This document shows positions 1 through 64,000 of a DNA stretch of 64,000 nucleotides, in pieces. Every line of letters starts with the position of its first letter. The stretch's first letter is position 1. Position numbers and translations under genes: made by a program. This stretch comes from a virus. The DNA is taken from the IMG/VR virus record IMGVR_UViG_3300014208_001433, positions 1 to 64,000 of that record. The stretch is one strand, 5' to 3'. The notes beneath the pieces were generated by a model. That model saw nothing but the letters and a program-made list of their open reading frames with translations, was not told where the DNA came from and ran no database searches.

Positions 1-18
1 GTAAAAAATGACTTTTCT

Positions 19-103
19 GCCGGGATGGCGGAATTGGTAGACGCACAGGACTTAAAATCCTGTGTCCCGTTGGGACGTGCCGGTTCGAGTCCGGCTCTCG
101 GTA
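19..103 (+). tRNA. tRNA-Leu (anticodon TAA)
   Basis: GCCGGGA/TCTCGGT acceptor stem, D-loop GGAATTGGTAGAC, anticodon arm CAGGA-CT-TAA-AA-TCCTG, long variable arm, GGTTCGAGTCC T-arm; no encoded CCA. Confidence 0.97.
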
Positions 104-128
104 CAAAAAGCAATGAAAAGTCGGTTTC

Positions 129-197
129 CAAAGTCAAAAGTCAAAAGTCAAATTTTTTGTAACTAAAGTTTTGGCTTCTCACATTTGGCTTTTTTTG
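129..197 (+). terminator. Heptamer-repeat hairpin/terminator after tRNA-Leu
   Basis: AAGTCAA x3 (131-151) can pair with TTTGGCT copies (170-176, 184-190), followed by a T-run. Confidence 0.5.
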
Positions 198-269
198 TTT
201 TTGTTGATTAGTCATTGGTTAATAAGATAAGTTGTTATTTGAGTTTTGGAAATTGTGATTTATAATCTT

Positions 270-343
270 GGGTTCTTAGCTCAGTTGGTTAGAGCGTCTG
301 CTTGACGTGCAGAAGGTCATAGGTTCGAATCCTATAGAGCCCA
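270..343 (+). tRNA. tRNA-Val (anticodon GAC), probable integration target
   Basis: GGGTTCT/AGAGCCC acceptor stem, TCTGC-TT-GAC-GT-GCAGA anticodon arm, ATAGG-TTCGAAT-CCTAT T-arm; integrase gene ends 72 bp downstream. Confidence 0.97.
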
Positions 344-406
344 CAAAGGATAACTTATTACAAAATAAACAAATATAGGAAATTAAAATCATTTGCTTAT
401 TTCATC

Positions 407-426
407 ATTGCCCCATTATTGCCCCA
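407..426. promoter_or_regulatory. Putative arm-type integrase binding sites
   Basis: ATTGCCCCA direct repeat at 407-415 and 418-426 (11-bp period) between tRNA and int. Confidence 0.5.
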
Positions 427-1462
427 CTTTTTCAGAGAATGTTACCTTTTCTAAATCTTTTCGCATCTCGTCCGTGCTAATTCTCCTGTAATGTCTCGCA
501 GCCGTTTCGGGAGAGTGACCTACTAATTCCGCAACGCTTTCTACTCGCGCAGATTGTTCAAATGCAATTGTTTCAAATGTTTTTCTAGGAGTGCGAAGCG
601 TATAACCCTTACCGATGAGTTTAACATCTTTTAAGAATCTTCTAAAAGCCGTTCCCATTTCGTCCGTGCCGGAGTAGTTTATTATTCTCCCGTGTTTTAC
701 TTCGCTAACTCTTTTTGTTAAAACCGGAACGAGCATGGAATGGATAGGGCGGATCTTCTCAATCTTTCCTTTTTGTGAATAGTAGAGAAAAATTTCTTTT
801 GCAAGATCAATTTCTTTCACTTCTATTTTGTAAATATCCGTAGGGCGCAGACCGGTGTAGAATAACATTAACATCATAGTTTGAAAGTTTGTGTTTTTCT
901 TTTTGAGAGCTGCAAATATTTTAGAAATATCTTCACTGGAGAAAATAATAATTGTTGAGATCTTCGGGGAAGTGATAACATCTTTATTTAATCGGAAAGC
1001 GTTTGGAATGTAACTGTATTCGAAAAGGAAGTTGAGGAACTTCTTCATGTTCTTACAAATATTTGCCTTTGTGTTGTGCGCATACTTCCATTCTTTAACC
1101 TCATTAAGAAAATTTTCTACGGTGTATTTTGTGAGTGTTGAGCAATCGGAGCCGGGAGGAAAAACCTTTGCAAGTTTCTTGAAAAAGTTATTGTATTCAT
1201 AAATAGTTTTTTTATTCTTTTGTTTGTTATTTCTTAAAAAGTGATCAAAGGCTGATTGTAATGGGGCATTTGGGGCAATGTGTTCGGGGTTAGCGTTCTT
1301 TTGCATTCGCTCATAATCGAAAATAGTTTGGAATTGATAAGCCATGTCCCGATTTTCTTTAAGAATGCTGGTAGATTTTTCCACCCTTTTCCCATCTTCA
1401 TCATAACGGATATAGATGTAAGGGGAGCCTTGTTTATCAAAACGAAGTTTACTTTTTCTCAT
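416..1462 (-). CDS. int: Tyrosine recombinase (phage integrase)
   Basis: TGLR, RTPRKTF (HxxR variant), LVGHS and RHY catalytic motifs; N-terminal arm-binding-like and SAM-like regions. Confidence 0.92.
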   Translation of the reverse strand: MRKSKLRFDKQGSPYIYIRYDEDGKRVEKSTSILKENRDMAYQFQTIFDYERMQKNANPEHIAPNAPLQSAFDHFLRNNKQKNKKTIYEYNNFFKKLAKVFPPGSDCSTLTKYTVENFLNEVKEWKYAHNTKANICKNMKKFLNFLFEYSYIPNAFRLNKDVITSPKISTIIIFSSEDISKIFAALKKKNTNFQTMMLMLFYTGLRPTDIYKIEVKEIDLAKEIFLYYSQKGKIEKIRPIHSMLVPVLTKRVSEVKHGRIINYSGTDEMGTAFRRFLKDVKLIGKGYTLRTPRKTFETIAFEQSARVESVAELVGHSPETAARHYRRISTDEMRKDLEKVTFSEKVGQ

Positions 1463-2429
1463 AATTTAAACTCACTTGTGTATTTCCGCTTGGAGTAACA
1501 GCAAAGTAATAATTTATGATTATGTGATCTTTGAAAATGTGAACGGACCGGATGAGATTTTTCAAAACTTCGCGCTGTTTATGGATGTCCATATTTTCAA
1601 ATCTTCCGAACTTGAATTTACTGAAATCAAATTTTTCTGTTTTGATCTTTAGTTGGTTATCTACTTCAGTTGTTATTGATTTAAGTTTTTCCACATATTC
1701 CGGATTGAATGAGGTAGAGGAATGAATTGCCTCAAGTGTTTTGTCGGAATCAATTTTAAGTTTATTGATGATTTGGTTTGATCTGATTACTATTGCTTCT
1801 TCTTTGGCTTTTGTGTACTCTTTTATTTTCGCAAGGTTTATTCTATATGAAGTAACATTCTCCAGGATAAGATCATTTACAAGATGCTGGCGAACGAGTT
1901 TGCTGTTAGGGCAAGCGGTTAAGCCATGCTGCTCTTTGTTGCTACAGTTATAGTAATAGTCTGTAGTTTTTGTTTCTTTACGTTTAACAAAGGATGCTTT
2001 TGCTGTAGAATCACAATGTCCACAAAAGGCAATATCCAGGTTTGAAACAAGAAAAACATTTTTACGCGGACGTGATGTTGGTTCTTCCGTTCCAAGTTGC
2101 TCAATTAATTTTGCGGCGTGTTCGGGAGTGATAATAGCATTCCATGTACCGGGTTTATTGTCTTCATCAAAACCGGAATAGAACTGAAGTCTTTTAGTGG
2201 TTAGCATAAACCCCAAAGTTGTTTGAGACCATCTTTTCCCTTTCCGGGTTGGGTATTTCTCCGGTTGCTCATTCAACAGCCGAATGATTTCTTTTTGTGT
2301 TTGCCCTTTATCGAGCAGTTTAAAAATAAAGAGGAGGCAATCTTTTTCTTTTTTGTTTATAATAAAAGATTGAGAATCTTTATCCCAAAGATAGCCGAAA
2401 GGGGGCGGCGTATATCTGCGTTTTTTCAT
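1449..2429 (-). CDS. Large-serine-recombinase DNA-binding module (Recombinase + Zn ribbon) without catalytic domain
   Basis: Begins at PPFGY; AIIT motif; CGHC...YYYNC...CPN zinc ribbon; short coiled coil; no YxRxS resolvase domain; own AAAGGAG RBS. Confidence 0.75.
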   Translation of the reverse strand: MKKRRYTPPPFGYLWDKDSQSFIINKKEKDCLLFIFKLLDKGQTQKEIIRLLNEQPEKYPTRKGKRWSQTTLGFMLTTKRLQFYSGFDEDNKPGTWNAIITPEHAAKLIEQLGTEEPTSRPRKNVFLVSNLDIAFCGHCDSTAKASFVKRKETKTTDYYYNCSNKEQHGLTACPNSKLVRQHLVNDLILENVTSYRINLAKIKEYTKAKEEAIVIRSNQIINKLKIDSDKTLEAIHSSTSFNPEYVEKLKSITTEVDNQLKIKTEKFDFSKFKFGRFENMDIHKQREVLKNLIRSVHIFKDHIIINYYFAVTPSGNTQVSLNYEKK

Positions 2430-2495
2430 GTTTGAACTCCTTTGAATGTTAGTTCTTAAAATATTTTATGTGTTAAAAAGGTTATAAAGAAATAG

Positions 2496-3851
2496 TTAAA
2501 AGTTAATCCTCATTGCAAAATTTAATTTGTTGTTGTTTGTGTTAAAGGATAAATTATATTTTTTATTGTATTCATCTACATGATTTTCAGTGCTAATAAT
2601 ACCCCAAATATAAGCAATAGCAAAAACACCTAAACTTATATTTCTATATCCAGTGGATTCATCCCGTGGATTGCCAGCCCCAGGATTATTTAAATAAGAA
2701 CTTGGTGTTTGCATTATTTGTTGATGGAATAATATGGCTGCTATTATAGCAGAAGTGGAAATTGAAAAACAAGCCCACCCTTCTTCTTCACCTTGAGCAA
2801 CCAAACCCATCCCCGGTAGAATAACTGATAATGTTATATAAAGGAAACTTGATCTTTTTTGGCTGTCTAAATGTTCATCAATTACTTTGAATAATTTTTT
2901 GTCATAATAAACTGCATCAAGATACAGCATAGATGCTTTATTGGCATTTTTTAATTTTAATTGTTCTTCGGCTTGATTAAAATAGATATTTGCGATTCTT
3001 TCTTTTTCTTCAGTAGATAATTTAAAACCATATTTTTCTGCGTTATCATAATAAGTGATGGATTCATCAAATAGTTTGTTCTGATAGCAGGAATCGGCAA
3101 GGTAAATACATAAAGAGGAATGAACTGTTTTTAGGTGTTGGTATTGTTCTTCACTTAGACCCGGAAGCTCAACGGCTGTATCTATAAACGTAAAAACATT
3201 GCTATAATTTTTAACTGCTTGAGATTCTTTAATTAGCTCAACATAATTTTTATAAAGAAGACCATTGACTATTTTCCCTTCAACTGAAAAATATTTCGCA
3301 ATTTCCAATTCAACCAGGCTTTCAGAATATTTCGTCTCTGTATATAATCTTTCTGCTTTTCGTAAACTTTCTTCCCCCTTTAAGCGGAAAACGTCGTTAT
3401 TTATACTTGTAATTTCGTTAGTAAGTAATTTAATCTTGTACTCTTTCAAATTAATTATATCTTTTGTTTTTGAAGGTAGGTCGCCAAAATATTTCGTTCT
3501 CTTTTCTTCCCCTTTATAGTAATGACGACCATTAACATACATATCAAGATAAGTATTCTCTTTGTTTGGGTTTAAAACTACCATAAAACCTCTGCTGGTA
3601 AATCCAGGTATTAATGTGTTTAAATCAACAGGAATCGCACTCCCCCAAATTATCGCCGATCCATCAGCAGTTACATCTGTAATATTGCCGTTAATCGTAA
3701 ATTGTGTATTCTCCCCTTTTATGGTTTCGAGTTCATCTTCTAATGTTCTGATTTCCGTTTTTAAGTTATTGGATATTGTTTCAAGCGAATCAATATTTTG
3801 TGCAAACCCAACATTAAAAAACACTGCTATAAAAATTATTGCCACTCTCAT
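2496..3851 (-). CDS. Exported TPR-like membrane protein (moron)
   Basis: Signal peptide ending FA-QN, helical TPR-like repeats, SVILPGMG plus hydrophobic helices (DUF5683-like), terminal Phe. Confidence 0.6.
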   Translation of the reverse strand: MRVAIIFIAVFFNVGFAQNIDSLETISNNLKTEIRTLEDELETIKGENTQFTINGNITDVTADGSAIIWGSAIPVDLNTLIPGFTSRGFMVVLNPNKENTYLDMYVNGRHYYKGEEKRTKYFGDLPSKTKDIINLKEYKIKLLTNEITSINNDVFRLKGEESLRKAERLYTETKYSESLVELEIAKYFSVEGKIVNGLLYKNYVELIKESQAVKNYSNVFTFIDTAVELPGLSEEQYQHLKTVHSSLCIYLADSCYQNKLFDESITYYDNAEKYGFKLSTEEKERIANIYFNQAEEQLKLKNANKASMLYLDAVYYDKKLFKVIDEHLDSQKRSSFLYITLSVILPGMGLVAQGEEEGWACFSISTSAIIAAILFHQQIMQTPSSYLNNPGAGNPRDESTGYRNISLGVFAIAYIWGIISTENHVDEYNKKYNLSFNTNNNKLNFAMRINF

Positions 3852-4291
3852 GGTACACCTCTTTTTTTGTTCGTTAATTTTTCCTCCAACTCTTTTATTC
3901 GTCTTTCTTTTTCGGCTAATTGTAGTTTAAGCATTTCGATCAGGTCTTCGTATGGTTTTATGACCCTTTCTAAAGTTGTGCTGGTGATACCGTTGTAGTT
4001 ATATTCTCTTGGCTCACCGACAAAGTTCCCATGCATCCCTTCACCCTCAGTATGTTTTTGGAAACTTTCATCGTGGACAGTATAACTTTGGGTTGGTGGA
4101 ACTGTTATTTTGATACCCTTTTTTTCTTCAAGGGTTTTTAATATTTGGGTGAACAAATCAAGATCAATGTCCTCTTTTGCCATATGATAGCTAAAATTTG
4201 CGGCGGTCATATCAAGCATTTTTGCAATTTGAACATCCTTGATACCGGAATCTTTTAATAATTTTCTAATTAAATCTTTTCTTTTTGGCAT
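3848..4291 (-). CDS. CI-like HTH repressor
   Basis: DVQIAKMLDMTAANFSYHM HTH, C-terminal coiled coil, divergent from cro-like gene; ATG 4291 preferred over TTG 4312. Confidence 0.7.
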   Translation of the reverse strand: MPKRKDLIRKLLKDSGIKDVQIAKMLDMTAANFSYHMAKEDIDLDLFTQILKTLEEKKGIKITVPPTQSYTVHDESFQKHTEGEGMHGNFVGEPREYNYNGITSTTLERVIKPYEDLIEMLKLQLAEKERRIKELEEKLTNKKRGVP

Positions 4292-4337
4292 AAAAATCAA
4301 ACAAATAAACAAAAGTTAAATAAAAATAAAAAAATAC

Positions 4338-4366
4338 TTGACAATGACTTTATAATCATTTATCTT
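4338..4366 (+). promoter_or_regulatory. Early lytic promoter with overlapping operator
   Basis: TTGACA-17bp-TATCTT; spacer is the imperfect palindrome AATGACTTTATAATCATT (4343-4360). Confidence 0.7.
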
Positions 4367-4413
4367 TACAGCGCAGTTAAAACAAAATAAAAAACAAATA
4401 AAAAGTAGAACCA

Positions 4414-4680
4414 ATGAACGACATAAAAGTTAAAAAGGATTATCGAAAAATCCAAATCGTAATTTCTCCTGAAGAGAGAGAAGAAATAAAAGCAAAAGCA
4501 TACGAACTGCTTGCAAAGGAAGATCAAGCGGGTGTACAAACAAAGCTTGCCGAGATGTTGTTTACTTCGCCTCAAAATATTTTTATGGCATTTTCCGGGA
4601 ACAACATGAAGCTAATGGCAAGAATTAAACAATTCATCAACGCTTATACACCTTCAGAAGAATTTCAAAGAACTACATGA
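4414..4680 (+). CDS. Cro-like HTH protein
   Basis: QTKLAEMLFTSPQNIFMAFSG HTH; first gene after the early promoter. Confidence 0.6.
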   Translation: MNDIKVKKDYRKIQIVISPEEREEIKAKAYELLAKEDQAGVQTKLAEMLFTSPQNIFMAFSGNNMKLMARIKQFINAYTPSEEFQRTT

Positions 4681-4818
4681 AACATAACTTAACATATAGA
4701 AAAAGGCAAGTGTTATCATTCGAGCAGAGTTCAAGAAGCGTTCGAGCAGTTCAATTAATTAGGAATTAATAATTACGAATTCCGCCAGAGGCGGATAAAT
4801 AAATTCAAAGGGAAAACA

Positions 4819-5127
4819 ATGAACATGGAAATTTTTAGGGAATTTTATCCGTCTTTTTCAGTCGGGGTAGTTGTTGGGATGATAATTATTCTTGCTGCTT
4901 GCGCTTATGTGTTAATTAAGTCTGACAAGGAAATAGAGAGATTAGAAAAATCAAAGAATATCGAACGCAAAGAATGCGCAAGACTTACCGAAGAGAATCA
5001 ATTTCTAAGAGATGCCAACCAAAAGATAGCCAAAGAAAATTACGATGCGGGTTTTGCTGCGGGGAAAAAAGTTATTAACACTCCCAAATTTGATAAAAAA
5101 TATTTAACCGATGAGGTAACGGCATGA
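4819..5127 (+). CDS. Membrane-anchored coiled-coil protein
   Basis: N-terminal TM helix, RBS. Confidence 0.6.
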   Translation: MNMEIFREFYPSFSVGVVVGMIIILAACAYVLIKSDKEIERLEKSKNIERKECARLTEENQFLRDANQKIAKENYDAGFAAGKKVINTPKFDKKYLTDEVTA

Positions 5128-5318
5128 GCATTAATACAACAATTTTAACTTCAGATGGAGAATCTACAATCATTCTTAACGATGGAGGTTTATCAACCAT
5201 AATTGTTAAAAAGAAAATCAAGAATACCGGATTCCCATTTATTGCCCTTGCGTTCGCAGCAATTCAATTTATTACTAAAAAAATTATAGGGAAGTTTTAT
5301 GAGCAAACAAGATTTTAG
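5124..5318 (+). CDS. Small hypothetical protein
   Basis: ATGA overlap with previous gene. Confidence 0.5.
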   Translation: MSINTTILTSDGESTIILNDGGLSTIIVKKKIKNTGFPFIALAFAAIQFITKKIIGKFYEQTRF

Positions 5319-5499
5319 AGTTTTCTCTACTGTTCAATGCACAGAGCCGGGATGTACAAAGAAAATTAAACAGAATGTGATCAACCGAAAACCTGATGCG
5401 GATAAGTGTTTTAGGCATTGGCCGTTTGCAAGAAGGAATAGATGCCAGGGAAGAAAGTCGGCAGATAGCAGTCAGCAATTAGCAGTAGGCAATAACTAA
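5299..5499 (+). CDS. Small Cys/His protein with heptamer-encoded tail
   Basis: CTEPGC...CFRH; tail encoded by GCAGTNN heptamers. Confidence 0.5.
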   Translation: MSKQDFRVFSTVQCTEPGCTKKIKQNVINRKPDADKCFRHWPFARRNRCQGRKSADSSQQLAVGNN

Positions 5500-5519
5500 T
5501 TTATAAAAAGGAGTTCATC

Positions 5520-5849
5520 GTGGAAATAATTAGGCACATCGTAGCAAGTAACATCGTAGTTCTTGAAAGAATAAGAAAAGATTACGGAGATATACCGGCG
5601 CTTGCAGAGAGTATTAAAAGTGAAGGGTTACGCAACCCTATACATGTAATTGAATCGAGAAACGGTCAATACGTGCTCTTGGCGGGGGAAAGACGGTTGG
5701 AGGCTGTAATGTTATTGGGTGAGCCGTTAATTGCTGTTAGAGTGATTGAGGCGAAGATTAAACCGGAGAATTTCTACAGGTTCCATCGTAATTACCAAAC
5801 CGCAAAGAGTACGATTAAGAATAAGATTATGATTAAGAACTTAAACTAA
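5520..5849 (+). CDS. ParB/Srx N-terminal domain protein (short)
   Basis: LAESIKSEGLRNPI...LLAGERRLEA. Confidence 0.85.
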   Translation: MEIIRHIVASNIVVLERIRKDYGDIPALAESIKSEGLRNPIHVIESRNGQYVLLAGERRLEAVMLLGEPLIAVRVIEAKIKPENFYRFHRNYQTAKSTIKNKIMIKNLN

Positions 5850-5863
5850 AACTGAGAGAGAAT

Positions 5864-6883
5864 ATGCTTGTAAATATTGGTGATGTAATTATCCGCGAGG
5901 ATAGGATAAGAAAAGATTTTGGGGATATTTCGGAATTAGCCGAGGATATCCTGGTAAATGGTTTGATCAATCCGCCGGTAGTAACTCCGGAAAAGGTTTT
6001 GCTTGCCGGTGAAAGAAGAATGATGGCAATGAAGCAGCTTGGGTACAAACAAGTGGAAGTAAGGACGTTGACCGTTCGCGATTACGAACACAGGTTAATG
6101 ATAGAAATTAGCGAAAATGAAAACCGGAAGAACTTTTCTTTTACGGAAAGAATGGATTTAGCGCGAAGGCTTGAAGTGGTTGAACGGGAAAAGGCGAGAG
6201 AAAGACAAGCAACTTCAACAGGAGGGGCAATTCCACAGCTTACGCAAATACTTGCGGAAGGTGAAACCAATACAAAAGTAGCGGCGGCAGTTGGATTTGG
6301 TAGTAAAGAAACTTTACGCAAAGCAAAGAAAGTAATGGAGAGCGCCGACCCGGAAATGATAAAAGCACTTGATGAAAACCAGTTAAGCATAAACGGCGCT
6401 TATAAAAAGCTGCAAGAAAGTTTGGCGGAAAAAGAAGAGCAACTATCGAGCAAGAATATAACAATCGAAAATTTGATGAAGAAAAAGGATGATAAAGATT
6501 CAACAAAAGCCCTTGAAAATAAGCAAGAGGAATTGCGGAAGTTGAAAGCCGATCTTACAAAAGCCGAGACAGAGCTTAAAGGATTACGTGAAGTAAAAGA
6601 AAAGAAAGATGAACTTGAATCCCTCCACAAAGAAGTTGAAAAGCTGAAAGAGCGCCAGAGCAAAGCCGTGCAAGAGTATAAGGAAATGGGAAAAATATTC
6701 AGTTGGATTGACAAAACAAAAGGGTTTATCGGGAATGAAATGCTACAAATTCCTACACTAATGTACCTTCCGGAATCTCCGAGCAAAGTAGTGAAAGATG
6801 AAGTAAAGCATATCCTCCAGGTTATTTCAGATTGGAGTTATGCAATGAGACAGAAATTTCAAATTGAGGAAGATGAGTTATGA
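5864..6883 (+). CDS. ParB-family protein (CTPase domain + HTH + coiled coil)
   Basis: GLINPPVV, LLAGERR, EISENENRK, HTH-like VAAAVGFGSKETLRK. Confidence 0.88.
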   Translation: MLVNIGDVIIREDRIRKDFGDISELAEDILVNGLINPPVVTPEKVLLAGERRMMAMKQLGYKQVEVRTLTVRDYEHRLMIEISENENRKNFSFTERMDLARRLEVVEREKARERQATSTGGAIPQLTQILAEGETNTKVAAAVGFGSKETLRKAKKVMESADPEMIKALDENQLSINGAYKKLQESLAEKEEQLSSKNITIENLMKKKDDKDSTKALENKQEELRKLKADLTKAETELKGLREVKEKKDELESLHKEVEKLKERQSKAVQEYKEMGKIFSWIDKTKGFIGNEMLQIPTLMYLPESPSKVVKDEVKHILQVISDWSYAMRQKFQIEEDEL

Positions 6884-7461
6884 GCGACGGGAACACGGCT
6901 TTAATGCCAGCGTTAGATGTAGCGAGTTTGCCGATGAACGTGCTGAAAGATTTAGCCTTTAGTTTACAGGGCGAACTAATGAAGCGGACAGTTGCGGATG
7001 TTGAGGAATTCAAAGCAAAGACAGCCGATACAATAAACTCACAGCAGAATGAGATTGAAAAGCTAAAAAACAATTTGAATGCACAGAGTGAAAAAGTTTT
7101 TTTCATCCATGCCAGAAGCGCGGACGAAAAGTATTTAACCATGCGAATGTTGGGGAATAGGAATATTCCTCCGATAGCTAACAAGATGACGCGGCTATTG
7201 CAGTACGCGGGAATATTGCAGATAGGGAAATCGATTCCTTACAGCAATGCCTTAGCCGGGAAAGAACCGATAGCTATAACATATAAAATCTCCAACGCGC
7301 AAGGGTATGAAGGATTAGGCTATAAATTCCATGAAGCCAGATCATGGGAGATCATCCACAAGAAGTTAAAGAAAGACGAGTTGTTCAATAATTTCATGAA
7401 TTGTTCTACTAAGGAAGAGTTAGACAAATTCATAAGCACATTACCGTTAATTTATAAATAA
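6880..7461 (+). CDS. Possible antirepressor (KilAC/ANT-like C-terminus)
   Basis: Coiled coil followed by LTMRMLG...NKMTRLLQYAGIL...PY pattern. Confidence 0.35.
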   Translation: MSDGNTALMPALDVASLPMNVLKDLAFSLQGELMKRTVADVEEFKAKTADTINSQQNEIEKLKNNLNAQSEKVFFIHARSADEKYLTMRMLGNRNIPPIANKMTRLLQYAGILQIGKSIPYSNALAGKEPIAITYKISNAQGYEGLGYKFHEARSWEIIHKKLKKDELFNNFMNCSTKEELDKFISTLPLIYK

Positions 7462-7503
7462 AAATATATGTTAACTATGTTCAATAATCAAAGGAGCAAT
7501 ACA

Positions 7504-7956
7504 ATGAGCGGACTAATATCAATTTTCGATACGATCCCGCACGGAATTTCCTTTGCTACAATAGCGAGGGAAGATAGACCGAATGGACGGGTTCCGGTAA
7601 ATAGTTTTACCAGAATATTTGTTGAGAACAAGCGTGAACGTTACACCCCAAAATCTGAAATGGTATTGCAAAGATTTTGCAAAAATTTAAAAGATGAGAT
7701 TGACGGATTAACTTTTCAAAAACGGGTAGAAAAGAACGATCCATTTTTACCGGCGCAAGAAGTGAGGGAAGAACTTTCACACAAATTATGCGTAAGTGAA
7801 CAAGCGTTACGCGCATGGTGGAATCCTTGCGATAAGAGCGGTAACAAAATGGGCATTGGTGATCTGATAGCTTATACCGATAAAATGAAATCAACTTTTT
7901 TAATTGAAGCATTATTGAATGATATAAGAGGATTGGTCCATGCCGGAAGTTGTTAA
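7504..7956 (+). CDS. Phage 186 CII/CP76-like regulator
   Basis: ELSHKLCVSEQALRAWWNP...MGIGDLIAYT pattern; AAGGAG before ATG 7504. Confidence 0.5.
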   Translation: MSGLISIFDTIPHGISFATIAREDRPNGRVPVNSFTRIFVENKRERYTPKSEMVLQRFCKNLKDEIDGLTFQKRVEKNDPFLPAQEVREELSHKLCVSEQALRAWWNPCDKSGNKMGIGDLIAYTDKMKSTFLIEALLNDIRGLVHAGSC

Positions 7957-8272
7957 AGAAGACAAGCGTAAGAAAAAGCCAACGGTGTTGGAAGGCGGAA
8001 ATCGCGTTGCGGTCTCCGAGTTGGAAGCTGCGCAAATAATGGGCTTAAAAGAAAGCGATACATTCCGGGAAAAATTTGTACCGGAACATATTCAGCCAAG
8101 TTATTTCCCGGATAGCAAAAGACCATCATATAATATTTTTGAAGTTTTAGGGTTGTTCGGCAAAACGAAAAAAAAGGAGGAACAGCCACGGCAGATAGTG
8201 GATGTTGCATTTATAGAAAGAGTAAGGAAAATGGCACAGAAAACAATTAGGAATTCCGCCTCAGGCGGATAA
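7940..8272 (+). CDS. Excisionase-like HTH protein
   Basis: VSELEAAQIMGL...RPSYNIFEV winged-HTH pattern. Confidence 0.45.
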   Translation: MPEVVKEDKRKKKPTVLEGGNRVAVSELEAAQIMGLKESDTFREKFVPEHIQPSYFPDSKRPSYNIFEVLGLFGKTKKKEEQPRQIVDVAFIERVRKMAQKTIRNSASGG

Positions 8273-8305
8273 ATAAGAAATTTAAATTCAAAGGAGTTCA
8301 AACAA

Positions 8306-8659
8306 ATGGAAAAAGTTCACATAAATAACGGCAGCAATAAACCGATTTGCGGCGCTGAGGATTTACGATTAACGGGTGTAAAGGAATGTACGTCTTGTTT
8401 GGAGTGCCAAAAATTACGCGCTAGTGCAATGACAAAACTTAGAACACTCCGCAGACTTGAAGCAGATAGAAAGATAGTACGTGACTATCTCTACGGGAAG
8501 GACAGCAAAAATTTAAGCGATGAAGACCGAGAATCTTACAAAATCCGTTTAGACGAGATTGAGGAAGAATCGAAAAAAAATCATCCACAATCAAATAACG
8601 AGGCATATCTAATGAGCGAGTTAAGTGTGCCGATAACCGCAGAGGTAGAACATGTCTAA
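8306..8659 (+). CDS. Hypothetical protein with N-terminal Zn site
   Basis: H...ICG...CLEC; AAAGGAG RBS. Confidence 0.6.
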   Translation: MEKVHINNGSNKPICGAEDLRLTGVKECTSCLECQKLRASAMTKLRTLRRLEADRKIVRDYLYGKDSKNLSDEDRESYKIRLDEIEEESKKNHPQSNNEAYLMSELSVPITAEVEHV

Positions 8660-9761
8660 TACAGCAACAATCGAAAAATCAAAAACAGAAGCGAACGAGA
8701 ATAATTTACCACTTGTTCAGGATAACAGTTCACTTTCCACTTTTCTTCGTAAAGTTGAAAGAATAATGATCCCCTTGGTGCCGGAGATGTTGAATTTTGT
8801 AAAACCGGAATTGAAACTTGGTTTTGAAAAGATCAATGTAATAAAGGAGAGAGATGCATATTACGTTCAAGGGGGTTACGCGCTAAAATTAACAAAGCTT
8901 AATGAAATAGCAGTAGCAGCCGGTATTCAAATTTCTTGCGGAAGAAATCCCGAAAAATTTTATGATGATGCGGGAAGGATTACAAATGTTAAACATTATG
9001 TGCAGTGGACCTACCGGAACATTGACGGATCAACGAAGCGGGGAGAAATCAGCGGAGAATACAACTACGCCGAAGATATCCAAAAGTTTACAGCCAAAGA
9101 AGATAAGCTTGACGACAAAGGAAAAGTAAAACTTCCAAAAGGGGAAATTGATTGGAATTCAGTTAACCAGCGCCGGGCAAAAGCGGGACAACTTGCTGAA
9201 AGTAATGCCATTTACAGAGCGATAAATAAAGCATTACCAAAATTACGAGGAACATACACAGCCGAGGAACTTAAGAAACCGTTCCTTGTACCTTGTGTAA
9301 TTGAAGATATTGCGGATATTTTGGCAAAACATCCCGAGCTGGAGAATGAATATCTTAGAAAGAAATTAGGGCTTGCCGGTATGCTGTATGCAGATCCGCA
9401 GCAAGTTGAAAAAGTAAAGAATGAATTTAGAACATCAACTCCGGCTCCAATGTTTGAAGAAAAGCCGAAAGCGGAAAAGATTGAGGATGCAAAAGTGATA
9501 GAAGAAAAGCCGAAGGCAGCGGAAAGAAAGGTTGAAGACCCGGACGAAAAACTTTTCCCTCCCGGAATGGTTGATAAGAATGAGCGGGCGAAGTTTTACG
9601 CGGAGCAGTTCAAAGATTCGCCGCAAGAAGAAAGAACGAAAGTAATTAATGATTTGATTGCAAAGAAAAAGTTTGAGCGGAAAAACAAAGCAACGAGCAT
9701 CGATACTTACTCCGTAGCAAAGCAGATTGAGTTTATAGAAATGCTTTGGAAACTCCCATAA
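8652..9761 (+). CDS. Putative single-strand annealing/recombination protein
   Basis: Lies ahead of sbcD/sbcC; AESNAIYRAINKA helix and low-complexity C-terminal linker. Confidence 0.4.
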   Translation: MSNTATIEKSKTEANENNLPLVQDNSSLSTFLRKVERIMIPLVPEMLNFVKPELKLGFEKINVIKERDAYYVQGGYALKLTKLNEIAVAAGIQISCGRNPEKFYDDAGRITNVKHYVQWTYRNIDGSTKRGEISGEYNYAEDIQKFTAKEDKLDDKGKVKLPKGEIDWNSVNQRRAKAGQLAESNAIYRAINKALPKLRGTYTAEELKKPFLVPCVIEDIADILAKHPELENEYLRKKLGLAGMLYADPQQVEKVKNEFRTSTPAPMFEEKPKAEKIEDAKVIEEKPKAAERKVEDPDEKLFPPGMVDKNERAKFYAEQFKDSPQEERTKVINDLIAKKKFERKNKATSIDTYSVAKQIEFIEMLWKLP

Positions 9762-9774
9762 TTAGGAATTAGGA

Positions 9775-9921
9775 ATGAAGTGCACGGTATGCAATAGAGA
9801 ATTAAAGAATCCTAAAAGCGTAGAAAAGGGAATTGGTCCGGTGTGCGAAGGCAAAGCGAACGGCAAAAAAGTTAGAGCGAAAAAAGCAAAAAAAGATAAA
9901 CAGCAATTGGAAATGTTTTAA
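9775..9921 (+). CDS. DUF6011-like Zn-finger protein (48 aa, not in ORF track)
   Basis: MKCTVCNRELKNPKSVEKGIGPVC...QQLEMF; CxxC-R-L-P-S-GIGPxC signature. Confidence 0.75.
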   Translation: MKCTVCNRELKNPKSVEKGIGPVCEGKANGKKVRAKKAKKDKQQLEMF

Positions 9922-9933
9922 AAGGAGTTCAAA

Positions 9934-10338
9934 TTGATTAAAAAGGAAAAATCATATCCGCAAAATGTTTTAGCGTTGGTTGATAAGGTCATGGGAGATA
10001 TTCAAAGAAATCTTGGTGAATTTAATACTTGCTCTTTAACCGCCGATAGCATTTTGCAATTTTGCATTAAACTATTAATGAAAGACCCAATCTTTGAACG
10101 TGAACACTTCGATGTAACAGCAGCAGAAGATGGAGACGAAATAAAACTTACACCTTTGAATCTATATAGCCTTTTGTGGTTAAATCACATTAGGGTCACT
10201 TACAAAGAAATCGAAGGGAAAAACGAATTCGAAACAATTATTGGGAAATTCTCAATTAGGAATAGACAAGCGTTATTTGTCCCAATAAAACCATTAGAAA
10301 TGGTTCATATTAAGTTAACCATCGAGGACAAACAATGA
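9934..10338 (+). CDS. Hypothetical protein
   Basis: AAAGGAG RBS before TTG; overlaps sbcD start. Confidence 0.6.
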   Translation: MIKKEKSYPQNVLALVDKVMGDIQRNLGEFNTCSLTADSILQFCIKLLMKDPIFEREHFDVTAAEDGDEIKLTPLNLYSLLWLNHIRVTYKEIEGKNEFETIIGKFSIRNRQALFVPIKPLEMVHIKLTIEDKQ

Positions 10339-11597
10339 AAAATCAACTTATAGGTTTATTTACCGCCGATTGGCACCTCGATAAAGACCCGAAACGAAAA
10401 AGGAAAGCTTGTGAATCGCTTGATCAGATAGTGGATTATGTGAAAAATAATCATGTCGATTACATAGTGCACGGCGGAGATTTTTGGGAAACAAAACAAA
10501 GTTTTGGTGAAAACAGCGGTGTTGAATATGGCTTTGAGTATCTACAAGAATTAGCCAAACATGTTAAAGCGATTGTTATAAATAAAGGTAATAACAACCA
10601 CGATTACCCTCAAAGTATTAGCCTTCTTGCAAGATTAGGAGAAAATATTTTTGCATACGAATATCCGATTTCGCTTGCGTTGTACGACCATGTTGATAAG
10701 ATACTTGGTGTTGATATTTTGCGCGAAAGTGAAGAAGAAACCGTTTACGCAGAAGAGCCGGAATTTATTGTAAACCTTATGCCTTATCCGACAAAAGGAA
10801 TGATAGTTAGGGATATGAGCATTGACGATAATAATAAAGAGTTTGGAGAAGTGTTTGACGGACTAATGGATATGTTCGGTATAACGAACGAGAGGTACAA
10901 GTGTCCGAAAGCATTTAGTTTTCACGGCAATGTAAGAGGAAGCAGATTAAGCACTGGACAGCCTTTAACCGGGCAAGACATAATCATTTCCCCTCTGTCA
11001 TTGCGAAAAGCTAAGGCAGATGTTTACGCATTTGGGCACATACATAATTGGCAGGAGTTTGCACCGGATATGTTTTACACAAGCAGTCTTTACAATTGCA
11101 ATTTTGGTGAGACGGAACAGAAATATTTTATTGTTAGTAAGTTCAATCAGACGGATGAAGGGGTAACAGTTTCATCCGAGAAAATAAAGTTTAAGACTGT
11201 CCGGCCAATGGTGAATGTAACGGCGGAATTCATTAACGGCGAATTTGTGATCAACCAGGAAGTGCCGGAGAACGCTGAGGTAAAGATAAAGTATAAGATT
11301 GAAGAAGATTTGCAAGATCAAGTTACCACAGCAAAAAAGGAAGAGTTAAAGGCAAGGTTTGGAGCGGATGCCATTCTTGAGGCTGATATTGTTCCTGTGC
11401 AGAGAGAAAGCCGCAGCGTAAAAATAATGGAGGCAAAAAATTTAGCTGAAGAATTTACCGAGTATTGCACCATTACCGGAAGAGATGAAGTGTTTAAGGT
11501 AAACGGCGATGCAAAAACACTTAAACGCAGTTATCGTGAAAAGATTGAGTTGATTGAGCAAGGCACACCGCCGGTAGAAGTGCCGGAAGAGTTGTAG
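10335..11597 (+). CDS. sbcD: SbcD/Mre11-like metallophosphoesterase nuclease
   Basis: ADWH, GGD, GNNNHD, FHG and GHIH motifs. Confidence 0.9.
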   Translation: MKNQLIGLFTADWHLDKDPKRKRKACESLDQIVDYVKNNHVDYIVHGGDFWETKQSFGENSGVEYGFEYLQELAKHVKAIVINKGNNNHDYPQSISLLARLGENIFAYEYPISLALYDHVDKILGVDILRESEEETVYAEEPEFIVNLMPYPTKGMIVRDMSIDDNNKEFGEVFDGLMDMFGITNERYKCPKAFSFHGNVRGSRLSTGQPLTGQDIIISPLSLRKAKADVYAFGHIHNWQEFAPDMFYTSSLYNCNFGETEQKYFIVSKFNQTDEGVTVSSEKIKFKTVRPMVNVTAEFINGEFVINQEVPENAEVKIKYKIEEDLQDQVTTAKKEELKARFGADAILEADIVPVQRESRSVKIMEAKNLAEEFTEYCTITGRDEVFKVNGDAKTLKRSYREKIELIEQGTPPVEVPEEL

Positions 11598-11663
11598 AAT
11601 AATTGAAAGTAAAAAGTATCCGCCAGAGGCGGATCAGCCTTCGGCTGAGAAAGGATTAAAAAT

Positions 11664-11978
11664 ATGAACTTTACTTTAAAGCAAAGAGCCAATTTTAAAA
11701 AAATGGTAAAAGCGAGGATGAGTTTAAGTAAAACCGATAATAAAAAATTGGTTTGGATGTTGCTGCAAACAGCTTTTTGGAATGAAAAGATAGAACCTCT
11801 TTCTGAAGAAGAATACATAATAGAAGAAATGAGTGACAGGCTGTTCCCGGAGTTTGACGGTGAAAAAGTTCTTCTTACAGATTACGGTTGGGCCACTCCC
11901 GAAGGTGAGATAAGATACCTTGCTGAAGGCGAAAAGAAAACAGTGGGAGAAATATTATTTGCAGAAATTGAGGTATAA
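11664..11978 (+). CDS. Hypothetical protein
   Basis: RBS; its TAA is the cassette insertion point. Confidence 0.65.
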   Translation: MNFTLKQRANFKKMVKARMSLSKTDNKKLVWMLLQTAFWNEKIEPLSEEEYIIEEMSDRLFPEFDGEKVLLTDYGWATPEGEIRYLAEGEKKTVGEILFAEIEV

Positions 11979-12173
11979 CGGCGTGGCGTTTCATTTGCTG
12001 AGCGTCATTGTAAGAAATATTATTTATTAAAAAGAGGTTATTTATGGAAAGCAATTCAAAAGAAGTATTAGACCAACTTACCGAATATTACAAAAGTGAT
12101 GAAGTCCAAAATTCTTTACAAAACCAAAATTTGACCGAAGAGAAGCGAGGTCAAATGGAAACGCAAGTTAGGC
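11973..12173 (-). mobile_element. attC-like site (reverse orientation)
   Basis: Minus strand: GCCTAAC-5nt-TTT(C)CATT-TG(A)C ... GCA-AATGAAA-9nt-GTTATAC; arms 11986-11997 and 12152-12164 pair with two extrahelical bases. Confidence 0.75.
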
Positions 12174-12391
12174 GGAATTTACCGGTATTGGGCTATTCCC
12201 CTTTAACTGAGCGTATTTATCTTGGGAGAGTGAATAAGAAAAGACCGAATGAATGGAGCGGAGAAAAACGAGATATGACAAGCAATTTTATACAGGTATT
12301 ATTACAGAAATTTGAACCAGGGACAGAGAGCCAAATTACAGTTGGCGGTAAACCAAAATATACAATCACTGTTAGGGAAATTTCCGCCTAA
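12044..12391 (+). CDS. Cassette 1 ORF, phage-type hypothetical protein
   Basis: Starts in the attC loop, ends on the TAA of TTCCGCCTAA|C. Confidence 0.7.
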   Translation: MESNSKEVLDQLTEYYKSDEVQNSLQNQNLTEEKRGQMETQVRRNLPVLGYSPLTERIYLGRVNKKRPNEWSGEKRDMTSNFIQVLLQKFEPGTESQITVGGKPKYTITVREISA

Positions 12392-12538
12392 CTACCAACT
12401 AAGCCGCAAGGAGAAAAAGATTGGAATTTACAGATGCAATAATGAAGCTAAGAAACCAAAAAGATGAGGATAGTTTTAGAAAATTAGTGGACAAAGATTA
12501 CAAAGAAAATTTTATGAAATGATAGGCACAAGTCGGTT

Positions 12539-12724
12539 TAACGTATCGAGCGTAAACGGCAAAAATTGAGAAAGAAATAACAATAATTATAGGAGATAAA
12601 ATGTTAGAAAAATTAAAAGCATTAAAAGCAGTTATTGAACTAACTGAAAGCAAAGTTGGATTAGAAACGGTAAAAGAATTAATTATGGAAATTGAAAACC
12701 GTCCAATTGAGCAGCAAGTTAGTC
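12539..12724 (-). mobile_element. Second (degenerate or hybrid) attC-like site
   Basis: Right arm G-T-CC-AATT-G-AGC-AGCAA-GTTAGTC (12701-12724) has the same spacing as the first site; left arm after TAAC (12539-12542) pairs only partly. Confidence 0.5.
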
Positions 12725-13092
12725 GTGAAGTTGGCGGACGAGAAAAGAATATTGTTAAAGATATTGCAACGATTATTAATCAACACAGCCGAGAAAATGC
12801 AAGCAACACACCAGATTTTATTCTTGCAGAATATTTAGAACGTTGCCTAATAACATTTGAAATGGCAAGTAACGCAAGAGAAAAATGGTATGGTAAAAAA
12901 TTGAGTATTGGTGGAACTGATAGCAATTTCCCGGAAGAAGGGATTCTTAAAGATATTATTTTCATGATACGATCTGAATTTTTGCTAAATACACAAAATT
13001 ATCCCAAAGAATATCATTCAATGGTTGATTCAAAAATCAAAAGATTAATCAAACAAATTAACGAAAAGTACAAAAGTAATTTTCCGGAATAA
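12601..13092 (+). CDS. Cassette ORF, phage-type hypothetical protein
   Basis: AGGAG RBS; SNTPDFILAEYL motif; ends TAA|C. Confidence 0.7.
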   Translation: MLEKLKALKAVIELTESKVGLETVKELIMEIENRPIEQQVSREVGGREKNIVKDIATIINQHSRENASNTPDFILAEYLERCLITFEMASNAREKWYGKKLSIGGTDSNFPEEGILKDIIFMIRSEFLLNTQNYPKEYHSMVDSKIKRLIKQINEKYKSNFPE

Positions 13093-13096
13093 CTAA

Positions 13097-14719
13097 ATGC
13101 CAAGATCATTAATCCCTTGGGAACATCCGCTGCGGGATTGGCAGCAGGACGCCAACGAAATAGTAATACGAAAAGTGAAAGCCAAAGAGCAGGATGCTCT
13201 GCTTGTTGCAACACCGGCATCCGGTAAAACACGAACGGCTTTGCGGTTTGCACATAAACTTTACTTCATGCACTACATAAAAAGAATTGTTGCGGTAGTT
13301 CCAACAGAGCATTTAAAAAAGCAGTGGGCGGAAGACGCGCATCTTTACGGGATTGATCTTGACCCGATGGTGGAGAACCGTATCGGAAAAGAAGGAAGTG
13401 ACTACCACGGAGTTGTGCTTACTTACGCACAGCTTGGTATGGACGCGGATATTCATAAACACTTTACGGATAGCACAAGCACCTTAGTAATTCTTGACGA
13501 AATCCATCATGCGGGAGAAAGTAAAACTTGGGGAGATGCACTAAGAACAGCTTTTGAGAATGCTTTTTTTAGATTAGCGTTAAGCGGAACGCCATTCCGG
13601 AGAGACAACAATCCTATCCCTTTTGTAAAATATGTAAATGATGTTAGTGTTTCGGACTATGTTTATTCTTATCAGCAAGCAGTTGAGGATAATGTTTGCC
13701 GGGCGATATACTTTCCAGCTTACGATGGAATTATGGAATGGCAGACGGATGGAGTGACTTACCGGCATAATTTTGAGGAACAGATCAGTCAGGCAAGAGA
13801 GAGCGAAAGATTAAGAACTGCATTAGATCCGAACGGCGAATTTATGAAGCAATTTTTTCTTGACGCAGATAAAAAACTAAATGAGATAAGGCGAAGCAAT
13901 CACCCGGACGCGGGAGGATTAGTATTAGCGATCGATCAAGAGCATGCGGCAAGAATTAAGAAGATGATCTTTGAGCTTATCGGAGAATCTACAACTATTG
14001 CGGTTAGTGATGACAAGAACGCGAGCAAACATATTAAGGAATACAAACGAAGAAAAGATAAATGGTTGATAAGCGTTAAGATGGTAAGTGAGGGTGTTGA
14101 TATTCCCAGGCTAAGAGTTGGTGTGTATGCGACAAATGTAGAGAGCGAATTATTCTTCAGGCAGGTTACGGGAAGGTTTATAAGAGTATTGGCACATCTT
14201 AAAAGTCAGGATGCGTATTTGTACATCCCTAAGCGGCACGAGCTGGTAAGATTTGCAAGAGAGATTGAACAGGAAAGAGACCATGCGCTGAATACCGCAA
14301 AAGAAAAATGTGATAAAGATTTGTTCGGGAAGGAAATTGAACCGAGAGAGAAGGAGCAAAAGGATTTCAAAGTAATTTCGGCAGAAGTAACCGGCACGAT
14401 GGAAATAAAAACAAATTTTACAGATAAGATCTCCACAATGTTTGGTTTACCTAAAGCAAAAGCCGCACAGATAGCACAGAGTATAGTACAGCAGCCAACA
14501 CAAGCAGAGATACCGGTATTTGAGAAGATAAAGACACTTAGGAAAGAGATAAACGATTTAGCTATGGTTTATGCCAAGAATCGCGGCAATGGCTCCGTAG
14601 ATTGGCAATTAGGGCATAAGGATTGGATTAAGTTGGGTGGACGAAGCATTGAACTTGAAACTATGCCCGAACTAATGAGACGGCGAAGATGGTTACAAAA
14701 TAATTTGCAGAAAAGTTAA
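13097..14719 (+). CDS. SF2 DEAD/DEAH-box helicase
   Basis: ATPASGKT, DEIHH, SGTP, EGVDIP, QVTGRFIR. Confidence 0.92.
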   Translation: MPRSLIPWEHPLRDWQQDANEIVIRKVKAKEQDALLVATPASGKTRTALRFAHKLYFMHYIKRIVAVVPTEHLKKQWAEDAHLYGIDLDPMVENRIGKEGSDYHGVVLTYAQLGMDADIHKHFTDSTSTLVILDEIHHAGESKTWGDALRTAFENAFFRLALSGTPFRRDNNPIPFVKYVNDVSVSDYVYSYQQAVEDNVCRAIYFPAYDGIMEWQTDGVTYRHNFEEQISQARESERLRTALDPNGEFMKQFFLDADKKLNEIRRSNHPDAGGLVLAIDQEHAARIKKMIFELIGESTTIAVSDDKNASKHIKEYKRRKDKWLISVKMVSEGVDIPRLRVGVYATNVESELFFRQVTGRFIRVLAHLKSQDAYLYIPKRHELVRFAREIEQERDHALNTAKEKCDKDLFGKEIEPREKEQKDFKVISAEVTGTMEIKTNFTDKISTMFGLPKAKAAQIAQSIVQQPTQAEIPVFEKIKTLRKEINDLAMVYAKNRGNGSVDWQLGHKDWIKLGGRSIELETMPELMRRRRWLQNNLQKS

Positions 14720-14791
14720 TACATGTATTGTTTTATAAAATAACATTTTTTAAGTTTGAGATACAGATTGAGCAAAATAAAAATTTTTCCC

Positions 14792-14862
14792 AACGGCAGT
14801 TTGACTTCCCTCGCATTAAAGCTCAATCTCTTAATGTGCAAACTGCCGTTCTATTTTTATTT
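14792..14862 (+). promoter_or_regulatory. Structured leader/attenuator before sbcC
   Basis: AACGGCAGTTTG/CAAACTGCCGTT 12-bp stem, inner CGCATTAA/TTAATGTG stem, T-rich tail. Confidence 0.55.
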
Positions 14863-14877
14863 CAAAGGAGTTCTAAG

Positions 14878-17622
14878 ATGAGATTACTAAGTTTAAAATT
14901 ACGCGGTGCCATCGGCATACGGAAAAAATTAGGTTTAGAAGAAATTGAAATTGATTTTAGCCAATTTGGACCGGGATTAATAGCCATAACCGGAGACAAC
15001 GGCTTCGGCAAAACAACACTGATTGACAATTCACAACCATACAGAGAACTCCCCAGCAAACCAGGAACGTTAGAAGAACACTTCGAATTAAAAAACTCAT
15101 ACCGCATACTAAAATTTTCATTTGACGAAAACATTTATGAATCAAAGTTAATGATTGACGCGCTTACCGGTAAAAGTGAAGCTTACTTATACAAAGATGG
15201 GATAGCCTTGAACGATGGACTGAAAGGAAGTTACGATAGAGAAGTGACTAAACTTTTCGGTTCACAAAAATTATTTTTCACGTCTGTTTTTGCAGCGCAG
15301 GCGAGTAAGGGAATTTTTTCTTTACAAGAAGGAGACTTGCGTAAATTATTTTATGAAATTCTTGGTATTAACGAATACAGCCCGCGCGAAGAAAATGCAA
15401 AAAAATATCTTCAAAAAGAGCAAAACAAATTAGAAGTTTTGGAACGCGAACTAAAAACCCTTACCGAAGAAAAAACAGAGTGCAATACTTCAAAAGAGGA
15501 TATCGAAAAGAAAATTTATGAACGGGAAGAAACCACCAACACGAAAAAAGAAACCGAAGCGAAAATAAAGTTGGTTAGGGAAGAGATAGAGAACTGCAAT
15601 ATTCGAATAGCAGAACTTAATCTTAAAATTGAACAGCAAGAAGAAATTACTGTAAAGATAAATGAACTTGTGGAAGATGTTAAATTCCTTGACGAGAAAA
15701 AAGAACTTGAACTTCAGGAAATTGAAGGGCAGAAAACGGCTGAGATAAACACATTCAACGCTTCGAATGAATTTGATAAACACATTAAGGAACTTGACAC
15801 AAAGAAGAACTTTCTTAATGAAGAAGCCGAGAAAGAGAAAACGGGAATCACTCAGCAGAATTTTGATTATGAAGAAGAAATTAAAAATAATGAAATTCAA
15901 AAAATATATTTTGAGACGAAGATAACCCGGAGTAAGACGATACTCGGGAACCAGGGAACGATTGCGTTAAATCTTGACGAAAAGAAAAAACGGAGCGAGG
16001 AAGCCGCAGAATTGCTTGCAAAAGAGAAAGAGCATCTTTTAGAAATTGGGAAATTGCAAGAGGGAAAAGAAGGGGAAGAAAAACTTTTACAAGTTTTGCG
16101 CGAAAGTTACGCGAATACGGATAAAGTCAAATCTCAGAAAGATCATCAACTTACTACGGTAAATGAGTTAATTGCATCTTTAGAGGAATTAAAGAAAACC
16201 GGGTTAGACCGGTTAAAGGAAGAAATCTCAACAATTGATAAAGTACCATGCAGCGAAGTTGTAGGACGGGGTTGTATGTTCCTTACAAGAGCGATGGAAA
16301 GCAAGGACAAGCTAAAAGATGTTGAGAATGATTATGATACTAAAATAGTAGGTAAGGAAGAAGAGCGCGATGCAATATTTTGGGAAATTGAAAACACAGA
16401 AGAGTTTTTGGCTGAGGCTGATGAAGAGATAAAAGCCAAAGAGAAGGAGATCAAAGAGAATTTTACCGATCAAATAGCATTGATAAATGAAGACGTGAAC
16501 GCATTGCGTGTAAAAATTAAGGAAGTTGCTGGAAAGTTAGCGGAACTTGCTAAAACTAATTGGGAAGAGCTTGATAAGGAACTTGCTGAAGCAGAAAAGA
16601 ACGCCGAGTTATGGGAAAACGAAATTAAGAGCATCAATCAGATAAATGAGGTTAAACGTAATAATATTAAGTCTTTGCAAGAAAGAGTTGTTAATATACA
16701 AGAAAGGCTAACAAATAACTTACAAGATGTTGAAAATCAAATACTTACCTATAAACAACTATTAGAAAAAGAAAAAGGAACGATCTTAAATTTCTTTTTG
16801 GAGAAGAAAAATAGCGCGGCGGCTAAGTATGATGAGAAGAAAGAAAATTTGAATAAAGATTTAGCGGCAAACAAATTAAAACTTAATGAGACGCTAAAAC
16901 CGGCGAGGATACATTGCGAACTGACTATTCGGACAAAAAGGGAAGAACTTGAAGAAGCGGAAATTATACTTAAAGAATTGGATAAGAAAATAAACGATCT
17001 CCAGATAGAGGTTGTTGAATTGAATGAAAAGTTAGTAAGAAAGCAGTTTTTAGAAGATCAGATAAACAGCAAGAACGGGGAACGATTATTTGTTGAGGAA
17101 GAAATAAAGCAGTGGAATGTCGTGCGGGAATCTATGTCAAAGACCGGAATTCCGGTTCTTAAGTTGGAAATCTCCGGATCTGAAATATCAAGGCTAACAA
17201 ACGAATCTTTGAGCTATTACGAAAACAAATTCCGAATAGTTTTTGAAACTACAGCTTTCACCAAGGATAAGAAAAAGCAGATAGAAGTATTTAAGATAAA
17301 AGTTTTGGATGAAGACGGTATTTGTAACATCATGTACAAGAGCGGCGGAGAGAAGGTTGAAGTTGAAACGGCGCTACAGCTTGCAATTGCTCATTTCAAG
17401 AGAACACAGGGAGCAATAAAAGCCGATACCGGATATTTGGATGAGAGCGATGGACCATTGAGTTTAAAAAATGCACAGCGTTATTTTAAGGTAATTGAAG
17501 AAGCGCACAAACGTTCTGGAGTTTACAATACAATAGTTATTACTCACCGACCCGAATTGATTGAGCAAATTCCACAACGAATTGAGCTGTATGACGGATA
17601 CTTTGAAATAATTAGGAATTAG
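14878..17622 (+). CDS. sbcC: SbcC/Rad50-like SMC ATPase
   Basis: GDNGFGKT, long coiled coil with central Cys pair, KSGGE, YLDESDG, VITH; AAGGAG before ATG 14878. Confidence 0.92.
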   Translation: MRLLSLKLRGAIGIRKKLGLEEIEIDFSQFGPGLIAITGDNGFGKTTLIDNSQPYRELPSKPGTLEEHFELKNSYRILKFSFDENIYESKLMIDALTGKSEAYLYKDGIALNDGLKGSYDREVTKLFGSQKLFFTSVFAAQASKGIFSLQEGDLRKLFYEILGINEYSPREENAKKYLQKEQNKLEVLERELKTLTEEKTECNTSKEDIEKKIYEREETTNTKKETEAKIKLVREEIENCNIRIAELNLKIEQQEEITVKINELVEDVKFLDEKKELELQEIEGQKTAEINTFNASNEFDKHIKELDTKKNFLNEEAEKEKTGITQQNFDYEEEIKNNEIQKIYFETKITRSKTILGNQGTIALNLDEKKKRSEEAAELLAKEKEHLLEIGKLQEGKEGEEKLLQVLRESYANTDKVKSQKDHQLTTVNELIASLEELKKTGLDRLKEEISTIDKVPCSEVVGRGCMFLTRAMESKDKLKDVENDYDTKIVGKEEERDAIFWEIENTEEFLAEADEEIKAKEKEIKENFTDQIALINEDVNALRVKIKEVAGKLAELAKTNWEELDKELAEAEKNAELWENEIKSINQINEVKRNNIKSLQERVVNIQERLTNNLQDVENQILTYKQLLEKEKGTILNFFLEKKNSAAAKYDEKKENLNKDLAANKLKLNETLKPARIHCELTIRTKREELEEAEIILKELDKKINDLQIEVVELNEKLVRKQFLEDQINSKNGERLFVEEEIKQWNVVRESMSKTGIPVLKLEISGSEISRLTNESLSYYENKFRIVFETTAFTKDKKKQIEVFKIKVLDEDGICNIMYKSGGEKVEVETALQLAIAHFKRTQGAIKADTGYLDESDGPLSLKNAQRYFKVIEEAHKRSGVYNTIVITHRPELIEQIPQRIELYDGYFEIIRN

Positions 17623-17631
17623 GAATTACGA

Positions 17632-18189
17632 ATGTTAGCTGATAGCCATAACATAACCATGACGCGCAAAGTTTATTCAGCATGGGCAGAAAGATTCAAC
17701 TGGAAACCGCTTGCTAAGAACGTTGCTTCGGTTTACAAACATGCGTATGGAGGTTTTGGTGTTGTGGAAAAATGGAAACCAATAACATGGGAGGAAGTAC
17801 ATAAGGAAAGAAGGGAAAAACAAGAAGCGCATCTTGAATCAATTAGACAAAGAGATGTTGTTGAAATTAAACCATGCTTTGTTTTTACTTTTTATAATTC
17901 AAGTAATTGGTTTTTCGGCGGGTGGTGGTTATATGTAATGACGTTGAAGAGAAATTTCCCGATAGGTTTTAGAGGGCAGAACAAACAACTCATCTTGCCG
18001 ATAATGAAATTATTCCCCTGTGGGTTTCTTCCGCTTGAAGAAAATTTTGAAGAATGGGCAGAAGAATTTGCGAGAATATACCACAGACCGACAAAGGAAC
18101 GGAAGAAGAAAATCGGCATGGTTGCGGCTTGGGCAAAAATTGATCGTGGATATCTTGTTGAAATTATGAAAGAGAGTGAAAAGATATGA
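17632..18189 (+). CDS. Hypothetical protein
   Basis: ORF in operon, Trp-rich. Confidence 0.55.
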   Translation: MLADSHNITMTRKVYSAWAERFNWKPLAKNVASVYKHAYGGFGVVEKWKPITWEEVHKERREKQEAHLESIRQRDVVEIKPCFVFTFYNSSNWFFGGWWLYVMTLKRNFPIGFRGQNKQLILPIMKLFPCGFLPLEENFEEWAEEFARIYHRPTKERKKKIGMVAAWAKIDRGYLVEIMKESEKI

Positions 18190-18779
18190 AAGAGCATCCA
18201 ATATTATTTTCAAATGAAATGGTTAAGGCAATTTTGGAGGGAAGAAAAACGCAGACGCGAAGAATGAATAAACTGGATTATATAAACGAAAATCCAGGTA
18301 GATGGAAATATGCCGGGATTGGTGGTCTTGAAGAAAATCCAAAACACTATTTCGAAATATCATCTGGGAAACATTCGGTTTATTGCCCTTATGGTAAAAT
18401 TGGTGATCAACTTTGGGTAAGGGAAACATTTGGAACAGATTTCTTTGGTACAATTTATTATAAAGCTGATGATTTGTTTGTACCGGTTGGAGCAAAGGCA
18501 AAATGGAAACCGTCAATCTTTATGCCTCGCAAAGCTTCAAGGATACAGCTTGAAATAGTTAATATAGTGGTTGAGAGATTAAATAACATTAGCGGCGTAG
18601 ATTGCATTGCTGAGGGTATTGATAAAGAATTATGCAAAGATTACAACCATGACAATATTTTTCTTGACGAGGAAGCGGCTAAAGAATATTATCAAGAACT
18701 ATGGGAAAAGATAAACGGAAAAGGCTCCTGGGAGAAAAATCCTTGGGTATGGAAAATAGAATTTAAAAGAATTAACTAA
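18186..18779 (+). CDS. ASCH/PUA-like phage protein
   Basis: PILFSNEMVKAILEGRKTQTRR, GDQLWVRETF, WKPSIFMPRKASR, NPWVW. Confidence 0.8.
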   Translation: MKEHPILFSNEMVKAILEGRKTQTRRMNKLDYINENPGRWKYAGIGGLEENPKHYFEISSGKHSVYCPYGKIGDQLWVRETFGTDFFGTIYYKADDLFVPVGAKAKWKPSIFMPRKASRIQLEIVNIVVERLNNISGVDCIAEGIDKELCKDYNHDNIFLDEEAAKEYYQELWEKINGKGSWEKNPWVWKIEFKRIN

Positions 18780-18791
18780 ACCGGTGACAAA

Positions 18792-18965
18792 ATGGATTTA
18801 CGAAAGAAATTTATCGAAGACAATTTGAAGAAAGCGGAAATAAAGAAAGGCTTAACGGAATGGGAAAAAGAGCTAATCGCTTCGGTAAAGGAGGATTTGA
18901 AGGAAAATCGTTTCGTATCGCAATGGAAATATAACCATTTAGAAATATTAGCAGAGAATAGATAA
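18792..18965 (+). CDS. Small hypothetical protein (57 aa, not in track)
   Basis: MDLRKKF...LTEWEKELIASV; fills the operon gap. Confidence 0.55.
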   Translation: MDLRKKFIEDNLKKAEIKKGLTEWEKELIASVKEDLKENRFVSQWKYNHLEILAENR

Positions 18966-18975
18966 AGGAGCAATA

Positions 18976-19959
18976 ATGGCAGCAGATACAAACATAGAAT
19001 ATTTAACAAAATCTTGGAACCCGATACAAACCATAATAAAAGGTGAGAGTGGGCAAGGTTATCACTGCACACACGTAGACGAAGGATGCCGTAATTGTTG
19101 GGCTGAGGGGATGAATAATCGGGTAGGGAATCGATTGCCTTTTGATACAAAAGTGTTTGAATATGAAATAAAGAATAGTGAGTTAGCCAAACCCTTATCA
19201 TGGCGTAAACCGCAAATGATAGGAGTACAATTTATGGGAGATTTATTCCATAAAGATATTCCGTTTGAACTTATTTTTAAAGTATTTATGGTAATGCAAC
19301 GCGCAGAAAACCATACATTTTTAATTTTAACAAAAAGACCGGAGCGGATGTATGAATTCTTTTCCTTTCCAATGAATCACATTGACCCCAAATGGGTAAA
19401 CCTTACATTAAATAACACTAAAGTTGGAGAGATGTTTTCTAACTGTAAAAATATTTGGTATGGCACATCGATAAGTGATCAACAAAGTGCAGACACACGA
19501 ATACCGAAATTGTTAAAGCTTAAGGGAAGATTCCCAATGGTAAAGATTTGGTTAAGCATTGAGCCAATGATAAAAGCAATTGAACTACAACCGGTATGGT
19601 TTGGTAATTATAAAAGTTGTGATGGAATTCTCCCACGACAAATTGATTGGGTTGTTTGCGGAGGAGAAAGCGGGCCACATGCAAGACCATTACACCCAGA
19701 TTGGGTACGCAGTTTACGTAATCAATGTAAAGAGGCAAACGTTTCATTTTTCTTTAAGCAATGGGGAGAATGGGTGCCAGAACCGGATATACACAAAGGC
19801 AGAACTCTTTGGTTCGATGGTTCGATGGATACGGGTATAGCAAGTGAAAACGGAATTGGAAGAAATGTAAGAAGAGTTGGGAAGAAAAAAGCGGGGCGAT
19901 TGTTGGACGGAGTTGAACACAATGAATTTCCCGAAGGAGTAGGAAATGTTACTAAATAA
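18976..19959 (+). CDS. DUF5131 (Gp37/Gp68) family protein
   Basis: SWNPI, CTHVDEGCRNCWAE, MGDLFH, ILTKRP, SIEP, GGESG, FFFKQWG. Confidence 0.9.
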   Translation: MAADTNIEYLTKSWNPIQTIIKGESGQGYHCTHVDEGCRNCWAEGMNNRVGNRLPFDTKVFEYEIKNSELAKPLSWRKPQMIGVQFMGDLFHKDIPFELIFKVFMVMQRAENHTFLILTKRPERMYEFFSFPMNHIDPKWVNLTLNNTKVGEMFSNCKNIWYGTSISDQQSADTRIPKLLKLKGRFPMVKIWLSIEPMIKAIELQPVWFGNYKSCDGILPRQIDWVVCGGESGPHARPLHPDWVRSLRNQCKEANVSFFFKQWGEWVPEPDIHKGRTLWFDGSMDTGIASENGIGRNVRRVGKKKAGRLLDGVEHNEFPEGVGNVTK

Positions 19960-20335
19960 ATTATCAAAAGAGTGTTTTGAGAATGCAAAAGCAAAAGGTT
20001 TCCACAGTTTAACGGAAGAGAACAAAGATTTGGTTATTCCACGGGATCTTATGTTAATTGTTACAGAACTCAGCGAAGCAATGGAGGCGCTTAGGCATAA
20101 CAGATGGGCGGAACTTCAGCTATATCAATTCGATACTGCGGCAAACAGTTCGGAAGATTTTAACAAGATAGGTTTTGAGGCGTACATAAAAGACCGGTTT
20201 GAGGATGAAATTTCCGATACGTTTATAAGGTTATTTCATCTTTGCGGACTGTTGAACATTGATATTGACGCGCATGTGAAGCTGAAGATGGAGTACAACA
20301 AAACAAGGGAACATAAACACGGGAAGAAATTTTAA
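19946..20335 (+). CDS. MazG-like NTP pyrophosphohydrolase
   Basis: LIVTELSEAMEALR, EDEISDTFIR, KMEYNKTR..KHGK. Confidence 0.85.
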   Translation: MLLNKLSKECFENAKAKGFHSLTEENKDLVIPRDLMLIVTELSEAMEALRHNRWAELQLYQFDTAANSSEDFNKIGFEAYIKDRFEDEISDTFIRLFHLCGLLNIDIDAHVKLKMEYNKTREHKHGKKF

Positions 20336-20346
20336 GGAGAAATAAT

Positions 20347-20583
20347 ATGATAGTTGCAAGATTATTAGAACAAGTTAAGGTTGGCATTGAAAATGGATAC
20401 ATAAATGAAAACTCCAAAGTTTTCTTCTCTGTTCCAGGAGAGGATGGATTTATTTTGGAAATAGAGAGTACTTGTCTTCCGGCATTAATACACAAGACAG
20501 CGCCAAAGAAAAGAGGTGTGTTATGTTTTACAAATGTAAAATTACCACAAGAGGAAGTTGGAGAGAACAGCAATGAAAATTAA
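20347..20583 (+). CDS. Hypothetical protein
   Basis: AGGAG RBS. Confidence 0.5.
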   Translation: MIVARLLEQVKVGIENGYINENSKVFFSVPGEDGFILEIESTCLPALIHKTAPKKRGVLCFTNVKLPQEEVGENSNEN

Positions 20584-20839
20584 CGTATCAGATGCAGTGA
20601 TCGGGCATTTTTGGGAAGAGCCGCCGGAAGACAGTTGGGAGTTTTGGGCTTTTCTTTGGCCAGTTAAGGCGAAAGTTGGAGACACAATTTTCTTTTATTA
20701 CAACAAAAAGTTAATTGCAAAAGCAGTGATAGCGAAGATAGAGAAACCGGGTGAAAGCGAATGCGAAGCAACGGGCAATTACTGGAACCGGTGGAAGGTT
20801 TATTGGACACAGGAAAGTTTTATTGATATGAGAAACTAA
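20573..20839 (+). CDS. Hypothetical (possible PUA/EVE-like) protein
   Basis: Trp-rich, KVGDTIFFY. Confidence 0.5.
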   Translation: MKINVSDAVIGHFWEEPPEDSWEFWAFLWPVKAKVGDTIFFYYNKKLIAKAVIAKIEKPGESECEATGNYWNRWKVYWTQESFIDMRN

Positions 20840-20862
20840 AATAAATTCAAAGGAGAAATAGT

Positions 20863-21345
20863 ATGCCGTTAATTGAGGTTACGGAAAAGCAGTATGAGTT
20901 CTTAAAGAACTTGCAAAACGAGATCAACACACAGGATAATAGGGCGACCGCAAAGCCTTATTTCTTCCAGGTAAAAAAGACTGATAGAGTTTATGGAGAG
21001 AGTTTGTGCCAATCGGACGGGCACGGATATGTTGATAAAGATGAAAGCCAATTTTATGATGAGATCCCCGATAAGGAAGAAGCCGGGTATGAGGATATGG
21101 GTGATAGTGAATATCAAGATCGATTTGAAAGAACGGAATATCAAGAAATAGTTAGTTACGATAATTGTTTTTTTACGGAGAAAGCATGCTTGCGGCATAT
21201 TAAAGAGAATAAACATCATTATGCAGACGAAGAACCAATGCAGCTAACATATTTGAACGCAGCCTGGAGAAACCCGGAAATGGAAATGATGTTTGATATT
21301 ATTAGTTCCGTAAAGTTTATGGATGAGGCAAAAAATGAAAGCTGA
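20863..21345 (+). CDS. Conserved phage hypothetical protein
   Basis: TQDNRATAKP...FFTEKAC..HI..N.HH...RNPEM pattern. Confidence 0.7.
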   Translation: MPLIEVTEKQYEFLKNLQNEINTQDNRATAKPYFFQVKKTDRVYGESLCQSDGHGYVDKDESQFYDEIPDKEEAGYEDMGDSEYQDRFERTEYQEIVSYDNCFFTEKACLRHIKENKHHYADEEPMQLTYLNAAWRNPEMEMMFDIISSVKFMDEAKNES

Positions 21346-23080
21346 TATCGGAATAGGGATAAGTATTCAAAAATTGATAGAGACGCGAGCGCTGGTGCAG
21401 GCGAACAGCGGAGGAGGGAAAAGCTACCTATTAAGGAAGCTGTTGGAAGAAACCCACGGCAAAGTGCAGCAAATTATTTTGGATATCGAAGGGGAATTCT
21501 CATCCTTGCGCGAGAAGTTTGACTATGTAGTTTTTGGAGAGGGAGGCGATTATCCGTTAAGCATTAAGTATGCTGATCAGATGGCAAAATCATTAATGGA
21601 GTTAAGTGTTTCGGCGATAATCGATCTTTCGGAACTAGAGCATCATCACCGGATTATTTTTGTAGAACGGTTCCTTCACCGTTTAGTGAACTTGCCAAAG
21701 AATTATTGGAAGCCTTGTTTAATCGTAATTGATGAAGCGCATCAATTTTGCCCACAGAACGGGAATGTAAGCAGCGCAAAACCAGTAATTGATCTTTGTA
21801 CACGAGGAAGAAAGCGGGGATATTCTGCAATTTTAGCAACACAGCGAATAAGCAAACTTCACAAAGACGCAGCGGCCGAAACTTTGAACAAGTTTATAGG
21901 GCGGACCGGATTAGATGTTGATATGAAGCGAGCAGCTGAGGAATTGGGTATGTCAACAAAGCAGGATATGTTAAGTCTTCGCGCATTGGGAGAAGGTGAT
22001 TTTTTTGCTTTTGGTCCGGCTATAAGCAACGAGGTGACGAGATTTCATGTAGAGAAGGTAAAGACTAACCACCCAAGGAGCGGAAGCCGTATAGTTGAAG
22101 TACCGAAGCCATCGGACAAAATAAAAGAGTTATTGGGAAGATTGAAAGACCTACCGGAAGAGGCGGAGAAAGAACAGAAGACAATTGATGATCTGAGGAG
22201 GGAGAATACGAATCTAAAAACTAAACTAACAATTATTGAGAGAACTCCGAAAACGATAAACGTTAGTCCGAAGGAGGTAGAACAAATTGAAAAGTTAAAA
22301 ACTGAAAATAGCAGTTTGGAAGAAAACAGACAGAGCTTAATTAAGACGGTCAAAGAAATAAATTCTCTTAAAGCTTCTGTTAGTAAAATTATTGCTGATC
22401 TGATAAAAGGGGCAAATTCAGTTATAGAAAAATTTGAAATGGTGAATATTCCTACCGAAGAAGAAATAAAGCCTATTGGATTTGTAGCGGCACTTGGTGG
22501 AGAACAAATTAAGCCAAGAATTGGGGGAAAGACTTATGATTATGAAATAAAATTTCTTCCAAATAGTCAAGCAGCAGTTTTACTTAACCCGGGTATAGAA
22601 AATATACAGCTCGGTAAATGCGCTTTTGAGGTTCTTAAATTCCTTGCAGTAAGACCATATAGTTCATTTAGTAGAACACAAATAGGGGCAATGACCGGAT
22701 ATGCGCCGAATGGAGGTTCATTCAATAATTCGATAAGTGAACTAAGGACAAAGGGATTAATTGATAAGAACGGAACGAATACATTCTTGTTAAACCAAGG
22801 TGGAGTAGAATATTTAAAATCAAAAGGAGTTCAGCCGGGGGTTGGTGATTATAGCCCTCGCATTTGGTTGGAAAAACTACCGGCAGCGAGCAAAAAGATT
22901 TATGAAATATTGCTTTTAAATTCAGAACATAGTTTTAGTAAAGGCGCGTTGGGAGAAATGACGGGATATGAGCATAACGGCGGATCATTTAACAATGCTA
23001 TTTCTAAGCTTTGTGTTTTGGGACTAGCAGAAAGATACGGCGGGCAAATTAGATTAAATCAAGAATTAATTAATATTTAA
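21335..23080 (+). CDS. HerA/DUF87-like ATPase with duplicated C-terminal winged HTH
   Basis: ANSGGGKS, IDEAH, RGRKRG, ATQR; two GxMTGY..NGGSFNN repeats. Confidence 0.85.
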   Translation: MKADIGIGISIQKLIETRALVQANSGGGKSYLLRKLLEETHGKVQQIILDIEGEFSSLREKFDYVVFGEGGDYPLSIKYADQMAKSLMELSVSAIIDLSELEHHHRIIFVERFLHRLVNLPKNYWKPCLIVIDEAHQFCPQNGNVSSAKPVIDLCTRGRKRGYSAILATQRISKLHKDAAAETLNKFIGRTGLDVDMKRAAEELGMSTKQDMLSLRALGEGDFFAFGPAISNEVTRFHVEKVKTNHPRSGSRIVEVPKPSDKIKELLGRLKDLPEEAEKEQKTIDDLRRENTNLKTKLTIIERTPKTINVSPKEVEQIEKLKTENSSLEENRQSLIKTVKEINSLKASVSKIIADLIKGANSVIEKFEMVNIPTEEEIKPIGFVAALGGEQIKPRIGGKTYDYEIKFLPNSQAAVLLNPGIENIQLGKCAFEVLKFLAVRPYSSFSRTQIGAMTGYAPNGGSFNNSISELRTKGLIDKNGTNTFLLNQGGVEYLKSKGVQPGVGDYSPRIWLEKLPAASKKIYEILLLNSEHSFSKGALGEMTGYEHNGGSFNNAISKLCVLGLAERYGGQIRLNQELINI

Positions 23081-23093
23081 CTACGAGGTATTT

Positions 23094-23417
23094 ATGGAAA
23101 TAGAGATAGAGCACGTAACAGAAATGGAAGGGATGATTAAACCAAAGAGGAAAAATATGATTGCATGGATTATTGGGCTTTTGGAGGAAAGAAGGAAAAA
23201 GAGAGATGTTCTTTTCCATTCGGCGAATGTAATTGTTGAAAAGAAAATGACATTTACGCAGGCGGTTGATCACTTGACCTCAAGTAAGATTAAATACGGC
23301 ATAGAAATACAGAACGGCGAACGGAAACTTGAACTGTACACCGGTTTAGGGCGCGGTTCGTTTCTTTGGAATGATGGGGGCGCGGTATTGGTCCATTATC
23401 AAGTAAAATTAAATTAA
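23094..23417 (+). CDS. Hypothetical protein
   Basis: GAGGT RBS. Confidence 0.55.
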   Translation: MEIEIEHVTEMEGMIKPKRKNMIAWIIGLLEERRKKRDVLFHSANVIVEKKMTFTQAVDHLTSSKIKYGIEIQNGERKLELYTGLGRGSFLWNDGGAVLVHYQVKLN

Positions 23418-23430
23418 CAAAGGCTTTATT

Positions 23431-24453
23431 ATGGCGCGTCCGACAAAAGTAGGGATAAGTTATTTCCCATATAACGTTGACTTTTATGAAGATGAGAAAA
23501 CTGAATTTATCCCGGCTAAGTACGGATTGATTGGGGAGGCAATTACAGCAAGATTGCTCGAACGTATTTACCGAAACGGATATTTAACGAAATGGGACGA
23601 AGATGTTAAGGTTTTGTTTGTAAGCAAATTGAGAGCGCCGGGATGTGATAATTTGAGTGAAATTGTTGACGGGGTTATAACAGAATTATTGAAAAGAGAT
23701 TTTTTTAGTAAAGAGTTATTTGACAAGTACAAGGTTTTAACCGGGAGAGGAATACAAAAAAGGTATCTTAAAATTTGTGCCGATGCAAAGCGGAAACATA
23801 GTGTTATTAGTCATGAATATAATTTGATTGATGAAGAGGAAACACCGAAAGTAACAACATTTGAGTTATTTCCAGAGGAAACCCCAATTACCACCGGAGT
23901 AATACCGGAGGAAACCACCATTAACACGGGAAATGCACCGGAGTTTAGTACACAAAGTAAAGTAAAGAAAACTATAGAAAACAAAAGTAAAGAAGAGGAA
24001 ACAAAAGCAGATGAAACTCCTTACTTCTTTACGTTTTCAAATTTTAACGATCTTTACTTTTTACAAGCAGCATTAAATGACATGATAGGGCACTACTGTT
24101 GGGAGTTGGATATAACAAAATCGGTAAGGACAAGGCTGTTTAATATCATTTCTGAGAGTGTTTTTCCTCGAGATAGATGTTACAAAATTGCACTTAATGT
24201 TTTTATCGAGTACAAAGATTTTACAGCAGAACAGAAAAACTTCCGGTATCTTTTTTCAAGGATTGAAGGAAAGATTGAGGATGCAATAATTATTTACCGC
24301 GAAGAATTGGCAGAGTTGGATAAGAATAAAGAGAAAATTGAAGCGGAAAAGATGCTGCACAATAACGAAGAAAGTCCACCAGGAGAAGAAAGTTTTAGTT
24401 CGATTCTTAAGGGAATGATTAATTCAAAAAGCATAGCGGAGAAAAAGGTATGA
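23431..24453 (+). CDS. DUF4373/Lin1244-like replication initiator
   Basis: MARPTKVGISYFP, LLERIYRNGY, LTGRGIQKRY; internal iterons. Confidence 0.8.
   Translation: MARPTKVGISYFPYNVDFYEDEKTEFIPAKYGLIGEAITARLLERIYRNGYLTKWDEDVKVLFVSKLRAPGCDNLSEIVDGVITELLKRDFFSKELFDKYKVLTGRGIQKRYLKICADAKRKHSVISHEYNLIDEEETPKVTTFELFPEETPITTGVIPEETTINTGNAPEFSTQSKVKKTIENKSKEEETKADETPYFFTFSNFNDLYFLQAALNDMIGHYCWELDITKSVRTRLFNIISESVFPRDRCYKIALNVFIEYKDFTAEQKNFRYLFSRIEGKIEDAIIIYREELAELDKNKEKIEAEKMLHNNEESPPGEESFSSILKGMINSKSIAEKKV
23836..24010. repeat. Putative replication origin (iterons + A-rich tract)
   Basis: GAGGAAAC at 23836, 23875, 23908 and 23995, CACCGGAGT twice, then an A-rich tract inside the initiator gene. Confidence 0.6.
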
Positions 24454-24650
24454 CAACATGGCATTGTTCTTCGAATAACCCCACAACGTGGAGGAGTGAT
24501 AATGGAGACCTTATCCGGCGTATGAAAAGTGGAGAATGGGAATATAGAACTACTGATATGCCTAGGGGATTTTGGTTGAAAGAGCGATCAAGAAAAACAG
24601 CTATTGAAGAAGTGGAAAAACTATTAAATAAAACGGAGAAAAAAGTATGA
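24450..24650 (+). CDS. Small hypothetical protein flanked by duplicated junction
   Basis: ATGA overlaps at both ends. Confidence 0.6.
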   Translation: MTTWHCSSNNPTTWRSDNGDLIRRMKSGEWEYRTTDMPRGFWLKERSRKTAIEEVEKLLNKTEKKV

Positions 24651-25063
24651 GTTTAGAAAAAGTATTTAACCGGAAACAAGTGAAAGAGATTGCAGAACAA
24701 ATACCTATGACCATTGGAGAGATGCAAAGAATGTTCAGTGATTACGGGATACGAGTATTTAACACAGAGACAAACGAGCTTGAAATTGCGACTATACACA
24801 CGGCAACAACCGCTGATTTGCTGAGTGTGATTAAATATTATGAGGATAATTTAACCCGCATAGCCAAAGAGAATACAGAAGAACAAGAACGTATAATCAG
24901 AATTGATGAAAGGATAAAAACATTCAAGTCTGCACAGGCGGTTTGGGGTTTTAATTTTCAAATTCCTATTGCAGAGAATGAAAGTTTGTTGGAAAGACTA
25001 AAATACGAACAGACACACAACCCACTTGCAACAGATGAAGGAGAAAAAGACAATGGGAAATGA
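24647..25063 (+). CDS. Hypothetical protein
   Basis: ORF in operon. Confidence 0.6.
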   Translation: MSLEKVFNRKQVKEIAEQIPMTIGEMQRMFSDYGIRVFNTETNELEIATIHTATTADLLSVIKYYEDNLTRIAKENTEEQERIIRIDERIKTFKSAQAVWGFNFQIPIAENESLLERLKYEQTHNPLATDEGEKDNGK

Positions 25064-25448
25064 AGAAGATTGTTTGTTAAGAGCAATGAAGGAAGATGAT
25101 ATTATCGCTTCCGAAAATACTCCGATTATGGAGAAAGCAAGTAGAGAGAGAACGGAGAAAATTGCCCCAATTATTTGGGAGAAACGTTACAGCACAACTG
25201 AAGCTGACGATAAGTTTGGAAGATGGATGAGGATAGGCAGAATAAATGAAATGACGGTAGCAATTATTACCAAAGCTGTTCACTTAGAGAAAATAAAATA
25301 TGTTGTAAAGCTCCCGAATAATAAAGGAGATGAAAGTTTGCAAAGCGATATCATAGTGAACAGCGAGAACGAAGCAATGTTAGAAGCTGAGAAGTTTATT
25401 GCCGGGTATGTTGCAAATTTTAGAAAAATGGAAGTGATTGGAAAATAG
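25053..25448 (+). CDS. Hypothetical protein
   Basis: AAGGAG before ATG 25053. Confidence 0.55.
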   Translation: MGNEEDCLLRAMKEDDIIASENTPIMEKASRERTEKIAPIIWEKRYSTTEADDKFGRWMRIGRINEMTVAIITKAVHLEKIKYVVKLPNNKGDESLQSDIIVNSENEAMLEAEKFIAGYVANFRKMEVIGK

Positions 25449-25521
25449 TTTTTGTAAATAATTAAAAAATGAAATAAGTTAACACATGTAATTTTTAATA
25501 AATTAACATAGGAGCTGAAGC

Positions 25522-25851
25522 ATGGAAAAAAGAATGAGAACTAAGCCGCGATTTGATGTTGAAGAGATCAAAAAAATATTTTCCGAATTAACGAACAAGG
25601 GGAAAACACAAGGGGAGATTACGACAAAGATAGTTACCAGGTGGAGACGGGGAGAGTTGAAAAGGATTGAGGTAAACAACGAAGACTTAGGCGTAAGCCA
25701 ACGCCATTTTTACGAATCGAAAATAATAAAAGTTCTGTTGATGAGCGGGAGATTTCGCCCAAATTTTACCGGACGGTTAGAGTTTGAGATTACAACAAAT
25801 GAAGGCACGGCTAAGAAAGTACATTATCAAATAAGCAATTTTATTATTTAA
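25522..25851 (+). CDS. Hypothetical protein
   Basis: AGGAG RBS. Confidence 0.55.
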   Translation: MEKRMRTKPRFDVEEIKKIFSELTNKGKTQGEITTKIVTRWRRGELKRIEVNNEDLGVSQRHFYESKIIKVLLMSGRFRPNFTGRLEFEITTNEGTAKKVHYQISNFII

Positions 25852-25864
25852 CAAAGAAGTGAAT

Positions 25865-26281
25865 ATGTCATTTACATTAAATCAGGTTACACTATTAGGA
25901 ACGTTGGGGAAAGATTGCGAGACGAGAACAGCGGGGTCAAGCACTGTCTCATCATTTAGTATTGCAACGGAAAGAAGTTGGAAGGATAAAGCCGGAGAGT
26001 GGAAAAAGGAAACGGACTGGCATAACATTACAGTTTGGAACCCCTCAGATTACATAAAGGAGAGATTGAAAAAAGGGGCAAAGGTTTTAGTTACCGGAGA
26101 AATGCGAACTGACAAATATGAGAAAGATGGGGTAACTCACTACAATACCAAAGTTGTAGCAAAGCAAGTTATTACGTTGGACCGGAAAGGTGAGGCGCAA
26201 AGCGAAAGCGGCGAACAAAGTCATCAGGAAGAAGAGCGCGGAGAATTACAACCAGGAACGGAAGAAGACCTTCCATTTTAA
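25865..26281 (+). CDS. ssb: Single-stranded DNA-binding protein
   Basis: LNQVTLLGTLGKD, ETDWHNI, KGAKVLVTG, acidic tail EDLPF. Confidence 0.95.
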   Translation: MSFTLNQVTLLGTLGKDCETRTAGSSTVSSFSIATERSWKDKAGEWKKETDWHNITVWNPSDYIKERLKKGAKVLVTGEMRTDKYEKDGVTHYNTKVVAKQVITLDRKGEAQSESGEQSHQEEERGELQPGTEEDLPF

Positions 26282-26325
26282 AAAAAATAACAAAATTCAA
26301 ACAACAAAACACAAAGGAACGTACT

Positions 26326-27210
26326 ATGAAAAAGTTACTCATTTCAATCTTGGCATTTATTTTTTCACCGATAATCAACACGATAAAGGAGGTAGGGCAT
26401 CAAATTATTGAAAGGAATCGGAATGCACTATTAGAATTAAGTATGTACGCTGAAGGTAAGATGAGGGAGTTAATGGAACGGCTTGAAAAAATTGAACAGC
26501 GACAATTGGAAACAAATTACTTTATTGGTGGAGTTGCGGCAACAAAAGATGAGGGAGCGCAATTAGGGATAATACAAGTGATGGGTAACTTATCTCAGCA
26601 GCTTAATCACATCGGAAGAAAAGCCACAATGCCGTTAATATTTACAGCCAAAGGGCTTGTTCTAAACGTTTTACAATGCAAGAAGATCATGTTTGAGTGT
26701 AATTGGGATAACATTAACGTTATGCGTTTTCTGTTAATGGTTGACGGGACTAATGCAGATACGTTTGAATATAACTTTGAAAAGATTTCGCTTGATCCGG
26801 GTTTTGAGAAGTCGGAAGATAAACCGGTATTTGATTTTGCACGGGTGTTTTTGAAAAAGCATACAACACTTACAAACGGGAAGAAGAATATCAGCATTAT
26901 TGATCACATTGCAATACATGCAAGCAGGCTGTTAATTAGCTATGTGCCGCAAAGAGACATTCTCTATCATGCAGAGATTGATATGATTTGCTTCCGATCG
27001 ATCATTTCCGCAGTAACTCCTTTTTACGAAAAAGAGAAAGCGGATAGCCAAGCACGGGATAAAGCGGAAGAACCGAAAGAAATAGAACAACCGAAAGAAG
27101 AGCAGAACAGTGAAGAAAAAGTAGAACAGACTAACATTTTCCCCTTAAATGATGCGGGTAGAACAGATGTTGCAGAACAGTCCGAAAAATCAGAACAAAA
27201 AGAACAGTAG
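26326..27210 (+). CDS. Hypothetical protein
   Basis: RBS, hydrophobic N-terminus, acidic tail. Confidence 0.6.
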   Translation: MKKLLISILAFIFSPIINTIKEVGHQIIERNRNALLELSMYAEGKMRELMERLEKIEQRQLETNYFIGGVAATKDEGAQLGIIQVMGNLSQQLNHIGRKATMPLIFTAKGLVLNVLQCKKIMFECNWDNINVMRFLLMVDGTNADTFEYNFEKISLDPGFEKSEDKPVFDFARVFLKKHTTLTNGKKNISIIDHIAIHASRLLISYVPQRDILYHAEIDMICFRSIISAVTPFYEKEKADSQARDKAEEPKEIEQPKEEQNSEEKVEQTNIFPLNDAGRTDVAEQSEKSEQKEQ

Positions 27211-27229
27211 ATAAGAACGGTCTATACCT

Positions 27230-28006
27230 ATGCGGACAAAAGAATTCGACCAAGAAATAGTTGAGCTTATCAAGAAGCACACTCCCTTTCGTGAAATAAT
27301 GGAAAAATACGGCTTCAAGAGCACTTCCAAAATAGCAAGGATAAAAGCGGAGTACATTGATGAGCCAAAGGGGAAGAAGACGCGCAGGTCCAGACCGATG
27401 AAGCAAGCGCACAAGAATAAACTTAGCCTTACGGCAAATGCTATTGCCATAACGAACAAAAGTGAAATAATTGTAAACAACGTAATTGATATTCTTGCGG
27501 GGATGAGGTACAGTGTGCTTAATCTTGAGAGCATACAAGGTGAGCAGAAAGAGAAAAGCGAAAATGTTGTAAGTGAGCTGCAAGAGTTGAACAAGAAGGT
27601 TGATACTTTCTTGGATTGTGCGACCGAGGTTAGCACAGAAGCGGGAATGATTGAGCTACAAAAAGAAAAGGATGCACTAAACAAAAGGATAGGACAGGCA
27701 ATAGCTGAAGCGGGAAACTTTTATGCAAGAGATACGCTGCGGATAAAAGCAATTGCGGAGTTGAGGAATCAGTTTAAGGCATTTGTGGATTTGGAAATTG
27801 TAGCTAAGGGGCTAACGCAAGTTAAGGAAGTTTTAGACACACTATTTATAGCAATGCAAGTATTATCAGACGACACTTATGTTAGATTTAGAAACAGAGC
27901 AATCGAAATTAACGCCGTGGTTAGAGAGTTATTCGCCCAAAACGAAGAGAAGGTGGCAGAACGAAGAGAACCAACGGAAGTACACATTATCGATACAAAC
28001 GAGTAA
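27230..28006 (+). CDS. Probable terminase small subunit
   Basis: N-terminal HTH, helical body, directly upstream of terL. Confidence 0.55.
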   Translation: MRTKEFDQEIVELIKKHTPFREIMEKYGFKSTSKIARIKAEYIDEPKGKKTRRSRPMKQAHKNKLSLTANAIAITNKSEIIVNNVIDILAGMRYSVLNLESIQGEQKEKSENVVSELQELNKKVDTFLDCATEVSTEAGMIELQKEKDALNKRIGQAIAEAGNFYARDTLRIKAIAELRNQFKAFVDLEIVAKGLTQVKEVLDTLFIAMQVLSDDTYVRFRNRAIEINAVVRELFAQNEEKVAERREPTEVHIIDTNE

Positions 28007-28046
28007 AAACACAATTTACCGGCGCGATGTTGGTGAGGTTGCGGAC

Positions 28047-29903
28047 GTGATTTCTTTCCTAAGAGAATTCTTAGGGAGAGAGCCGGGCAAACTTCAGCGA
28101 GAAGCTTATCTTGCCGTTTGGGGGAACGATCCCTCTGTATGGGATAAGAAATTTCACGAAATAGTGTTGCTGGTTGGAATGAAGGGAGGGAAGAACTATT
28201 GGGCTGAGGGTGATATTGCTTACGCAACTTACAGGATAAGCTGTTTAGAAAATCCACATGAATATTTTGGAGAAGTTACGGGATCATTGGTGCCGTATCC
28301 TCCGGAAAAAACCTTTGATCTTGTGAACGTTAGTATGGTAAACGAATTACAAGCAAAGCGAGCGTTCTTTGAAAGTGTGAAAAATGTACTGAAGCTAACA
28401 AAAGACCCGAAAACGGGAGATAATTGGTTTGAGAGATACGCCGGGCTAGACCTTCGGGAACAGTTTGGAGATCTGAAAAAGAAAGAAATAGTTTTCCCGG
28501 TAAAGAAGAGCGGAGGAGGAAGCATAAGGCTTTTATCTTATAACAGCAGCAAACAAGCGCCGGAAGGAATACACATGCTTAGGGGTTATGCAGACGAACT
28601 TTCGCGAGCAGAAACAAAAGTAACTTACGCGCAGGCGGAAGGATTGTTGGAGCTTCTTTTAGGCAACACAAAGGCAAGTTTTCCGGGCAACATAGGGAAA
28701 ACAATGGAATGGGCTTATCCGAACGAAACAGATTTTGATTTAACAAACTACCGGTTTGAACTTTCACAAGAGTTGGACGAACAAGGGAAGTTAAAGAATC
28801 CCGACATGTATGGAATGAAAGCCACAACCTGGGATTTTAACCCGGCAAGAACGAAAGAGATGTTTGAAAAAGAATTCAGGACAAATCCATTACGCGCGAA
28901 TTGCCGGTTTGGTTGTGTTAAGCCGATAAGCAAGGATAATTTTTACCAGCCGTATTCTTTTAAACTAAAAGAAGCTGTTGACACAAGCATAAAGAACAAA
29001 ATTCATTACAAACCGAAGAAGGTTTACCGAAAATTAGACAACGGGAACACAAGCACGTTTTCAAGTATTGAAGTGCTGAAGATTGAAGGGGACAAACGCG
29101 AAAGATGCCTTGCGTATGACGCGGGGAAAACAAAGGATAGGTTTATTATCGGTTTGGGGTACGGTGAAACGATTGACGCGAAGAGGATGGAGTTGTTTAT
29201 CGATTCAGAGATTGAGGTTATTCTTACGAACAAAAAGCCGGTAATTGATGTACTTGTAATAATCGAACCAACGCCAGGTTGTCCGGTTGATTATCTTAAA
29301 ATAGGCGATATCCTTTCAATCTTCTTAAAAGCATTCCCGAACATAAAATCCGCAAACAGTGATCACTTCCAGAACGAAAAATTAAGGCAGGAGATAATTG
29401 CCAAGGGGATTGATGCACAGACTTACAACTTCAGCAATAAGCAGCAAGTGAAGCTTTACGAAATGGTAAGGTGGAATACTTGGAATAACAACATTGCTAT
29501 TTGTGGAGATGATGAAGAGACGCACAAAGTACAAATTCTTTTAGTTAAAATTTCTCCCTCCGGACTTTGGGTATTGGAAGGGGAAAAGCTTATGAACTTA
29601 GGAAATAAAATCGATCACCCGGCGGGATACAGCAAGGATGTGCAGGACGTTGTAGCAATATTAAACCACGATATTATGGCGCTTGAGACGCAAGGAGTAG
29701 CAGGCATGGCAGATGGAATAGACGGACTGAGTGAAAGCAAGTTGCGGGAACTTGCAGAGCGGTTTATGGATATTAAGAGCGACTTATTAAGGGAAGAAGT
29801 TGAACCGGACAAGATGCTGAAGATGATAGCGGAAAAGATGAATCTTGACTTGCGGCGCACAGTAAAGTTAGCCGAATATGTAAGGGAAATTTATGATTAT
29901 TGA
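28047..29903 (+). CDS. terL: Terminase large subunit
   Basis: GMKGGKN Walker A, YADELS Walker B, LAYDAG and DHP..SKDV nuclease motifs; GTG 28047 has a GGTGAGGT RBS (frame is open from 27879). Confidence 0.85.
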   Translation: MISFLREFLGREPGKLQREAYLAVWGNDPSVWDKKFHEIVLLVGMKGGKNYWAEGDIAYATYRISCLENPHEYFGEVTGSLVPYPPEKTFDLVNVSMVNELQAKRAFFESVKNVLKLTKDPKTGDNWFERYAGLDLREQFGDLKKKEIVFPVKKSGGGSIRLLSYNSSKQAPEGIHMLRGYADELSRAETKVTYAQAEGLLELLLGNTKASFPGNIGKTMEWAYPNETDFDLTNYRFELSQELDEQGKLKNPDMYGMKATTWDFNPARTKEMFEKEFRTNPLRANCRFGCVKPISKDNFYQPYSFKLKEAVDTSIKNKIHYKPKKVYRKLDNGNTSTFSSIEVLKIEGDKRERCLAYDAGKTKDRFIIGLGYGETIDAKRMELFIDSEIEVILTNKKPVIDVLVIIEPTPGCPVDYLKIGDILSIFLKAFPNIKSANSDHFQNEKLRQEIIAKGIDAQTYNFSNKQQVKLYEMVRWNTWNNNIAICGDDEETHKVQILLVKISPSGLWVLEGEKLMNLGNKIDHPAGYSKDVQDVVAILNHDIMALETQGVAGMADGIDGLSESKLRELAERFMDIKSDLLREEVEPDKMLKMIAEKMNLDLRRTVKLAEYVREIYDY

Positions 29904-30231
29904 TGGACAAGTTAAAATGAGAGAGAAGCGGATTTGTGAATATCCGCCGTGTAATAACGAGGTAACATCTCCAAACAAAGCGGTAACACATTGCTGTTGT
30001 GAATGCGGGTGTGCTCACCGATTGTTGAAGGTGAAGAACTGTAAACAATGCGGAGGGGAAATTGATAGGAAGGGATTTATCTGTAAAAAGTGTTTTAGGG
30101 AAAATGACGAAGCGCAGCATAAAAAGGATAATGCAAAAAGAGGGGGGAGAAAGAAATCTGATTTTGAAAAGAAGTATGAAATCCCCTTACGGCATGACAT
30201 AGTTGCGCGAGCGTATGGATGGGTGAGCTAA
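29893..30231 (+). CDS. Cys-rich Zn-finger protein
   Basis: CEYPPC, CCCECGC, CKQC, CKKC. Confidence 0.6.
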   Translation: MIIDGQVKMREKRICEYPPCNNEVTSPNKAVTHCCCECGCAHRLLKVKNCKQCGGEIDRKGFICKKCFRENDEAQHKKDNAKRGGRKKSDFEKKYEIPLRHDIVARAYGWVS

Positions 30232-30291
30232 GAAGAAAATTATAAATGTTAATATATGATTTATCTTATATAATAACTTTGAGGAAAATAT

Positions 30292-30435
30292 ATGTTAAGT
30301 TTGAAACTGAAATATAAAATTAAATACTACTACACAAAGGTTTGCCATTTGTTAGGCTTTTGCCCAAAGTGTTTTACGAATGTTAATTATACGCAAAGCG
30401 GCAAAGCTATTTGTCCCAAAGGATGCAAGTATTGA
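30292..30435 (+). CDS. Small Zn-ribbon protein (47 aa, not in track)
   Basis: GAGG RBS; CPKC...CPKGC. Confidence 0.5.
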   Translation: MLSLKLKYKIKYYYTKVCHLLGFCPKCFTNVNYTQSGKAICPKGCKY

Positions 30436-32315
30436 GAAATATAATATTACAAGGGAATGTACTCGAAAGGTTGAAAGATATGGAAGCCGGAAGGGTACAC
30501 TGCATGATAACTTCACCACCTTATTATGGAGTTAGAAATTACGGAACACAGCCGCAGATATGGAAGCCGGAAGGGTACACTGCATGCGGCGAACATGAAT
30601 TTTATGAAGGGGAAAAGAAACATAATTTAGGCGGATGCAGCAGCAAAAGCACATTAAGGGATACCCCCGGACAAAAGGCAAAAGAGAATTGGGCAAAAGG
30701 TGTTAGTTGTGAGCATGAGTTTGATAATAGTATTTCTGTAAAAGACAAAGCGCAGAAAGATTTTTCAAAAAGCGGATTGAAGAATGACGGAAGACCGGAA
30801 GAAAAGAGAATAGCCACACTAATAAATTCCAAATATCATACTTGTGAACATGAGTTTGAAGAGAAAACAAATCAATTAGCTGAAGGGAAAATTGGGGCGA
30901 AGACTACTTTAGATTATGGCAACGCTAAAAACAACAATAATTCTTACGCGACTAAAAAGAAAGAATATGTTTCCGGTTTCTGTTTAAAGTGCGGTGCATG
31001 GAAAGGGGAACTTGGACTTGAACCAACGCCGGAGCTTTACATAGAACATGTTGTACAAATCTTCCGTGAGATAAAAAGAGTATTGAGAAAGGACGGTACG
31101 GCATGGTTGAACCTTGGCGATAGTTATTGGGGAAGCGGAAATGCAAGCGGGCACACAGAAGAAACTGAAAACTTTGGACTGAAAACCGATAGTTACGGCA
31201 CAACCAAAGGGCATACCACAAAGAAACATACCATTTTAAAACCAAAAGATCTGATAGGAATACCCTGGAGAGTTGCAATAGCTTTACAGCAAGACGGCTG
31301 GTGGTTAAGGAGCGATATAATTTGGAGCAAAAAGAACCCGATGCCGGAGAGTGTAACGGATAGACCAACAAAAGCGCATGAGTACATATTCTTGCTTACG
31401 AAAAGTCAAAAGTATTATTACGACGCAGAAGCGATAAGAGAAGAACCGGCGAGTGGTCCAAGTGATTTGAAAAAGATGTATGAGCAGAAAGATAGGATTG
31501 GAGGGAAGACGCTTAATGCTGATGACCCGTTGTATAAAGCAAATATGTCAACCAATATAGGACAGAAACGTGGAGTTGGTGATCCTTCGGGAAGGAATAA
31601 GCGGAGTGTTTGGGAGGTAACCACAACGCCGTTTGCGGAGGCGCACTTTGCTACATTTCCTCAAAAGCTGATTGAACCTTGCATACTTGCCGGAACGAGT
31701 GAACGCGGAGTTTGTGCGGAATGCGGGAAGCCGTATGAAAGGATTTTGGAGAAAGTTTCTAAAAGAGATTTCTTGAAAGATGCAGACAAACAATACCGAA
31801 GCAGAGCAACCGAGCATCAAATAACGCCGAAAGATCAACCGAACCGAGGTTCGGTTGATAGGGTGACAAGTGTTAATGAGGATACAGAACAAAAAATGCG
31901 GATGTATAACAGCAAGTACAATGAAGCGGAGACGGGGCAGCAGCTTAACGCATTTATGAGGGAACAAACCATAGTTGCAGAAAGAGATGAGAGCAGAATT
32001 GAAGCGGAGGAGTTGTACCCGGGTGATCCTTTAATGCAGAAAAAGTACATAAATTATATTCACGAACACGGGCAGCTAAGAAAAACCAAAACAATAGGCT
32101 GGAAGAAAACTTGCAAGTGTGAGACGGACAAAGTAAAACCGGCGATAGTGCTTGATCCTTTCTTTGGTGCCGGAACAACCGGTTTAGTTGCGCTGAGGAG
32201 CGGAAGAAATTTCATAGGGATAGAGTTGAACGAAAATTACATAAAGATTGCTGAGAAAAGGTTAGCTCCATTTATGCTAAACTTGTTCGATCAACCGGAA
32301 GAGGAGGCAGCGTAA
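30432..32315 (+). CDS. Beta-class N4C/N6A DNA methyltransferase with Cys-rich insertions
   Basis: TSPPYY, WLNLGDSY, HFATFP, LDPFFGAGTTG; TTG 30432 chosen as start. Confidence 0.92.
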   Translation: MRNIILQGNVLERLKDMEAGRVHCMITSPPYYGVRNYGTQPQIWKPEGYTACGEHEFYEGEKKHNLGGCSSKSTLRDTPGQKAKENWAKGVSCEHEFDNSISVKDKAQKDFSKSGLKNDGRPEEKRIATLINSKYHTCEHEFEEKTNQLAEGKIGAKTTLDYGNAKNNNNSYATKKKEYVSGFCLKCGAWKGELGLEPTPELYIEHVVQIFREIKRVLRKDGTAWLNLGDSYWGSGNASGHTEETENFGLKTDSYGTTKGHTTKKHTILKPKDLIGIPWRVAIALQQDGWWLRSDIIWSKKNPMPESVTDRPTKAHEYIFLLTKSQKYYYDAEAIREEPASGPSDLKKMYEQKDRIGGKTLNADDPLYKANMSTNIGQKRGVGDPSGRNKRSVWEVTTTPFAEAHFATFPQKLIEPCILAGTSERGVCAECGKPYERILEKVSKRDFLKDADKQYRSRATEHQITPKDQPNRGSVDRVTSVNEDTEQKMRMYNSKYNEAETGQQLNAFMREQTIVAERDESRIEAEELYPGDPLMQKKYINYIHEHGQLRKTKTIGWKKTCKCETDKVKPAIVLDPFFGAGTTGLVALRSGRNFIGIELNENYIKIAEKRLAPFMLNLFDQPEEEAA

Positions 32316-32749
32316 TGGGAAGGTTTAGCGGATGGACAGCGGGAGCAGTTGCAAAATTGCAAAATAACAAGATTGAAAGATTTGATGATAAAGAGAGTAC
32401 GATTAAGATTAGGATTAAGAAAAAGGATGAGGAGGATGTTATCGGGAAAATTGTTTCGGCTTTGAGCGCAATTGGATTTAAGGCAACAAGGGAATATAAG
32501 TTTTTGAGGGACAGAAGGTTTCGCTTCGACATGGCATTACCGGCACATAAAATTGCATTTGAATTTGAAGGAGGCGTATATAGCCAAGGAAGACATGTAA
32601 GAGGAAAAGGATACACCAATGATTGCAAAAAATATACCTTAGCCGCGATGGAAGGATGGACATTGTTAAGATATACGGTTGATGTTACCAAGGAAAAGAA
32701 TTATGAGTACCGGATAGCTGATGATATTAGGAGGCTGATTGAAAAGTGA
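32315..32749 (+). CDS. PD-(D/E)XK endonuclease (DUF559/Vsr-like)
   Basis: EYKF...RFRFDMA...KIAFEFEGG...H...D..KY...GW.LLRY. Confidence 0.8.
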   Translation: MGRFSGWTAGAVAKLQNNKIERFDDKESTIKIRIKKKDEEDVIGKIVSALSAIGFKATREYKFLRDRRFRFDMALPAHKIAFEFEGGVYSQGRHVRGKGYTNDCKKYTLAAMEGWTLLRYTVDVTKEKNYEYRIADDIRRLIEK

Positions 32750-33080
32750 CGGCGACATACTGTTTTTGCGGATAAAAAATGTTGCTTTGCAGAATCCGCA
32801 ACGGGATGAGGAGTTTAAGGATTTGGTTAGAGAGCAAATACCGGGGAGTGAATTTCATCATGTATTTACAAGTACGGTAGGGATGAAGAGCACGGATTTA
32901 TTGGGTGTAGCGGTAAGACCGGAAGATCACAATGAAAACCAAACGAACCGGGATTGGTTAATTGAGAAGATCCCGGGAGCAATAAGAAATTTAATAATGT
33001 ATGTAATTAAGCTGAAGAAGGAAATTATTCAATTTAAAAAGGAGCTGAGAGATGAGCGAAATAAAAAATCCGTTGGGTGA
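32739..33080 (+). CDS. Possible DUF968/HNH-like protein
   Basis: EFHHV...GMKSTD...DHNE. Confidence 0.4.
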   Translation: MKSDGDILFLRIKNVALQNPQRDEEFKDLVREQIPGSEFHHVFTSTVGMKSTDLLGVAVRPEDHNENQTNRDWLIEKIPGAIRNLIMYVIKLKKEIIQFKKELRDERNKKSVG

Positions 33081-33282
33081 AATAATAAGTGATGAGCAGT
33101 TTGAGCAATTGCAAAAGAAAGGAGTGCTTGATTTTATTGCGATAAGAAATATCGGAATAAGAAAAGAGTATTTCCGGTTACGTGAGTTAAGAATAAACTC
33201 AAATGCATGCATTGAGTTATTGATGGATGAATACAAGTCGTTAGCCTTTGAAACGATAAGAAAGATCGTGATGAACAAATGA
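33052..33282 (+). CDS. Small Mor-like HTH protein
   Basis: RNIGIRKEYFRL...IELLMDEY..LAFETIRKIV. Confidence 0.5.
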   Translation: MSEIKNPLGEIISDEQFEQLQKKGVLDFIAIRNIGIRKEYFRLRELRINSNACIELLMDEYKSLAFETIRKIVMNK

Positions 33283-33758
33283 AAGAAAGATTAGACATAA
33301 ACGCGGAAAAGATTTTAGAGGAAGCCATAGAGATAGCTGAGGGCTTGGCTTGCGGTTATAGCAACGAGAGCGGCGATGCTATGAGCACTTATCTTAGTGT
33401 GTTGGTTACTTACCTTGCCCGTTTGCCGAAGATGGAAGCAGACGCGGAGTACTTAATGAATTACAGCAAGGGAGATTATGGAGATACGGAAGCGAAGAAG
33501 CCGAAAAAAGATCAGTTGATGGCTACACATTTTAAGGAAGTAATGGGGAGAGAGGTAGCTGTTTATGCAAGGGTTTACAAATTTATTTATAGACTAAATA
33601 AAAACATAATTGAGATACAGAAATCTGTAATAACGCAGCTTAGTTACTTAAAATCAACGATGCCAAGGAATATTAATGAAAGTGAGTTGATAAAGAAGAT
33701 AGAGGGCTTAACTCGGGAAGTTTCGGCGCTGAAGAAGTGGAAAGAAGAAATACTTTAG
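33279..33758 (+). CDS. Hypothetical helical protein
   Basis: ATGA overlap. Confidence 0.6.
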   Translation: MKERLDINAEKILEEAIEIAEGLACGYSNESGDAMSTYLSVLVTYLARLPKMEADAEYLMNYSKGDYGDTEAKKPKKDQLMATHFKEVMGREVAVYARVYKFIYRLNKNIIEIQKSVITQLSYLKSTMPRNINESELIKKIEGLTREVSALKKWKEEIL

Positions 33759-33788
33759 TTGAAAGTAGAAAGTAGAAAGGAAAGCAAG

Positions 33789-34025
33789 ATGTGTGTAATG
33801 GTTTACAAGGGAGAGGAAGTGATTGGAACGGTGGGAGAGTTGAAAAAGGAGTTCCCGGATGTGCCGTTAATTCTTTGCAACGGTTATGAGAATAGTGAGG
33901 TGAGGGATGAGTATTGTTTGTGTCCGATTGACCTGGACAAAATGTTTAAGGGCGCGGGGATAAGTTTTAAATACGATTATGATTATGATTATACCATTTT
34001 AAATAAAGTAGAAGAAATAAAATGA
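33789..34025 (+). CDS. Hypothetical protein
   Basis: ATG after heptamer array; CLCPID. Confidence 0.55.
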   Translation: MCVMVYKGEEVIGTVGELKKEFPDVPLILCNGYENSEVRDEYCLCPIDLDKMFKGAGISFKYDYDYDYTILNKVEEIK

Positions 34026-34420
34026 AATTTGGTATTGAGATAGTTTTAAGCATTACACATAAGAAATTAATAACAAGTATGGACAATGTTTACAAGATAT
34101 TGAACTATATGCTTGATGATAATCTATTTACACACCAATTACCAAGAGCCGCGCGTTTTTGCAAAAGTTTTGTTATTGCCGAGCATCCACAATTAGACGA
34201 ATGGAATGATTTTAACGAACAGATAACTTCTGAAAATTATAAAGAGTATGTTGAAAAAGCCGAAACAATGTTTGGTAAGGAATTAGAAATATCAAAAGTG
34301 CCAGGAGGTGTTTGGACTTTAAAAGATGCGGTTGAAGAACTTGAGGGAATGGTCCCCAAAGAAAAAATTATAAGTATAAAGATTGAAGATAAGTCCAATA
34401 ATAATATTTGCTTAAACTAA
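34022..34420 (+). CDS. Conserved phage hypothetical protein
   Basis: VYKILNYMLDDNLFTHQLPRA...HPQL. Confidence 0.65.
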   Translation: MKFGIEIVLSITHKKLITSMDNVYKILNYMLDDNLFTHQLPRAARFCKSFVIAEHPQLDEWNDFNEQITSENYKEYVEKAETMFGKELEISKVPGGVWTLKDAVEELEGMVPKEKIISIKIEDKSNNNICLN

Positions 34421-34435
34421 AAATGAAAGTGAACA

Positions 34436-34630
34436 ATGAAGAAAAAAGAAGATCCGGTTTATTTGTTGCAGGAGGCAAGAAACGGGCTTTATGTAGCAGA
34501 GTTAGGGCATACAACGCAAGCAGTTTATGGTAGAAGGTTTACGGAAAAGGAAGCGGAGAAGTATTTGAGAAAGCATCCTGAGGGTTATGAAAAGATATTG
34601 GTGCGGGAATGGGAAGAGGGGCATCTTTAG
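34436..34630 (+). CDS. Small hypothetical protein
   Basis: ORF in operon. Confidence 0.5.
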   Translation: MKKKEDPVYLLQEARNGLYVAELGHTTQAVYGRRFTEKEAEKYLRKHPEGYEKILVREWEEGHL

Positions 34631-34633
34631 ACA

Positions 34634-34804
34634 ATGGGTAAGGCGGTAAGAAAAAGAATGTGTACCGGGAAAAAAGTTTATAAAACTTTCTTTCAGGCTT
34701 TTGTGTATGCATGTAAATATAGTCAACGTATTTATCGATGTCCATTTTGCAAAAAATATCATTTGTCGTCAAAAGATACATGGATACCGAAAGTAAAAAA
34801 ATAG
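34634..34804 (+). CDS. Small Zn-finger protein (56 aa, not in track)
   Basis: CTGKKVY...YRCPFCKKYHLS. Confidence 0.65.
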   Translation: MGKAVRKRMCTGKKVYKTFFQAFVYACKYSQRIYRCPFCKKYHLSSKDTWIPKVKK

Positions 34805-34816
34805 AAGGACTAACAA

Positions 34817-35119
34817 ATGAAAATCAATGGAGAAGAGATAAATGTTTTGGAGGAGGGGAAGGAAAGTTTGTTGGATGAGACGGTGAATAAGTTTTTTGTG
34901 ATCAAGAAGTTTCTACAGGAAAACAAACTACCGCCGCATGAGAGTAATTATGTCAAATACTTTAGGGAAAATTATAAGTTAGAGTTTGATGTTGAGGAAA
35001 TGATTGAATTCCGTTCTTTTTGTGAAGAGGATTACGCGGGTTGGAAACAGTCGCAGATAGCAGATGAATTTGCGCGGGGAGGATCGTTTGTGGACTTAAA
35101 AGGTATGGGGCTTGAGTAA
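34817..35119 (+). CDS. Hypothetical protein
   Basis: AAGGA RBS. Confidence 0.55.
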   Translation: MKINGEEINVLEEGKESLLDETVNKFFVIKKFLQENKLPPHESNYVKYFRENYKLEFDVEEMIEFRSFCEEDYAGWKQSQIADEFARGGSFVDLKGMGLE

Positions 35120-35187
35120 TTCCGCCAGAGGCGGACAAGTAGGAATTGTCAATTAGGAATTAGGAATTAAAACCAAAGGAGAACAAT

Positions 35188-35484
35188 ATGGAAAATCTAT
35201 TATGGCAAAAAGAAAAACCAAATTACGCTTGCGTATTCTTAACAAGATACAACGGCGAATATAATCTTTGGAAGTTCGTTTGGGAACCCGGAGAACCTCC
35301 CGAAACTGAACACGATGAAGAAAGTAGATATTATTATTTAGCGTGGACAGATAAAGACGGCGATACTTGGGATGACATTGAAGAATGCACTTATGATGAA
35401 TATCTCGTTTTAGAAAAACTTCCAACGATGGAACAAGTGCACGAACAGTACATTGAATCTTTAAAACAAAATATTGATTACTGA
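35188..35484 (+). CDS. Hypothetical acidic protein
   Basis: AAGGAG RBS. Confidence 0.6.
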   Translation: MENLLWQKEKPNYACVFLTRYNGEYNLWKFVWEPGEPPETEHDEESRYYYLAWTDKDGDTWDDIEECTYDEYLVLEKLPTMEQVHEQYIESLKQNIDY

Positions 35485-35496
35485 GAAGGAAGGATT

Positions 35497-35712
35497 ATGA
35501 AAGAAAATGGCAAATATTATCCTATAGAAAACGGATTAATCCCGTTAAAAGGTGGAAAGTGTTTTGAATATAACTTACAAACCGAACTAACAAGAGAAAA
35601 ATACCAACGTACTTTAGCAGCTACCATTATTTCGTCTTGCGAAATTATTTGCGAGAGAGACAATCCCATCCCTACCCTTCCCCTTATCAAGGGGAAGGAG
35701 AATGAAAGTTGA
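35497..35712 (+). CDS. Small hypothetical protein (tail runs through a palindrome)
   Basis: RBS; C-terminus encoded by the hairpin element. Confidence 0.35.
   Translation: MKENGKYYPIENGLIPLKGGKCFEYNLQTELTREKYQRTLAATIISSCEIICERDNPIPTLPLIKGKENES
35676..35698. repeat. REP-like palindrome
   Basis: CCTTCCCCTT-ATC-AAGGGGAAGG. Confidence 0.7.
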
Positions 35713-35714
35713 AT

Positions 35715-35749
35715 TTTCAACCCTTCGGAGAATAAATAAATAACTAAAT
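35715..35749 (+). promoter_or_regulatory. Putative late promoter (copy 1)
   Basis: TTTCAACCCTTCGGAGAA-N12-TAAAT; same motif at 54788. Confidence 0.65.
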
Positions 35750-35787
35750 CGGATTGTTAGTTTGTTAATATATAGGAACTCATCACA

Positions 35788-37587
35788 ATGAACATATTTT
35801 TAGACGAAAGCGCAAAAAATCCCAAAGATACCGAAGAACATGTACAAAGTACGGAGGAATTGTTAGACGGTATGATGATGGATGAAGCGTTGCAAAAACG
35901 TTTGAACGAGCAAGGAAAATCGGGGGGAATAGTTTTACCGCTTGCGGAGGAGATGAATTCCGTATTACAAGAGATTGAAGGTTTTAATTTTGAATATTCC
36001 GGACAGCAAAGGATCATCAATTGGGAGAACATGGATGTGCCGTACCGTGTATTAAGACGGGCAGGCAATACTGAAGCGGGAAGATTGGTGAAGAACCATC
36101 GGCGGCTTGGTTTGTCGCAATATGGAAGAGTCCCAAAGGCGGACGGGATACAAAGAGGCGGCAGGCTTATCTTTTGTGATCCAGATTATTCACCCACGAA
36201 AGATGAAAAGTTAAGGTTAAGAATTTGGGAAGATAAGATTTTTAAGAATTTCTTTTTCCCGGCAAACGATAGATGGGCGAACTTTGCAAAGTTTATTGGG
36301 AACGCTTATGAGGATTGGTTTGATTATGATGACATAACTTGTGAGATTAGGCGTGACGGATTAGGCGACCCGATAGCGATGCATTTGCAAGACCCGATTA
36401 TTTATAAACCGGTTTTGAAGAAGAGCAGGGTTTATCCTAATTGGCGAGGCGAGGAAGACTATATGACACCTTATCTTGAAGATTGGGAAACAATGGTAAC
36501 AGGTAAACGGGCTTTTATTGGTGAGGATGAATTACCGGTAGAACCGGATTTTGTATTGCATTACAATAACATGCGATTAGGAGCAACAACGGATTATAAC
36601 GTAAGAAAGTTCCACTTTTTTACCAGGAGCGATTTTAGGTTTACACAAAGAGGTTACGGGATAGTTGAACAATCTATTAACATTCTAACTTACATTATTA
36701 ACGCGCTGAAGATGAACGCAAGTAATTTTATGAACAACAAATTACCCAAAGGATTCGTGCTATTCACCGGCGGCGGAATTGGAGCGCTTCAGCTAGAGAA
36801 ATTGAAAAAGGTAATGAGCGCGTACATGGGCGGAACCGCGCCAAACCGTTTTCCGATAATGGGATTGAACAGCGAGAAAGGGGATGGGAAATGGGTAGGG
36901 ATAGGCGGGAATAGTCGTGAGATGGAATATCATTTATGGATAACATTATTGTTTTCTATTTTTTGCCGGTTGAGTGGAACAGATCCGCGCGAAGTTAGTT
37001 TAGGCGCACACAGTGATGCAATTCGACCACAGAGTATAGGGGAAAAAAGCGCGGACGGAGTTGTAAACGAGAATAGGGATATGGGTGAAAGAACTTTTCT
37101 TACGCATCTGAAAGATTCACTTAACGTTACGGATAAATACGGATTGAATTTATTTCAGCAGATCACTCAGATGAAAGTTGAGTTGGATTTTGCCGGGTTT
37201 GAAATTGAAGATAAGAAACTAAAGCAAGAAATAACAAAGTTGAATTTACAGACTTTCAAAAGCTTTAATGATGTTTTGGCAGAAGAGGACAAAGAGAAAT
37301 ACACGTTAATGATTGATGAGGAGACGAATCTTTTTGACATCCCCGGAGTAAATAGTGAAGTAATAAGATCTGCGGTTCAGTTTAAGATGCAATCTTTTTC
37401 AAATAAGCAAGCGGCAGAACAGCAGCAGCAGGCAGTTGGCAGTGATCAGTCGGCAGTAGGCAATGGTGAACAAGGACAGCCAGGAGGAGAGGAAGGGAGT
37501 GACGGATTAACTGAGGATGATAAGGCGCTAATTGAAAAATACAAAGGAGCTAGTAATGTTGAGATTGATAAGGAGTTGCAGCAATGA
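35788..37587 (+). CDS. Portal protein
   Basis: EIRRDGLGDPIAMHLQDP, GYGIVEQ, NASNFMNNKLPKG, MEY..W...DPREV; position and size. Confidence 0.85.
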   Translation: MNIFLDESAKNPKDTEEHVQSTEELLDGMMMDEALQKRLNEQGKSGGIVLPLAEEMNSVLQEIEGFNFEYSGQQRIINWENMDVPYRVLRRAGNTEAGRLVKNHRRLGLSQYGRVPKADGIQRGGRLIFCDPDYSPTKDEKLRLRIWEDKIFKNFFFPANDRWANFAKFIGNAYEDWFDYDDITCEIRRDGLGDPIAMHLQDPIIYKPVLKKSRVYPNWRGEEDYMTPYLEDWETMVTGKRAFIGEDELPVEPDFVLHYNNMRLGATTDYNVRKFHFFTRSDFRFTQRGYGIVEQSINILTYIINALKMNASNFMNNKLPKGFVLFTGGGIGALQLEKLKKVMSAYMGGTAPNRFPIMGLNSEKGDGKWVGIGGNSREMEYHLWITLLFSIFCRLSGTDPREVSLGAHSDAIRPQSIGEKSADGVVNENRDMGERTFLTHLKDSLNVTDKYGLNLFQQITQMKVELDFAGFEIEDKKLKQEITKLNLQTFKSFNDVLAEEDKEKYTLMIDEETNLFDIPGVNSEVIRSAVQFKMQSFSNKQAAEQQQQAVGSDQSAVGNGEQGQPGGEEGSDGLTEDDKALIEKYKGASNVEIDKELQQ

Positions 37588-37871
37588 TAATTATTAAAAT
37601 TTGGGGGCAGAAAGTTTTAGAAGTTGAAGGAATTGAAACAAAGGGAACGGTAAATAATTTTCATTATGCTAATTGCGTGTTTGGGCAGCCTATTGTTGCA
37701 ACAATGAAGAGTGAGGGGGCAACGGCACAGCGAGAGGTTAAGAGAGAAACAATATCCGAAGAAAAATATCTTGAAATGGTTAAGAAAGTTTCGGATAAAA
37801 CCGGTTTTAATGCAAGTGAAATAGAATGGATTTTACGTACAGCCGAAGGATATTTGGGAGGAGTTGAATAG
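37584..37871 (+). CDS. Hypothetical protein
   Basis: ATGA overlap. Confidence 0.55.
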   Translation: MIIIKIWGQKVLEVEGIETKGTVNNFHYANCVFGQPIVATMKSEGATAQREVKRETISEEKYLEMVKKVSDKTGFNASEIEWILRTAEGYLGGVE

Positions 37872-38923
37872 TGTTAATCTCACCGCTTGACGGAAAAATT
37901 CTGCATTTAAAAGAATTAGGAATGATTGAACAAATCCTTTTTGAAGAGGTTATTTCTCCCGAAGATTTTTACAAGGAACTAACATCATTTCTAAAGAAGA
38001 ATTACGACCTTGATAGTAGGGCGATGTTTACCACACAGGAACTTGAGCAGGTTGATTCCTTTATTAAAAATTACTTTACTACAAAAATAAACGAAGCGAA
38101 GGTTTGGCTTTTACGCGCGTATGTAATGGGGCGATATTTAGCGCATACCGATCTAACCGGGAACATCTTCAGACTTGGGAATTTAAGCAGCTTACCAAAA
38201 TATGTAACGGACGCGGCAAAGCAGTACGGACTTAGCATTGAGGAGGCAATGGCATTACAGCAGGCAGTAGAAGAAAGCGCCGTGCTGATGACTAACACAA
38301 CGCAGAGCACCATCCAGACAGTACGTGAGGCACTTGTTGAAAACGTTAAGACACGAGGGGACGGGAAAAAGTTAATTGGCAAGTTGCGGGAACTTTGCAA
38401 GGATGACGTGGGCGAAATTAATAGGAATTGGAAAAGGACAGCAATTACTGAAGCCAATTATATTTTTAATAACGGTTTTATATCAATGCAGGAAGAAGGC
38501 GCTTATGTTGTTGGACTAAGCATGCCGGATGCTTGCGGATTTTGTGCCGCTGAGATTAACGGGCAAGTTTTTAAAGTAAGAAAAGATATTCCGCCGGATT
38601 ACACAACTATGAAGGGAGCGGAATATGAGAAGTGGGCGAAGGTTTGGGAAACTGAAATTTGGGTAGGTAAAAATAATTACGGCAGAAGTACAAGCAATCG
38701 TAAACGGATTGATAAGCACAGAGGGAATAAGGAAGATAATTTGCGGGAGAAAGAACATCATGAACATTCGATGCCCGTTTGCCCGGCACACCCAGAATGT
38801 CATTGCAGATGGGTTGGTATTAAACCGGAGTTTATGTGGATTGACGAACATGGACAAATGAGGGCACGGGTTGAAGATGAAGATAAATGGCAAGAATGGT
38901 ACGAGAATACAATTACGAATTAG
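37871..38923 (+). CDS. MuF/SPP1 gp7-like minor head protein
   Basis: WKRTAITEA, DACGFC, PAHPECHCRW. Confidence 0.85.
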   Translation: MLISPLDGKILHLKELGMIEQILFEEVISPEDFYKELTSFLKKNYDLDSRAMFTTQELEQVDSFIKNYFTTKINEAKVWLLRAYVMGRYLAHTDLTGNIFRLGNLSSLPKYVTDAAKQYGLSIEEAMALQQAVEESAVLMTNTTQSTIQTVREALVENVKTRGDGKKLIGKLRELCKDDVGEINRNWKRTAITEANYIFNNGFISMQEEGAYVVGLSMPDACGFCAAEINGQVFKVRKDIPPDYTTMKGAEYEKWAKVWETEIWVGKNNYGRSTSNRKRIDKHRGNKEDNLREKEHHEHSMPVCPAHPECHCRWVGIKPEFMWIDEHGQMRARVEDEDKWQEWYENTITN

Positions 38924-38941
38924 GAATTAGGAGAAAACATT

Positions 38942-39127
38942 ATGAAAAATTTATTGAAGAAAGTTAAAGTGTTTTTTAAGGGGTTGTTCCCGAATATAGG
39001 GAAGGAAGTTAAACCGGTTGTGATTGAAGAGATTGTACCGAAGCTTGGACCAAAGAAGCGAAAAAGAATTGTTAAAAAGGTAAAGAGCGGAGCGCAAACG
39101 ATTAATGAAAAGGGAAAAAGGAAATGA
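38942..39127 (+). CDS. Small basic protein
   Basis: AGGAG RBS. Confidence 0.5.
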   Translation: MKNLLKKVKVFFKGLFPNIGKEVKPVVIEEIVPKLGPKKRKRIVKKVKSGAQTINEKGKRK

Positions 39128-39855
39128 CTACGCCGCAACATGGCATACAGGCTGCATTAATACAGTACGTCATTTATCCTAAGTGGTATTTAATAATTGC
39201 AGCAGCTTTATTGGGGATGCGCCCCGACTTAACGAGATTATTCCAAAAAAATCGGTCTGATTGGGCTGGATATAATAAACTCCATGCACTTACTTTTTTA
39301 AACTTGTCGATCCCTTATTCAAACATCCACATTCTTCTTGATTCGTTTATGCACGATAAGAAAACCGGTGAGTGGAAGGCTTGGGTAAAATACGCAGAGG
39401 GAGTTTTTTGGGTAGTAGAATGGTTTTTAATGTTAAAAATATTTTATAAAGGTAAGGGAATGTTAATAGTTATTACAGTTGGTTTATTATTTGTGACTTG
39501 TGCTGCGTTGGCAGAGAGCTATGAATATCGCGAAAGATATGTTGTTACGGATATTTTGCAGGACAGGTATTTGACTAAGTCTTGGCATTGGTTCCAATTG
39601 TTTGAGCGTGTATTTGCAATACTCTTTGGTTATTGCTTGTCTTCCTATTTGATAAGCATAGGCGAGGCTGTTAAGGTGGTTTTCTTAATAGCCTCAGTTT
39701 TCTGGACAGCTTATGACGGGGCAATAAATATTGCGCGTAATAAGAATATTTTTTTTATAAGCGGGCAGAGCACAAGTACGTTTGATGTTTTTGCTCATCC
39801 TTGGTTAAAGATCGGTTTACTAATCACTTCACTTATTATTTTATTGTTTTTATGA
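39124..39855 (+). CDS. Multi-pass membrane protein
   Basis: Several TM helices; H..PD..H..HILLD..H pattern in the N-half. Confidence 0.6.
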   Translation: MTTPQHGIQAALIQYVIYPKWYLIIAAALLGMRPDLTRLFQKNRSDWAGYNKLHALTFLNLSIPYSNIHILLDSFMHDKKTGEWKAWVKYAEGVFWVVEWFLMLKIFYKGKGMLIVITVGLLFVTCAALAESYEYRERYVVTDILQDRYLTKSWHWFQLFERVFAILFGYCLSSYLISIGEAVKVVFLIASVFWTAYDGAINIARNKNIFFISGQSTSTFDVFAHPWLKIGLLITSLIILLFL

Positions 39856-39868
39856 AAGGAACAAAGCA

Positions 39869-40321
39869 ATGGCGGATGGAAAAGACGAACTTACAAGAGA
39901 ATTTAACAATGAATTCTTTAAAGCAGATTATAATGAGTTTAAGGAAGAGATTAGGAACAGTCATAATTTGATTATGAAAAAACTTGAATCGTTTGATCTT
40001 ATCTATATTGTGAATGGTGGTAGTGACGGTAAGGAAGTAGGCTGGAAGAGAAAAGATTTATTTCAGGTGCTTTATGATAATGGAGTAAAAAAGACTAAAG
40101 CGATGGAAGAAAGTTTTAAGGCGGAAATAAAAAAAATAAGAGAAGAGCTTACAGACCATATGGATAGCGGGTTTAAGAGCGGGATAGGCAAGTTAAATTG
40201 GTGGAGTTCAAAGTTATTGCCGATAATAATTTTAGCTGGGGTGATCGTATCGATTATTCTTGTGCTGATAGGGCAGCATGAATTAGCGGAAAAAATACAG
40301 AGTATTACAAAAAGCAATTAG
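39869..40321 (+). CDS. C-terminally anchored membrane protein
   Basis: Single C-terminal TM helix. Confidence 0.6.
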   Translation: MADGKDELTREFNNEFFKADYNEFKEEIRNSHNLIMKKLESFDLIYIVNGGSDGKEVGWKRKDLFQVLYDNGVKKTKAMEESFKAEIKKIREELTDHMDSGFKSGIGKLNWWSSKLLPIIILAGVIVSIILVLIGQHELAEKIQSITKSN

Positions 40322-40331
40322 GAATTAAAAA

Positions 40332-43300
40332 ATGTTTTTATATAAGTTACCGGATTATGAAGGGGGATTTGTTACTAAATCTATTGAGTGCAATTGCATA
40401 GTAACAAGAGATGCAAACGGGCACTTGCTGGACAGTAAACCGGTTAATTGTGTAAAGAAGGGAGTGAAAACAAATTTTGGAAAGGTTGTGGATTATTCGA
40501 AGAATTTTGTAATTCTGAAAAAAGGGACTGAGCTTAAAAGGGTGAAAAGGGAAGTTCTGAATAATATTTTGTTAAAGAGTTTGGAACAACCCGAGATAAC
40601 TTTAGAAAAGATAAAGGTATCGGGAAAATTTAATACACTTGCGGGGAAAGTGTTGGTAAAAAGTGAAAGTGAAATTGTTAGGGATGTATTAACTGATCCC
40701 GATAAAGTTTTGAGTAAGGGGAAAAGTGTTATTTTTTCTAAGACGATAAATGGGAAAGAGGTTGAGGCTAAGGTTGAGAAAACCTCAATGTTTATGAATA
40801 CGTTTTTACATAAAAGTATAACCGTAAAGGAAAGTGTTGCGGCGAAAAGAATTTTAATAAAGGGAATTGCAACAACGCTTAGAGCGCCGAAGGTGTTTAA
40901 TATTCAGTCGGCAGTCGGCAGTAGGCAATCGACAATGGGTGGAACTGCATGGAACGCGAAAGGGGGAATGAAACCGAATCATAAGTACATTGAACGGAAA
41001 CCGGCGAAAAGTGGAGACGGGTATATTTATCTGTATGAACTCCCTTCCGGTAAAAAGGAATGGAGAGATGAAGCGGGAAAAGCTGTTGAGGGGGGACAGA
41101 CGAGCGCCGATTATCAGTTGGAAGATTTTAAGGTGGGCGACATTGTTAGGCAGGATAATAAACTCGGCCGGATAATGGAAGCATCAACAAATATGCTTGC
41201 GGTAAATTTCGGCGGGGAAATGAAGGTGATCAACAAAAAAGAGCATGTTGAAAAGGTTAAGCAGCATCAACTAATGAAGGAAGGGGCCACGATGCAGTAT
41301 GAGGGGAACGATGCAAAGATATTGAGGATAACCGGCAAAGCGGCATTGATAAACACGGCTGATAATAAGCTAAAGGTGATCAATCTTGAAAAGCAGTTGG
41401 AGAAATACGAACCGAAGAAAGAGGAGAAACGGTTAAATAAATACAGTGATGTTTACCAGGGTGAAGCGGAGCGAAGGATAGGGAGCGGGGGAGCGGATAA
41501 TTACAACATCAGTTATGAAGAGCAGCCTAAGTATAAAAATTTTGTTGACGCGGCGAAGAAAACGGGATTTGGGAGAAAGAACGATCTTGAAATGGTGAAG
41601 CGCGTTGAAACGGAAAACGGGCTTAGAACGGTAAGGTGGAACTATAACCCGGAGGATCAGAATATTAGTTTTATGGTTGACGGGAAAGAAGATTATACTA
41701 TGAATTTTATGGGGAAGAAGTATAAAATAAGGGATATTACGGAAGACGGTTACAGTTTGGAAGATGCAGAAACTAAGGAACGGGGATTGTTCCTTTCTCA
41801 CAAAGATTATAATAATGATTTGAAACAACAAAGAGACGAGGAGAGAAAGAATGTTGTAGTTGAAAGAACGGGAGGGGTGAACGGATTTGAAACGGTTAAA
41901 GAACCGGCGCGAACTTTTAGGTTTAAACCGGAATACAGTGATGAAGAAAAAGAAAGGTTTGAGAAACGAGGGGGAAGAAGACCGAGCCGATGGACGCGAA
42001 GAAAAGATGAACCTTTGCAAAGCGAAGAGGAGAAGAAACGATTAACTGAATTGCAGGACGAGAGGGATAAAAAGAATAAGGAAGTTTTGGGAACGAAGGA
42101 TTTTGCAGACTTTGAGAAGTTACACAAAGAGAGAGGCTTTACAATTGGTGCAAATAGATTCCATGCAGCAAAAGAAATTGAGGCAGGCGGAAGAACATTC
42201 AGAATAAAGAGTGAGTTTAAGCCGGAGAAAATGAGCTGGCAGACTTCCATCGATGGACCTGTTAAGAAATTGCAGTTGGGAGAAAAACATTTACCGATAA
42301 CGGATATTTCAAAAGATAAAGTTTTCTACCACGAAGGGGGGGATGAAAAAAGTATAACCTTTGATGAGTTGAAAACGATTAACGGCAAGAGTTTGTTTGA
42401 ACCCACAAAAGAGAGTAAAGGAATTGTAAGTAATTTAGATCCGGTGAAGATATATTTTGACGATAAAGATGTAACGAGCGGGACTTATGAAATTGTTGAA
42501 GCTAATGAAATAATTGCTTCCCACAAAACGGATGGAACGCCAAACAGAGATTACACGATATCAGACGCGCAAAATAGAGACCGCAGCACTCCGCAAAGTA
42601 TTGCACAAATAAACAAGATCGCAGCGAATCCGAATTTTGACTTTTTAAGCGACAGTAAGACCGCGCAGGACGGCGCACCCATTGTTGATGAAGATTATAA
42701 CGTAATTGCCGGGAACGGGCGGGGAATAGGCGTACAGCTTCATTACAGCAACAAAGGGGAGAAGTATCGAAATGATCTGTTGAAAAAGGTTGAGAAGTAC
42801 GGTTTTAGTCGAGACGATGTTGAGAAGATGAAACAGCCTATTTTGGTAAGGCGAACGAATGTTGACGCAAAAGAGGCGCAACGATTGGGAGCAATTAGCA
42901 ATACCTCACAGATGCTTGCAACAGAGGAACGGGAAGCGGCAAAAGGAAAGGCAACAAGAATTGATGACGCTACAATAAATAATTTAGCCGATATGTTCAC
43001 AAAAGGGAACCATGAATCACTTAATCAATATTTGGATGAGATTGGACCGGATGTGGTAGGTGAGTTACTGAAGAAGAAAATTATCCCGGAGAATGAAGCG
43101 CACTTGTATATTGACCCGAAGAGCGGGAAAATGGATGCAGGGCACAAAGAAAAGGTTAAGCAAATATTAACGCAATCGGTTTTGGGAGAGAGCAGTAAGC
43201 ATTTTGAGAAGATACCGGAAGCGGCGAGAGCGGGAACGGTTAAAAGTCTTGGAGATATTTTTGCGCTGAAGGGGAAAGCGGGTGATCTTGTTCCTCACTT

Positions 43301-45428
43301 ACAGGAAGCGATAAAGGTTTTAGCAAAGTATGAAGCGGTTAAGAATAACTTTAAATCGCCGGATGATTTTGTTAAGCAGGCGGCAAATGACGCATTTGAA
43401 CCGTTGAAAGGAAGTAAAGAAGGATTGGCTTTATTTGATCTATTAGCAGACCCGATAAGAGAAGTAACGAAGGAAAACGGAAAGAAGGAAAAGAAAAACG
43501 TAATAAGTGATTTTATCCGTAAATATAAGTTAAGTTTAGAAGGGGATATGTTTGGCGAAGGCAAACCGGCGAAGGAAGCGTTTGATGAAGTGTTCAAGCC
43601 GAGGTACGAGAAGGGAGTGAATAAGAGTTTGTTTAGCAGATTGCGTATATTTGGTAAAAAAGTTTTTATGAAATCTGTTGATACGACAAAGAATATTTTA
43701 GCGCCGAGTAAAAAGAATCCGGGTGTAAAACGTTGGCAAAAGGTTGAGAGCGGAAAGTTGAAAGTTGCAAGTGGAAAGGTTGAGGATAAAACACAAGTGA
43801 CAAGTGACAAAAAGCAAGGGGAAGAAAAGATACGACTAAAAGATGTAACAAAATGGCATGAATACACAAAAGGAAGAATGATTGAAACAATTAGAAAAAA
43901 TGCCGTAGAAGGATTAAATAAAGAAATAGATAAACATCAAGCAGAAATCAAATCATATGTATATGTTCCCGATCCTTATGATTTTCGTGATACAGAGAAC
44001 CCAATAGAAATTAGTTTCTCGGGAAAAGAAAAAACAGGACAACCTATAATTATCAGGAATGGATTTGAATATAAATTTGCATATCAGAGCAATAAATACG
44101 ATAGATATGATAGATCACTCACAGATAAAGAGATGCAAGAAAAAACAGACAAGAAGAAAAAAGACATCCAATGGTTGATTGATTATAATAAAAAGAAAAT
44201 TGACGATATTAATAATGGTTTGATAGATAATAAATTGTTTGACGAAGAGCAGAAAAGAATTGCAAAAGAAAAAGACGACCGAGAAATTGAAATCGCAAAT
44301 AAATTCTATCCAAGTAAAAGTCTTTCCCGATCTTTAAGGGATATAACAGGAAAGAAACTAGGTTTGTCTTTGCACGACTTTCATGATGCAAAGGGTAATT
44401 CGGCGTATATAATAACTGATAAATTTAAAATACGATTTTCTGATCATGAGAGTAGAACTGAACAGGATTTCTATAGATTGGATGAAAAGGATAAACCTTT
44501 TCGTCCAGTTGAATATGAACCAGAGGACATTGACATAATAATTTACAAAGACCGGAGAGGGGACGCTGTTGTTACAATCGATGGGAATAACTATGGAATT
44601 GCGGATTATAATATTGATTCAATTGAAGATTTAAGCGAGTTCATACTTGAAAAGATAAATAAAAAAGTCGTTGATTCCGTAGAACCAACGACTACAAATG
44701 AAAGCAAACCACAATCGCTTAAGACAGAGCCGAACGCTAAAAGCGGAGCGGATGACTTAGGCAGTGATAAACGTGCCGAAGCACAGACGAAAAGTAGTGA
44801 AGAGAAAGGAGAAAAGCAAATACCGCAAACGGAGACGGAGAATTTTAAGAAGTGGTTTGGGGAGAGTAAGGTAGTGGATAGTGAGGGGAAGCCGTTGGTG
44901 GTTTATCATGGCAGCAAAACACAGTTTGAGGTATTTGATAAAGTAAATGGCGAATCATCATCTTCCGGTAGATTTGAAGGGTTTCACTTTGGGACATTAG
45001 ACCAAGCCAAAATGCGGAACGGTAAAATGGTTATGGCTCTGTTTCTAAAAGCTGAAAAATTACAACGGAGTAAAGATGAAGGAGGTAGGTGGTGGAAGAA
45101 AATTCAATCTGCAAAAAGTAGAAATTATGATGGCATAATTTATTTGAACAGATATGAAGGCATCCCTCTTGAAGAATATGATGAAGCAGAAAAACGAGGA
45201 GTTAAAACAGATGCCGATTCGCTTGATCGAATGAGTGATGAGCAATTTAGAAAAAATTTCCCATCAGCAAAAGATAGCTATATCGTTTTTTCTCCAACTC
45301 AGATTAAATCCGCTATTGATAATGACGGAAGTTTTGATCCGGAGAATGCGGATATTACCAAGGGGACGAAAATAACGAGGCGGATAATATTTAAGAAAAA
45401 GAAGAAGGATGAAACTTTTTTATTGTAG
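40332..45428 (+). CDS. Large polyvalent protein (ddrB-like ParB domain + ART-PolyVal-like domain)
   Basis: IIASH...QNRDR...DGAPIV...IAGNGR (~42480-42930); FKKWFGESKVVD..GKPLVVYHG...YIVFSPTQIKSA..N.G.FD (~44825-45360). Confidence 0.8.
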   Translation: MFLYKLPDYEGGFVTKSIECNCIVTRDANGHLLDSKPVNCVKKGVKTNFGKVVDYSKNFVILKKGTELKRVKREVLNNILLKSLEQPEITLEKIKVSGKFNTLAGKVLVKSESEIVRDVLTDPDKVLSKGKSVIFSKTINGKEVEAKVEKTSMFMNTFLHKSITVKESVAAKRILIKGIATTLRAPKVFNIQSAVGSRQSTMGGTAWNAKGGMKPNHKYIERKPAKSGDGYIYLYELPSGKKEWRDEAGKAVEGGQTSADYQLEDFKVGDIVRQDNKLGRIMEASTNMLAVNFGGEMKVINKKEHVEKVKQHQLMKEGATMQYEGNDAKILRITGKAALINTADNKLKVINLEKQLEKYEPKKEEKRLNKYSDVYQGEAERRIGSGGADNYNISYEEQPKYKNFVDAAKKTGFGRKNDLEMVKRVETENGLRTVRWNYNPEDQNISFMVDGKEDYTMNFMGKKYKIRDITEDGYSLEDAETKERGLFLSHKDYNNDLKQQRDEERKNVVVERTGGVNGFETVKEPARTFRFKPEYSDEEKERFEKRGGRRPSRWTRRKDEPLQSEEEKKRLTELQDERDKKNKEVLGTKDFADFEKLHKERGFTIGANRFHAAKEIEAGGRTFRIKSEFKPEKMSWQTSIDGPVKKLQLGEKHLPITDISKDKVFYHEGGDEKSITFDELKTINGKSLFEPTKESKGIVSNLDPVKIYFDDKDVTSGTYEIVEANEIIASHKTDGTPNRDYTISDAQNRDRSTPQSIAQINKIAANPNFDFLSDSKTAQDGAPIVDEDYNVIAGNGRGIGVQLHYSNKGEKYRNDLLKKVEKYGFSRDDVEKMKQPILVRRTNVDAKEAQRLGAISNTSQMLATEEREAAKGKATRIDDATINNLADMFTKGNHESLNQYLDEIGPDVVGELLKKKIIPENEAHLYIDPKSGKMDAGHKEKVKQILTQSVLGESSKHFEKIPEAARAGTVKSLGDIFALKGKAGDLVPHLQEAIKVLAKYEAVKNNFKSPDDFVKQAANDAFEPLKGSKEGLALFDLLADPIREVTKENGKKEKKNVISDFIRKYKLSLEGDMFGEGKPAKEAFDEVFKPRYEKGVNKSLFSRLRIFGKKVFMKSVDTTKNILAPSKKNPGVKRWQKVESGKLKVASGKVEDKTQVTSDKKQGEEKIRLKDVTKWHEYTKGRMIETIRKNAVEGLNKEIDKHQAEIKSYVYVPDPYDFRDTENPIEISFSGKEKTGQPIIIRNGFEYKFAYQSNKYDRYDRSLTDKEMQEKTDKKKKDIQWLIDYNKKKIDDINNGLIDNKLFDEEQKRIAKEKDDREIEIANKFYPSKSLSRSLRDITGKKLGLSLHDFHDAKGNSAYIITDKFKIRFSDHESRTEQDFYRLDEKDKPFRPVEYEPEDIDIIIYKDRRGDAVVTIDGNNYGIADYNIDSIEDLSEFILEKINKKVVDSVEPTTTNESKPQSLKTEPNAKSGADDLGSDKRAEAQTKSSEEKGEKQIPQTETENFKKWFGESKVVDSEGKPLVVYHGSKTQFEVFDKVNGESSSSGRFEGFHFGTLDQAKMRNGKMVMALFLKAEKLQRSKDEGGRWWKKIQSAKSRNYDGIIYLNRYEGIPLEEYDEAEKRGVKTDADSLDRMSDEQFRKNFPSAKDSYIVFSPTQIKSAIDNDGSFDPENADITKGTKITRRIIFKKKKKDETFLL

Positions 45429-45514
45429 GTGAAAAAAAGATTATTTAAGTTAACATATAACATTTTATATGAATTAACACAACAAACAACAATAACTCTA
45501 AAGGAGAAAAGACC

Positions 45515-45979
45515 ATGTTACAATTCCCATTACTCACCGATGCCCAGGTTGCGGCAAAGGATTTTATGAATCAAGGAGATACTTTAAAAGCGTTAGACCT
45601 TTTGCAGAATCTTCCTTACGTAAACGTTTCCGCCGCATTAGCTGCGGGTGCAACGGGCGTAACTACAAATGAGCACATCTTTGTAGCGCCGTGCAAATTG
45701 GAAATTTTGGAAGCGAAGTTCATCACTACTGTAATTAACACCGGTACAAGCAACGAACCGGAAGTAAAATTGCTTGCGGGCACCGACATTGTTGGTGTTA
45801 GCGGTGCAATTATCTTAGCAGGCGCAGCAGTTGGTGATGTTGCAACGTTAACGCTTGATGCAACAAAAGTTGTTGTAGCGGCAGGGACAAAACTTATTCT
45901 TAGAATAGTTAATCCTACTGCAACAATTACTACTCCGTTAACCGGAAAGCTTCAGTTCATCTGGAAACCAACTGTTTAG
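45515..45979 (+). CDS. Probable capsid decoration/structural protein
   Basis: Ala/Thr/Val-rich beta protein, strong RBS, own terminator. Confidence 0.55.
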   Translation: MLQFPLLTDAQVAAKDFMNQGDTLKALDLLQNLPYVNVSAALAAGATGVTTNEHIFVAPCKLEILEAKFITTVINTGTSNEPEVKLLAGTDIVGVSGAIILAGAAVGDVATLTLDATKVVVAAGTKLILRIVNPTATITTPLTGKLQFIWKPTV

Positions 45980-45996
45980 TTCATTAGTACGGTTGT

Positions 45997-46033
45997 AAGT
46001 GGTTAGTAGTAATGTGTGACTAACCACTTTTTT
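45997..46033 (+). terminator. Rho-independent terminator
   Basis: AAGTGGTTAGT/ACTAACCACTT stem plus T-run. Confidence 0.7.
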
Positions 46034-46065
46034 AATTACGAATTCTCAATTAGGAATGAGGAATT

Positions 46066-46698
46066 ATGCTTAGCGAAGCTTTTAATATTGATTGTATGGA
46101 AGGGATGAAACAGTTCCCCGATAAGTATTTTGAATTAGCTGTGGTTGACCCGCCGTATGGTTTGCCCAAAGATGCTGTACACGGTAGAGGCAAGCTAAAG
46201 GCGAGAGCAATAAATGCAATGGATATGGGATGGGATGTTGCCCCAAACGAAGATTATTTTAAAGAATTGTTTAGAGTTTCTGAAAAACAAATTATTTGGG
46301 GTGGAAATTATTTTGCGCTTATGCCTACAAGGTGTTGGTTAATTTGGGATAAAGAACAGCCTTTTGAAAATTTTAGCGCGTTTGAAATGGCTTGGACTTC
46401 TTTCGAGTCTCCGTCGAAAATTTACAGGCAAAGGACGGTTGAACCCGATCCAGATGGGAAAATCCATCCGACACAAAAAACAATTAAACTTTACGATTGG
46501 ATATTTATGAACTACGCAAAGCAAGGGGATAAGATTTTAGACACGCATTTAGGGAGTGGAAGCAGTAGAATATCAGCACACAAAGCTGGGCTTGATTTTA
46601 CAGCGTACGAATTAGATAAAGATTATTTCGACAAACAGGAGAAACGCTTCAACAACTTTATTTCGCAATTGCAATTAGATTTTGCGATTGCAATATAA
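46066..46698 (+). CDS. Beta-class N6-adenine DNA methyltransferase
   Basis: VDPPYG, IIWGGNYF, HPTQK, ILDTHLGSGS. Confidence 0.93.
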   Translation: MLSEAFNIDCMEGMKQFPDKYFELAVVDPPYGLPKDAVHGRGKLKARAINAMDMGWDVAPNEDYFKELFRVSEKQIIWGGNYFALMPTRCWLIWDKEQPFENFSAFEMAWTSFESPSKIYRQRTVEPDPDGKIHPTQKTIKLYDWIFMNYAKQGDKILDTHLGSGSSRISAHKAGLDFTAYELDKDYFDKQEKRFNNFISQLQLDFAIAI

Positions 46699-46710
46699 TT
46701 AGGAATAGGA

Positions 46711-46830
46711 ATGAACGGCAGGATGAGAATAGGCGAAGCTAGGTTTAGTTACTGGACAAATAGAGAGAGAAAAGAAGTTGCCGGGAATGAAGATCAATTT
46801 AATTTATTCACCCAGACCGAGGCAGCGTAA
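46711..46830 (+). CDS. Small ORF (39 aa, not in track)
   Basis: Ends QFNLFTQTEAA; TAATG overlap with next gene. Confidence 0.35.
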   Translation: MNGRMRIGEARFSYWTNRERKEVAGNEDQFNLFTQTEAA

Positions 46831-49800
46831 TGAAATTATTTGGAATGACAATAGCAAAGAGTAAAGATAAACCGAAATTGCTTAAAGCATTCGGGGTAAT
46901 ATTAAAAGCCTTCGGTACGCAGTTAGGAATGTTTAATGATGAAGTGATTGAAGGGCAGACGAAGCAGAAAGACGGGCACAGCTATGTAGTTAAGAGAAGT
47001 AACAAGAATCCTCTTGTAAAAAGATTATTCAGGGCGGATAAGGAGGAGAGTAAGCCGAAGGAACTGAGTTTGTTTGATAAGAAAGTTACAGTAGGCAGTC
47101 GGCAATCGGCAGTCGGCAATCGGGCAGAAAGTAAACCACCGAAAGCGGAACCAATAAGACACACAGAGCAACCGGAAGCAAAGGACGATCTCTTCAATCA
47201 ACCAAAGGAAGAGAGAAAAGAGCCGAAGGCAGAAATTAAAGTTGTTAAGGGGAAGAAAAACCGTAAAGAGATTAACGCTAAGGTTGAGGAGTTATTAAAG
47301 ACAAAGAAAAATGATGAGATGAGCGCTGAGGATGTTGAATTATTAGCGCAGTACACCGGACGCGGCGGATTGTTAGGAGATACGCTTGAGGATATCTCGC
47401 TTAATGAATTTTACACACGTAAGGATGAAGCGGAATTTATTTGGGATATGATAGGGAAGTTAGGTTTTAAGGGAGGAAATGTTTTAGAGCCTTCGATGGG
47501 AACGGGAATTTTTGTTGAGACAGCACCGGAGAAAGCGCTTGTAACCGGAATTGAGATTGAGGAGACGAGTGGAAGAATCGGACAGATTTTACACGGCAAT
47601 GAACACGATATCAGAATTCAGAGTTTTGAACAGTTTGTAAAAGACTATGATAATATGGGAGCGGATTTAGAAGGGGGAGAATATGACGCGATAGTTGGGA
47701 ATTGTCCGTTTGGTAAAAGGGGATTGAGCGCAATGGATGATAGGGAAAAGAGCGATATAAAATTCCATGAGCAATATTTTATTGATCGAGGTTTGGATAT
47801 GTTGAAGCCGGGGGGGATAATGGCAATGATCGTTCCAACAAGTATAATGGATAACCAACTTAATCAATGGCGGGGAGAGGTAAACAAAAAAGGGGAATTT
47901 TTAGGAGCAATACGAGTACCAACCGGAGCATTCAAACACACAGACGCGCAAGTAACCACAGATATAGTTTTCTTTAAGAAAAGACCGCCGGAAGTAATTG
48001 ATCACTTGAACAAACTTTCCAAGGAAGAACTTGGGGAAGCTTATGACGATATGGTAATGGATGCTGATTTTGTTTCGGGGAATTTCTTTAAGAATAATCC
48101 GGAGTATGCATTGGGCACGGAAACAAGCGGAATGTTCGGAATGAAGATTTGGAAGGGAGATATTACAAAGGCTGATCTTGAAAAAGTCGGTGAGTTATTA
48201 AACCATGAGGCAAGAGATTACAGCAGTTTAGGAATTGATGTTAGTAAATATGGTGAGTTAGAAAAAGAACTTGAACCGGGAGATGTAAAGATATTAAACG
48301 GAAGAACTTACATACTTAATAAAAACCATAGATGGGAAAGATTGAAAGATCAGGAAGTAGTATTACAAAACTTACCGGAAGACATTAAAAAACTTGGTAT
48401 TACGAGTTGGGATGAATGGAGAATTAAGAGTGAGGACACAGCTTATTTATACGGTTTGGATAAGGACCAACTTAAACTTTTCGGACAAACAAGAATAGTT
48501 AATGAGCTGGATGGATACAACGGCAAGAATGATTTTCAGACGGAATATTTAACAAAGGGAGTTGTGTTAGGTTTAGCAGTAAAGGATTTCAGAAAAGAGT
48601 TGCAAGACGGAAGATTATCCGCTGAAGAGGCGCAAATGGAAGCGGGGAAACTGAAGATATTGCTAAAGGATTTTATTGAAAAGTATGGACACCCGATTGA
48701 GAATTTAAAGTTAAATAAATTTTTTAAGAACAGCGGAAACGCGCCACTTCTTAATTTGGCAGGTAGCTATGATAAGAACGGCAACACTATCAAGATGTTT
48801 GATGATCCGCTGTCTTTTTATAAAGTTTATCAAACGAAGAGCGAAATAGGAACAGTTGATAGGAATAATATTGTTTCGGTAATCGGTTTTCTTTTTGCAA
48901 ATAATTTTCCAACGGATTATCAAACGGTACGAGGCGAGTATGAGGGGGATGGAGATATTGAAAGAGAGCTTGCATATAGCGATGAAATTTATTTTGATGA
49001 AGAAGGAAATTATAAACCGAAAGAGGAAGTCCTTTACGGTTACATTTACGAAAAAATTGACGCTTGGGAAAAGCAACGAACCGAACTGAAGAAGGAATCC
49101 AAGAACGAAAAGTTAAGCGATAAAGAAAAAGAACTTAACGCGCAAAAAATGCGAAAGCTCGAAGATCAGATAATTGAGGCGAAGACGAGAGCGAATATCA
49201 GGGAGATTAAGCAGCTACCAATAATGTTAAGCGATGCAGGGAGTATTTACGATATTGGTATTTTAAACAAATATTTGGAAGAAAAGATAGGGGCGCATTT
49301 CTTAGGTGAATTACGCAAAGATGAAAAGAGTGGTTTCATTCTTCCGGTTGATGAGAGTTCGGCAAAATTATATTTAAGTTATGCAGATATTACGAAAGAG
49401 GGGAAATCAACAGATGTAAAACGGGAATTGCGGGATCTCTTTAATAAAGATGAGCATCCGTTGTTATTTATGATTTTAAATAAGATGAATGGATTAGGTT
49501 TACCGGCATTACGGACAGAGGAAGGGATTGCTAAGAAAGAACAAGTCTTACAACTTGAAACAGATTTTAAGCAGTATTTATCCGATAGTGAAGAAGCTGA
49601 TAAAATTGCAGATACTTATAACAGGTTGTTTAATTCTTACATACAAAAAACGTATGATGAAAAACCGATAGAGGGAATAAAGCATTTTGCTTATGATAGA
49701 GTAGTTGGAAAAGACGCAAGCGGAAAAGATATAACCGGAAAAGATAAGGCGGGCGGGCATACTTGGGCAACGGTACGCAGAATGTATGAACAGGGTAAGG

Positions 49801-52800
49801 GGATGATTGCTCACGGAGTTGGATTAGGGAAAACTTTGGAGGCATTAACTTTAACTTTATTAAGTAAAGAAACCGGAAGAGCAAATAAGCCTTGTATTGT
49901 TTCTCCGAAATCAGTTTTATTAAATTGGGTTGCAGAAATTGAGAAGTGGACACATGGAGTAAATTATTTATTAGTCGGTTATTCCAAAAAAAATGAAAGC
50001 GAAGGATGGACGGAAGAAAATACGATAGAAGATAGCCGCGAAGTAAAAGAATTGAAGTTGCAACGTGCGGCGAACGAAGATTTTGACATGATTTTGATGA
50101 GTAGGGATTTATTCGGTACAATTGACTTTTCGCCGGAAACGAAAAAGAATATGCTTAATGAATTGATGGATAAGTATTACCCGGAGGGGAACCGGTTATC
50201 AACATTCTCTGATGGAGATAGTAAGTACGCGAAGAATGTGAAAAAGAAAAGAGATACGTTGTTAAGAAATCTTTCCGAAATGATGGACATACCGGAACCA
50301 TTGGGAGGAGTTTATCTTGACAACATAGGAATAGATATGTTGGTAAGGGATGAAGCGCACGACACGAAGAACTTATTAGTACCGATGGAAAGTGAAATTA
50401 GCGGAGTGAACAGCAGTACATCCCAACGAGCGATGCACAATTTATTTGCAAGCAAGATCATACGCGGACAAAATAATGATATGGGATATTTTGGGTTGAC
50501 GGCAACACCGATAAGTAATTCACCGTTAGAAGTTTTTAATATGATGGTGCCGTTTGCAGAGAAGGAACTTGAAAAATTACAAGTCCAAAATATGGATGAC
50601 TTTGTTAGCAGGTTTGCCGACATTGATAATATCCCAACCACAAGTGCAGACGGAAGAGTTATAGTAAAGAATAAATTCTCGGGCTGGAAGTCGGCCGAGG
50701 CATTAAGAAACACTTTCTTTAGATTTGTTGATTATAAGACAAAAGATGATGTTGAAAGCGTAAAGGCAAATATAAAATTCCCAAAAGAGAAAGCGGCAAA
50801 TGTGCTGAGTGATTTGAATGAAGGGCAAAAAGAAATAGTGAAGCATTGCAAGTTAAGGTTATGGATGTTAAGCAGCCGTGTATTTGATAAGGATAATAAG
50901 ACATGGGATTTTAATGCTGACAAGTTACAAGAAAAAGTAGGTGAGGGATTAATTAGCCAGGACGAAGCAACGGAAGTTTTGAATTATTTTAATGATGAAT
51001 ATTTACCTAAATATGAAGCATTGAATGCGAGGCTTGGTCCGGACGATACACCGAATGACGATCACTTTTTTAAAGTGCAGCAGGATCTAATTAAAGCAAC
51101 GAGTGATCTGCCCTGGTATAAAGATAAGCACAGCGAATATTCAAAAGAAGTTGATGATGATTTGGTTAAACAACATAGCGATTTAAAGAAGTTCGCGCAG
51201 TTGAATGAGAGCGCATTATCAATACATAAGAGCGGGGGGAAGCAAATTATCTTTGCCATCAACACGGCATTGCACGAAAAGATCAAAAATGATTTAGTGA
51301 AATCGGGAATACCGGAAAATGAAATAGTAATTGTAAACGGGAAAACGGTGAGCAGCTCGAGTAAAAGATTGCAGATAAGCAAAGCTTACAATGATGGGAA
51401 ATATAAGGTAGTAATAGGCAATTACGCAACTATGGGAGAGGGATTAAATTTTAACTATATGACAAGCGATATTCACCATTTGCAACCGGCTTGGAACCAT
51501 TTACAGATAGAACAGGGGAACGGAAGAGGGATACGGCAAGGGAATCCATTAGACAGTGTAAATACGCATTACTATTTAACGAAGGGGAGTATTGACGGAT
51601 TTATGAATACCAAGATTATGGATAAGGCGGGAATGGTTGATAAGTTCTTAAAGGGTGAAACGAGCCGTTGGGATGACGAGGTTCAGCTAGAGGCGGATGA
51701 AATGATGATTGAGTTAGCCGATAATCCGGAACAAGCAAAGGCATTATTAGCTTTCAGAAATAAAAAATTACAAGATGCACTTGCAGAGCAGCAACGGCAA
51801 TCTAACTATAAACAGTTGGATAGATTGTATGAAGTGAAAAGAAAAAAATCGGGAATGGCAGAAAAAACTTCTAAACAATATCAGATGATGGAACAGGAAG
51901 AAAGAAGTTTAACGGAAAAACTTATTGAAGCTAATTTTGAGCATAAAGGAAAACTTGATTATGATAGAACACCGGTAATACTACCAGGGATAAATAAAGT
52001 AATCCCGGTAGGTGGTATTTTAGAGGGGAAAAGCGGAGAGTTTTATGTTGTTGAAGATTATGCGCCATCGACCCAAAGAGTGAAGATAAGAACGTATAAA
52101 GCCGGAACGCAGGGTGATATGGTGGGAACCCGTGCGATAAGTGCAAAAGAACTAGACAAAGAATTTAACGCATTACATAAAGAAACCGACTTAGATTTGG
52201 GAGGGATGTTCAAAAAAATTATTGATGATAATGAAGAAGTTGGAATTAATTTTATTAGCAAAATCCCAAAGGAAATTTTGCAAATAAATAAAGTTAAACT
52301 GCTTGAGAAACTTAACAATACCGATGAAGTATTATATCAGACCATGGACGGTGATTTCAAAGTTGCAGATTACGAAAGCGCAAAGGATGAAATTGCAACC
52401 GAAGGAGGGAAGATAATTTTTCCGCAAGAGAAACCGGAATTCCCGAAAATATTAAATGAATTGATAAAACTGCATAAACCAAAGCAAAATTGGGGAGAGG
52501 GTTATTATCAATTTAGAAAATATAAGAATTTTGCAACTTCTATTTATGGTGAGAACTATGAGAACGCAATTAAGAAAGAGATCAAACGGTTAAACGGTGA
52601 AGCAACTGAAACAAGTTTTGCCATCCATACAACCGGCGCGAAATATAAAAAGACATTGAAGGATTTAGCCGATAATGGATATATGAATGATTACACTTAT
52701 AAAAGGATAATGCAAGGTAAAGCTTATGATGAATTATCAGAATTTAGTAACGCGCTTAGGGCGGAGTTTTTTGATAATTATAATATAAGACAACAAGATA

Positions 52801-52946
52801 AACACGGCGATTATTGGCTTGAATCCGGGAAGATAACACCCGAGATGTTAGATAGGGCGCGGGCAATTGATGAGATAAAGAGTGATGACAACAAAGATTT
52901 ATTAGAGGATATACTTACAAATAAACTAAGAGGAGAAGCGGCATAA
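46830..52946 (+). CDS. DarB-like N6-MTase + SNF2 helicase fusion
   Basis: YTGRGG, LEPSMGTG, GNCPFG; HGVGLGKT, DEAH, TATP, QGNGRGIRQGN. Confidence 0.88.
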   Translation: MKLFGMTIAKSKDKPKLLKAFGVILKAFGTQLGMFNDEVIEGQTKQKDGHSYVVKRSNKNPLVKRLFRADKEESKPKELSLFDKKVTVGSRQSAVGNRAESKPPKAEPIRHTEQPEAKDDLFNQPKEERKEPKAEIKVVKGKKNRKEINAKVEELLKTKKNDEMSAEDVELLAQYTGRGGLLGDTLEDISLNEFYTRKDEAEFIWDMIGKLGFKGGNVLEPSMGTGIFVETAPEKALVTGIEIEETSGRIGQILHGNEHDIRIQSFEQFVKDYDNMGADLEGGEYDAIVGNCPFGKRGLSAMDDREKSDIKFHEQYFIDRGLDMLKPGGIMAMIVPTSIMDNQLNQWRGEVNKKGEFLGAIRVPTGAFKHTDAQVTTDIVFFKKRPPEVIDHLNKLSKEELGEAYDDMVMDADFVSGNFFKNNPEYALGTETSGMFGMKIWKGDITKADLEKVGELLNHEARDYSSLGIDVSKYGELEKELEPGDVKILNGRTYILNKNHRWERLKDQEVVLQNLPEDIKKLGITSWDEWRIKSEDTAYLYGLDKDQLKLFGQTRIVNELDGYNGKNDFQTEYLTKGVVLGLAVKDFRKELQDGRLSAEEAQMEAGKLKILLKDFIEKYGHPIENLKLNKFFKNSGNAPLLNLAGSYDKNGNTIKMFDDPLSFYKVYQTKSEIGTVDRNNIVSVIGFLFANNFPTDYQTVRGEYEGDGDIERELAYSDEIYFDEEGNYKPKEEVLYGYIYEKIDAWEKQRTELKKESKNEKLSDKEKELNAQKMRKLEDQIIEAKTRANIREIKQLPIMLSDAGSIYDIGILNKYLEEKIGAHFLGELRKDEKSGFILPVDESSAKLYLSYADITKEGKSTDVKRELRDLFNKDEHPLLFMILNKMNGLGLPALRTEEGIAKKEQVLQLETDFKQYLSDSEEADKIADTYNRLFNSYIQKTYDEKPIEGIKHFAYDRVVGKDASGKDITGKDKAGGHTWATVRRMYEQGKGMIAHGVGLGKTLEALTLTLLSKETGRANKPCIVSPKSVLLNWVAEIEKWTHGVNYLLVGYSKKNESEGWTEENTIEDSREVKELKLQRAANEDFDMILMSRDLFGTIDFSPETKKNMLNELMDKYYPEGNRLSTFSDGDSKYAKNVKKKRDTLLRNLSEMMDIPEPLGGVYLDNIGIDMLVRDEAHDTKNLLVPMESEISGVNSSTSQRAMHNLFASKIIRGQNNDMGYFGLTATPISNSPLEVFNMMVPFAEKELEKLQVQNMDDFVSRFADIDNIPTTSADGRVIVKNKFSGWKSAEALRNTFFRFVDYKTKDDVESVKANIKFPKEKAANVLSDLNEGQKEIVKHCKLRLWMLSSRVFDKDNKTWDFNADKLQEKVGEGLISQDEATEVLNYFNDEYLPKYEALNARLGPDDTPNDDHFFKVQQDLIKATSDLPWYKDKHSEYSKEVDDDLVKQHSDLKKFAQLNESALSIHKSGGKQIIFAINTALHEKIKNDLVKSGIPENEIVIVNGKTVSSSSKRLQISKAYNDGKYKVVIGNYATMGEGLNFNYMTSDIHHLQPAWNHLQIEQGNGRGIRQGNPLDSVNTHYYLTKGSIDGFMNTKIMDKAGMVDKFLKGETSRWDDEVQLEADEMMIELADNPEQAKALLAFRNKKLQDALAEQQRQSNYKQLDRLYEVKRKKSGMAEKTSKQYQMMEQEERSLTEKLIEANFEHKGKLDYDRTPVILPGINKVIPVGGILEGKSGEFYVVEDYAPSTQRVKIRTYKAGTQGDMVGTRAISAKELDKEFNALHKETDLDLGGMFKKIIDDNEEVGINFISKIPKEILQINKVKLLEKLNNTDEVLYQTMDGDFKVADYESAKDEIATEGGKIIFPQEKPEFPKILNELIKLHKPKQNWGEGYYQFRKYKNFATSIYGENYENAIKKEIKRLNGEATETSFAIHTTGAKYKKTLKDLADNGYMNDYTYKRIMQGKAYDELSEFSNALRAEFFDNYNIRQQDKHGDYWLESGKITPEMLDRARAIDEIKSDDNKDLLEDILTNKLRGEAA

Positions 52947-53320
52947 TGGAACTAAAAGAAAAAACAATTGAGGATAGCAGCAAGTCATTTGTGGATAAAT
53001 TCAAATGGGAGGGGATGAGTGAAGAAGGATATAAACAAGCGAATACCGCCCTAGCTGATTATAACAAAAAAATGTGTGACGAAATTGATTTCTCAGAAGC
53101 GGGGAATGGATTCCCAAGAATAATATTAGGTGATATTGAGTTTATGGTTCTCCCCTACCACAGAATAAAGCATTTTGCAACTGACCATGGTACTGCCGGA
53201 ACAATTGGTTTTGGTAGTGGGAAATATTTATTAAAAGAGTGTACACTGATGCCCGCAATTTGTGACCCGGAATGTAATTTTGCAATTGCTCCAGCACAAA
53301 AGAAAATAGAGGAGAAATAG
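52946..53320 (+). CDS. Hypothetical protein flanked by duplicated junction
   Basis: Starts MELKEK, next gene starts MELREK. Confidence 0.6.
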   Translation: MELKEKTIEDSSKSFVDKFKWEGMSEEGYKQANTALADYNKKMCDEIDFSEAGNGFPRIILGDIEFMVLPYHRIKHFATDHGTAGTIGFGSGKYLLKECTLMPAICDPECNFAIAPAQKKIEEK

Positions 53321-53324
53321 CATA

Positions 53325-53702
53325 ATGGAACTAAGAGAGAAAGTTAAGCTATTGCTTAACACGTGGATACAAACGGAAGATGGAACGGGAACTTTTAAGT
53401 TGACCGGACCATATTGGGAAGTGCTTTACCCAATACTGAAAAAGCACGAACCGGATTTGTTAAAGCAGTATGAAAATAAATTGCAAGAAGTGTTCGAAAA
53501 CTTTAACGAAGAAATTAGAGAGAAAGTTTCTTCGGGAGATGAAGAGCAGGACTATGTTAATGCAATTAACTACATGAATGCGCGGGAGAAGCAGTACGCA
53601 AATAACGGCGATGTTCATTATGTAGATAATGACGGAGATGATTACGCATACATTCCGAATGTAAGCATTGATCAGAATGAACATTTTGGAAGAGAAGTTT
53701 AG
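53325..53702 (+). CDS. Hypothetical acidic protein
   Basis: GAGGAG RBS. Confidence 0.6.
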   Translation: MELREKVKLLLNTWIQTEDGTGTFKLTGPYWEVLYPILKKHEPDLLKQYENKLQEVFENFNEEIREKVSSGDEEQDYVNAINYMNAREKQYANNGDVHYVDNDGDDYAYIPNVSIDQNEHFGREV

Positions 53703-53703
53703 C

Positions 53704-53721
53704 GGCGTAAAATTACGCCGG
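53704..53721. other. Short hairpin
   Basis: CGGCGTAA-AA-TTACGCCG directly after the stop codon. Confidence 0.5.
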
Positions 53722-53774
53722 AATTAAAAGGAGCTTGTTCACGGGATACACAAATCTAAAATGTAGGAATAGAG

Positions 53775-54257
53775 ATGGAAGTGTGTGACGTAGACGAGGA
53801 AGTGTTAGAAAAGTTAATAAAAGAATTTACTGATGAATTTGGTGAAGAAGTGCTTAAGGAGGTTTACCGATTTCACCGGAAATTAGCTAATAAAATGTAT
53901 GTGAAGAATTTTCCGGCAGCGGAAATTTATCATAGACTTTTGATTAAAGATATCCGCAATGGTAAGTATGCAAATATGAGTGTACGTGCAATTGCGGCGA
54001 TTGAAAAGGTTAGTGAAGGTACGATCTATAACATTATCGGGAAAGCGTGTAGAGTTAAGAAACCGATTTATCAATACTCGGTTAGGGGTAAATTAATAAA
54101 GAAATGGAACAGCGGAACGGAAATAGAAAAAGAATTGGGCTATAATGCAAGTCCAATACGGGCAAGCTGTAGAGAGGGGAACGATAGAGCGACTTATGGT
54201 TTTGTTTGGAGATACCAGGAGCTAACGGGAGAAGAACTTTTGGCAATTAGGAATTAG
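53775..54257 (+). CDS. Mor/C-like activator fused to NUMOD1 domain
   Basis: SVRAIAAIEKVSEGTIYNII HTH; KPIYQYSVRGKLIKKWNS...YGFVWRY. Confidence 0.7.
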   Translation: MEVCDVDEEVLEKLIKEFTDEFGEEVLKEVYRFHRKLANKMYVKNFPAAEIYHRLLIKDIRNGKYANMSVRAIAAIEKVSEGTIYNIIGKACRVKKPIYQYSVRGKLIKKWNSGTEIEKELGYNASPIRASCREGNDRATYGFVWRYQELTGEELLAIRN

Positions 54258-54300
54258 GATAAAGTTTACATTATTTTTACAAGATAAAAAGGAGCTTCAA

Positions 54301-54588
54301 ATGAGTTATACTAAAATTTCACTATTTGGGGAAAGAAAAGGCGTTGGAACTTTTGAGACCTTTTTCAACACGGGCAAATACAAATCTATTGATGAGGCAA
54401 TAAAAATAAATGATTATGTAATAGTAGACTTTGTAAAAGATGATAAGGGCATAATTTATTTTGAGATAAAACATTCACAACGCCAAAACGAAAGCATATA
54501 TCACCGCCTTAATATACAGAGACCAATATGTGGAATTGATGTGTCTGATGATGTTGTTTGTTGTGAAATTGTGGAAACTTTATTATAA
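54301..54588 (+). CDS. Hypothetical protein
   Basis: AAAGGAG RBS. Confidence 0.55.
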   Translation: MSYTKISLFGERKGVGTFETFFNTGKYKSIDEAIKINDYVIVDFVKDDKGIIYFEIKHSQRQNESIYHRLNIQRPICGIDVSDDVVCCEIVETLL

Positions 54589-54656
54589 AAGTGTAAAGTT
54601 TTGGGGTTACATATTTTTCTTACATAATATTTTACATATTCTGCATATGTTTTTGG

Positions 54657-54687
54657 AACCTCCGGAGTGAAAGCTTCGGGGGTTTTT
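54657..54687 (+). terminator. Rho-independent terminator
   Basis: AACCTCCGGAG/CTTCGGGGGTT stem plus T-run. Confidence 0.75.
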
Positions 54688-54714
54688 AGTTTTTAAAGCG
54701 ACCTCATCCCATTT

Positions 54715-54737
54715 CCCTCTCCTTGCGAAGGAGAGGG
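54715..54737. repeat. REP-like palindrome
   Basis: CCCTCTCCTT-GCG-AAGGAGAGGG. Confidence 0.7.
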
Positions 54738-54787
54738 TTGGATATTATTTAACACATAAAAGAACCAACCTATTAACAATCTTCAAA

Positions 54788-54822
54788 TTTCAACCCTTCG
54801 GAGAAAATCGCATTCCTTAAAT
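54788..54822 (+). promoter_or_regulatory. Putative late promoter (copy 2)
   Basis: TTTCAACCCTTCGGAGAA-N12-TAAAT. Confidence 0.65.
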
Positions 54823-54848
54823 ATGCAATAAAAAAAGAGTGAACAATT

Positions 54849-56225
54849 TTGAATAACACGTTTGAATTTTTTGCACCGGCTTATTTGGTTAAAAGCGGAA
54901 GTAAAACCGAACCTTACAAGGTTGGCGGAACAATTTCTACAGAGAACCGGGATACTGATAATGAAATAATGAAGAGTATCGATTGGAGTTATTTCACTTC
55001 CGGTTTTGGCAAAATTAAATACGAACATAAGGATATCCCAGAACCGCATTGTTTTATTGGCTTTCCGACAAAGTTAGGGAAGAGCGGGAAATCATGGAAC
55101 TTTGAAGGAGAACTTGTTGCATACGATCCGGAATTGCCGGATGAGAAATTAACACAACAGCAAAAACTTGCAAAAAGCACGGTTACTCTTTTACAGCACA
55201 TGGATGAATTTAATAAACGTCATCCAAATGCGATGCAAAAAGCGGGATGGAGTGTTGAGGGAGAATATTTGTCGAAAAGCAAGGACGGGGTTGTTTCGGC
55301 AAGAGTTGTAAATGTAGTATTTACAACTAAACCACGGAACAGAGAAACGTTTGCAAAATTAGTTAAGAGTTTAGAAGTGGGGTATGGAATGACACCCGAT
55401 ACACAAACGGGATTTGGGGCGACAAGAAAAGAATCAATTGATCATAACATTAAACTAAATGGAGTTACAAAAATGGAAACGAAAAATGATGTGTACAAAA
55501 AATGCTTAGCCAAAGGGATGAAACCGGAAGAGGCTAAGAAAGCGGCTGATGAATTTGAAGCAAAGCAAAAAGGAGAGATGAACGAAAGTTTTGAGACCGC
55601 TGCAAAATCATTGGGCACGGCGAAATTATCTCTTCAAAAATCGCTTGATACAGCTAAATCAATCTCTGAAATAGAGTTTGAAGTTGATATTAAAGCGCAG
55701 GAAAAAAGTTTGCAAAAATCAATCGCGCTGATGAACAAAGGCGGAGAAGAAGCAGATATTTCCGATTACCTTGAAAAATCCTCTGAAATTTCTTTGAACG
55801 CATTGAAAGCGCTGGACGCAATTAATCAAAAAGTTGATCTGTTGGCAAAATCGATTGTTCTTTTAGCAGAAGGACAGTTGAATCAAGTCTCAGGTGATGA
55901 ACATTTGGTAAAATCTCTTGATTTGGTGAATAACCAAGTTGAAGATCAACGGATGGGACTTTTAACCTTGGTGAGCAAGCTTAGAAAAAGTACCGGCAAT
56001 AATTTGTTGACCGACAATATCACTTTTGCTGAAAACAACAAGGATTTAGGGACAGGCGTAGAACTTAACAAAGCGCAAAAAGTAAAAGTGCTTGAAAAAT
56101 TGGTTGCGGAAAAATCGGTTGACGAAATTGTTTTGGTTGACTTTAGCGCCGGTGGTACACAGGCAACTTTGCCGGAATCGGTTGAACAGTTGGTGAAATC
56201 AAAAGCTGTTGACATGTTCAAGTAA
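54849..56225 (+). CDS. Prohead protease fused to scaffold (nested ATG at 55473)
   Basis: STENRDTDNE, KYEH, GWSVEG, TTKPRN; helical C-half; GGAG-8nt-ATG in frame at 55473. Confidence 0.85.
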   Translation: MNNTFEFFAPAYLVKSGSKTEPYKVGGTISTENRDTDNEIMKSIDWSYFTSGFGKIKYEHKDIPEPHCFIGFPTKLGKSGKSWNFEGELVAYDPELPDEKLTQQQKLAKSTVTLLQHMDEFNKRHPNAMQKAGWSVEGEYLSKSKDGVVSARVVNVVFTTKPRNRETFAKLVKSLEVGYGMTPDTQTGFGATRKESIDHNIKLNGVTKMETKNDVYKKCLAKGMKPEEAKKAADEFEAKQKGEMNESFETAAKSLGTAKLSLQKSLDTAKSISEIEFEVDIKAQEKSLQKSIALMNKGGEEADISDYLEKSSEISLNALKALDAINQKVDLLAKSIVLLAEGQLNQVSGDEHLVKSLDLVNNQVEDQRMGLLTLVSKLRKSTGNNLLTDNITFAENNKDLGTGVELNKAQKVKVLEKLVAEKSVDEIVLVDFSAGGTQATLPESVEQLVKSKAVDMFK

Positions 56226-56293
56226 GAAAATGTTAATACATAAGAAAAATTAACAAGTAACTTTTAATAATATAAAAAATTGGAGTAAATAAA

Positions 56294-57727
56294 ATGGACG
56301 ATTTAATGTTTGGCGAACTTGCCGTAAACGGATCAGCTTATGGCGGCGCATCAACAGTAAAAGAACTCCAGGACTTAGCCAAAGCTCTTGAGGTTGGTTA
56401 TGCGATGGGGACAACGGACCAAACCGGATTTGGAGCCACAAGACTTGAAAGCCTTGACCCGGTTGTAAAATGGCTTACCCTAAACGAATCTTCCCCGGCA
56501 TTCTTTAGAGCAATACGAAAAGGGAAGGCTTCCAGCACGGTTGAAGAATTTGTAACCATGAATGAGGTAGGAGATGCTAATTTTTATTCTGAAGGCGGAT
56601 TACCGGACGAATATGATGAAGATATCCGAAGAGAATTTGAGCAGGTAAAATACATCGGAACCGTAGGTAAAATTCCTTTGCAGGCTTTAATGGTAAAAAG
56701 CAATACCAATAACGAAGCGCTTGTTACAAGAGCCAAAGCACTTGCGATAATGAAAACCGCAGATAGCAAAATAATCTATGGTGATGCTGCTCGTAATCCT
56801 TACGAATGGAATGGTTATTACAAACAATTTAAAACAAAAGCAAAGAATGTAAGCCAAAACACAATTGATTTGCGCGGTAAACGTGTTAGACCGGAAACCT
56901 TAAATGAATCGGTACAAATTATTGCCGATAACTGGGGAAACGCAAATAACGTAAAATGCTGGATGAGCGCCAAAGATTTTCAATTTTATACCGATGAATT
57001 GTTAGCCGGTAGAAGATTTGTGGTAGGAAGTTCTGAAGCCCGTGATCTTATCGCTTCCGCGAAAAGATTTGAACTTGGGAACGGAAAAGGAAATATTGAA
57101 ACCGATATTCTTTTGAAATACAAGGGTCAAAATTATATAGGCGCAGAGTATCCTAAAACAAACACCGCGATGACAGTATTTGCAGCAACAAACAGCAAAG
57201 CACCAGCCACCCTTAACTCAAGCACTGCAACTATTTCAGTTGATACTGATGCAGCTACCTTGCTTGACGCAGCAACTTACGATTACGCATTTGTACCGGT
57301 TAATAAATACGGTGCGGGCGCAGCATTTGAAGTTAAAACAAACGTTGTTGCAGCTTCTAAACGCTGTACTTTTACCTTAACTGATAACGGTTCACCTTCA
57401 GGACAAGAAGCAACAAGTTTTGATATTTACCGTAAACTTTCATCCGCAACTGCAATTACAAGTTATAGATATTTAACTTCGTTTACAGCAGCCGAAGCAA
57501 AGATCGATAACGGTGAATGGATACCGGGAGCGACTAATATTTTCTTATGGGATTGGGACTTTGAACAAGTACTCGATTTCCGTCAATTACTGCCAATGAC
57601 TAAGATGGGATTGGCTCAAATTGATGATTCCAAGAGATGGATGCAAAAATTATGGGCAGTGCCGATTCTTGTAGCACCAAACAAAATGGTGATGATAAAG
57701 AACGCGGGTTCTACTGCTTGGGCTTAA
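56294..57727 (+). CDS. Major capsid protein (SPO1/Twort-like)
   Basis: LAKALEVGY...Q.G.GA.R.ESLD N-arm, STVEEF, IYGD...EWNG, IDLRGK, LLPMTKM.LA. Confidence 0.88.
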   Translation: MDDLMFGELAVNGSAYGGASTVKELQDLAKALEVGYAMGTTDQTGFGATRLESLDPVVKWLTLNESSPAFFRAIRKGKASSTVEEFVTMNEVGDANFYSEGGLPDEYDEDIRREFEQVKYIGTVGKIPLQALMVKSNTNNEALVTRAKALAIMKTADSKIIYGDAARNPYEWNGYYKQFKTKAKNVSQNTIDLRGKRVRPETLNESVQIIADNWGNANNVKCWMSAKDFQFYTDELLAGRRFVVGSSEARDLIASAKRFELGNGKGNIETDILLKYKGQNYIGAEYPKTNTAMTVFAATNSKAPATLNSSTATISVDTDAATLLDAATYDYAFVPVNKYGAGAAFEVKTNVVAASKRCTFTLTDNGSPSGQEATSFDIYRKLSSATAITSYRYLTSFTAAEAKIDNGEWIPGATNIFLWDWDFEQVLDFRQLLPMTKMGLAQIDDSKRWMQKLWAVPILVAPNKMVMIKNAGSTAWA

Positions 57728-57751
57728 CGGATTAACAAACAAACAAATTTC

Positions 57752-57787
57752 TATTCCCCTCTTCCGTTTATGCGGCGGAGGGGAATA
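57752..57787 (+). terminator. Hairpin after capsid gene (stabiliser or weak terminator)
   Basis: TATTCCCCTC/GAGGGGAATA stem, no T-run. Confidence 0.55.
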
Positions 57788-57813
57788 AATTAAAACACAT
57801 CAGAGGCTAAAAA

Positions 57814-58245
57814 ATGGTTAAGCATACATACCTTAAAAATTTAACGTTAAATGTACCAACTTCCGTTAACAGTACGGGCAAACTTCACTTGGATGAAGAC
57901 GGTTGTATAGTTGAGGAATTGAGTTTTGAGCAAGAGAGCGAATTGATTGATCACCCGGATTTTGTTACAGTAGAAAGTGAAAAGTCGCAAGTAGAAAGCA
58001 AAGAGTTGCAATCCGCCGAAGGCGGAGAAAGTAACGATCAAGAGAACAACCAAGAGCAAGAAGAAAAAACCGCAGAGCAAGAGAGCGGAGAAAATTCTGA
58101 AGGGAAAGCCGGGGAACAATCCGAAGACGAACTAAAAGAATTGGATACTAAAATTGTAAACGGGAAAGGGTTCATCTACAAGAAAAACGTGAAAGATGTT
58201 TTGATGTGGTTACGGCATCCAGAGCTTGATGAAAAGGGTAAATAA
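57814..58245 (+). CDS. Acidic head-associated protein
   Basis: Follows capsid gene; ends with the DTK..NG..W module. Confidence 0.6.
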   Translation: MVKHTYLKNLTLNVPTSVNSTGKLHLDEDGCIVEELSFEQESELIDHPDFVTVESEKSQVESKELQSAEGGESNDQENNQEQEEKTAEQESGENSEGKAGEQSEDELKELDTKIVNGKGFIYKKNVKDVLMWLRHPELDEKGK

Positions 58246-58605
58246 ATGTTGGTAATAGAAGTGTTGATTTATCTTGCCGCTGTTTTTTTGTTGACGGCGT
58301 TTGGAGCGTTACTTTATATTGTATTGACTAATCCGTACAGAGATAAATTATTAAAAAGATTAGATACAATGTTATGCGAGAAAGACGGTTTTTGGAGTAG
58401 TACCCGTTTCAGATTTCTCTTGGAAACACTTATTGCTAACGCATCATTTTGGGGATTGGTAATTTATCTAACCATAAAGAACAGCAAATTTCCCAACATC
58501 CCGGAAAGCATTTTAATTGCTTACGGAGGCATACAGATAATTTCAGCAGTATTAAAATTTAAACAGAAAACCGTTGAGACGGAAGAACCGGCAGAAGAGA
58601 AGTAG
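58246..58605 (+). CDS. Holin-like membrane protein
   Basis: Three TM helices, SSTRF motif, charged tail. Confidence 0.45.
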   Translation: MLVIEVLIYLAAVFLLTAFGALLYIVLTNPYRDKLLKRLDTMLCEKDGFWSSTRFRFLLETLIANASFWGLVIYLTIKNSKFPNIPESILIAYGGIQIISAVLKFKQKTVETEEPAEEK

Positions 58606-58614
58606 AGATGTGCA

Positions 58615-59691
58615 ATGAAGACAATAAAAAAAGGGATTTCACAACTTATAACCCTTGATCAGACATTATTAGGCAGCGGAAAACACGTTTACTTGACGAT
58701 GATCGGTGAAGACGGTTCGGTGATTAAAAACTCTTCAGCGGCAGATATAAAAGATTTATCACTTTCCTACAACGCAACTTCATCTCTCTATGAAGCAGCC
58801 GTAACTGTAGCCTCGGATGAGCCGGAACAATATGTCCGGCTCTTCTTTTATGCTACAGACGCGAACGTAGAGAATAAATATTATCCGGAAGATGCAAAAT
58901 TGGAAGCAGTAGCCGGCATAATTACAACCGAGGCTGAAATTGTACCGGTACAGTTTTTTATTGATTATGTTCTGGCTTCTTCAAGCAGATTAGACCCGGC
59001 GTATGAAGCGGCGATAACGGCTTTTTCGGAGGATAGAGCGGGATTAAGAAGTTACTTAAAGAGCGCACAAGATACTCTTGAAAAACAATGCGAGCTTTAT
59101 TTTACCGAACGGACAAAGACCGAGAACCGTGATAATTATTTTGAAAAATTCAGTATGAATCTTTGGCAAATACAAGTTTATAACCCACCAATAAATGATT
59201 TAACAAGTGTAAAGATAAAGTACGGCAATACCGAGTTAATGGGTATTGGTGTTGATCTTTTTACGTTTGACCGCATGACGGGAATAATTGAATTTTTACC
59301 TTTACCAACTGGTGGAACAGCAGGGCTTTATACTTTGCTGTTAGGCAGTTTAAGCGCGTTGGGTTTATCTGTTTTAACCGGCGGAGCGCTGGAACGGATA
59401 CCAAACTTTTTTGAGGTAACGTACAAAACGGGGTTAGTTTATGCAGGCGCAGACCCGTTTGAAGTTGAAGGGATAAGACAGGCTATTTGCCGCAGAGCAT
59501 TCCTAAGTTTGGTCCATCATGTAGATCCCGCGGCAAGAGTAGTTAGCGAAAGTGAAAGCATTGACGGAGTTGCAAGCAGTATTAGTTCGGGAGTTGCTAA
59601 GGTAATTACCGAACTGAAACAGGACGAAGTAAGTTATTTAAACGGTTTGCGGCAGAAGTACGGGAAGAACTTTAATGTAGTTATCGGGTAA
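58615..59691 (+). CDS. Head-tail adaptor/neck protein
   Basis: YLKSAQDTLEKQ, IPNFFEVTYKTG, SESIDGVASS, LRQKYG. Confidence 0.7.
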   Translation: MKTIKKGISQLITLDQTLLGSGKHVYLTMIGEDGSVIKNSSAADIKDLSLSYNATSSLYEAAVTVASDEPEQYVRLFFYATDANVENKYYPEDAKLEAVAGIITTEAEIVPVQFFIDYVLASSSRLDPAYEAAITAFSEDRAGLRSYLKSAQDTLEKQCELYFTERTKTENRDNYFEKFSMNLWQIQVYNPPINDLTSVKIKYGNTELMGIGVDLFTFDRMTGIIEFLPLPTGGTAGLYTLLLGSLSALGLSVLTGGALERIPNFFEVTYKTGLVYAGADPFEVEGIRQAICRRAFLSLVHHVDPAARVVSESESIDGVASSISSGVAKVITELKQDEVSYLNGLRQKYGKNFNVVIG

Positions 59692-59842
59692 TTAGGAATT
59701 AGGAATTAGGAATAAACTTGGAACAATATTTTGAAGCCGTTAGAAAATTGCCGGTTGGGGATTGGAAAGTAATTGCGGAGTTCCATAGGATAATTATGAA
59801 TTATAAAAAGATGAAGCGGTTAGCTGATAAGCATAAAATAAA

Positions 59843-60634
59843 ATGTTAAAAATTATTGATGAAAATATTGTACGGAGTCTAAGACGGTTCGGGCAAACGG
59901 TAAAGCATTACCCGGGCACGTTGTGCAGTTGCATTGGTGAAAATAACGGTGTGCCGTTATTAAACCATACTTGCAACCAGGGTTATTATTACGGAGCGCC
60001 GGAAACAATTATTGCAATACGCACGGCGATATCTTACAAATACCTAAACACGCCGCAAGGGGTAATTTATGACGGAGGCGCAACATTTACCATCCCAAGA
60101 TTGAATTTAAGCGGAGCCGAACAGAGAGCTTATTCTGTTATTACGCACGGAGATATTTTGGTTTGTGATAATAAGACCAGACGTGACACAGATATACTGA
60201 AGCGTGGAACCCGTGATTTTATTTACGCTTTTGATATTACCGAAGTAATTGGCATATACCGTAACAACACAAAATATGATGCAACGGATTACACAATTAT
60301 TGAGGATGATTATAAAACGTTACTTGGTGATGACGGTTTACCGCTTACCGATGAGAACGGAGTACCAACGGGAGAAGTAAGAGACAAAGCGGATATTGTG
60401 GGTAAATTAATGGCGGTTGTTTGGGCAACCGGCAAAGGACCGGCAACGGGTGAAAGTTACACGGTGGAATTCATTTGTGCTCAACAGTTTAAAGTATGGG
60501 AAGATGCGGGAAGTGATAGGGGAACGGATGAAAACAGACTACCGAAAAAGATGCTTACCGTATTAAGAAGATTTGTTACACCGGTGGAAAATAACCTTGA
60601 CACCGTAGAAACGACACAGGAGTTGTACACATGA
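59843..60634 (+). CDS. Head-closure/neck protein
   Basis: GQTVKH...LCSC...C.QGYYY, LPKKML; follows adaptor. Confidence 0.6.
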   Translation: MLKIIDENIVRSLRRFGQTVKHYPGTLCSCIGENNGVPLLNHTCNQGYYYGAPETIIAIRTAISYKYLNTPQGVIYDGGATFTIPRLNLSGAEQRAYSVITHGDILVCDNKTRRDTDILKRGTRDFIYAFDITEVIGIYRNNTKYDATDYTIIEDDYKTLLGDDGLPLTDENGVPTGEVRDKADIVGKLMAVVWATGKGPATGESYTVEFICAQQFKVWEDAGSDRGTDENRLPKKMLTVLRRFVTPVENNLDTVETTQELYT

Positions 60635-63600
60635 TAATTACATTATTTGGAAAGTCAATAAAATTTGGGAAGAACCCGAACCAGATAGATATGTTTGCAA
60701 CCGCCGGAGCGGAAAAGGAATTTGCGCCAGGGGATAAACGCAGACTTGAACTTACAAGCGGCGGGAAGTTGCGTTGGAAGAATGCGGATGAGGAAGGGAG
60801 TGGAAAGTTGAAGGTTGAAAGTGGAAAGAATGCAACTCCGAACAATCAAAACATTAGAGAGGAAAAAGGTTTATTCAAAGAAGCGTATGAACAAACGCAA
60901 GATGAATATGCGCAAAAGATGTTCAGAGGACCAATAGCTGAAGTTAAAAAATTTAAAGACCCGAATGATTTGGAAGATATTGCAATCTCTAACGAACAGC
61001 ACAAAGTTATTATTAAACACGCTATTCGAGAAGGTAAAGAGATCCCGGATGCAGTAATTGAACCTTACAAAAATTCGCATTGGGCGAAGGAATATTTGAG
61101 TAAAAAAGTTGATTACTCACAAGAGCTTATAAACACCGCGCAAACAAGTAAGACTTTCGATAAGTTTTTAACAAATGTTAGAATCCATGTATTCCCAAAC
61201 GAGTTTCTTAAAAAAGAGTTGGGGTTAGGAGATGACAACGTACAAAATAGAAAAAAACTTAATGACTATTACAACAGGCAAAAAGCAGAGCATAGAGAAC
61301 AACGTAAAAAAGATAAAGAAGAAGGGGATAAGGCAATTGCCGAATTGCATGTAGATCAAATAGAAAAATTAGCACTTCAACAGTATGGCGGGAAAGTGGG
61401 GAAAGAAAAAAAGATTGATGATGATAAAATTGCAGAGTTGTATAGGAATAGCCCGATATCTATTCAAGTGGATAAGATGAGCAATAAAGCGCAAGAAATT
61501 TATAATAACGCCGGGAACCAGGCAGAAAAACAAATTGCATTTGATCTTTGGAATTATGGGAATGGGATACAGGATGAGTTTGTAGAAAAGTACGTTAAAG
61601 GGGAAAAGATAAGTACTGAAGATGTTATGGAAGTAAAGAGAATTGCAAACATATTGATAAAAGGCGCTGATGAAGAATTTGAGAAAGTAAAAAATGGGAG
61701 TAAGGCAAAAATTACGATCAAGAAAAAGAAAGAAGAGCCGGTTAAAAAAGAACCTTGGGAGAGAACTTTATCGGATATGATACAAAATGAAATTACAAAC
61801 CGTGAAATTTTTGGACCGGAAAGTTATCCTAAATGGATAACGGATAATACTAAAGTGGAAATTGCAGACCGAAGAACCGGAATTGTTTATGATCATTTTA
61901 CTCTTGCAAGCCCAACACAGGAAAGATTAAAACATTATGGGAAACTTGCACATTATGAAATTATAAAGCGAGCCTTAGTTGACGGCAAGCCCGTACCGCC
62001 GGAAGTGTTGAGGGATTATCCGGAGTTGGAAAAGGAAACTTCACTTATAAGTGAATTACCTTTTACTGCATCATTAAAAAAAGATTTAGAAAGTTACGGC
62101 GAAAAGACAAAAAATATTTTAGTTGAAGGGACGTATCAACCATTTGCTGATTGGTTTAAGAAACAATACCCGGATCAAGAATTTAAAATCGGTAAACATC
62201 AAGATGGAGGACCATTTATCGCTATAACTGGAGGAGGAGAAATTAGATATTCAGCTTATCAGAAAGATAATTCTGAAAACGAAATAAAATTATCAAAGTT
62301 AAAAAAACGGAAAGAAGTTCTTGGGGAAAAACTTTACTCCGAGAAACTTAAAAATCACAAGAAAGTATCTAATATTGGTTTTGGCACAAATATGAGGGGA
62401 TATCAAAAAACGAAACAATTAAGTTTTAGAAGAGAAGATGAATTGCAACAAAAAATAAAAGAGATTAACGAAGAAATAAAAGATTTATTACCAAAGAATG
62501 TTAGTGAATCAAATAAAAGCATCTTCAAAAATTTATTTAAAGCCTTTGGGAAACAAATATCAATGTTTGGAGCGCAGCCATATCAAAAGGAAGGGCAGAC
62601 GAAAGAGGGACGCGGAGGCACGTTGAAATTAACGAGGGACAGCTCGGGAAAGGGAGCGCATTGGAAGTTAGTCGGCAAAGGGCAATCGGCAGTGGACGGT
62701 CAGCAGTCGGCAGTTGGCAGTGGGCAAGAAAAACAAACTGGCGGAAAGATAATTACTCCGGCTAATGCTTTTGAATTGTTGCAGGATAAAATTGGTAATA
62801 GTGTGTTACTGCAGGACAATGAAGGAAACTTGTTAGGTGAGGGAGCGTTACAGCTTGTGAACGAAAACAGTGAAGGCAATTATTCTTTGTTCTTAAAAGA
62901 GGCAAATGGATTTGATTCTCTCGTATCGATACCAAAGAACCAGGCAGTTGTACAGAAGGAAGACGGGATAAGTTTTAAGTTTGCAGATAAGAATATTTTA
63001 ATATCAACAATTGAGAAAAGCAAAATTCCCAATAAGCCGGTTGAAATGGAAAAAGCCGAAGAGAACGCGAAACATGCGCGTAACTTAGAGAAGATGCGGA
63101 ATTTTAACGAATGGCAAAAGAAAGCCGACAGTTATGCAAGAACAGCGAACGGGCAAAAGGATTGGTTTTTTGGTGATATGGAAATTGCCGCCGACGCTGA
63201 AGGTTTAGAGTTTGGAGTGAAGAACCGCATCATTAAAAAAGCCGATACACTGTTTAAGGAAATAAAGAGGAACGCAACAAGGGATGATAAGGCTGAGATA
63301 TACAGCGCACTAATCGGAGCATTTGAAGTGAAAAGCGTTGCTAAGGCAAAAGCTGTTATTTCCAACTTAAAGAAGAAGGGGTATGAAATAGACGCTGATC
63401 AGTTGGACCAACCGAAGGATAAAGAAAACTTTTTTACAAGGATAAAAATAAGCAAAGGGGAAAACGATCCTTTGCCGAAGGAGTTGCAGTTTGCAACCGG
63501 TGAATATGCCTTGGCATTTGAAGAGTGCGCGAAGAAACCAAATCCTTTAAGAGAAACAGAAATGAGTTTGGGCTTAAAGATCAATGCTGAAGGGGTGCCG

Positions 63601-64000
63601 GAGTTTAACACAATTAAGAAACAATTGTTTAACCTGGCCGGAGAAGGATTGGGACAATTATGGGTTACGGGTGGTTTACCGGGAAGCGGAAAGAGCAGCA
63701 CACTTGGAGGTGAGTTTTATAAAAACAAAGTTTTGATAGATCCCGACAAAATAAAATATATGCTTGCTGAGGAAAGAGGAATATCGCAAGAAGAGGTAAA
63801 TAAAAAGCCTTGGGAATTGCATGAGGAAAGTTCGAATATTGCCAAGCATTTGGTCCGTGAAGCAATACGCGAAAAGAAAGATGTAATTTATGATGTTACC
63901 ATGAAGGGGACGGAAAATTTAAACGATCTTCTTTACATGGTGAACAGCGATACTTTTCAGGCGAATGCTGAGTTTATTCATCTCCCGATTGAAAAGGGAA
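60631..64000 (+). CDS. Third large polyvalent protein (>1120 aa, runs off window) with Zeta-toxin-type P-loop kinase
   Basis: ATGA overlap; no stop in the lines I translated and none implied by the ORF track; GGLPGSGKSS, IDPDKIK, HEESS, DVIYDVT at 63661-63900. Confidence 0.8.
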   Translation, partial: MIITLFGKSIKFGKNPNQIDMFATAGAEKEFAPGDKRRLELTSGGKLRWKNADEEGSGKLKVESGKNATPNNQNIREEKGLFKEAYEQTQDEYAQKMFRGPIAEVKKFKDPNDLEDIAISNEQHKVIIKHAIREGKEIPDAVIEPYKNSHWAKEYLSKKVDYSQELINTAQTSKTFDKFLTNVRIHVFPNEFLKKELGLGDDNVQNRKKLNDYYNRQKAEHREQRKKDKEEGDKAIAELHVDQIEKLALQQYGGKVGKEKKIDDDKIAELYRNSPISIQVDKMSNKAQEIYNNAGNQAEKQIAFDLWNYGNGIQDEFVEKYVKGEKISTEDVMEVKRIANILIKGADEEFEKVKNGSKAKITIKKKKEEPVKKEPWERTLSDMIQNEITNREIFGPESYPKWITDNTKVEIADRRTGIVYDHFTLASPTQERLKHYGKLAHYEIIKRALVDGKPVPPEVLRDYPELEKETSLISELPFTASLKKDLESYGEKTKNILVEGTYQPFADWFKKQYPDQEFKIGKHQDGGPFIAITGGGEIRYSAYQKDNSENEIKLSKLKKRKEVLGEKLYSEKLKNHKKVSNIGFGTNMRGYQKTKQLSFRREDELQQKIKEINEEIKDLLPKNVSESNKSIFKNLFKAFGKQISMFGAQPYQKEGQTKEGRGGTLKLTRDSSGKGAHWKLVGKGQSAVDGQQSAVGSGQEKQTGGKIITPANAFELLQDKIGNSVLLQDNEGNLLGEGALQLVNENSEGNYSLFLKEANGFDSLVSIPKNQAVVQKEDGISFKFADKNILISTIEKSKIPNKPVEMEKAEENAKHARNLEKMRNFNEWQKKADSYARTANGQKDWFFGDMEIAADAEGLEFGVKNRIIKKADTLFKEIKRNATRDDKAEIYSALIGAFEVKSVAKAKAVISNLKKKGYEIDADQLDQPKDKENFFTRIKISKGENDPLPKELQFATGEYALAFEECAKKPNPLRETEMSLGLKINAEGVPEFNTIKKQLFNLAGEGLGQLWVTGGLPGSGKSSTLGGEFYKNKVLIDPDKIKYMLAEERGISQEEVNKKPWELHEESSNIAKHLVREAIREKKDVIYDVTMKGTENLNDLLYMVNSDTFQANAEFIHLPIEKG

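Follow-up and report, generated by a model that had tools for sequence, protein, structure and literature searches.

A probable array of integron-type cassettes of the host attC family, placed in reversed polarity in the replication operon of a prophage

Clusters of attC sites without an integron integrase (CALINs) have been described in bacteriophage genomes by Qi, Rajabal, Ghaly, Tetu and Gillings (2023, PMC9892861). In that work IntI1 recombined five of the six phage-borne sites tested, and the idea was advanced that a host IntI can act on them. The ORFs of these clusters show the typical co-orientation, or the sites are divergent (PMC9892861). The locus presented here is similar in having attC-bounded cassettes in a phage without intI, unassigned cargo and a DNA methyltransferase (here in the related phage L014). 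It differs from the published clusters in four respects: the cassette genes all lie on the bottom strand and are co-directional with the phage operon, some ORFs start inside attC, one fixed slot shows turnover in sister phages, and the sites are tied by a model to the chromosomal attC of the host family. Integron cassettes in phages are already published; the back-to-front design is not, reversed cassette polarity finding no mention in Qi et al. 2023 (PMC9892861) or in the other literature searched.

Integrons are viewed as devices of bacteria and, more recently, as stores of cassettes for defence against phages. Two other systems are comparable with the present locus. Arbiol and colleagues are said to have described in 2010 mobile promoter-stem-loop cassettes (PeSLs) in the hyperplastic regions of T4-type phages. 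In both cases small early genes are swapped in fixed slots and a conserved intergenic element flanks each of them; however, PeSLs consist of promoters and terminators and reportedly act through homologous recombination, while the elements considered here are homologous to attC and have a defined crossover. Secondary sites other than attI (attG, GTT-type) were reportedly described by Loot and colleagues in 2024 as targets for integron cassettes. Here too cassettes lie outside an integron platform and only G|TT of the target is conserved (CATTTAG|TTA on the minus strand), but here a start codon in a phage operon is 4 nt away from the candidate target, which is apparently reused and has an orientation that would force the reversed polarity. 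The term attG for secondary sites appears in PMC12901181.

The DNA analysed, called the window below, is a stretch of 64,000 nucleotides and forms part of a prophage of about 93 kb in an Ignavibacteriales-type bacterium (an Ignavibacteria-type host). The contig (119 kb) consists of the prophage and 26 kb of host flank, which is syntenic with all same-genus genomes searched. The variable slot is located in the replication or early operon between two conserved plus-strand genes, that of an sbcD-like nuclease (10335-11597; Pfam Metallophos, PHROG 100) and that of an SF2 helicase (13097-14719; Pfam ResIII/DEAD, PHROG 16), the latter 92-97% identical in amino acids in relatives. The slot is variable from the sbcD end (about 11600) onward, and homology to the genomes G401 and G403 stops at 11560-11617. 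Close behind this gene lies a terminator-like hairpin on the plus strand, TCCGCCAGAGGCGGA (11619-11633), with exact copies at 4781, 11619 and 35121; the host-family covariance model gave no match there, and the hairpin is not part of any attC. It is followed by orf104 (11664-11978, plus strand; function not assigned), which ends with GTATAA|C and adjoins the intact attC on the left. It has no homologue in the sister phage and no similarity to orf106 of L009, which has the same position and the same GTATAAC end.

The intact attC of 201 nt spans positions 11973-12173. It is read on the minus strand, and the phage plus strand is thus the attC bottom strand. Integron integrases act on attC as a folded single strand, with a preference for the bottom one. 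Its assignment is based on a host-only covariance model, on covariation with seven sister sites and on spacers of the host consensus. On the minus strand it consists of R'' GCCTAAC (12173-12167), TTGCG, L'' TTTCCATTTG, a centre of 154 nt, L' CAAATGAAA, CGCCACGCC and R' GTTATAC (11979-11973), so that GTATAAC (11973-11979) and GTTAGGC (12167-12173) appear on the plus strand. The fragment GCGTTTCATTTG at 11986-11997 pairs with CAAATGGAAACGC at 12152-12164 in 12 base pairs with one extra G on the plus strand; the stem has a bulged C on the minus strand (G on the plus strand) and then an unpaired A (T on the plus strand). The third helix is disrupted. An earlier sequence-only reading of this DNA had proposed a reverse-oriented cassette array here, and every sequence it quoted was found where it had been placed. 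The spacers of 5 and 9 nt are as it described; the latter, which it considered long, is the norm in attC of the host family, and the extra C at position 4 of L'' is a host-family feature as well. Single-strand folding, proposed as a check, gave no support: segment 11970-12180 folds no better than its shuffles (z -0.5 and -0.8). This weak fold is not evidence against the site, since in host attC, too, the extended centre lacks a consensus structure.

The covariance model was built from 15 chromosomal attC in arrays of four host-family genomes only, one of these arrays being directly downstream of a 430-bit IntI gene, and contained no phage sites. Its E-values are rough because the calibration was short. 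The site at 11973-12173 on the minus strand, the strand predicted earlier, scores 38.1 bits (E 1.4e-5 over 105 kb, 3.4e-7 locally) and is the only match with E below 1 in the 64-kb window. Seven more sites were found in the same sbcD-helicase slot of the related phages L009, L010 and L015, with scores of 25.6-52.4 bits, and all eight lie on the minus strand. Outside the slot there is no match with E below 0.3 in the window and in 158 kb of the G401 and G403 genomes. A CALIN comprises two or more neighbouring attC. L009 contains three intact sites, L010 and L015 two each, and the window one together with one decayed arm; the array supposed in the window is thus reduced to a single intact attC and a second site decayed to about 2 bits, while the related phages keep two or three.

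The stems of the eight phage sites covary: in an alignment that had been fitted to the model 89.9% of cells are paired, as against 65.9% in shuffles and 25-44% in slid controls, and 16 of 21 pairs show changes on both sides, which answers the demand that the arms covary among homologues. TAAC and GTTA, in the boxes R'' (RYYYAAC) and R' (GTTRRRY), are retained in seven of the eight, the R' box of the L015 site 731-863 having GTTC. The site in the window and its seven relatives are attC homologues with covarying stems. Simpler searches were less useful. A crude R''/R' pattern demanding local complementarity missed real host sites, a looser geometry scan recovered them together with many false pairs, and single-arm weight matrices placed the slot matches among the best in the window, though not as unique ones. 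The view of the repeats as promoters or PeSL-like boundary modules was abandoned after the model search.

Cassette 1 comprises 413 bp (11979-12391, plus strand), from the C of GTATAA|C to the AA of GCCTAA|C. The fragment GTTAGGCGGAA (12167-12177), which contains R'' as GTTAGGC(GGAA), is the exact complement, 11 of 11, of TTCCGCCTAAC (12382-12392), in agreement with the crossover AA|C and the 413-bp circle proposed from sequence alone. The same relation holds along the chain. In six of the eight phage sites R'' is complementary, 7 of 7, to the heptamer that closes its own cassette and not to the local R' (chance about 7e-14), and such complementarity is present likewise in host arrays. Such a chain is the mark left when circles insert at AA|C (G|TT).

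The next unit (12392-12541, plus strand) is truncated. It ends with GTTTAA|C at 12535-12541, carries an ORF of 33 residues (12421-12522) and, according to the covariance model, has no attC. By BLAST, positions 12392-12431 correspond to the conserved leader and first codons of a ribbon-helix-helix-like unit of L009 and L014, and the unit common to these phages and the window begins at AAC behind three unrelated upstream neighbours. An exact scan for this leader matched only the contig already known. Cassette 2 (12542-13092, plus strand) carries orf163, ends with GAATAA|C and is decayed. Its R''-L'' arm on the minus strand (12701-12724; GACTAAC-TTGCT-GCTCAATTGGAC) falls inside codons 34-41 of orf163 and, with 13.8 bits, is the top match in the window to a position weight matrix of host 5' arms. 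R'' GTTAGTC (12718-12724) agrees by eye in six of seven positions with the complement of the cassette end GAATAAC. Only this arm is host-like; in 12542-12724 there is no pairing L' arm. Within the window, only cassette 1 looks still competent for recombination.

The junction GAATAA|CTAAATG (13086-13099, plus strand) precedes the helicase start at 13097. TAACTAAATG is common at this junction to the window, L009/L014 and L015, where three different last cassettes each end TAA|CTAAATG; phages of the L010 type do not have it. We regard TAACTAAATG, 4 nt ahead of the ATG of the helicase, as a candidate site of insertion, which would fall in G|TT of the minus strand. Loss of the cassettes would leave the junction GAGGTATAA|CTACCAAC, that is, an empty site GAGGTATAA|CTAAATG. 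The expected relatives with the empty site GAGGTATAACTAAATG did not appear among those examined, and orf104, which would adjoin it, is itself variable. What is observed is a set of different cassettes in one slot of closely related phages, completely different in content between phages with flanks 88-92% identical, with resolvable breakpoints at AAC.

The ORF of cassette 1, orf115 (12044-12391, plus strand), belongs to the DUF7446 family (Pfam PF24233, 51.8 bits over residues 49-110; PHROG 29770). It has a GAGG ribosome-binding site, with its putative start at ATG 12044 the first 43 codons lie inside attC, and its stop is the crossover TAA. An alternative start, TTG at 12188, is located just beyond attC, where the conserved domain begins. 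In cassette 2, orf163 (12601-13092, plus strand; PHROG 18819) has no assigned function. Together with orf104 both ORFs stop at TAA followed by C, as do only five of about 66 other plus-strand genes of the window. An ORF start within attC, supposed earlier for every cassette, holds in three of the eight phage sites; in the other five, with an attC of 121-132 nt, the ORF begins beyond the site. Similarly, a stop at the crossover TAA is frequent, with orf169 of L015 and orf101 of L010 as exceptions.

The reversed gene polarity is borne out. All phage cassette ORFs lie on the attC bottom strand, downstream of attC or overlapping it, and the order of a cassette on the phage plus strand is C, attC (bottom strand), ribosome-binding site, ORF and the final TAA. 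This departs from the usual rule, typical although not obligatory, of one promoterless ORF on the top strand upstream of attC. The chromosomal cassettes of the same metagenome-assembled genome (MAG) and genus have their ORFs on the top strand. Where the two overlap, the phage cassettes provide a natural example of a protein-coding sequence overlaid on an attC fold.

The host integrons used for comparison (G484 of the same genus, G382, G342, G354 and the arrays of the MAG) share with the phage sites R'' YTAAC, the 5-nt spacer, the extra C at position 4 of L'', the unpaired A, the 9-nt spacer, R' GTTA, the long, poorly structured centre and the chain complementarity. The host sites are 186-226 nt long and conserved in sequence, with a G+C content of 0.33-0.49 as against 0.26-0.43 in the phage. 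Their ORFs are on the top strand, intI is co-directional with the array, which lies downstream of it, a search upstream having found none, and no cargo is common to the phage. Among 300 host-order genomes, orf115 and orf163 have no homologues except one weak match, and exchange with host arrays was not seen. True IntI, above the curated cut-off, is encoded in 74 of 151 host-order genomes, including one same-genus genome with an adjoining array. The proposal to search the host for intI and similar sites was successful in one half: the host MAG (95.6% complete, 307 contigs) carries, on other contigs, at least 11 attC sites of the host type, but a cut-off-based search found no intI in it.

As the sequence-only reading had noted, no intI scores above the cut-off in the window, and there is none in the phage genomes G401-G403. 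The window does not hold a complete integron, consisting of intI, an adjacent attI and an array; attI cannot be recognised from sequence. A phage of the L010 type has in the slot a C-terminal integron-integrase fragment of 84 residues (102 bits), 65% identical to the same-genus IntI. The tyrosine integrase of the prophage (416-1462) reaches only 31-32 bits against the IntI family and is found 10 kb away, beside the attachment end; a truncated serine-recombinase-like gene also lies at the left end of the prophage.

Taken as a whole, the locus is probably part of a short array of integron-type cassettes without an integrase, belonging to the attC family of the host and set on the strand opposite to the phage genes in the replication operon of the prophage. 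The recombinase would be a host integron integrase, the phage having none; its action in trans is plausible. Cassettes may have been inserted 4 nt upstream of the helicase start, at a secondary site of the GTT type or an attI-like one. With the polarity reversed, read-through transcription of the phage operon, and not an integron promoter, would express the cassettes, and the stop at the crossover TAA would keep translation coupled to the next gene. Since orf104, orf106 and the ribbon-helix-helix-like unit vary although no attC of their own can be recognised, other recombination must account for part of the slot variation. The phage group would thus use a chromosomal integron site family of its host to vary small genes of the replication operon, and the attC family also allows uncultured phages to be assigned to a host. 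If the host integrase moves the cassettes, phage and host share one recombination machinery for opposite ends, and the early-gene hot spots of phages gain a defined mechanism.

A further-reaching proposal is that the phage lineage keeps its own pool of inverse-polarity cassettes with phage-type cargo, currently exchanged by means of a borrowed host integrase, the site design being adapted to the phage. We put this forward tentatively and would give it rather less than an even chance. Induction of prophage and intI alike by the SOS response could, for example, provide an occasion for the borrowing. The adaptation would consist in the recombinogenic strand being the coding strand, in parts of attC being translated and in the crossover TAA doubling as coupling stop. 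If this proposal is true, integrons would be not only a bacterial store but a gene-shuffling service for phages, possibly for counter-defence genes.

It is also conceivable, though unlikely, that the array is a fossil. An ancestor would have taken up a piece of a chromosomal integron, or acquired cassettes through IntI, and the sites would now be inert; the differences between sister phages would arise by homologous or illegitimate recombination of co-infecting phages, with the flanks and attC arms as patches of homology. The whole phage genome is indeed mosaic, with about 30 slots of replacement whose breaks fall at gene boundaries and involve no attC. The variable units without an attC of their own, the decayed site in the window and the failure to find intI in the host MAG agree with such a history. 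The integrase remnant of the L010 type has the appearance of a leftover from a captured platform. However, eight sites keep full-length model matches, compensatory stem changes and the unpaired C and A, which argues for continued selection on the fold. Perfect chain complementarity in six of them and wholly different cassette contents between flanks 88-92% identical also speak against inert sites.

Movement of the cassettes by a recombinase of the phage, either the tyrosine integrase or another in the 93-kb genome, is very improbable. The genes at the left end of the prophage would provide candidates, but the sites are homologous to attC adjoining a true intI in the host family and not to another design, and the tyrosine integrase is remote from the IntI family in score and from the slot in position. 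That the slot is an ordinary variable one without any recombination site, its repeats resembling attC by chance or serving as terminators or translational signals, can practically be dismissed. In its favour, neither the proposed site nor the intergenic elements have folding energies better than shuffles, the loose scan gave many false pairs and single-arm matrices reach similar scores at a few other places. However, the model matches are specific to strand and slot, and this view is already contradicted by the model search with its strong covariation and by the chain complementarity.

A distant blastn search with 11000-14500 gave zero matches in the INPHARED phages, and the genome contigs searched with the helicase contained no close relatives. 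Prophages of the host class with helicases 46-49% identical have another gene order, lack the TAAC pattern and are uninformative for the slot. Further clusters of the helicase are formed by P0001, which is 98% identical, and P0002, which is 87% identical.

The attC sites of the same-genus genome G484 and of three other genomes of the host family form one sequence-conserved family of unusually long sites, 186-226 nt. In each, R'' (GCCTAAC or TATAAC) is separated by 5 nt from an L'' that has an extra C as its position 4. A long central stretch lacking consensus structure comes next, and after L' a spacer of 9 nt (CGCAACGCC-like) leads to R', which is GTTAGGC or GTTATAC. Compensatory changes are found in 10 of the outer 21 pairs, and consecutive sites are chained, R' of one complementing R'' of the next.

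The site in the variable slot of the window has the same anatomy. On the minus strand (12173-11973) it reads GCCTAAC, TTGCG and TTTCCATTTG, followed by the centre, CAAATGAAA, CGCCACGCC and GTTATAC; the 9-nt spacer matches the host consensus at 8 of 9 bases. The motifs quoted in the sequence-only reading were all located at their given positions. Its minus-strand geometry (5-nt spacer, extra C at L'' position 4, unpaired A) was borne out by a covariance model derived from 15 host attC sites only, which was searched against the window and the sister-phage loci. The match to 11973-12173(-) is full-length, at 38.1 bits and E 1.4e-5 for 105 kb searched, and no other match in the window has E<1. The stability of folded single-stranded DNA from 11970-12180 was not above that of shuffled sequences (z -0.46, -0.83).

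Seven further matches of 25.6-52.4 bits were obtained in the sister phages: L009 4500-4620, 4955-5080 and 5325-5525; L015 88-218 and 731-863; L010 5115-5246 and 5581-5711. All eight sites lie within the slot and opposite to the gene strand, as the sequence-only reading had proposed for the window, and the complete G401 and G403 phage sequences contain no match of E<0.3 outside it. In the alignment of the eight sites, 89.9% of the paired cells are complementary, compared with 65.9% for shuffles and 25-44% for slid controls, and both partners have changed in 16 of the 21 pairs; fitting the alignment to the model inflates these pairing figures somewhat. The unpaired top-strand C and A, corresponding to extrahelical bottom-strand G and T, are kept in all eight. 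The phage sites are shorter than the host attC and somewhat lower in G+C. They are homologous to the host sites, and their polarity is reversed.

The slot is flanked on the left by the sbcD-like gene (10335-11597) and on the right by the SF2 helicase gene (13097-14719); an sbcC-like gene comes after the helicase. It was compared with the sister loci L009 (the same as L012 and L013; G401), L010 (the same as L011 and L016; G403), L014 and L015. DNA identity to the window is 79-92% in the flanks and protein identity of the helicases is 92-97%, and the content between sbcD and the helicase is wholly different in each sister. Homology ends at 11560-11617 and starts again at 13089-13091. Small genes ending in TAA followed by C account for 3/3 in the window slot and 6/6 in L009, while elsewhere the proportion is 5 of about 66; the L010 type is entirely without a TAAC junction. 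The helicase is abutted by TAA|CTAAATG behind three different last cassettes. A ribbon-helix-helix-like (RHH-like) unit is common to L009 and L014, and its first 40 nt are kept in the window. This unit starts at AAC, and the neighbour that precedes it is unrelated in the three cases: orf115 in the window, another ORF of 115 aa in L009, and in L014 an N6/N4 methyltransferase. These breakpoints agree with cassette entry by a G|TT crossover.

If circles enter in this way, R'' should complement the far-end heptamer of its own cassette and not the local R'. This complementarity is 7/7 in six of the eight phage sites (chance of at least six matches about 7e-14, from heptamer frequencies in the phage genomes), and the heptamer matched is in each case exactly the R' box of the following attC or the point where the following unit joins. 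In the window it reaches 11/11, between 12167-12177 and 12382-12392, so that cassette 1 spans 11979-12391 (413 bp), exactly as had been claimed. Chain complementarity accompanies a turnover that is specific to the slot and breaks at AAC. The unit 12392-12541 carries no attC. The second proposed cassette, 12542-13092, was upheld in part: it has a host-like R''-L'' arm (12724-12701) and an end matching R'' at 6/7, but a pairing L' arm is absent and the model gives about 2 bits. Its attC is a decayed site. The ancestral junction expected from deletion of the array found no counterpart, as no empty-site genome was detected among the relatives. In a sister phage the position of orf104 is occupied by an unrelated ORF with the same GTATAAC end; orf104 itself is not ancestral. 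In L015 a 36-nt palindrome, GCATAAC...GTTATGC (67-102), overlaps the R' end of the attC at 88-218, and its outer heptamer perfectly complements R'' of that site. It may serve as an alternative R' box or be a minimal site left behind.

The suggestion that ORFs start within the attC holds for three of the eight sites: that of the window, L009 5325-5525 (the only other site of 201 nt) and L015 731-863. In the remaining five, of 121-132 nt, the ORF starts past the attC behind a GGCGG-type RBS. For orf115 the start is either ATG 12044, preceded by a good GAGG site, or TTG 12188, located 15 nt past the attC; the latter is the codon of residue 49, where the Pfam DUF7446 match begins. The cargo was described as phage-like, and its genes indeed match phage families (PHROGs), with no homologues in 300 host-order genomes. 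The cassettes therefore look phage-adapted rather than fresh from host arrays.

Among 151 host-order genomes, 74 have an integron integrase that exceeds the curated cut-off. One of them is G484 (430 bits), in which intI is followed downstream, on the same strand, by the cassette array (L050, G484:C84:89300-97067). In the integrons of the host family (L050, L051-L053) intI and array are co-directional. No integron integrase was detected in the host MAG (95.6% complete, 307 contigs). The MAG has at least 11 strong host-type attC (50-118 bits) on six other contigs (among C75, C7, C6, C99, C67, C15 and C17 of G000; L057-L062 and L064), with ORFs on the attC top strand, the usual arrangement. One C75 cassette (L064 2155-2722) contains two small reversed ORFs and resembles toxin-antitoxin cassettes.

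The phages of this group encode no IntI; the prophage integrase (416-1462) scores 31 bits against the IntI family. The L010-type slot contains, between attC and helicase, an 84-aa C-terminal integrase fragment (L010:5733-5987, equal to G403 29803-30012; also L011, L016). Its best match is the integron-integrase family TIGR02249 (102 bits vs 74 for XerC/D), with 65% identity to the same-genus IntI. This fragment is debris tying the slot to an integron platform. We propose that a host IntI acting in trans would recombine the folded phage plus strand, with insertion at the minus-strand G|TT 4 nt ahead of the helicase ATG and perhaps at a second point ahead of the RHH-like unit. The orientation of the target would set the reversed polarity, so that only cassettes with bottom-strand ORFs would be useful to the phage; transcription would occur by operon read-through, and the crossover-TAA stops may preserve termination-reinitiation coupling to the next gene. 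It is rather unlikely that the array is instead a fossil reshuffled by homologous recombination.

Phage attC clusters without integrase (CALINs) are already known: 17 were published by Qi et al. 2023 (PMC9892861), and IntI1 recombined five of six phage attC sites tested there. Those clusters have typical or divergent orientations, with no mention of reversed ORFs, whereas the slot arrays are reversed. Our literature search found nothing on reversed cassette polarity in phages or on phage ORFs overlapping attC, and as far as we found such reversed arrays are undescribed.

The contig is 119 kb long, the window being its first 64 kb. About 93 kb is prophage, colinear with G403, a circularly permuted 92-kb IMG/VR phage. 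The final 26 kb belongs to the host chromosome and shows synteny (65-69% nucleotide identity) to each of the seven same-genus genomes searched. By the names attached to helicase homologues, the host falls among Ignavibacteriales/Melioribacteraceae. The prophage ends lie where homology to G403 stops, at G000:C1 ~93320, outside the window, and at window ~300, beside the tyrosine integrase (416-1462). C1 64-119 kb yielded no tRNA gene. Between the sister phages (window 1-64000 vs G401, G403) about 30 gene-replacement slots were counted genome-wide. They break at gene boundaries, in nearly every case where the RBS or ATG of the following conserved gene lies, and share no common breakpoint motif. 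The tandem heptamer TTAGGAATTAGGAAT lies directly 3' of the stop codons of many plus-strand genes (window 9762, 17612, 35153, 38913, 46050, 54240, 59692 and others; 13 matches vs 0.47 expected). Several mosaic breakpoints fall inside it, and it could act as a phage signal for regulation or recombination. A 15-nt hairpin, TCCGCCAGAGGCGGA, occurs in identical intergenic copies at 4781-4795, 11619-11633 and 35121-35135, with a minus-strand variant at 8255-8269; it is located at the edges of variable slots and looks like a terminator.

Follow-up and report, generated by a model that had tools for sequence, protein, structure and literature searches.

Three giant multi-enzyme proteins of a prophage, PV1 (1698 aa), PV2 (2038 aa) and PV3 (1342 aa), carry predicted cleavage sites for the head protease that the phage itself encodes, both where the chains start and where exchangeable enzyme modules meet. 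In this study, the window was a stretch of 64,000 nucleotides of viral DNA, in which the genes of the three giants lie within the head-gene block, between the portal and the tail genes. Because the protease motif stands at these starts and joints, the giants probably enter the capsid, are trimmed there and are then injected, as the internal proteins of T4 are. It is likely that they are head-packaged cargo trimmed by the protease, and it is plausible, with rather more doubt, that they are also cut internally at the junctions. The phage that carries them is likely to be a temperate, myovirus-type prophage, and the giants are likely to be capsid-internal "polyvalent" proteins. No near-identical DNA match was found among phage records.

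The head protease and the capsid protein

The ORF at 54849-56225 (+) matched phrog_1028 (head maturation protease, E 6e-18) and encodes a head (prohead) protease joined to a helical scaffold, with a protease domain at aa 1-161, a disordered linker at aa 164-208 and long helices at aa 212-457. The AF2 model of aa 1-161 resembled T4 gp21 (5jbl_A; Z 11.1, rmsd 3.1 A, 137/165 residues), which was the top match among 48,161 chains. H60 and S135 were invariant in 22 sequences of 31-82% identity, and we infer that they form the catalytic pair. An earlier note had derived the motif Phi-x-K-[SAG] from the capsid protein and the scaffold, and this was borne out by the counts: the protease-scaffold ORF contained 17 such sites against 3.3 expected, and 12 L-x-K-S against 0.4 expected. 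The same enrichment was present in 51/51 protease-scaffold homologues (31-94% identity; 10-21 sites each against about 3 expected), and L.KS was the most frequent "a.bc" pattern in nearly every one of them. Phi-x-K-[SAG] is, to judge from these sequences, a family-wide signature of this head protease. Moreover, a likely self-cleavage site, L-V-K173/S174-LEVGY (55359-55385, +; a slash marks a predicted cut), lies between protease and scaffold. K173 and S174 are invariant, the site falls within a segment of pLDDT below 50 (AF2), and the 30 residues after it copy the mature N-terminus of the major capsid protein (MCP; 62% identity to MCP aa 28-59).

The major capsid protein (56294-57727, +; phrog_752, E 1.6e-65) has an SPO1/Twort-like HK97 fold and matched the PDB chains 9vel_C (SPO1 gp6.1), 5lii_P and 9row_B. 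Its predicted maturation site, L28-A-K30/A31-LEVGY (56375-56401, +), was placed by alignment to the staphylococcal Twort-like precursor chain 5lii_P (463 aa), where it falls on V22-V-K24/S25-FQTGY; the SPO1 capsid protein shows L-N-K-A-LEAGH in the equivalent position. To judge from its length (439 aa against 463 aa) and the alignment offset, the mature chain 9row_B begins at S25. An explicit statement of the cut site of Twort-like capsid proteins was not found in the literature, and the cut was read from the lengths of the PDB chains; on this footing, the N-terminal processing of Twort-like capsids, as described in the earlier note, agrees with the structures. The enrichment of sites and the homology to the mature N-terminus of 9row_B indirectly suggest that the protease cuts both the capsid protein and the scaffold during maturation.

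Domain organization of the giant proteins

PV1 (40332-45428, +; Pfam, 16 homologues) consists of a multi-site N-terminal region, a DdrB-type ParB domain (aa 716-842), a junction cassette and an ART-PolyVal ADP-ribosyltransferase domain (aa 1516-1668), in this order. PV2 (46830-52946, +) is DarB-like (phrog_11801, E 2e-204; phrog_10089, "DarB-like antirestriction", E 7.7e-105) and combines an N6-adenine methyltransferase with a DExH/SNF2 helicase as DarB does, with an Eco57I-type methyltransferase at aa 263-351 (PF07669) and an SNF2 helicase at aa 983-1355 (PF00176). PV3 (60631-64000, +; Pfam, phrog_505) runs 659 bases beyond the end of the window, its full ORF being taken from contig C1, and has a Zeta/polynucleotide-kinase-like P-loop domain at aa 1009-1153 (Pfam). 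The polyvalent class is marked by at least two unrelated conflict-type domains per chain in a phage late-gene context, and this was found here from Pfam and gene positions, the domains counted being ddrB-ParB with ART-PolyVal, Eco57I methyltransferase with SNF2, and the Zeta-toxin-like P-loop (Pfam). No MPTase or other peptidase family was detected within the three chains (Pfam, E up to 0.01); an in-chain MPTase is common among polyvalent proteins, although membership does not require it. A MuF protein had also been placed upstream of the giants; the ORFs at 37584-40321 gave no Pfam match (E up to 1) and no PHROG match, and these profile searches did not confirm the assignment.

Number and position of motif sites

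Every tetrapeptide listed in the earlier note was present in its place when the coordinates were retranslated. The claim that the giants carry the motif held for its position, at conserved starts and junctions, and failed for overall enrichment, since the whole-protein counts were at the composition-based expectation (observed/expected 13/10.1, 14/10.9 and 10/6.8 in the three giants, p 0.15-0.2). The comparison of density with other proteins likewise came out in part as proposed, the rate in the giants being only 1.7-2.2 times that of the other contig proteins (p 0.01-0.05), with 1 motif against 4.6 expected in the SbcC-like control. The signal in the giants lies in motif position and not in the whole-protein count. 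Across eight related phage head loci, a site began within the first 20 residues in 12/15 giants against 11/91 other ORFs, 4 of these 11 being capsid proteins (Fisher p 2e-7; the Fisher and binomial p-values overstate independence because the compared giants are homologous). The regions between the leaders were motif-poor, with 6 sites against 15.2 expected over three regions in a post hoc test. The whole-protein counts would suit giants that are late cytoplasmic enzymes, modifying progeny DNA for example, and not virion proteins, with motif positions set by chance or composition. This is highly improbable in view of the position-specific statistics and conservation of the motif, the place of the giant genes between portal and capsid genes, and the homology of the giants to packaged P1 proteins.

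The cluster described earlier in the first part of PV1 was confirmed. The first 180 aa hold eight sites, as many as any 180-aa segment of the scaffold contains at most, a density reached in only 0.3% of proteome-wide shuffles (family-wise p about 0.003), and 16/16 homologues, down to 34% identity, hold 6-9 sites within the first 180-200 aa. Across the family certain positions are fixed, with K16, K43 and K177 invariant, and others turn over. In the AF2 model, this candidate propeptide (aa 1-182; 40332-40877, +) is folded into a pair of small beta domains (aa 1-85 and aa 94-167). The last site, L-I-K177/G, lies in a disordered linker, whereas 6/8 of the N-terminal sites are modelled within strands or turns and might there reflect a structural pattern of the type Phi-x-K-G/S. 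The modelled folding of aa 1-167 as two beta domains, not as a floppy propeptide, would argue against cleavage. A Foldseek search with the model of aa 1-330 returned no usable match (TM of about 0.1 only).

The N-terminal and junction sites of PV2 and PV3, the DarB-like protein and the last ORF of the earlier note, are indistinguishable from chance by count; what stood is that the leaders end in the motif and that the sites at both places recur in relatives and lie at module boundaries. The ITKG after the ART domain of PV1, as well as FLKA, proved to be single sites at chance level in a non-conserved part. A second cluster in PV2 (aa 1420-1606; 6 sites/180 aa) was rejected, with a family-wise p of 0.16 and a position inside the helicase region, and small clusters in the ORF at 4819-5127 (two L-x-K-S) and in an endolysin-like ORF at 68695-69468 of contig C1 were set aside as lacking supporting context.

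Leader and junction cassettes

An N-terminal leader ending in the motif of the phage's own protease is present in PV1, PV2 and PV3 and is conserved in relatives. In the PV2 leader (46830-47009, +; sequence and alignment of relatives), a 10-residue start ending I-A-K10/S is followed by L-L-K/A, I-L-K/A and QLGMF (46920-46934), and relatives have a 145-aa pyrophosphatase-like cassette inserted between the first and second leader elements. By analogy, the conserved 10-residue start is a candidate capsid-targeting signal. The leader cassette of PV3 (60631-60828, +; alignment and profile matches) contains an 8-residue start ending F-G-K8/S, QIDMF (60682-60696) and EKEFAPGD...GKLRWKNAD; F6, K8, Q18, F22 and GKLRW are invariant in its alignment, and its profile matched 21 further cargo-type proteins.

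Within the chains, the PV1 junction cassette (aa 1096-1160; 43617-43811, +; homologue alignments) comprises V-N-K/S, a 16-aa basic amphipathic peptide, F-M-K/S, K-N-I-L-A as a degenerate Q-L-x-L-F, and P-S-K-K-N-P-x-V-K-R-W-Q. Its pair of sites is retained in 15/17 family members, and past the cassette the relatives diverge completely; some of them end only 65-95 aa beyond the junction, which is therefore not only a separator. The internal cassette of PV3 (62503-62655, +; alignments with relatives) is similar to the PV2 leader and reads (S-N-K-S) I-F-K-N-L-F-K/A-F-G-K, QISMF (62554-62568) and EGQTK...HW; in the relative L006, the portion ahead of it is replaced. On sequence grounds, the internal junctions are copies of a conserved leader cassette, more than cut motifs. 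The cassette runs from the cut motif through Q-L-x-L-F to a basic N-P-x-V-K-R-W element, and the same cassette also opens complete giants. Furthermore, module swaps, insertions and deletions among relatives occur at the positions of the cassette, and 8/10 distant proteins found only via an internal cassette also begin M-x(2-8)-Phi-Phi-x-K-[SAG].

That relatives break exactly at the cassettes would also be expected if the junction sequences were mainly recombination joints, with the shared leaders and 7-nt repeats as microhomology for module shuffling and the protein motifs as by-products. The PV1 junction (43741-43778) and the PV3 leader (60791-60828) share 84% DNA identity over 38 nt, the starts of PV2 and PV3 share 85% over 26 nt, and the heptamer repeats CAGTCGG and GAAAGTT flank cassettes in four genes. 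However, the K, Q and F positions are kept at only 34-50% protein identity, where DNA similarity is gone, which argues for selection on the protein and makes the recombinational account improbable. The heptamer CAGTCGG forms a tandem repeat of about 8 copies (62670-62726, +) that encodes a QSAVG linker directly after the PV3 cassette, and it occurs also at 37425-37462 (portal C-terminus), 40905-40931 (PV1) and 47089-47123 (PV2). QSAVG, which the portal also has, was weighed as a possible second cut site and rejected because it stems from a DNA heptamer repeat that varies and has disappeared from some orthologues.

The Q-L-x-L-F element

The giants of these loci contain about 20 copies of Q[LIM]x[LIMF]F against about 1.5 expected, and all other contig proteins together a single copy against 2.2 expected. 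The consensus for binding the bacterial sliding clamp is Q-phi-x-[L/M]-[F/L], with QLxLF as the best form (PMC11139829). It is fitted by QIDMF, QLGMF and QISMF in the window and by QLDLF, QLSLF, QLGLF and others in relatives. The motifs of the host's own DinB (QVNLF) and MutS (QINMF) resemble the pentapeptide of the giants, and the host DnaN was identified on L072 (1489-2610). Two proteins matched by the leader profile, P0083 and P0090, are repeat proteins of the beta-propeller type, where QIDLF/QLDLF recurs as part of the structure, and the pentapeptide alone is therefore not diagnostic. The distance from K-A to Q is fixed at 7 residues internally and ranges from 10 to 19 residues at the N-termini.

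These features raise the alternative that the cassettes serve as linear motifs for host targeting or for docking during assembly and not as cut sites, and that the giants act as intact chains like DarB of P1. Q-L-x-L-F would then dock the enzymes, whether injected or expressed late, on the sliding clamp of the host or on a hub of the phage, and the adjoining Phi-x-K-[SA] residues would be part of the same basic amphipathic docking element. The surplus of the pentapeptide in the giants, its fit to the clamp consensus and to the host motifs, and the fixed internal spacing, as in one extended motif, agree with such docking. In addition, P1 DarB and the N4 vRNAP are packaged uncut (PMC9024508, PMC5512222), and internal cutting is thus not the rule. 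Docking alone nevertheless leaves unexplained the exact match of the K motif to that of the scaffold and capsid protein, the PV1 N-terminus with its 6-9 copies without Q-L-x-L-F, and the variable N-terminal spacing, and we consider it unlikely. Docking and cutting are compatible, as the docking motif would come to lie at the new N-terminus after a cut immediately ahead of it. A tentative and rather doubtful extension is that every enzyme unit opens with a tripartite cassette, namely one to three Phi-x-K/[SA] sites, Q-L-x-L-F 7-19 residues downstream and the basic N-P-x-V-K-R-W, such that cuts within the capsid would leave a clamp-docking peptide at each new N-terminus and the units would gather on host clamps.

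Discussion

The statistics and conservation of the motif, the fold of the protease and the borders of the modules were established directly in this study. If the giants are cargo trimmed by the head protease, the following course may be proposed. They would be expressed late from the head-gene block, and their leaders, whose key element in each giant would be the P3-P1' motif Phi-x-K/[SAG] of the phage's own head protease, would carry them into the procapsid alongside the protease-scaffold fusion. The activated protease would cut the scaffold at 12-17 sites, itself at K173/S174 and the capsid protein at K30/A31. The 177-residue N-terminal region of PV1 would be removed or chopped, the last cut falling at the invariant K177, and leaders of 10 and 8 residues would come off PV2 and PV3, respectively. 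Less certainly, the paired junction sites, which are spaced 13-16 residues from each other, would probably enable the protease to split modules from one another, the ParB-like half of PV1 from the ART half and the front half of PV3 from the Zeta-kinase half. The trimmed enzymes would stay inside the head and pass into the host together with the DNA.

This kind of system is already known from Alt and the internal proteins of T4, from phiKZ/SPN3US and from P1 DarB, and it is by analogy with T4 and phiKZ/SPN3US that packaging, cleavage and injection of the giants are proposed. The T4 internal proteins IPI-III and Alt carry a capsid-targeting sequence, a leader of about 10 residues, and are processed by gp21. 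The present phage resembles T4 in the short N-terminal leaders that end in the motif of its own head protease (8-10 residues in PV2 and PV3), in an ADP-ribosyltransferase among the cargo, in the gp21 fold of the protease and in a scaffold with many motif copies. In contrast to T4, the predicted cut follows Lys (Phi-x-K/[SAG]) and not Glu (L/I-x-E), protease and scaffold form one fused chain, and the cargo consists of multi-enzyme chains of 1300-2000 aa with internal copies of the leader. In SPN3US, N-terminal propeptides of 111-254 aa contain multiple protease motifs and undergo more than one cut (PMC10052503). The first 177 aa of PV1 with their eight sites resemble such long propeptides, whereas the specificity in phiKZ/SPN3US is A/S/G-x-E, the proteins are unrelated, and the PV1 region is predicted to be folded.

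DarB and DdrB of P1 are known head-packaged proteins (PMC9024508, PMC5512222); DarB is packaged through its first 30 residues and DdrB in processed form (PMC9024508; PMC5512222). PV2 shares the methyltransferase-helicase architecture of DarB and PV1 the DdrB-type ParB domain. Unlike what is proposed here, however, DarB stays intact in P1 and the P1 capsid protein is cut after Glu120 (PMC9024508; PMC5512222), and the present locus has no recognisable DarA or Hdf partners. The polyvalent proteins described by Iyer et al. 2017 (PMC5512222) share with the giants the unrelated conflict enzymes in one chain, the late or virion gene context, the mosaic evolution and the predicted packaging and processing. 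That account assigns processing to an in-chain MPTase peptidase, whereas none was detectable here and it is the head protease that the sites match; clamp-binding motifs are absent from it (PMC5512222). Finally, the Twort-like and SPO1-like phages (Herelleviridae) have a capsid protein about 27% identical, the protease family phrog_1028 in common, and the same N-terminal cut position, V-V-K/S or L-N-K-A ahead of (F/L)-x-x-G-(Y/H). The present phage differs from them as a temperate prophage of a different host group with giants inside the head block.

Polyvalent proteins are widespread, and their route into the host is largely conjecture. Here, a candidate packaging and processing signal can be read from the sequence, matching a protease whose specificity is tied to a capsid of solved structure. 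This provides testable cut sites and a rule by which the cargo of related phages can be recognised, as well as a candidate tag of 8-10 residues for loading foreign proteins into the head of a phage with a lysine-specific protease. If Q-L-x-L-F binds the sliding clamp, it would represent a new host-targeting principle for injected phage enzymes, and, on the tentative reading given above, the injected anti-restriction, ParB-like, ADP-ribosylating and kinase units would be positioned on the DNA-bound clamps of the host before phage gene expression.

Results

The window corresponds to bases 2-64001 of a 119-kb contig in a 4.19-Mb bacterial assembly. At its left end (1-2429) are genes for a tRNA and a tyrosine integrase, along with a serine-recombinase-like ORF, and the host genes thrS, rplT and pheST lie right of the phage, from about 93 kb (contig 93282-99935). 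The tRNA and tyrosine integrase genes on the left and the host genes on the right mark the region as an integrated prophage, roughly 90 kb long, in the assembly of its host. A Herelleviridae-like head in such a prophage is an unusual combination.

The three giant multi-enzyme ORFs are interspersed with head genes. A portal-like ORF (35788-37587) is followed by PV1 (40332-45428; 1698 aa; DdrB-type ParB and ART-PolyVal domains), a small methyltransferase, PV2 (46830-52946; 2038 aa; methyltransferase and SNF2 helicase, 'DarB-like antirestriction' by PHROG), four small ORFs, the 458-aa protease-scaffold ORF (54849-56225), the major capsid protein (56294-57727) and PV3 (from 60631; 1342 aa in full; Zeta/polynucleotide-kinase-like P-loop). 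The MuF protein that the earlier note placed upstream of the giants found no Pfam or PHROG support and is unconfirmed. AATTAGG repeats just 5' of several late genes (35140-35169, 38911-38932, 46034-46066, 54245-54259 and 59690-59713) may be a common translation or transcription signal.

In the AF2 model of the protease-scaffold protein, aa 1-161 form a beta-rich domain, aa 164-208 a disordered linker and aa 212-457 long helices. In a structure comparison with 48,161 chains, the top match of the protease domain was the T4 capsid assembly protease gp21 (Z 11.1, rmsd 3.1 A over 137 residues), and H60 and S135 were invariant in 22 homologues. The protein contains 17 Phi-x-K-[SAG] sites vs 3.3 expected, and 12 L-x-K-S vs 0.4 expected, which upheld the definition of the motif from capsid and scaffold. 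Moreover, all 51 database homologues, at identities down to 31%, carry 10-21 sites vs about 3 expected, and L.KS was the top-ranking spaced tetrapeptide in nearly all of them in an unbiased count. In relatives at 82-95% identity the sites are kept while the middle residue varies (LVKS to LAKS or LRKS).

In the capsid, L28-A-K30-A31-LEVGY aligns to E-D-V-V-K24-S25-F-Q-T-G-Y of 5lii_P, a staphylococcal Twort-like capsid precursor of 463 aa. Another chain deposited for this capsid, 9row_B, has 439 residues with Q27 as residue 3 and therefore begins at S25; the equivalent position in SPO1 gp6.1 reads L-N-K-A-LEAGH. A literature search found no paper stating the Twort-like capsid cut site, and from the chain lengths we infer that this family is cut after the Lys of Phi-x-K-S/A, in line with the N-terminal processing near such a site that the earlier note gave for related capsids. 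Furthermore, protease-scaffold 55359-55454 repeats capsid 56375-56470, the cut site and the next 30 residues, at 62% identity. This copy of the mature N-terminal capsid arm (LEVGY...TGFGATR.ES) lies in the disordered linker, is conserved family-wide and has K173 and S174 invariant. The segment is probably where the protease cuts itself loose from the scaffold, and the arm copy could be a substrate mimic or docking element.

The giants taken whole are not enriched in the motif (PV1 13 vs 10.1, PV2 14 vs 10.9 and PV3 10 vs 6.8 expected), which counts against this part of the earlier note in its own terms, though the SbcC-like control is itself low (1 vs 4.6). What marks the giants is where the sites lie. 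PV1 has 8 of its 13 sites within the N-terminal 180 aa (binomial p 1e-5), a density reached in 0.3% of shuffles in a scan of all 123 contig proteins, and each of 16 homologues (34-82% identity across the N-terminal region) retains 6-9 sites within its first 200 aa. K16, K43 and K177 are invariant among these homologues, and site positions at aa 130-160 differ between lineages, the pattern expected if selection acted on number and not place. Sites are few between the leaders: regions picked post hoc hold 1 site vs 4.9 expected (PV1 aa 181-1090), 4 vs 7.1 (PV2 aa 31-1400) and 1 vs 3.2 (PV3 aa 11-620).

In the AF2 model, PV1 aa 1-85 and 94-167 form small beta domains and aa 167-213 a disordered linker. 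L-I-K177-G lies within this linker and L-L-K-S80 closes the first beta domain, but the other six N-terminal sites are in strands or turns. With this predicted fold a simple 'floppy propeptide' becomes less convincing, and the fold is the chief internal objection to the reading of the giants as trimmed head cargo.

As the earlier note had observed, the motif opens the other two giants: PV2 starts with 10 residues ending I-A-K-S and PV3 with 8 residues ending F-G-K-S, each with a predicted cut between K and S. Across eight non-redundant, related head loci (protease identity 34-96%), a site begins within 20 residues of the start in 12 of 15 complete ORFs of at least 800 aa vs 11 of 91 other ORFs (Fisher p 2e-7), and a PV3-leader profile found 24 proteins among 1.84 billion representatives, 10 of them matched only at an internal copy, of which 8 start M-x(2-8)-Phi-Phi-x-K-[SAG] (binomial p 4e-7, 10% base rate); both p-values overstate independence, the proteins being related. 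The leader pattern is nevertheless clear in these sequences. The 11 other ORFs include four capsid proteins and three orthologues of ORF 58615-59691, a 358-aa ORF 3' of the capsid gene. Its N-terminal Phi-x-K-G/S site is conserved (M-K-T-I-K-K-G in the window, kept in the L019 and L021 orthologues), and its product may be a further protease substrate.

PV1 aa 1096-1160 aligns to the N-terminus of PV3, and PV3 aa 632-671 to PV2 aa 21-58; the internal junctions are therefore copies of the leader. The cassette opens with 1-3 Phi-x-K-[SA] sites, often as a pair that flanks a basic amphipathic peptide at a spacing of 13-16 residues. Next comes Q-[LI]-x-[LMI]-F, 7-19 residues downstream, and a basic stretch (N-P-x-V-K-R-W-Q, G-K-L-R-W-K-N or H-W-K) closes the cassette. 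The 30-residue stretches preceding 16 Q-x-x-x-F anchors contain 19 K-sites in total vs 3.06 expected, and the PV1 junction pair is present in 15 of 17 family members.

By alignment, the break points of relatives fall exactly at these cassettes. PV1 orthologues are collinear until about aa 1160 and thereafter have unrelated C-termini of 65-1300 aa; the L006 PV3 orthologue keeps aa 1-55 and 627-end around a different middle. In PV2 of L004, L008 and L009, I-A-K-S-K and D-K-P-K-L-L-K-A-F-G are separated by a type-I pyrophosphatase-like (InPase) cassette of 145 aa that the window PV2 lacks (46863-46868, aa 12/13), a clean deletion or insertion, and some PV2 orthologues have an additional ART-like cassette.

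Tandem (CAGTCGG)n 7-nt repeats coding QSAVGSR linkers occur at 37425-37462 (portal C-terminus), 40905-40931 (PV1), 47089-47123 (PV2) and 62670-62726 (PV3), and (GAAAGTT)n repeats coding SGKLKV at 43753-43783 (after the PV1 junction) and 60799-60828 (after the PV3 leader). Their copy number varies among relatives in frame-keeping steps, and the repeats may serve as recombination joints when modules are shuffled, or represent slippage-prone tracts. Separately, the PV2 orthologue L006:3-7232 carries an intein-like insert of about 390 aa, from C-F-I-K-G to V-H-N followed by C, which splits methyltransferase motif I (EPS/CGTG) and is absent from the window.

The giants of these loci contain about 20 copies of Q-L-x-L-F vs about 1.5 expected; all other contig proteins together have one vs 2.2 expected, and the 51 scaffolds none. 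In one relative, four copies fall within a 100-residue stretch. The element matches the consensus published for clamp binding, Q-phi-x-[L/M]-[F/L], of which QLxLF is strongest (PMC11139829). Host DinB (QVNLF) and MutS (QINMF) carry such peptides near the C-terminus. Two beta-propeller proteins among the profile matches also carry the pentapeptide, which can thus be purely structural. Sliding-clamp docking together with cleavage would be less likely than not on present sequences, but is worth keeping as a lead. In another related phage, a solo 537-aa DNA methyltransferase (L016:2568-4181) ends in S-E-T-Q-L-G-L-F-D-I-A-V-N-Q, a C-terminal motif of clamp-binding type.

Discussion

In T4, the internal proteins and Alt likewise start with a short leader for targeting that ends in the motif of the protease, gp21; an ADP-ribosyltransferase belongs to the T4 cargo and to the candidate cargo here. 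The propeptides of the phiKZ and SPN3US ejection proteins span 111-254 aa, carry several motifs and undergo more than one cut (PMC10052503), which matches the logic of the present leaders. P1 DarB is packaged via its first 30 residues, and P1 DdrB in processed form (PMC9024508, PMC5512222). Iyer et al. predicted that polyvalent proteins are packaged and processed, and attributed the cutting to an in-chain MPTase (PMC5512222); in contrast, a Pfam search (E up to 0.01) found no such MPTase in the three giants.

The earlier note proposed that the giants are effector polyproteins, loaded into proheads and cut into units. Its sequence observations were borne out in part, and its interpretation has partial support. 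The first part fared better: packaging in the head with N-terminal trimming by the head protease is the reading we favor, with some reserve. Internal cutting into separate units is a more tentative suggestion, somewhat under even chances.

In conclusion, a lysine-specific motif read from the protease-scaffold fusion, a leader cassette that recurs at module borders and a clamp-like peptide are the new features presented here.
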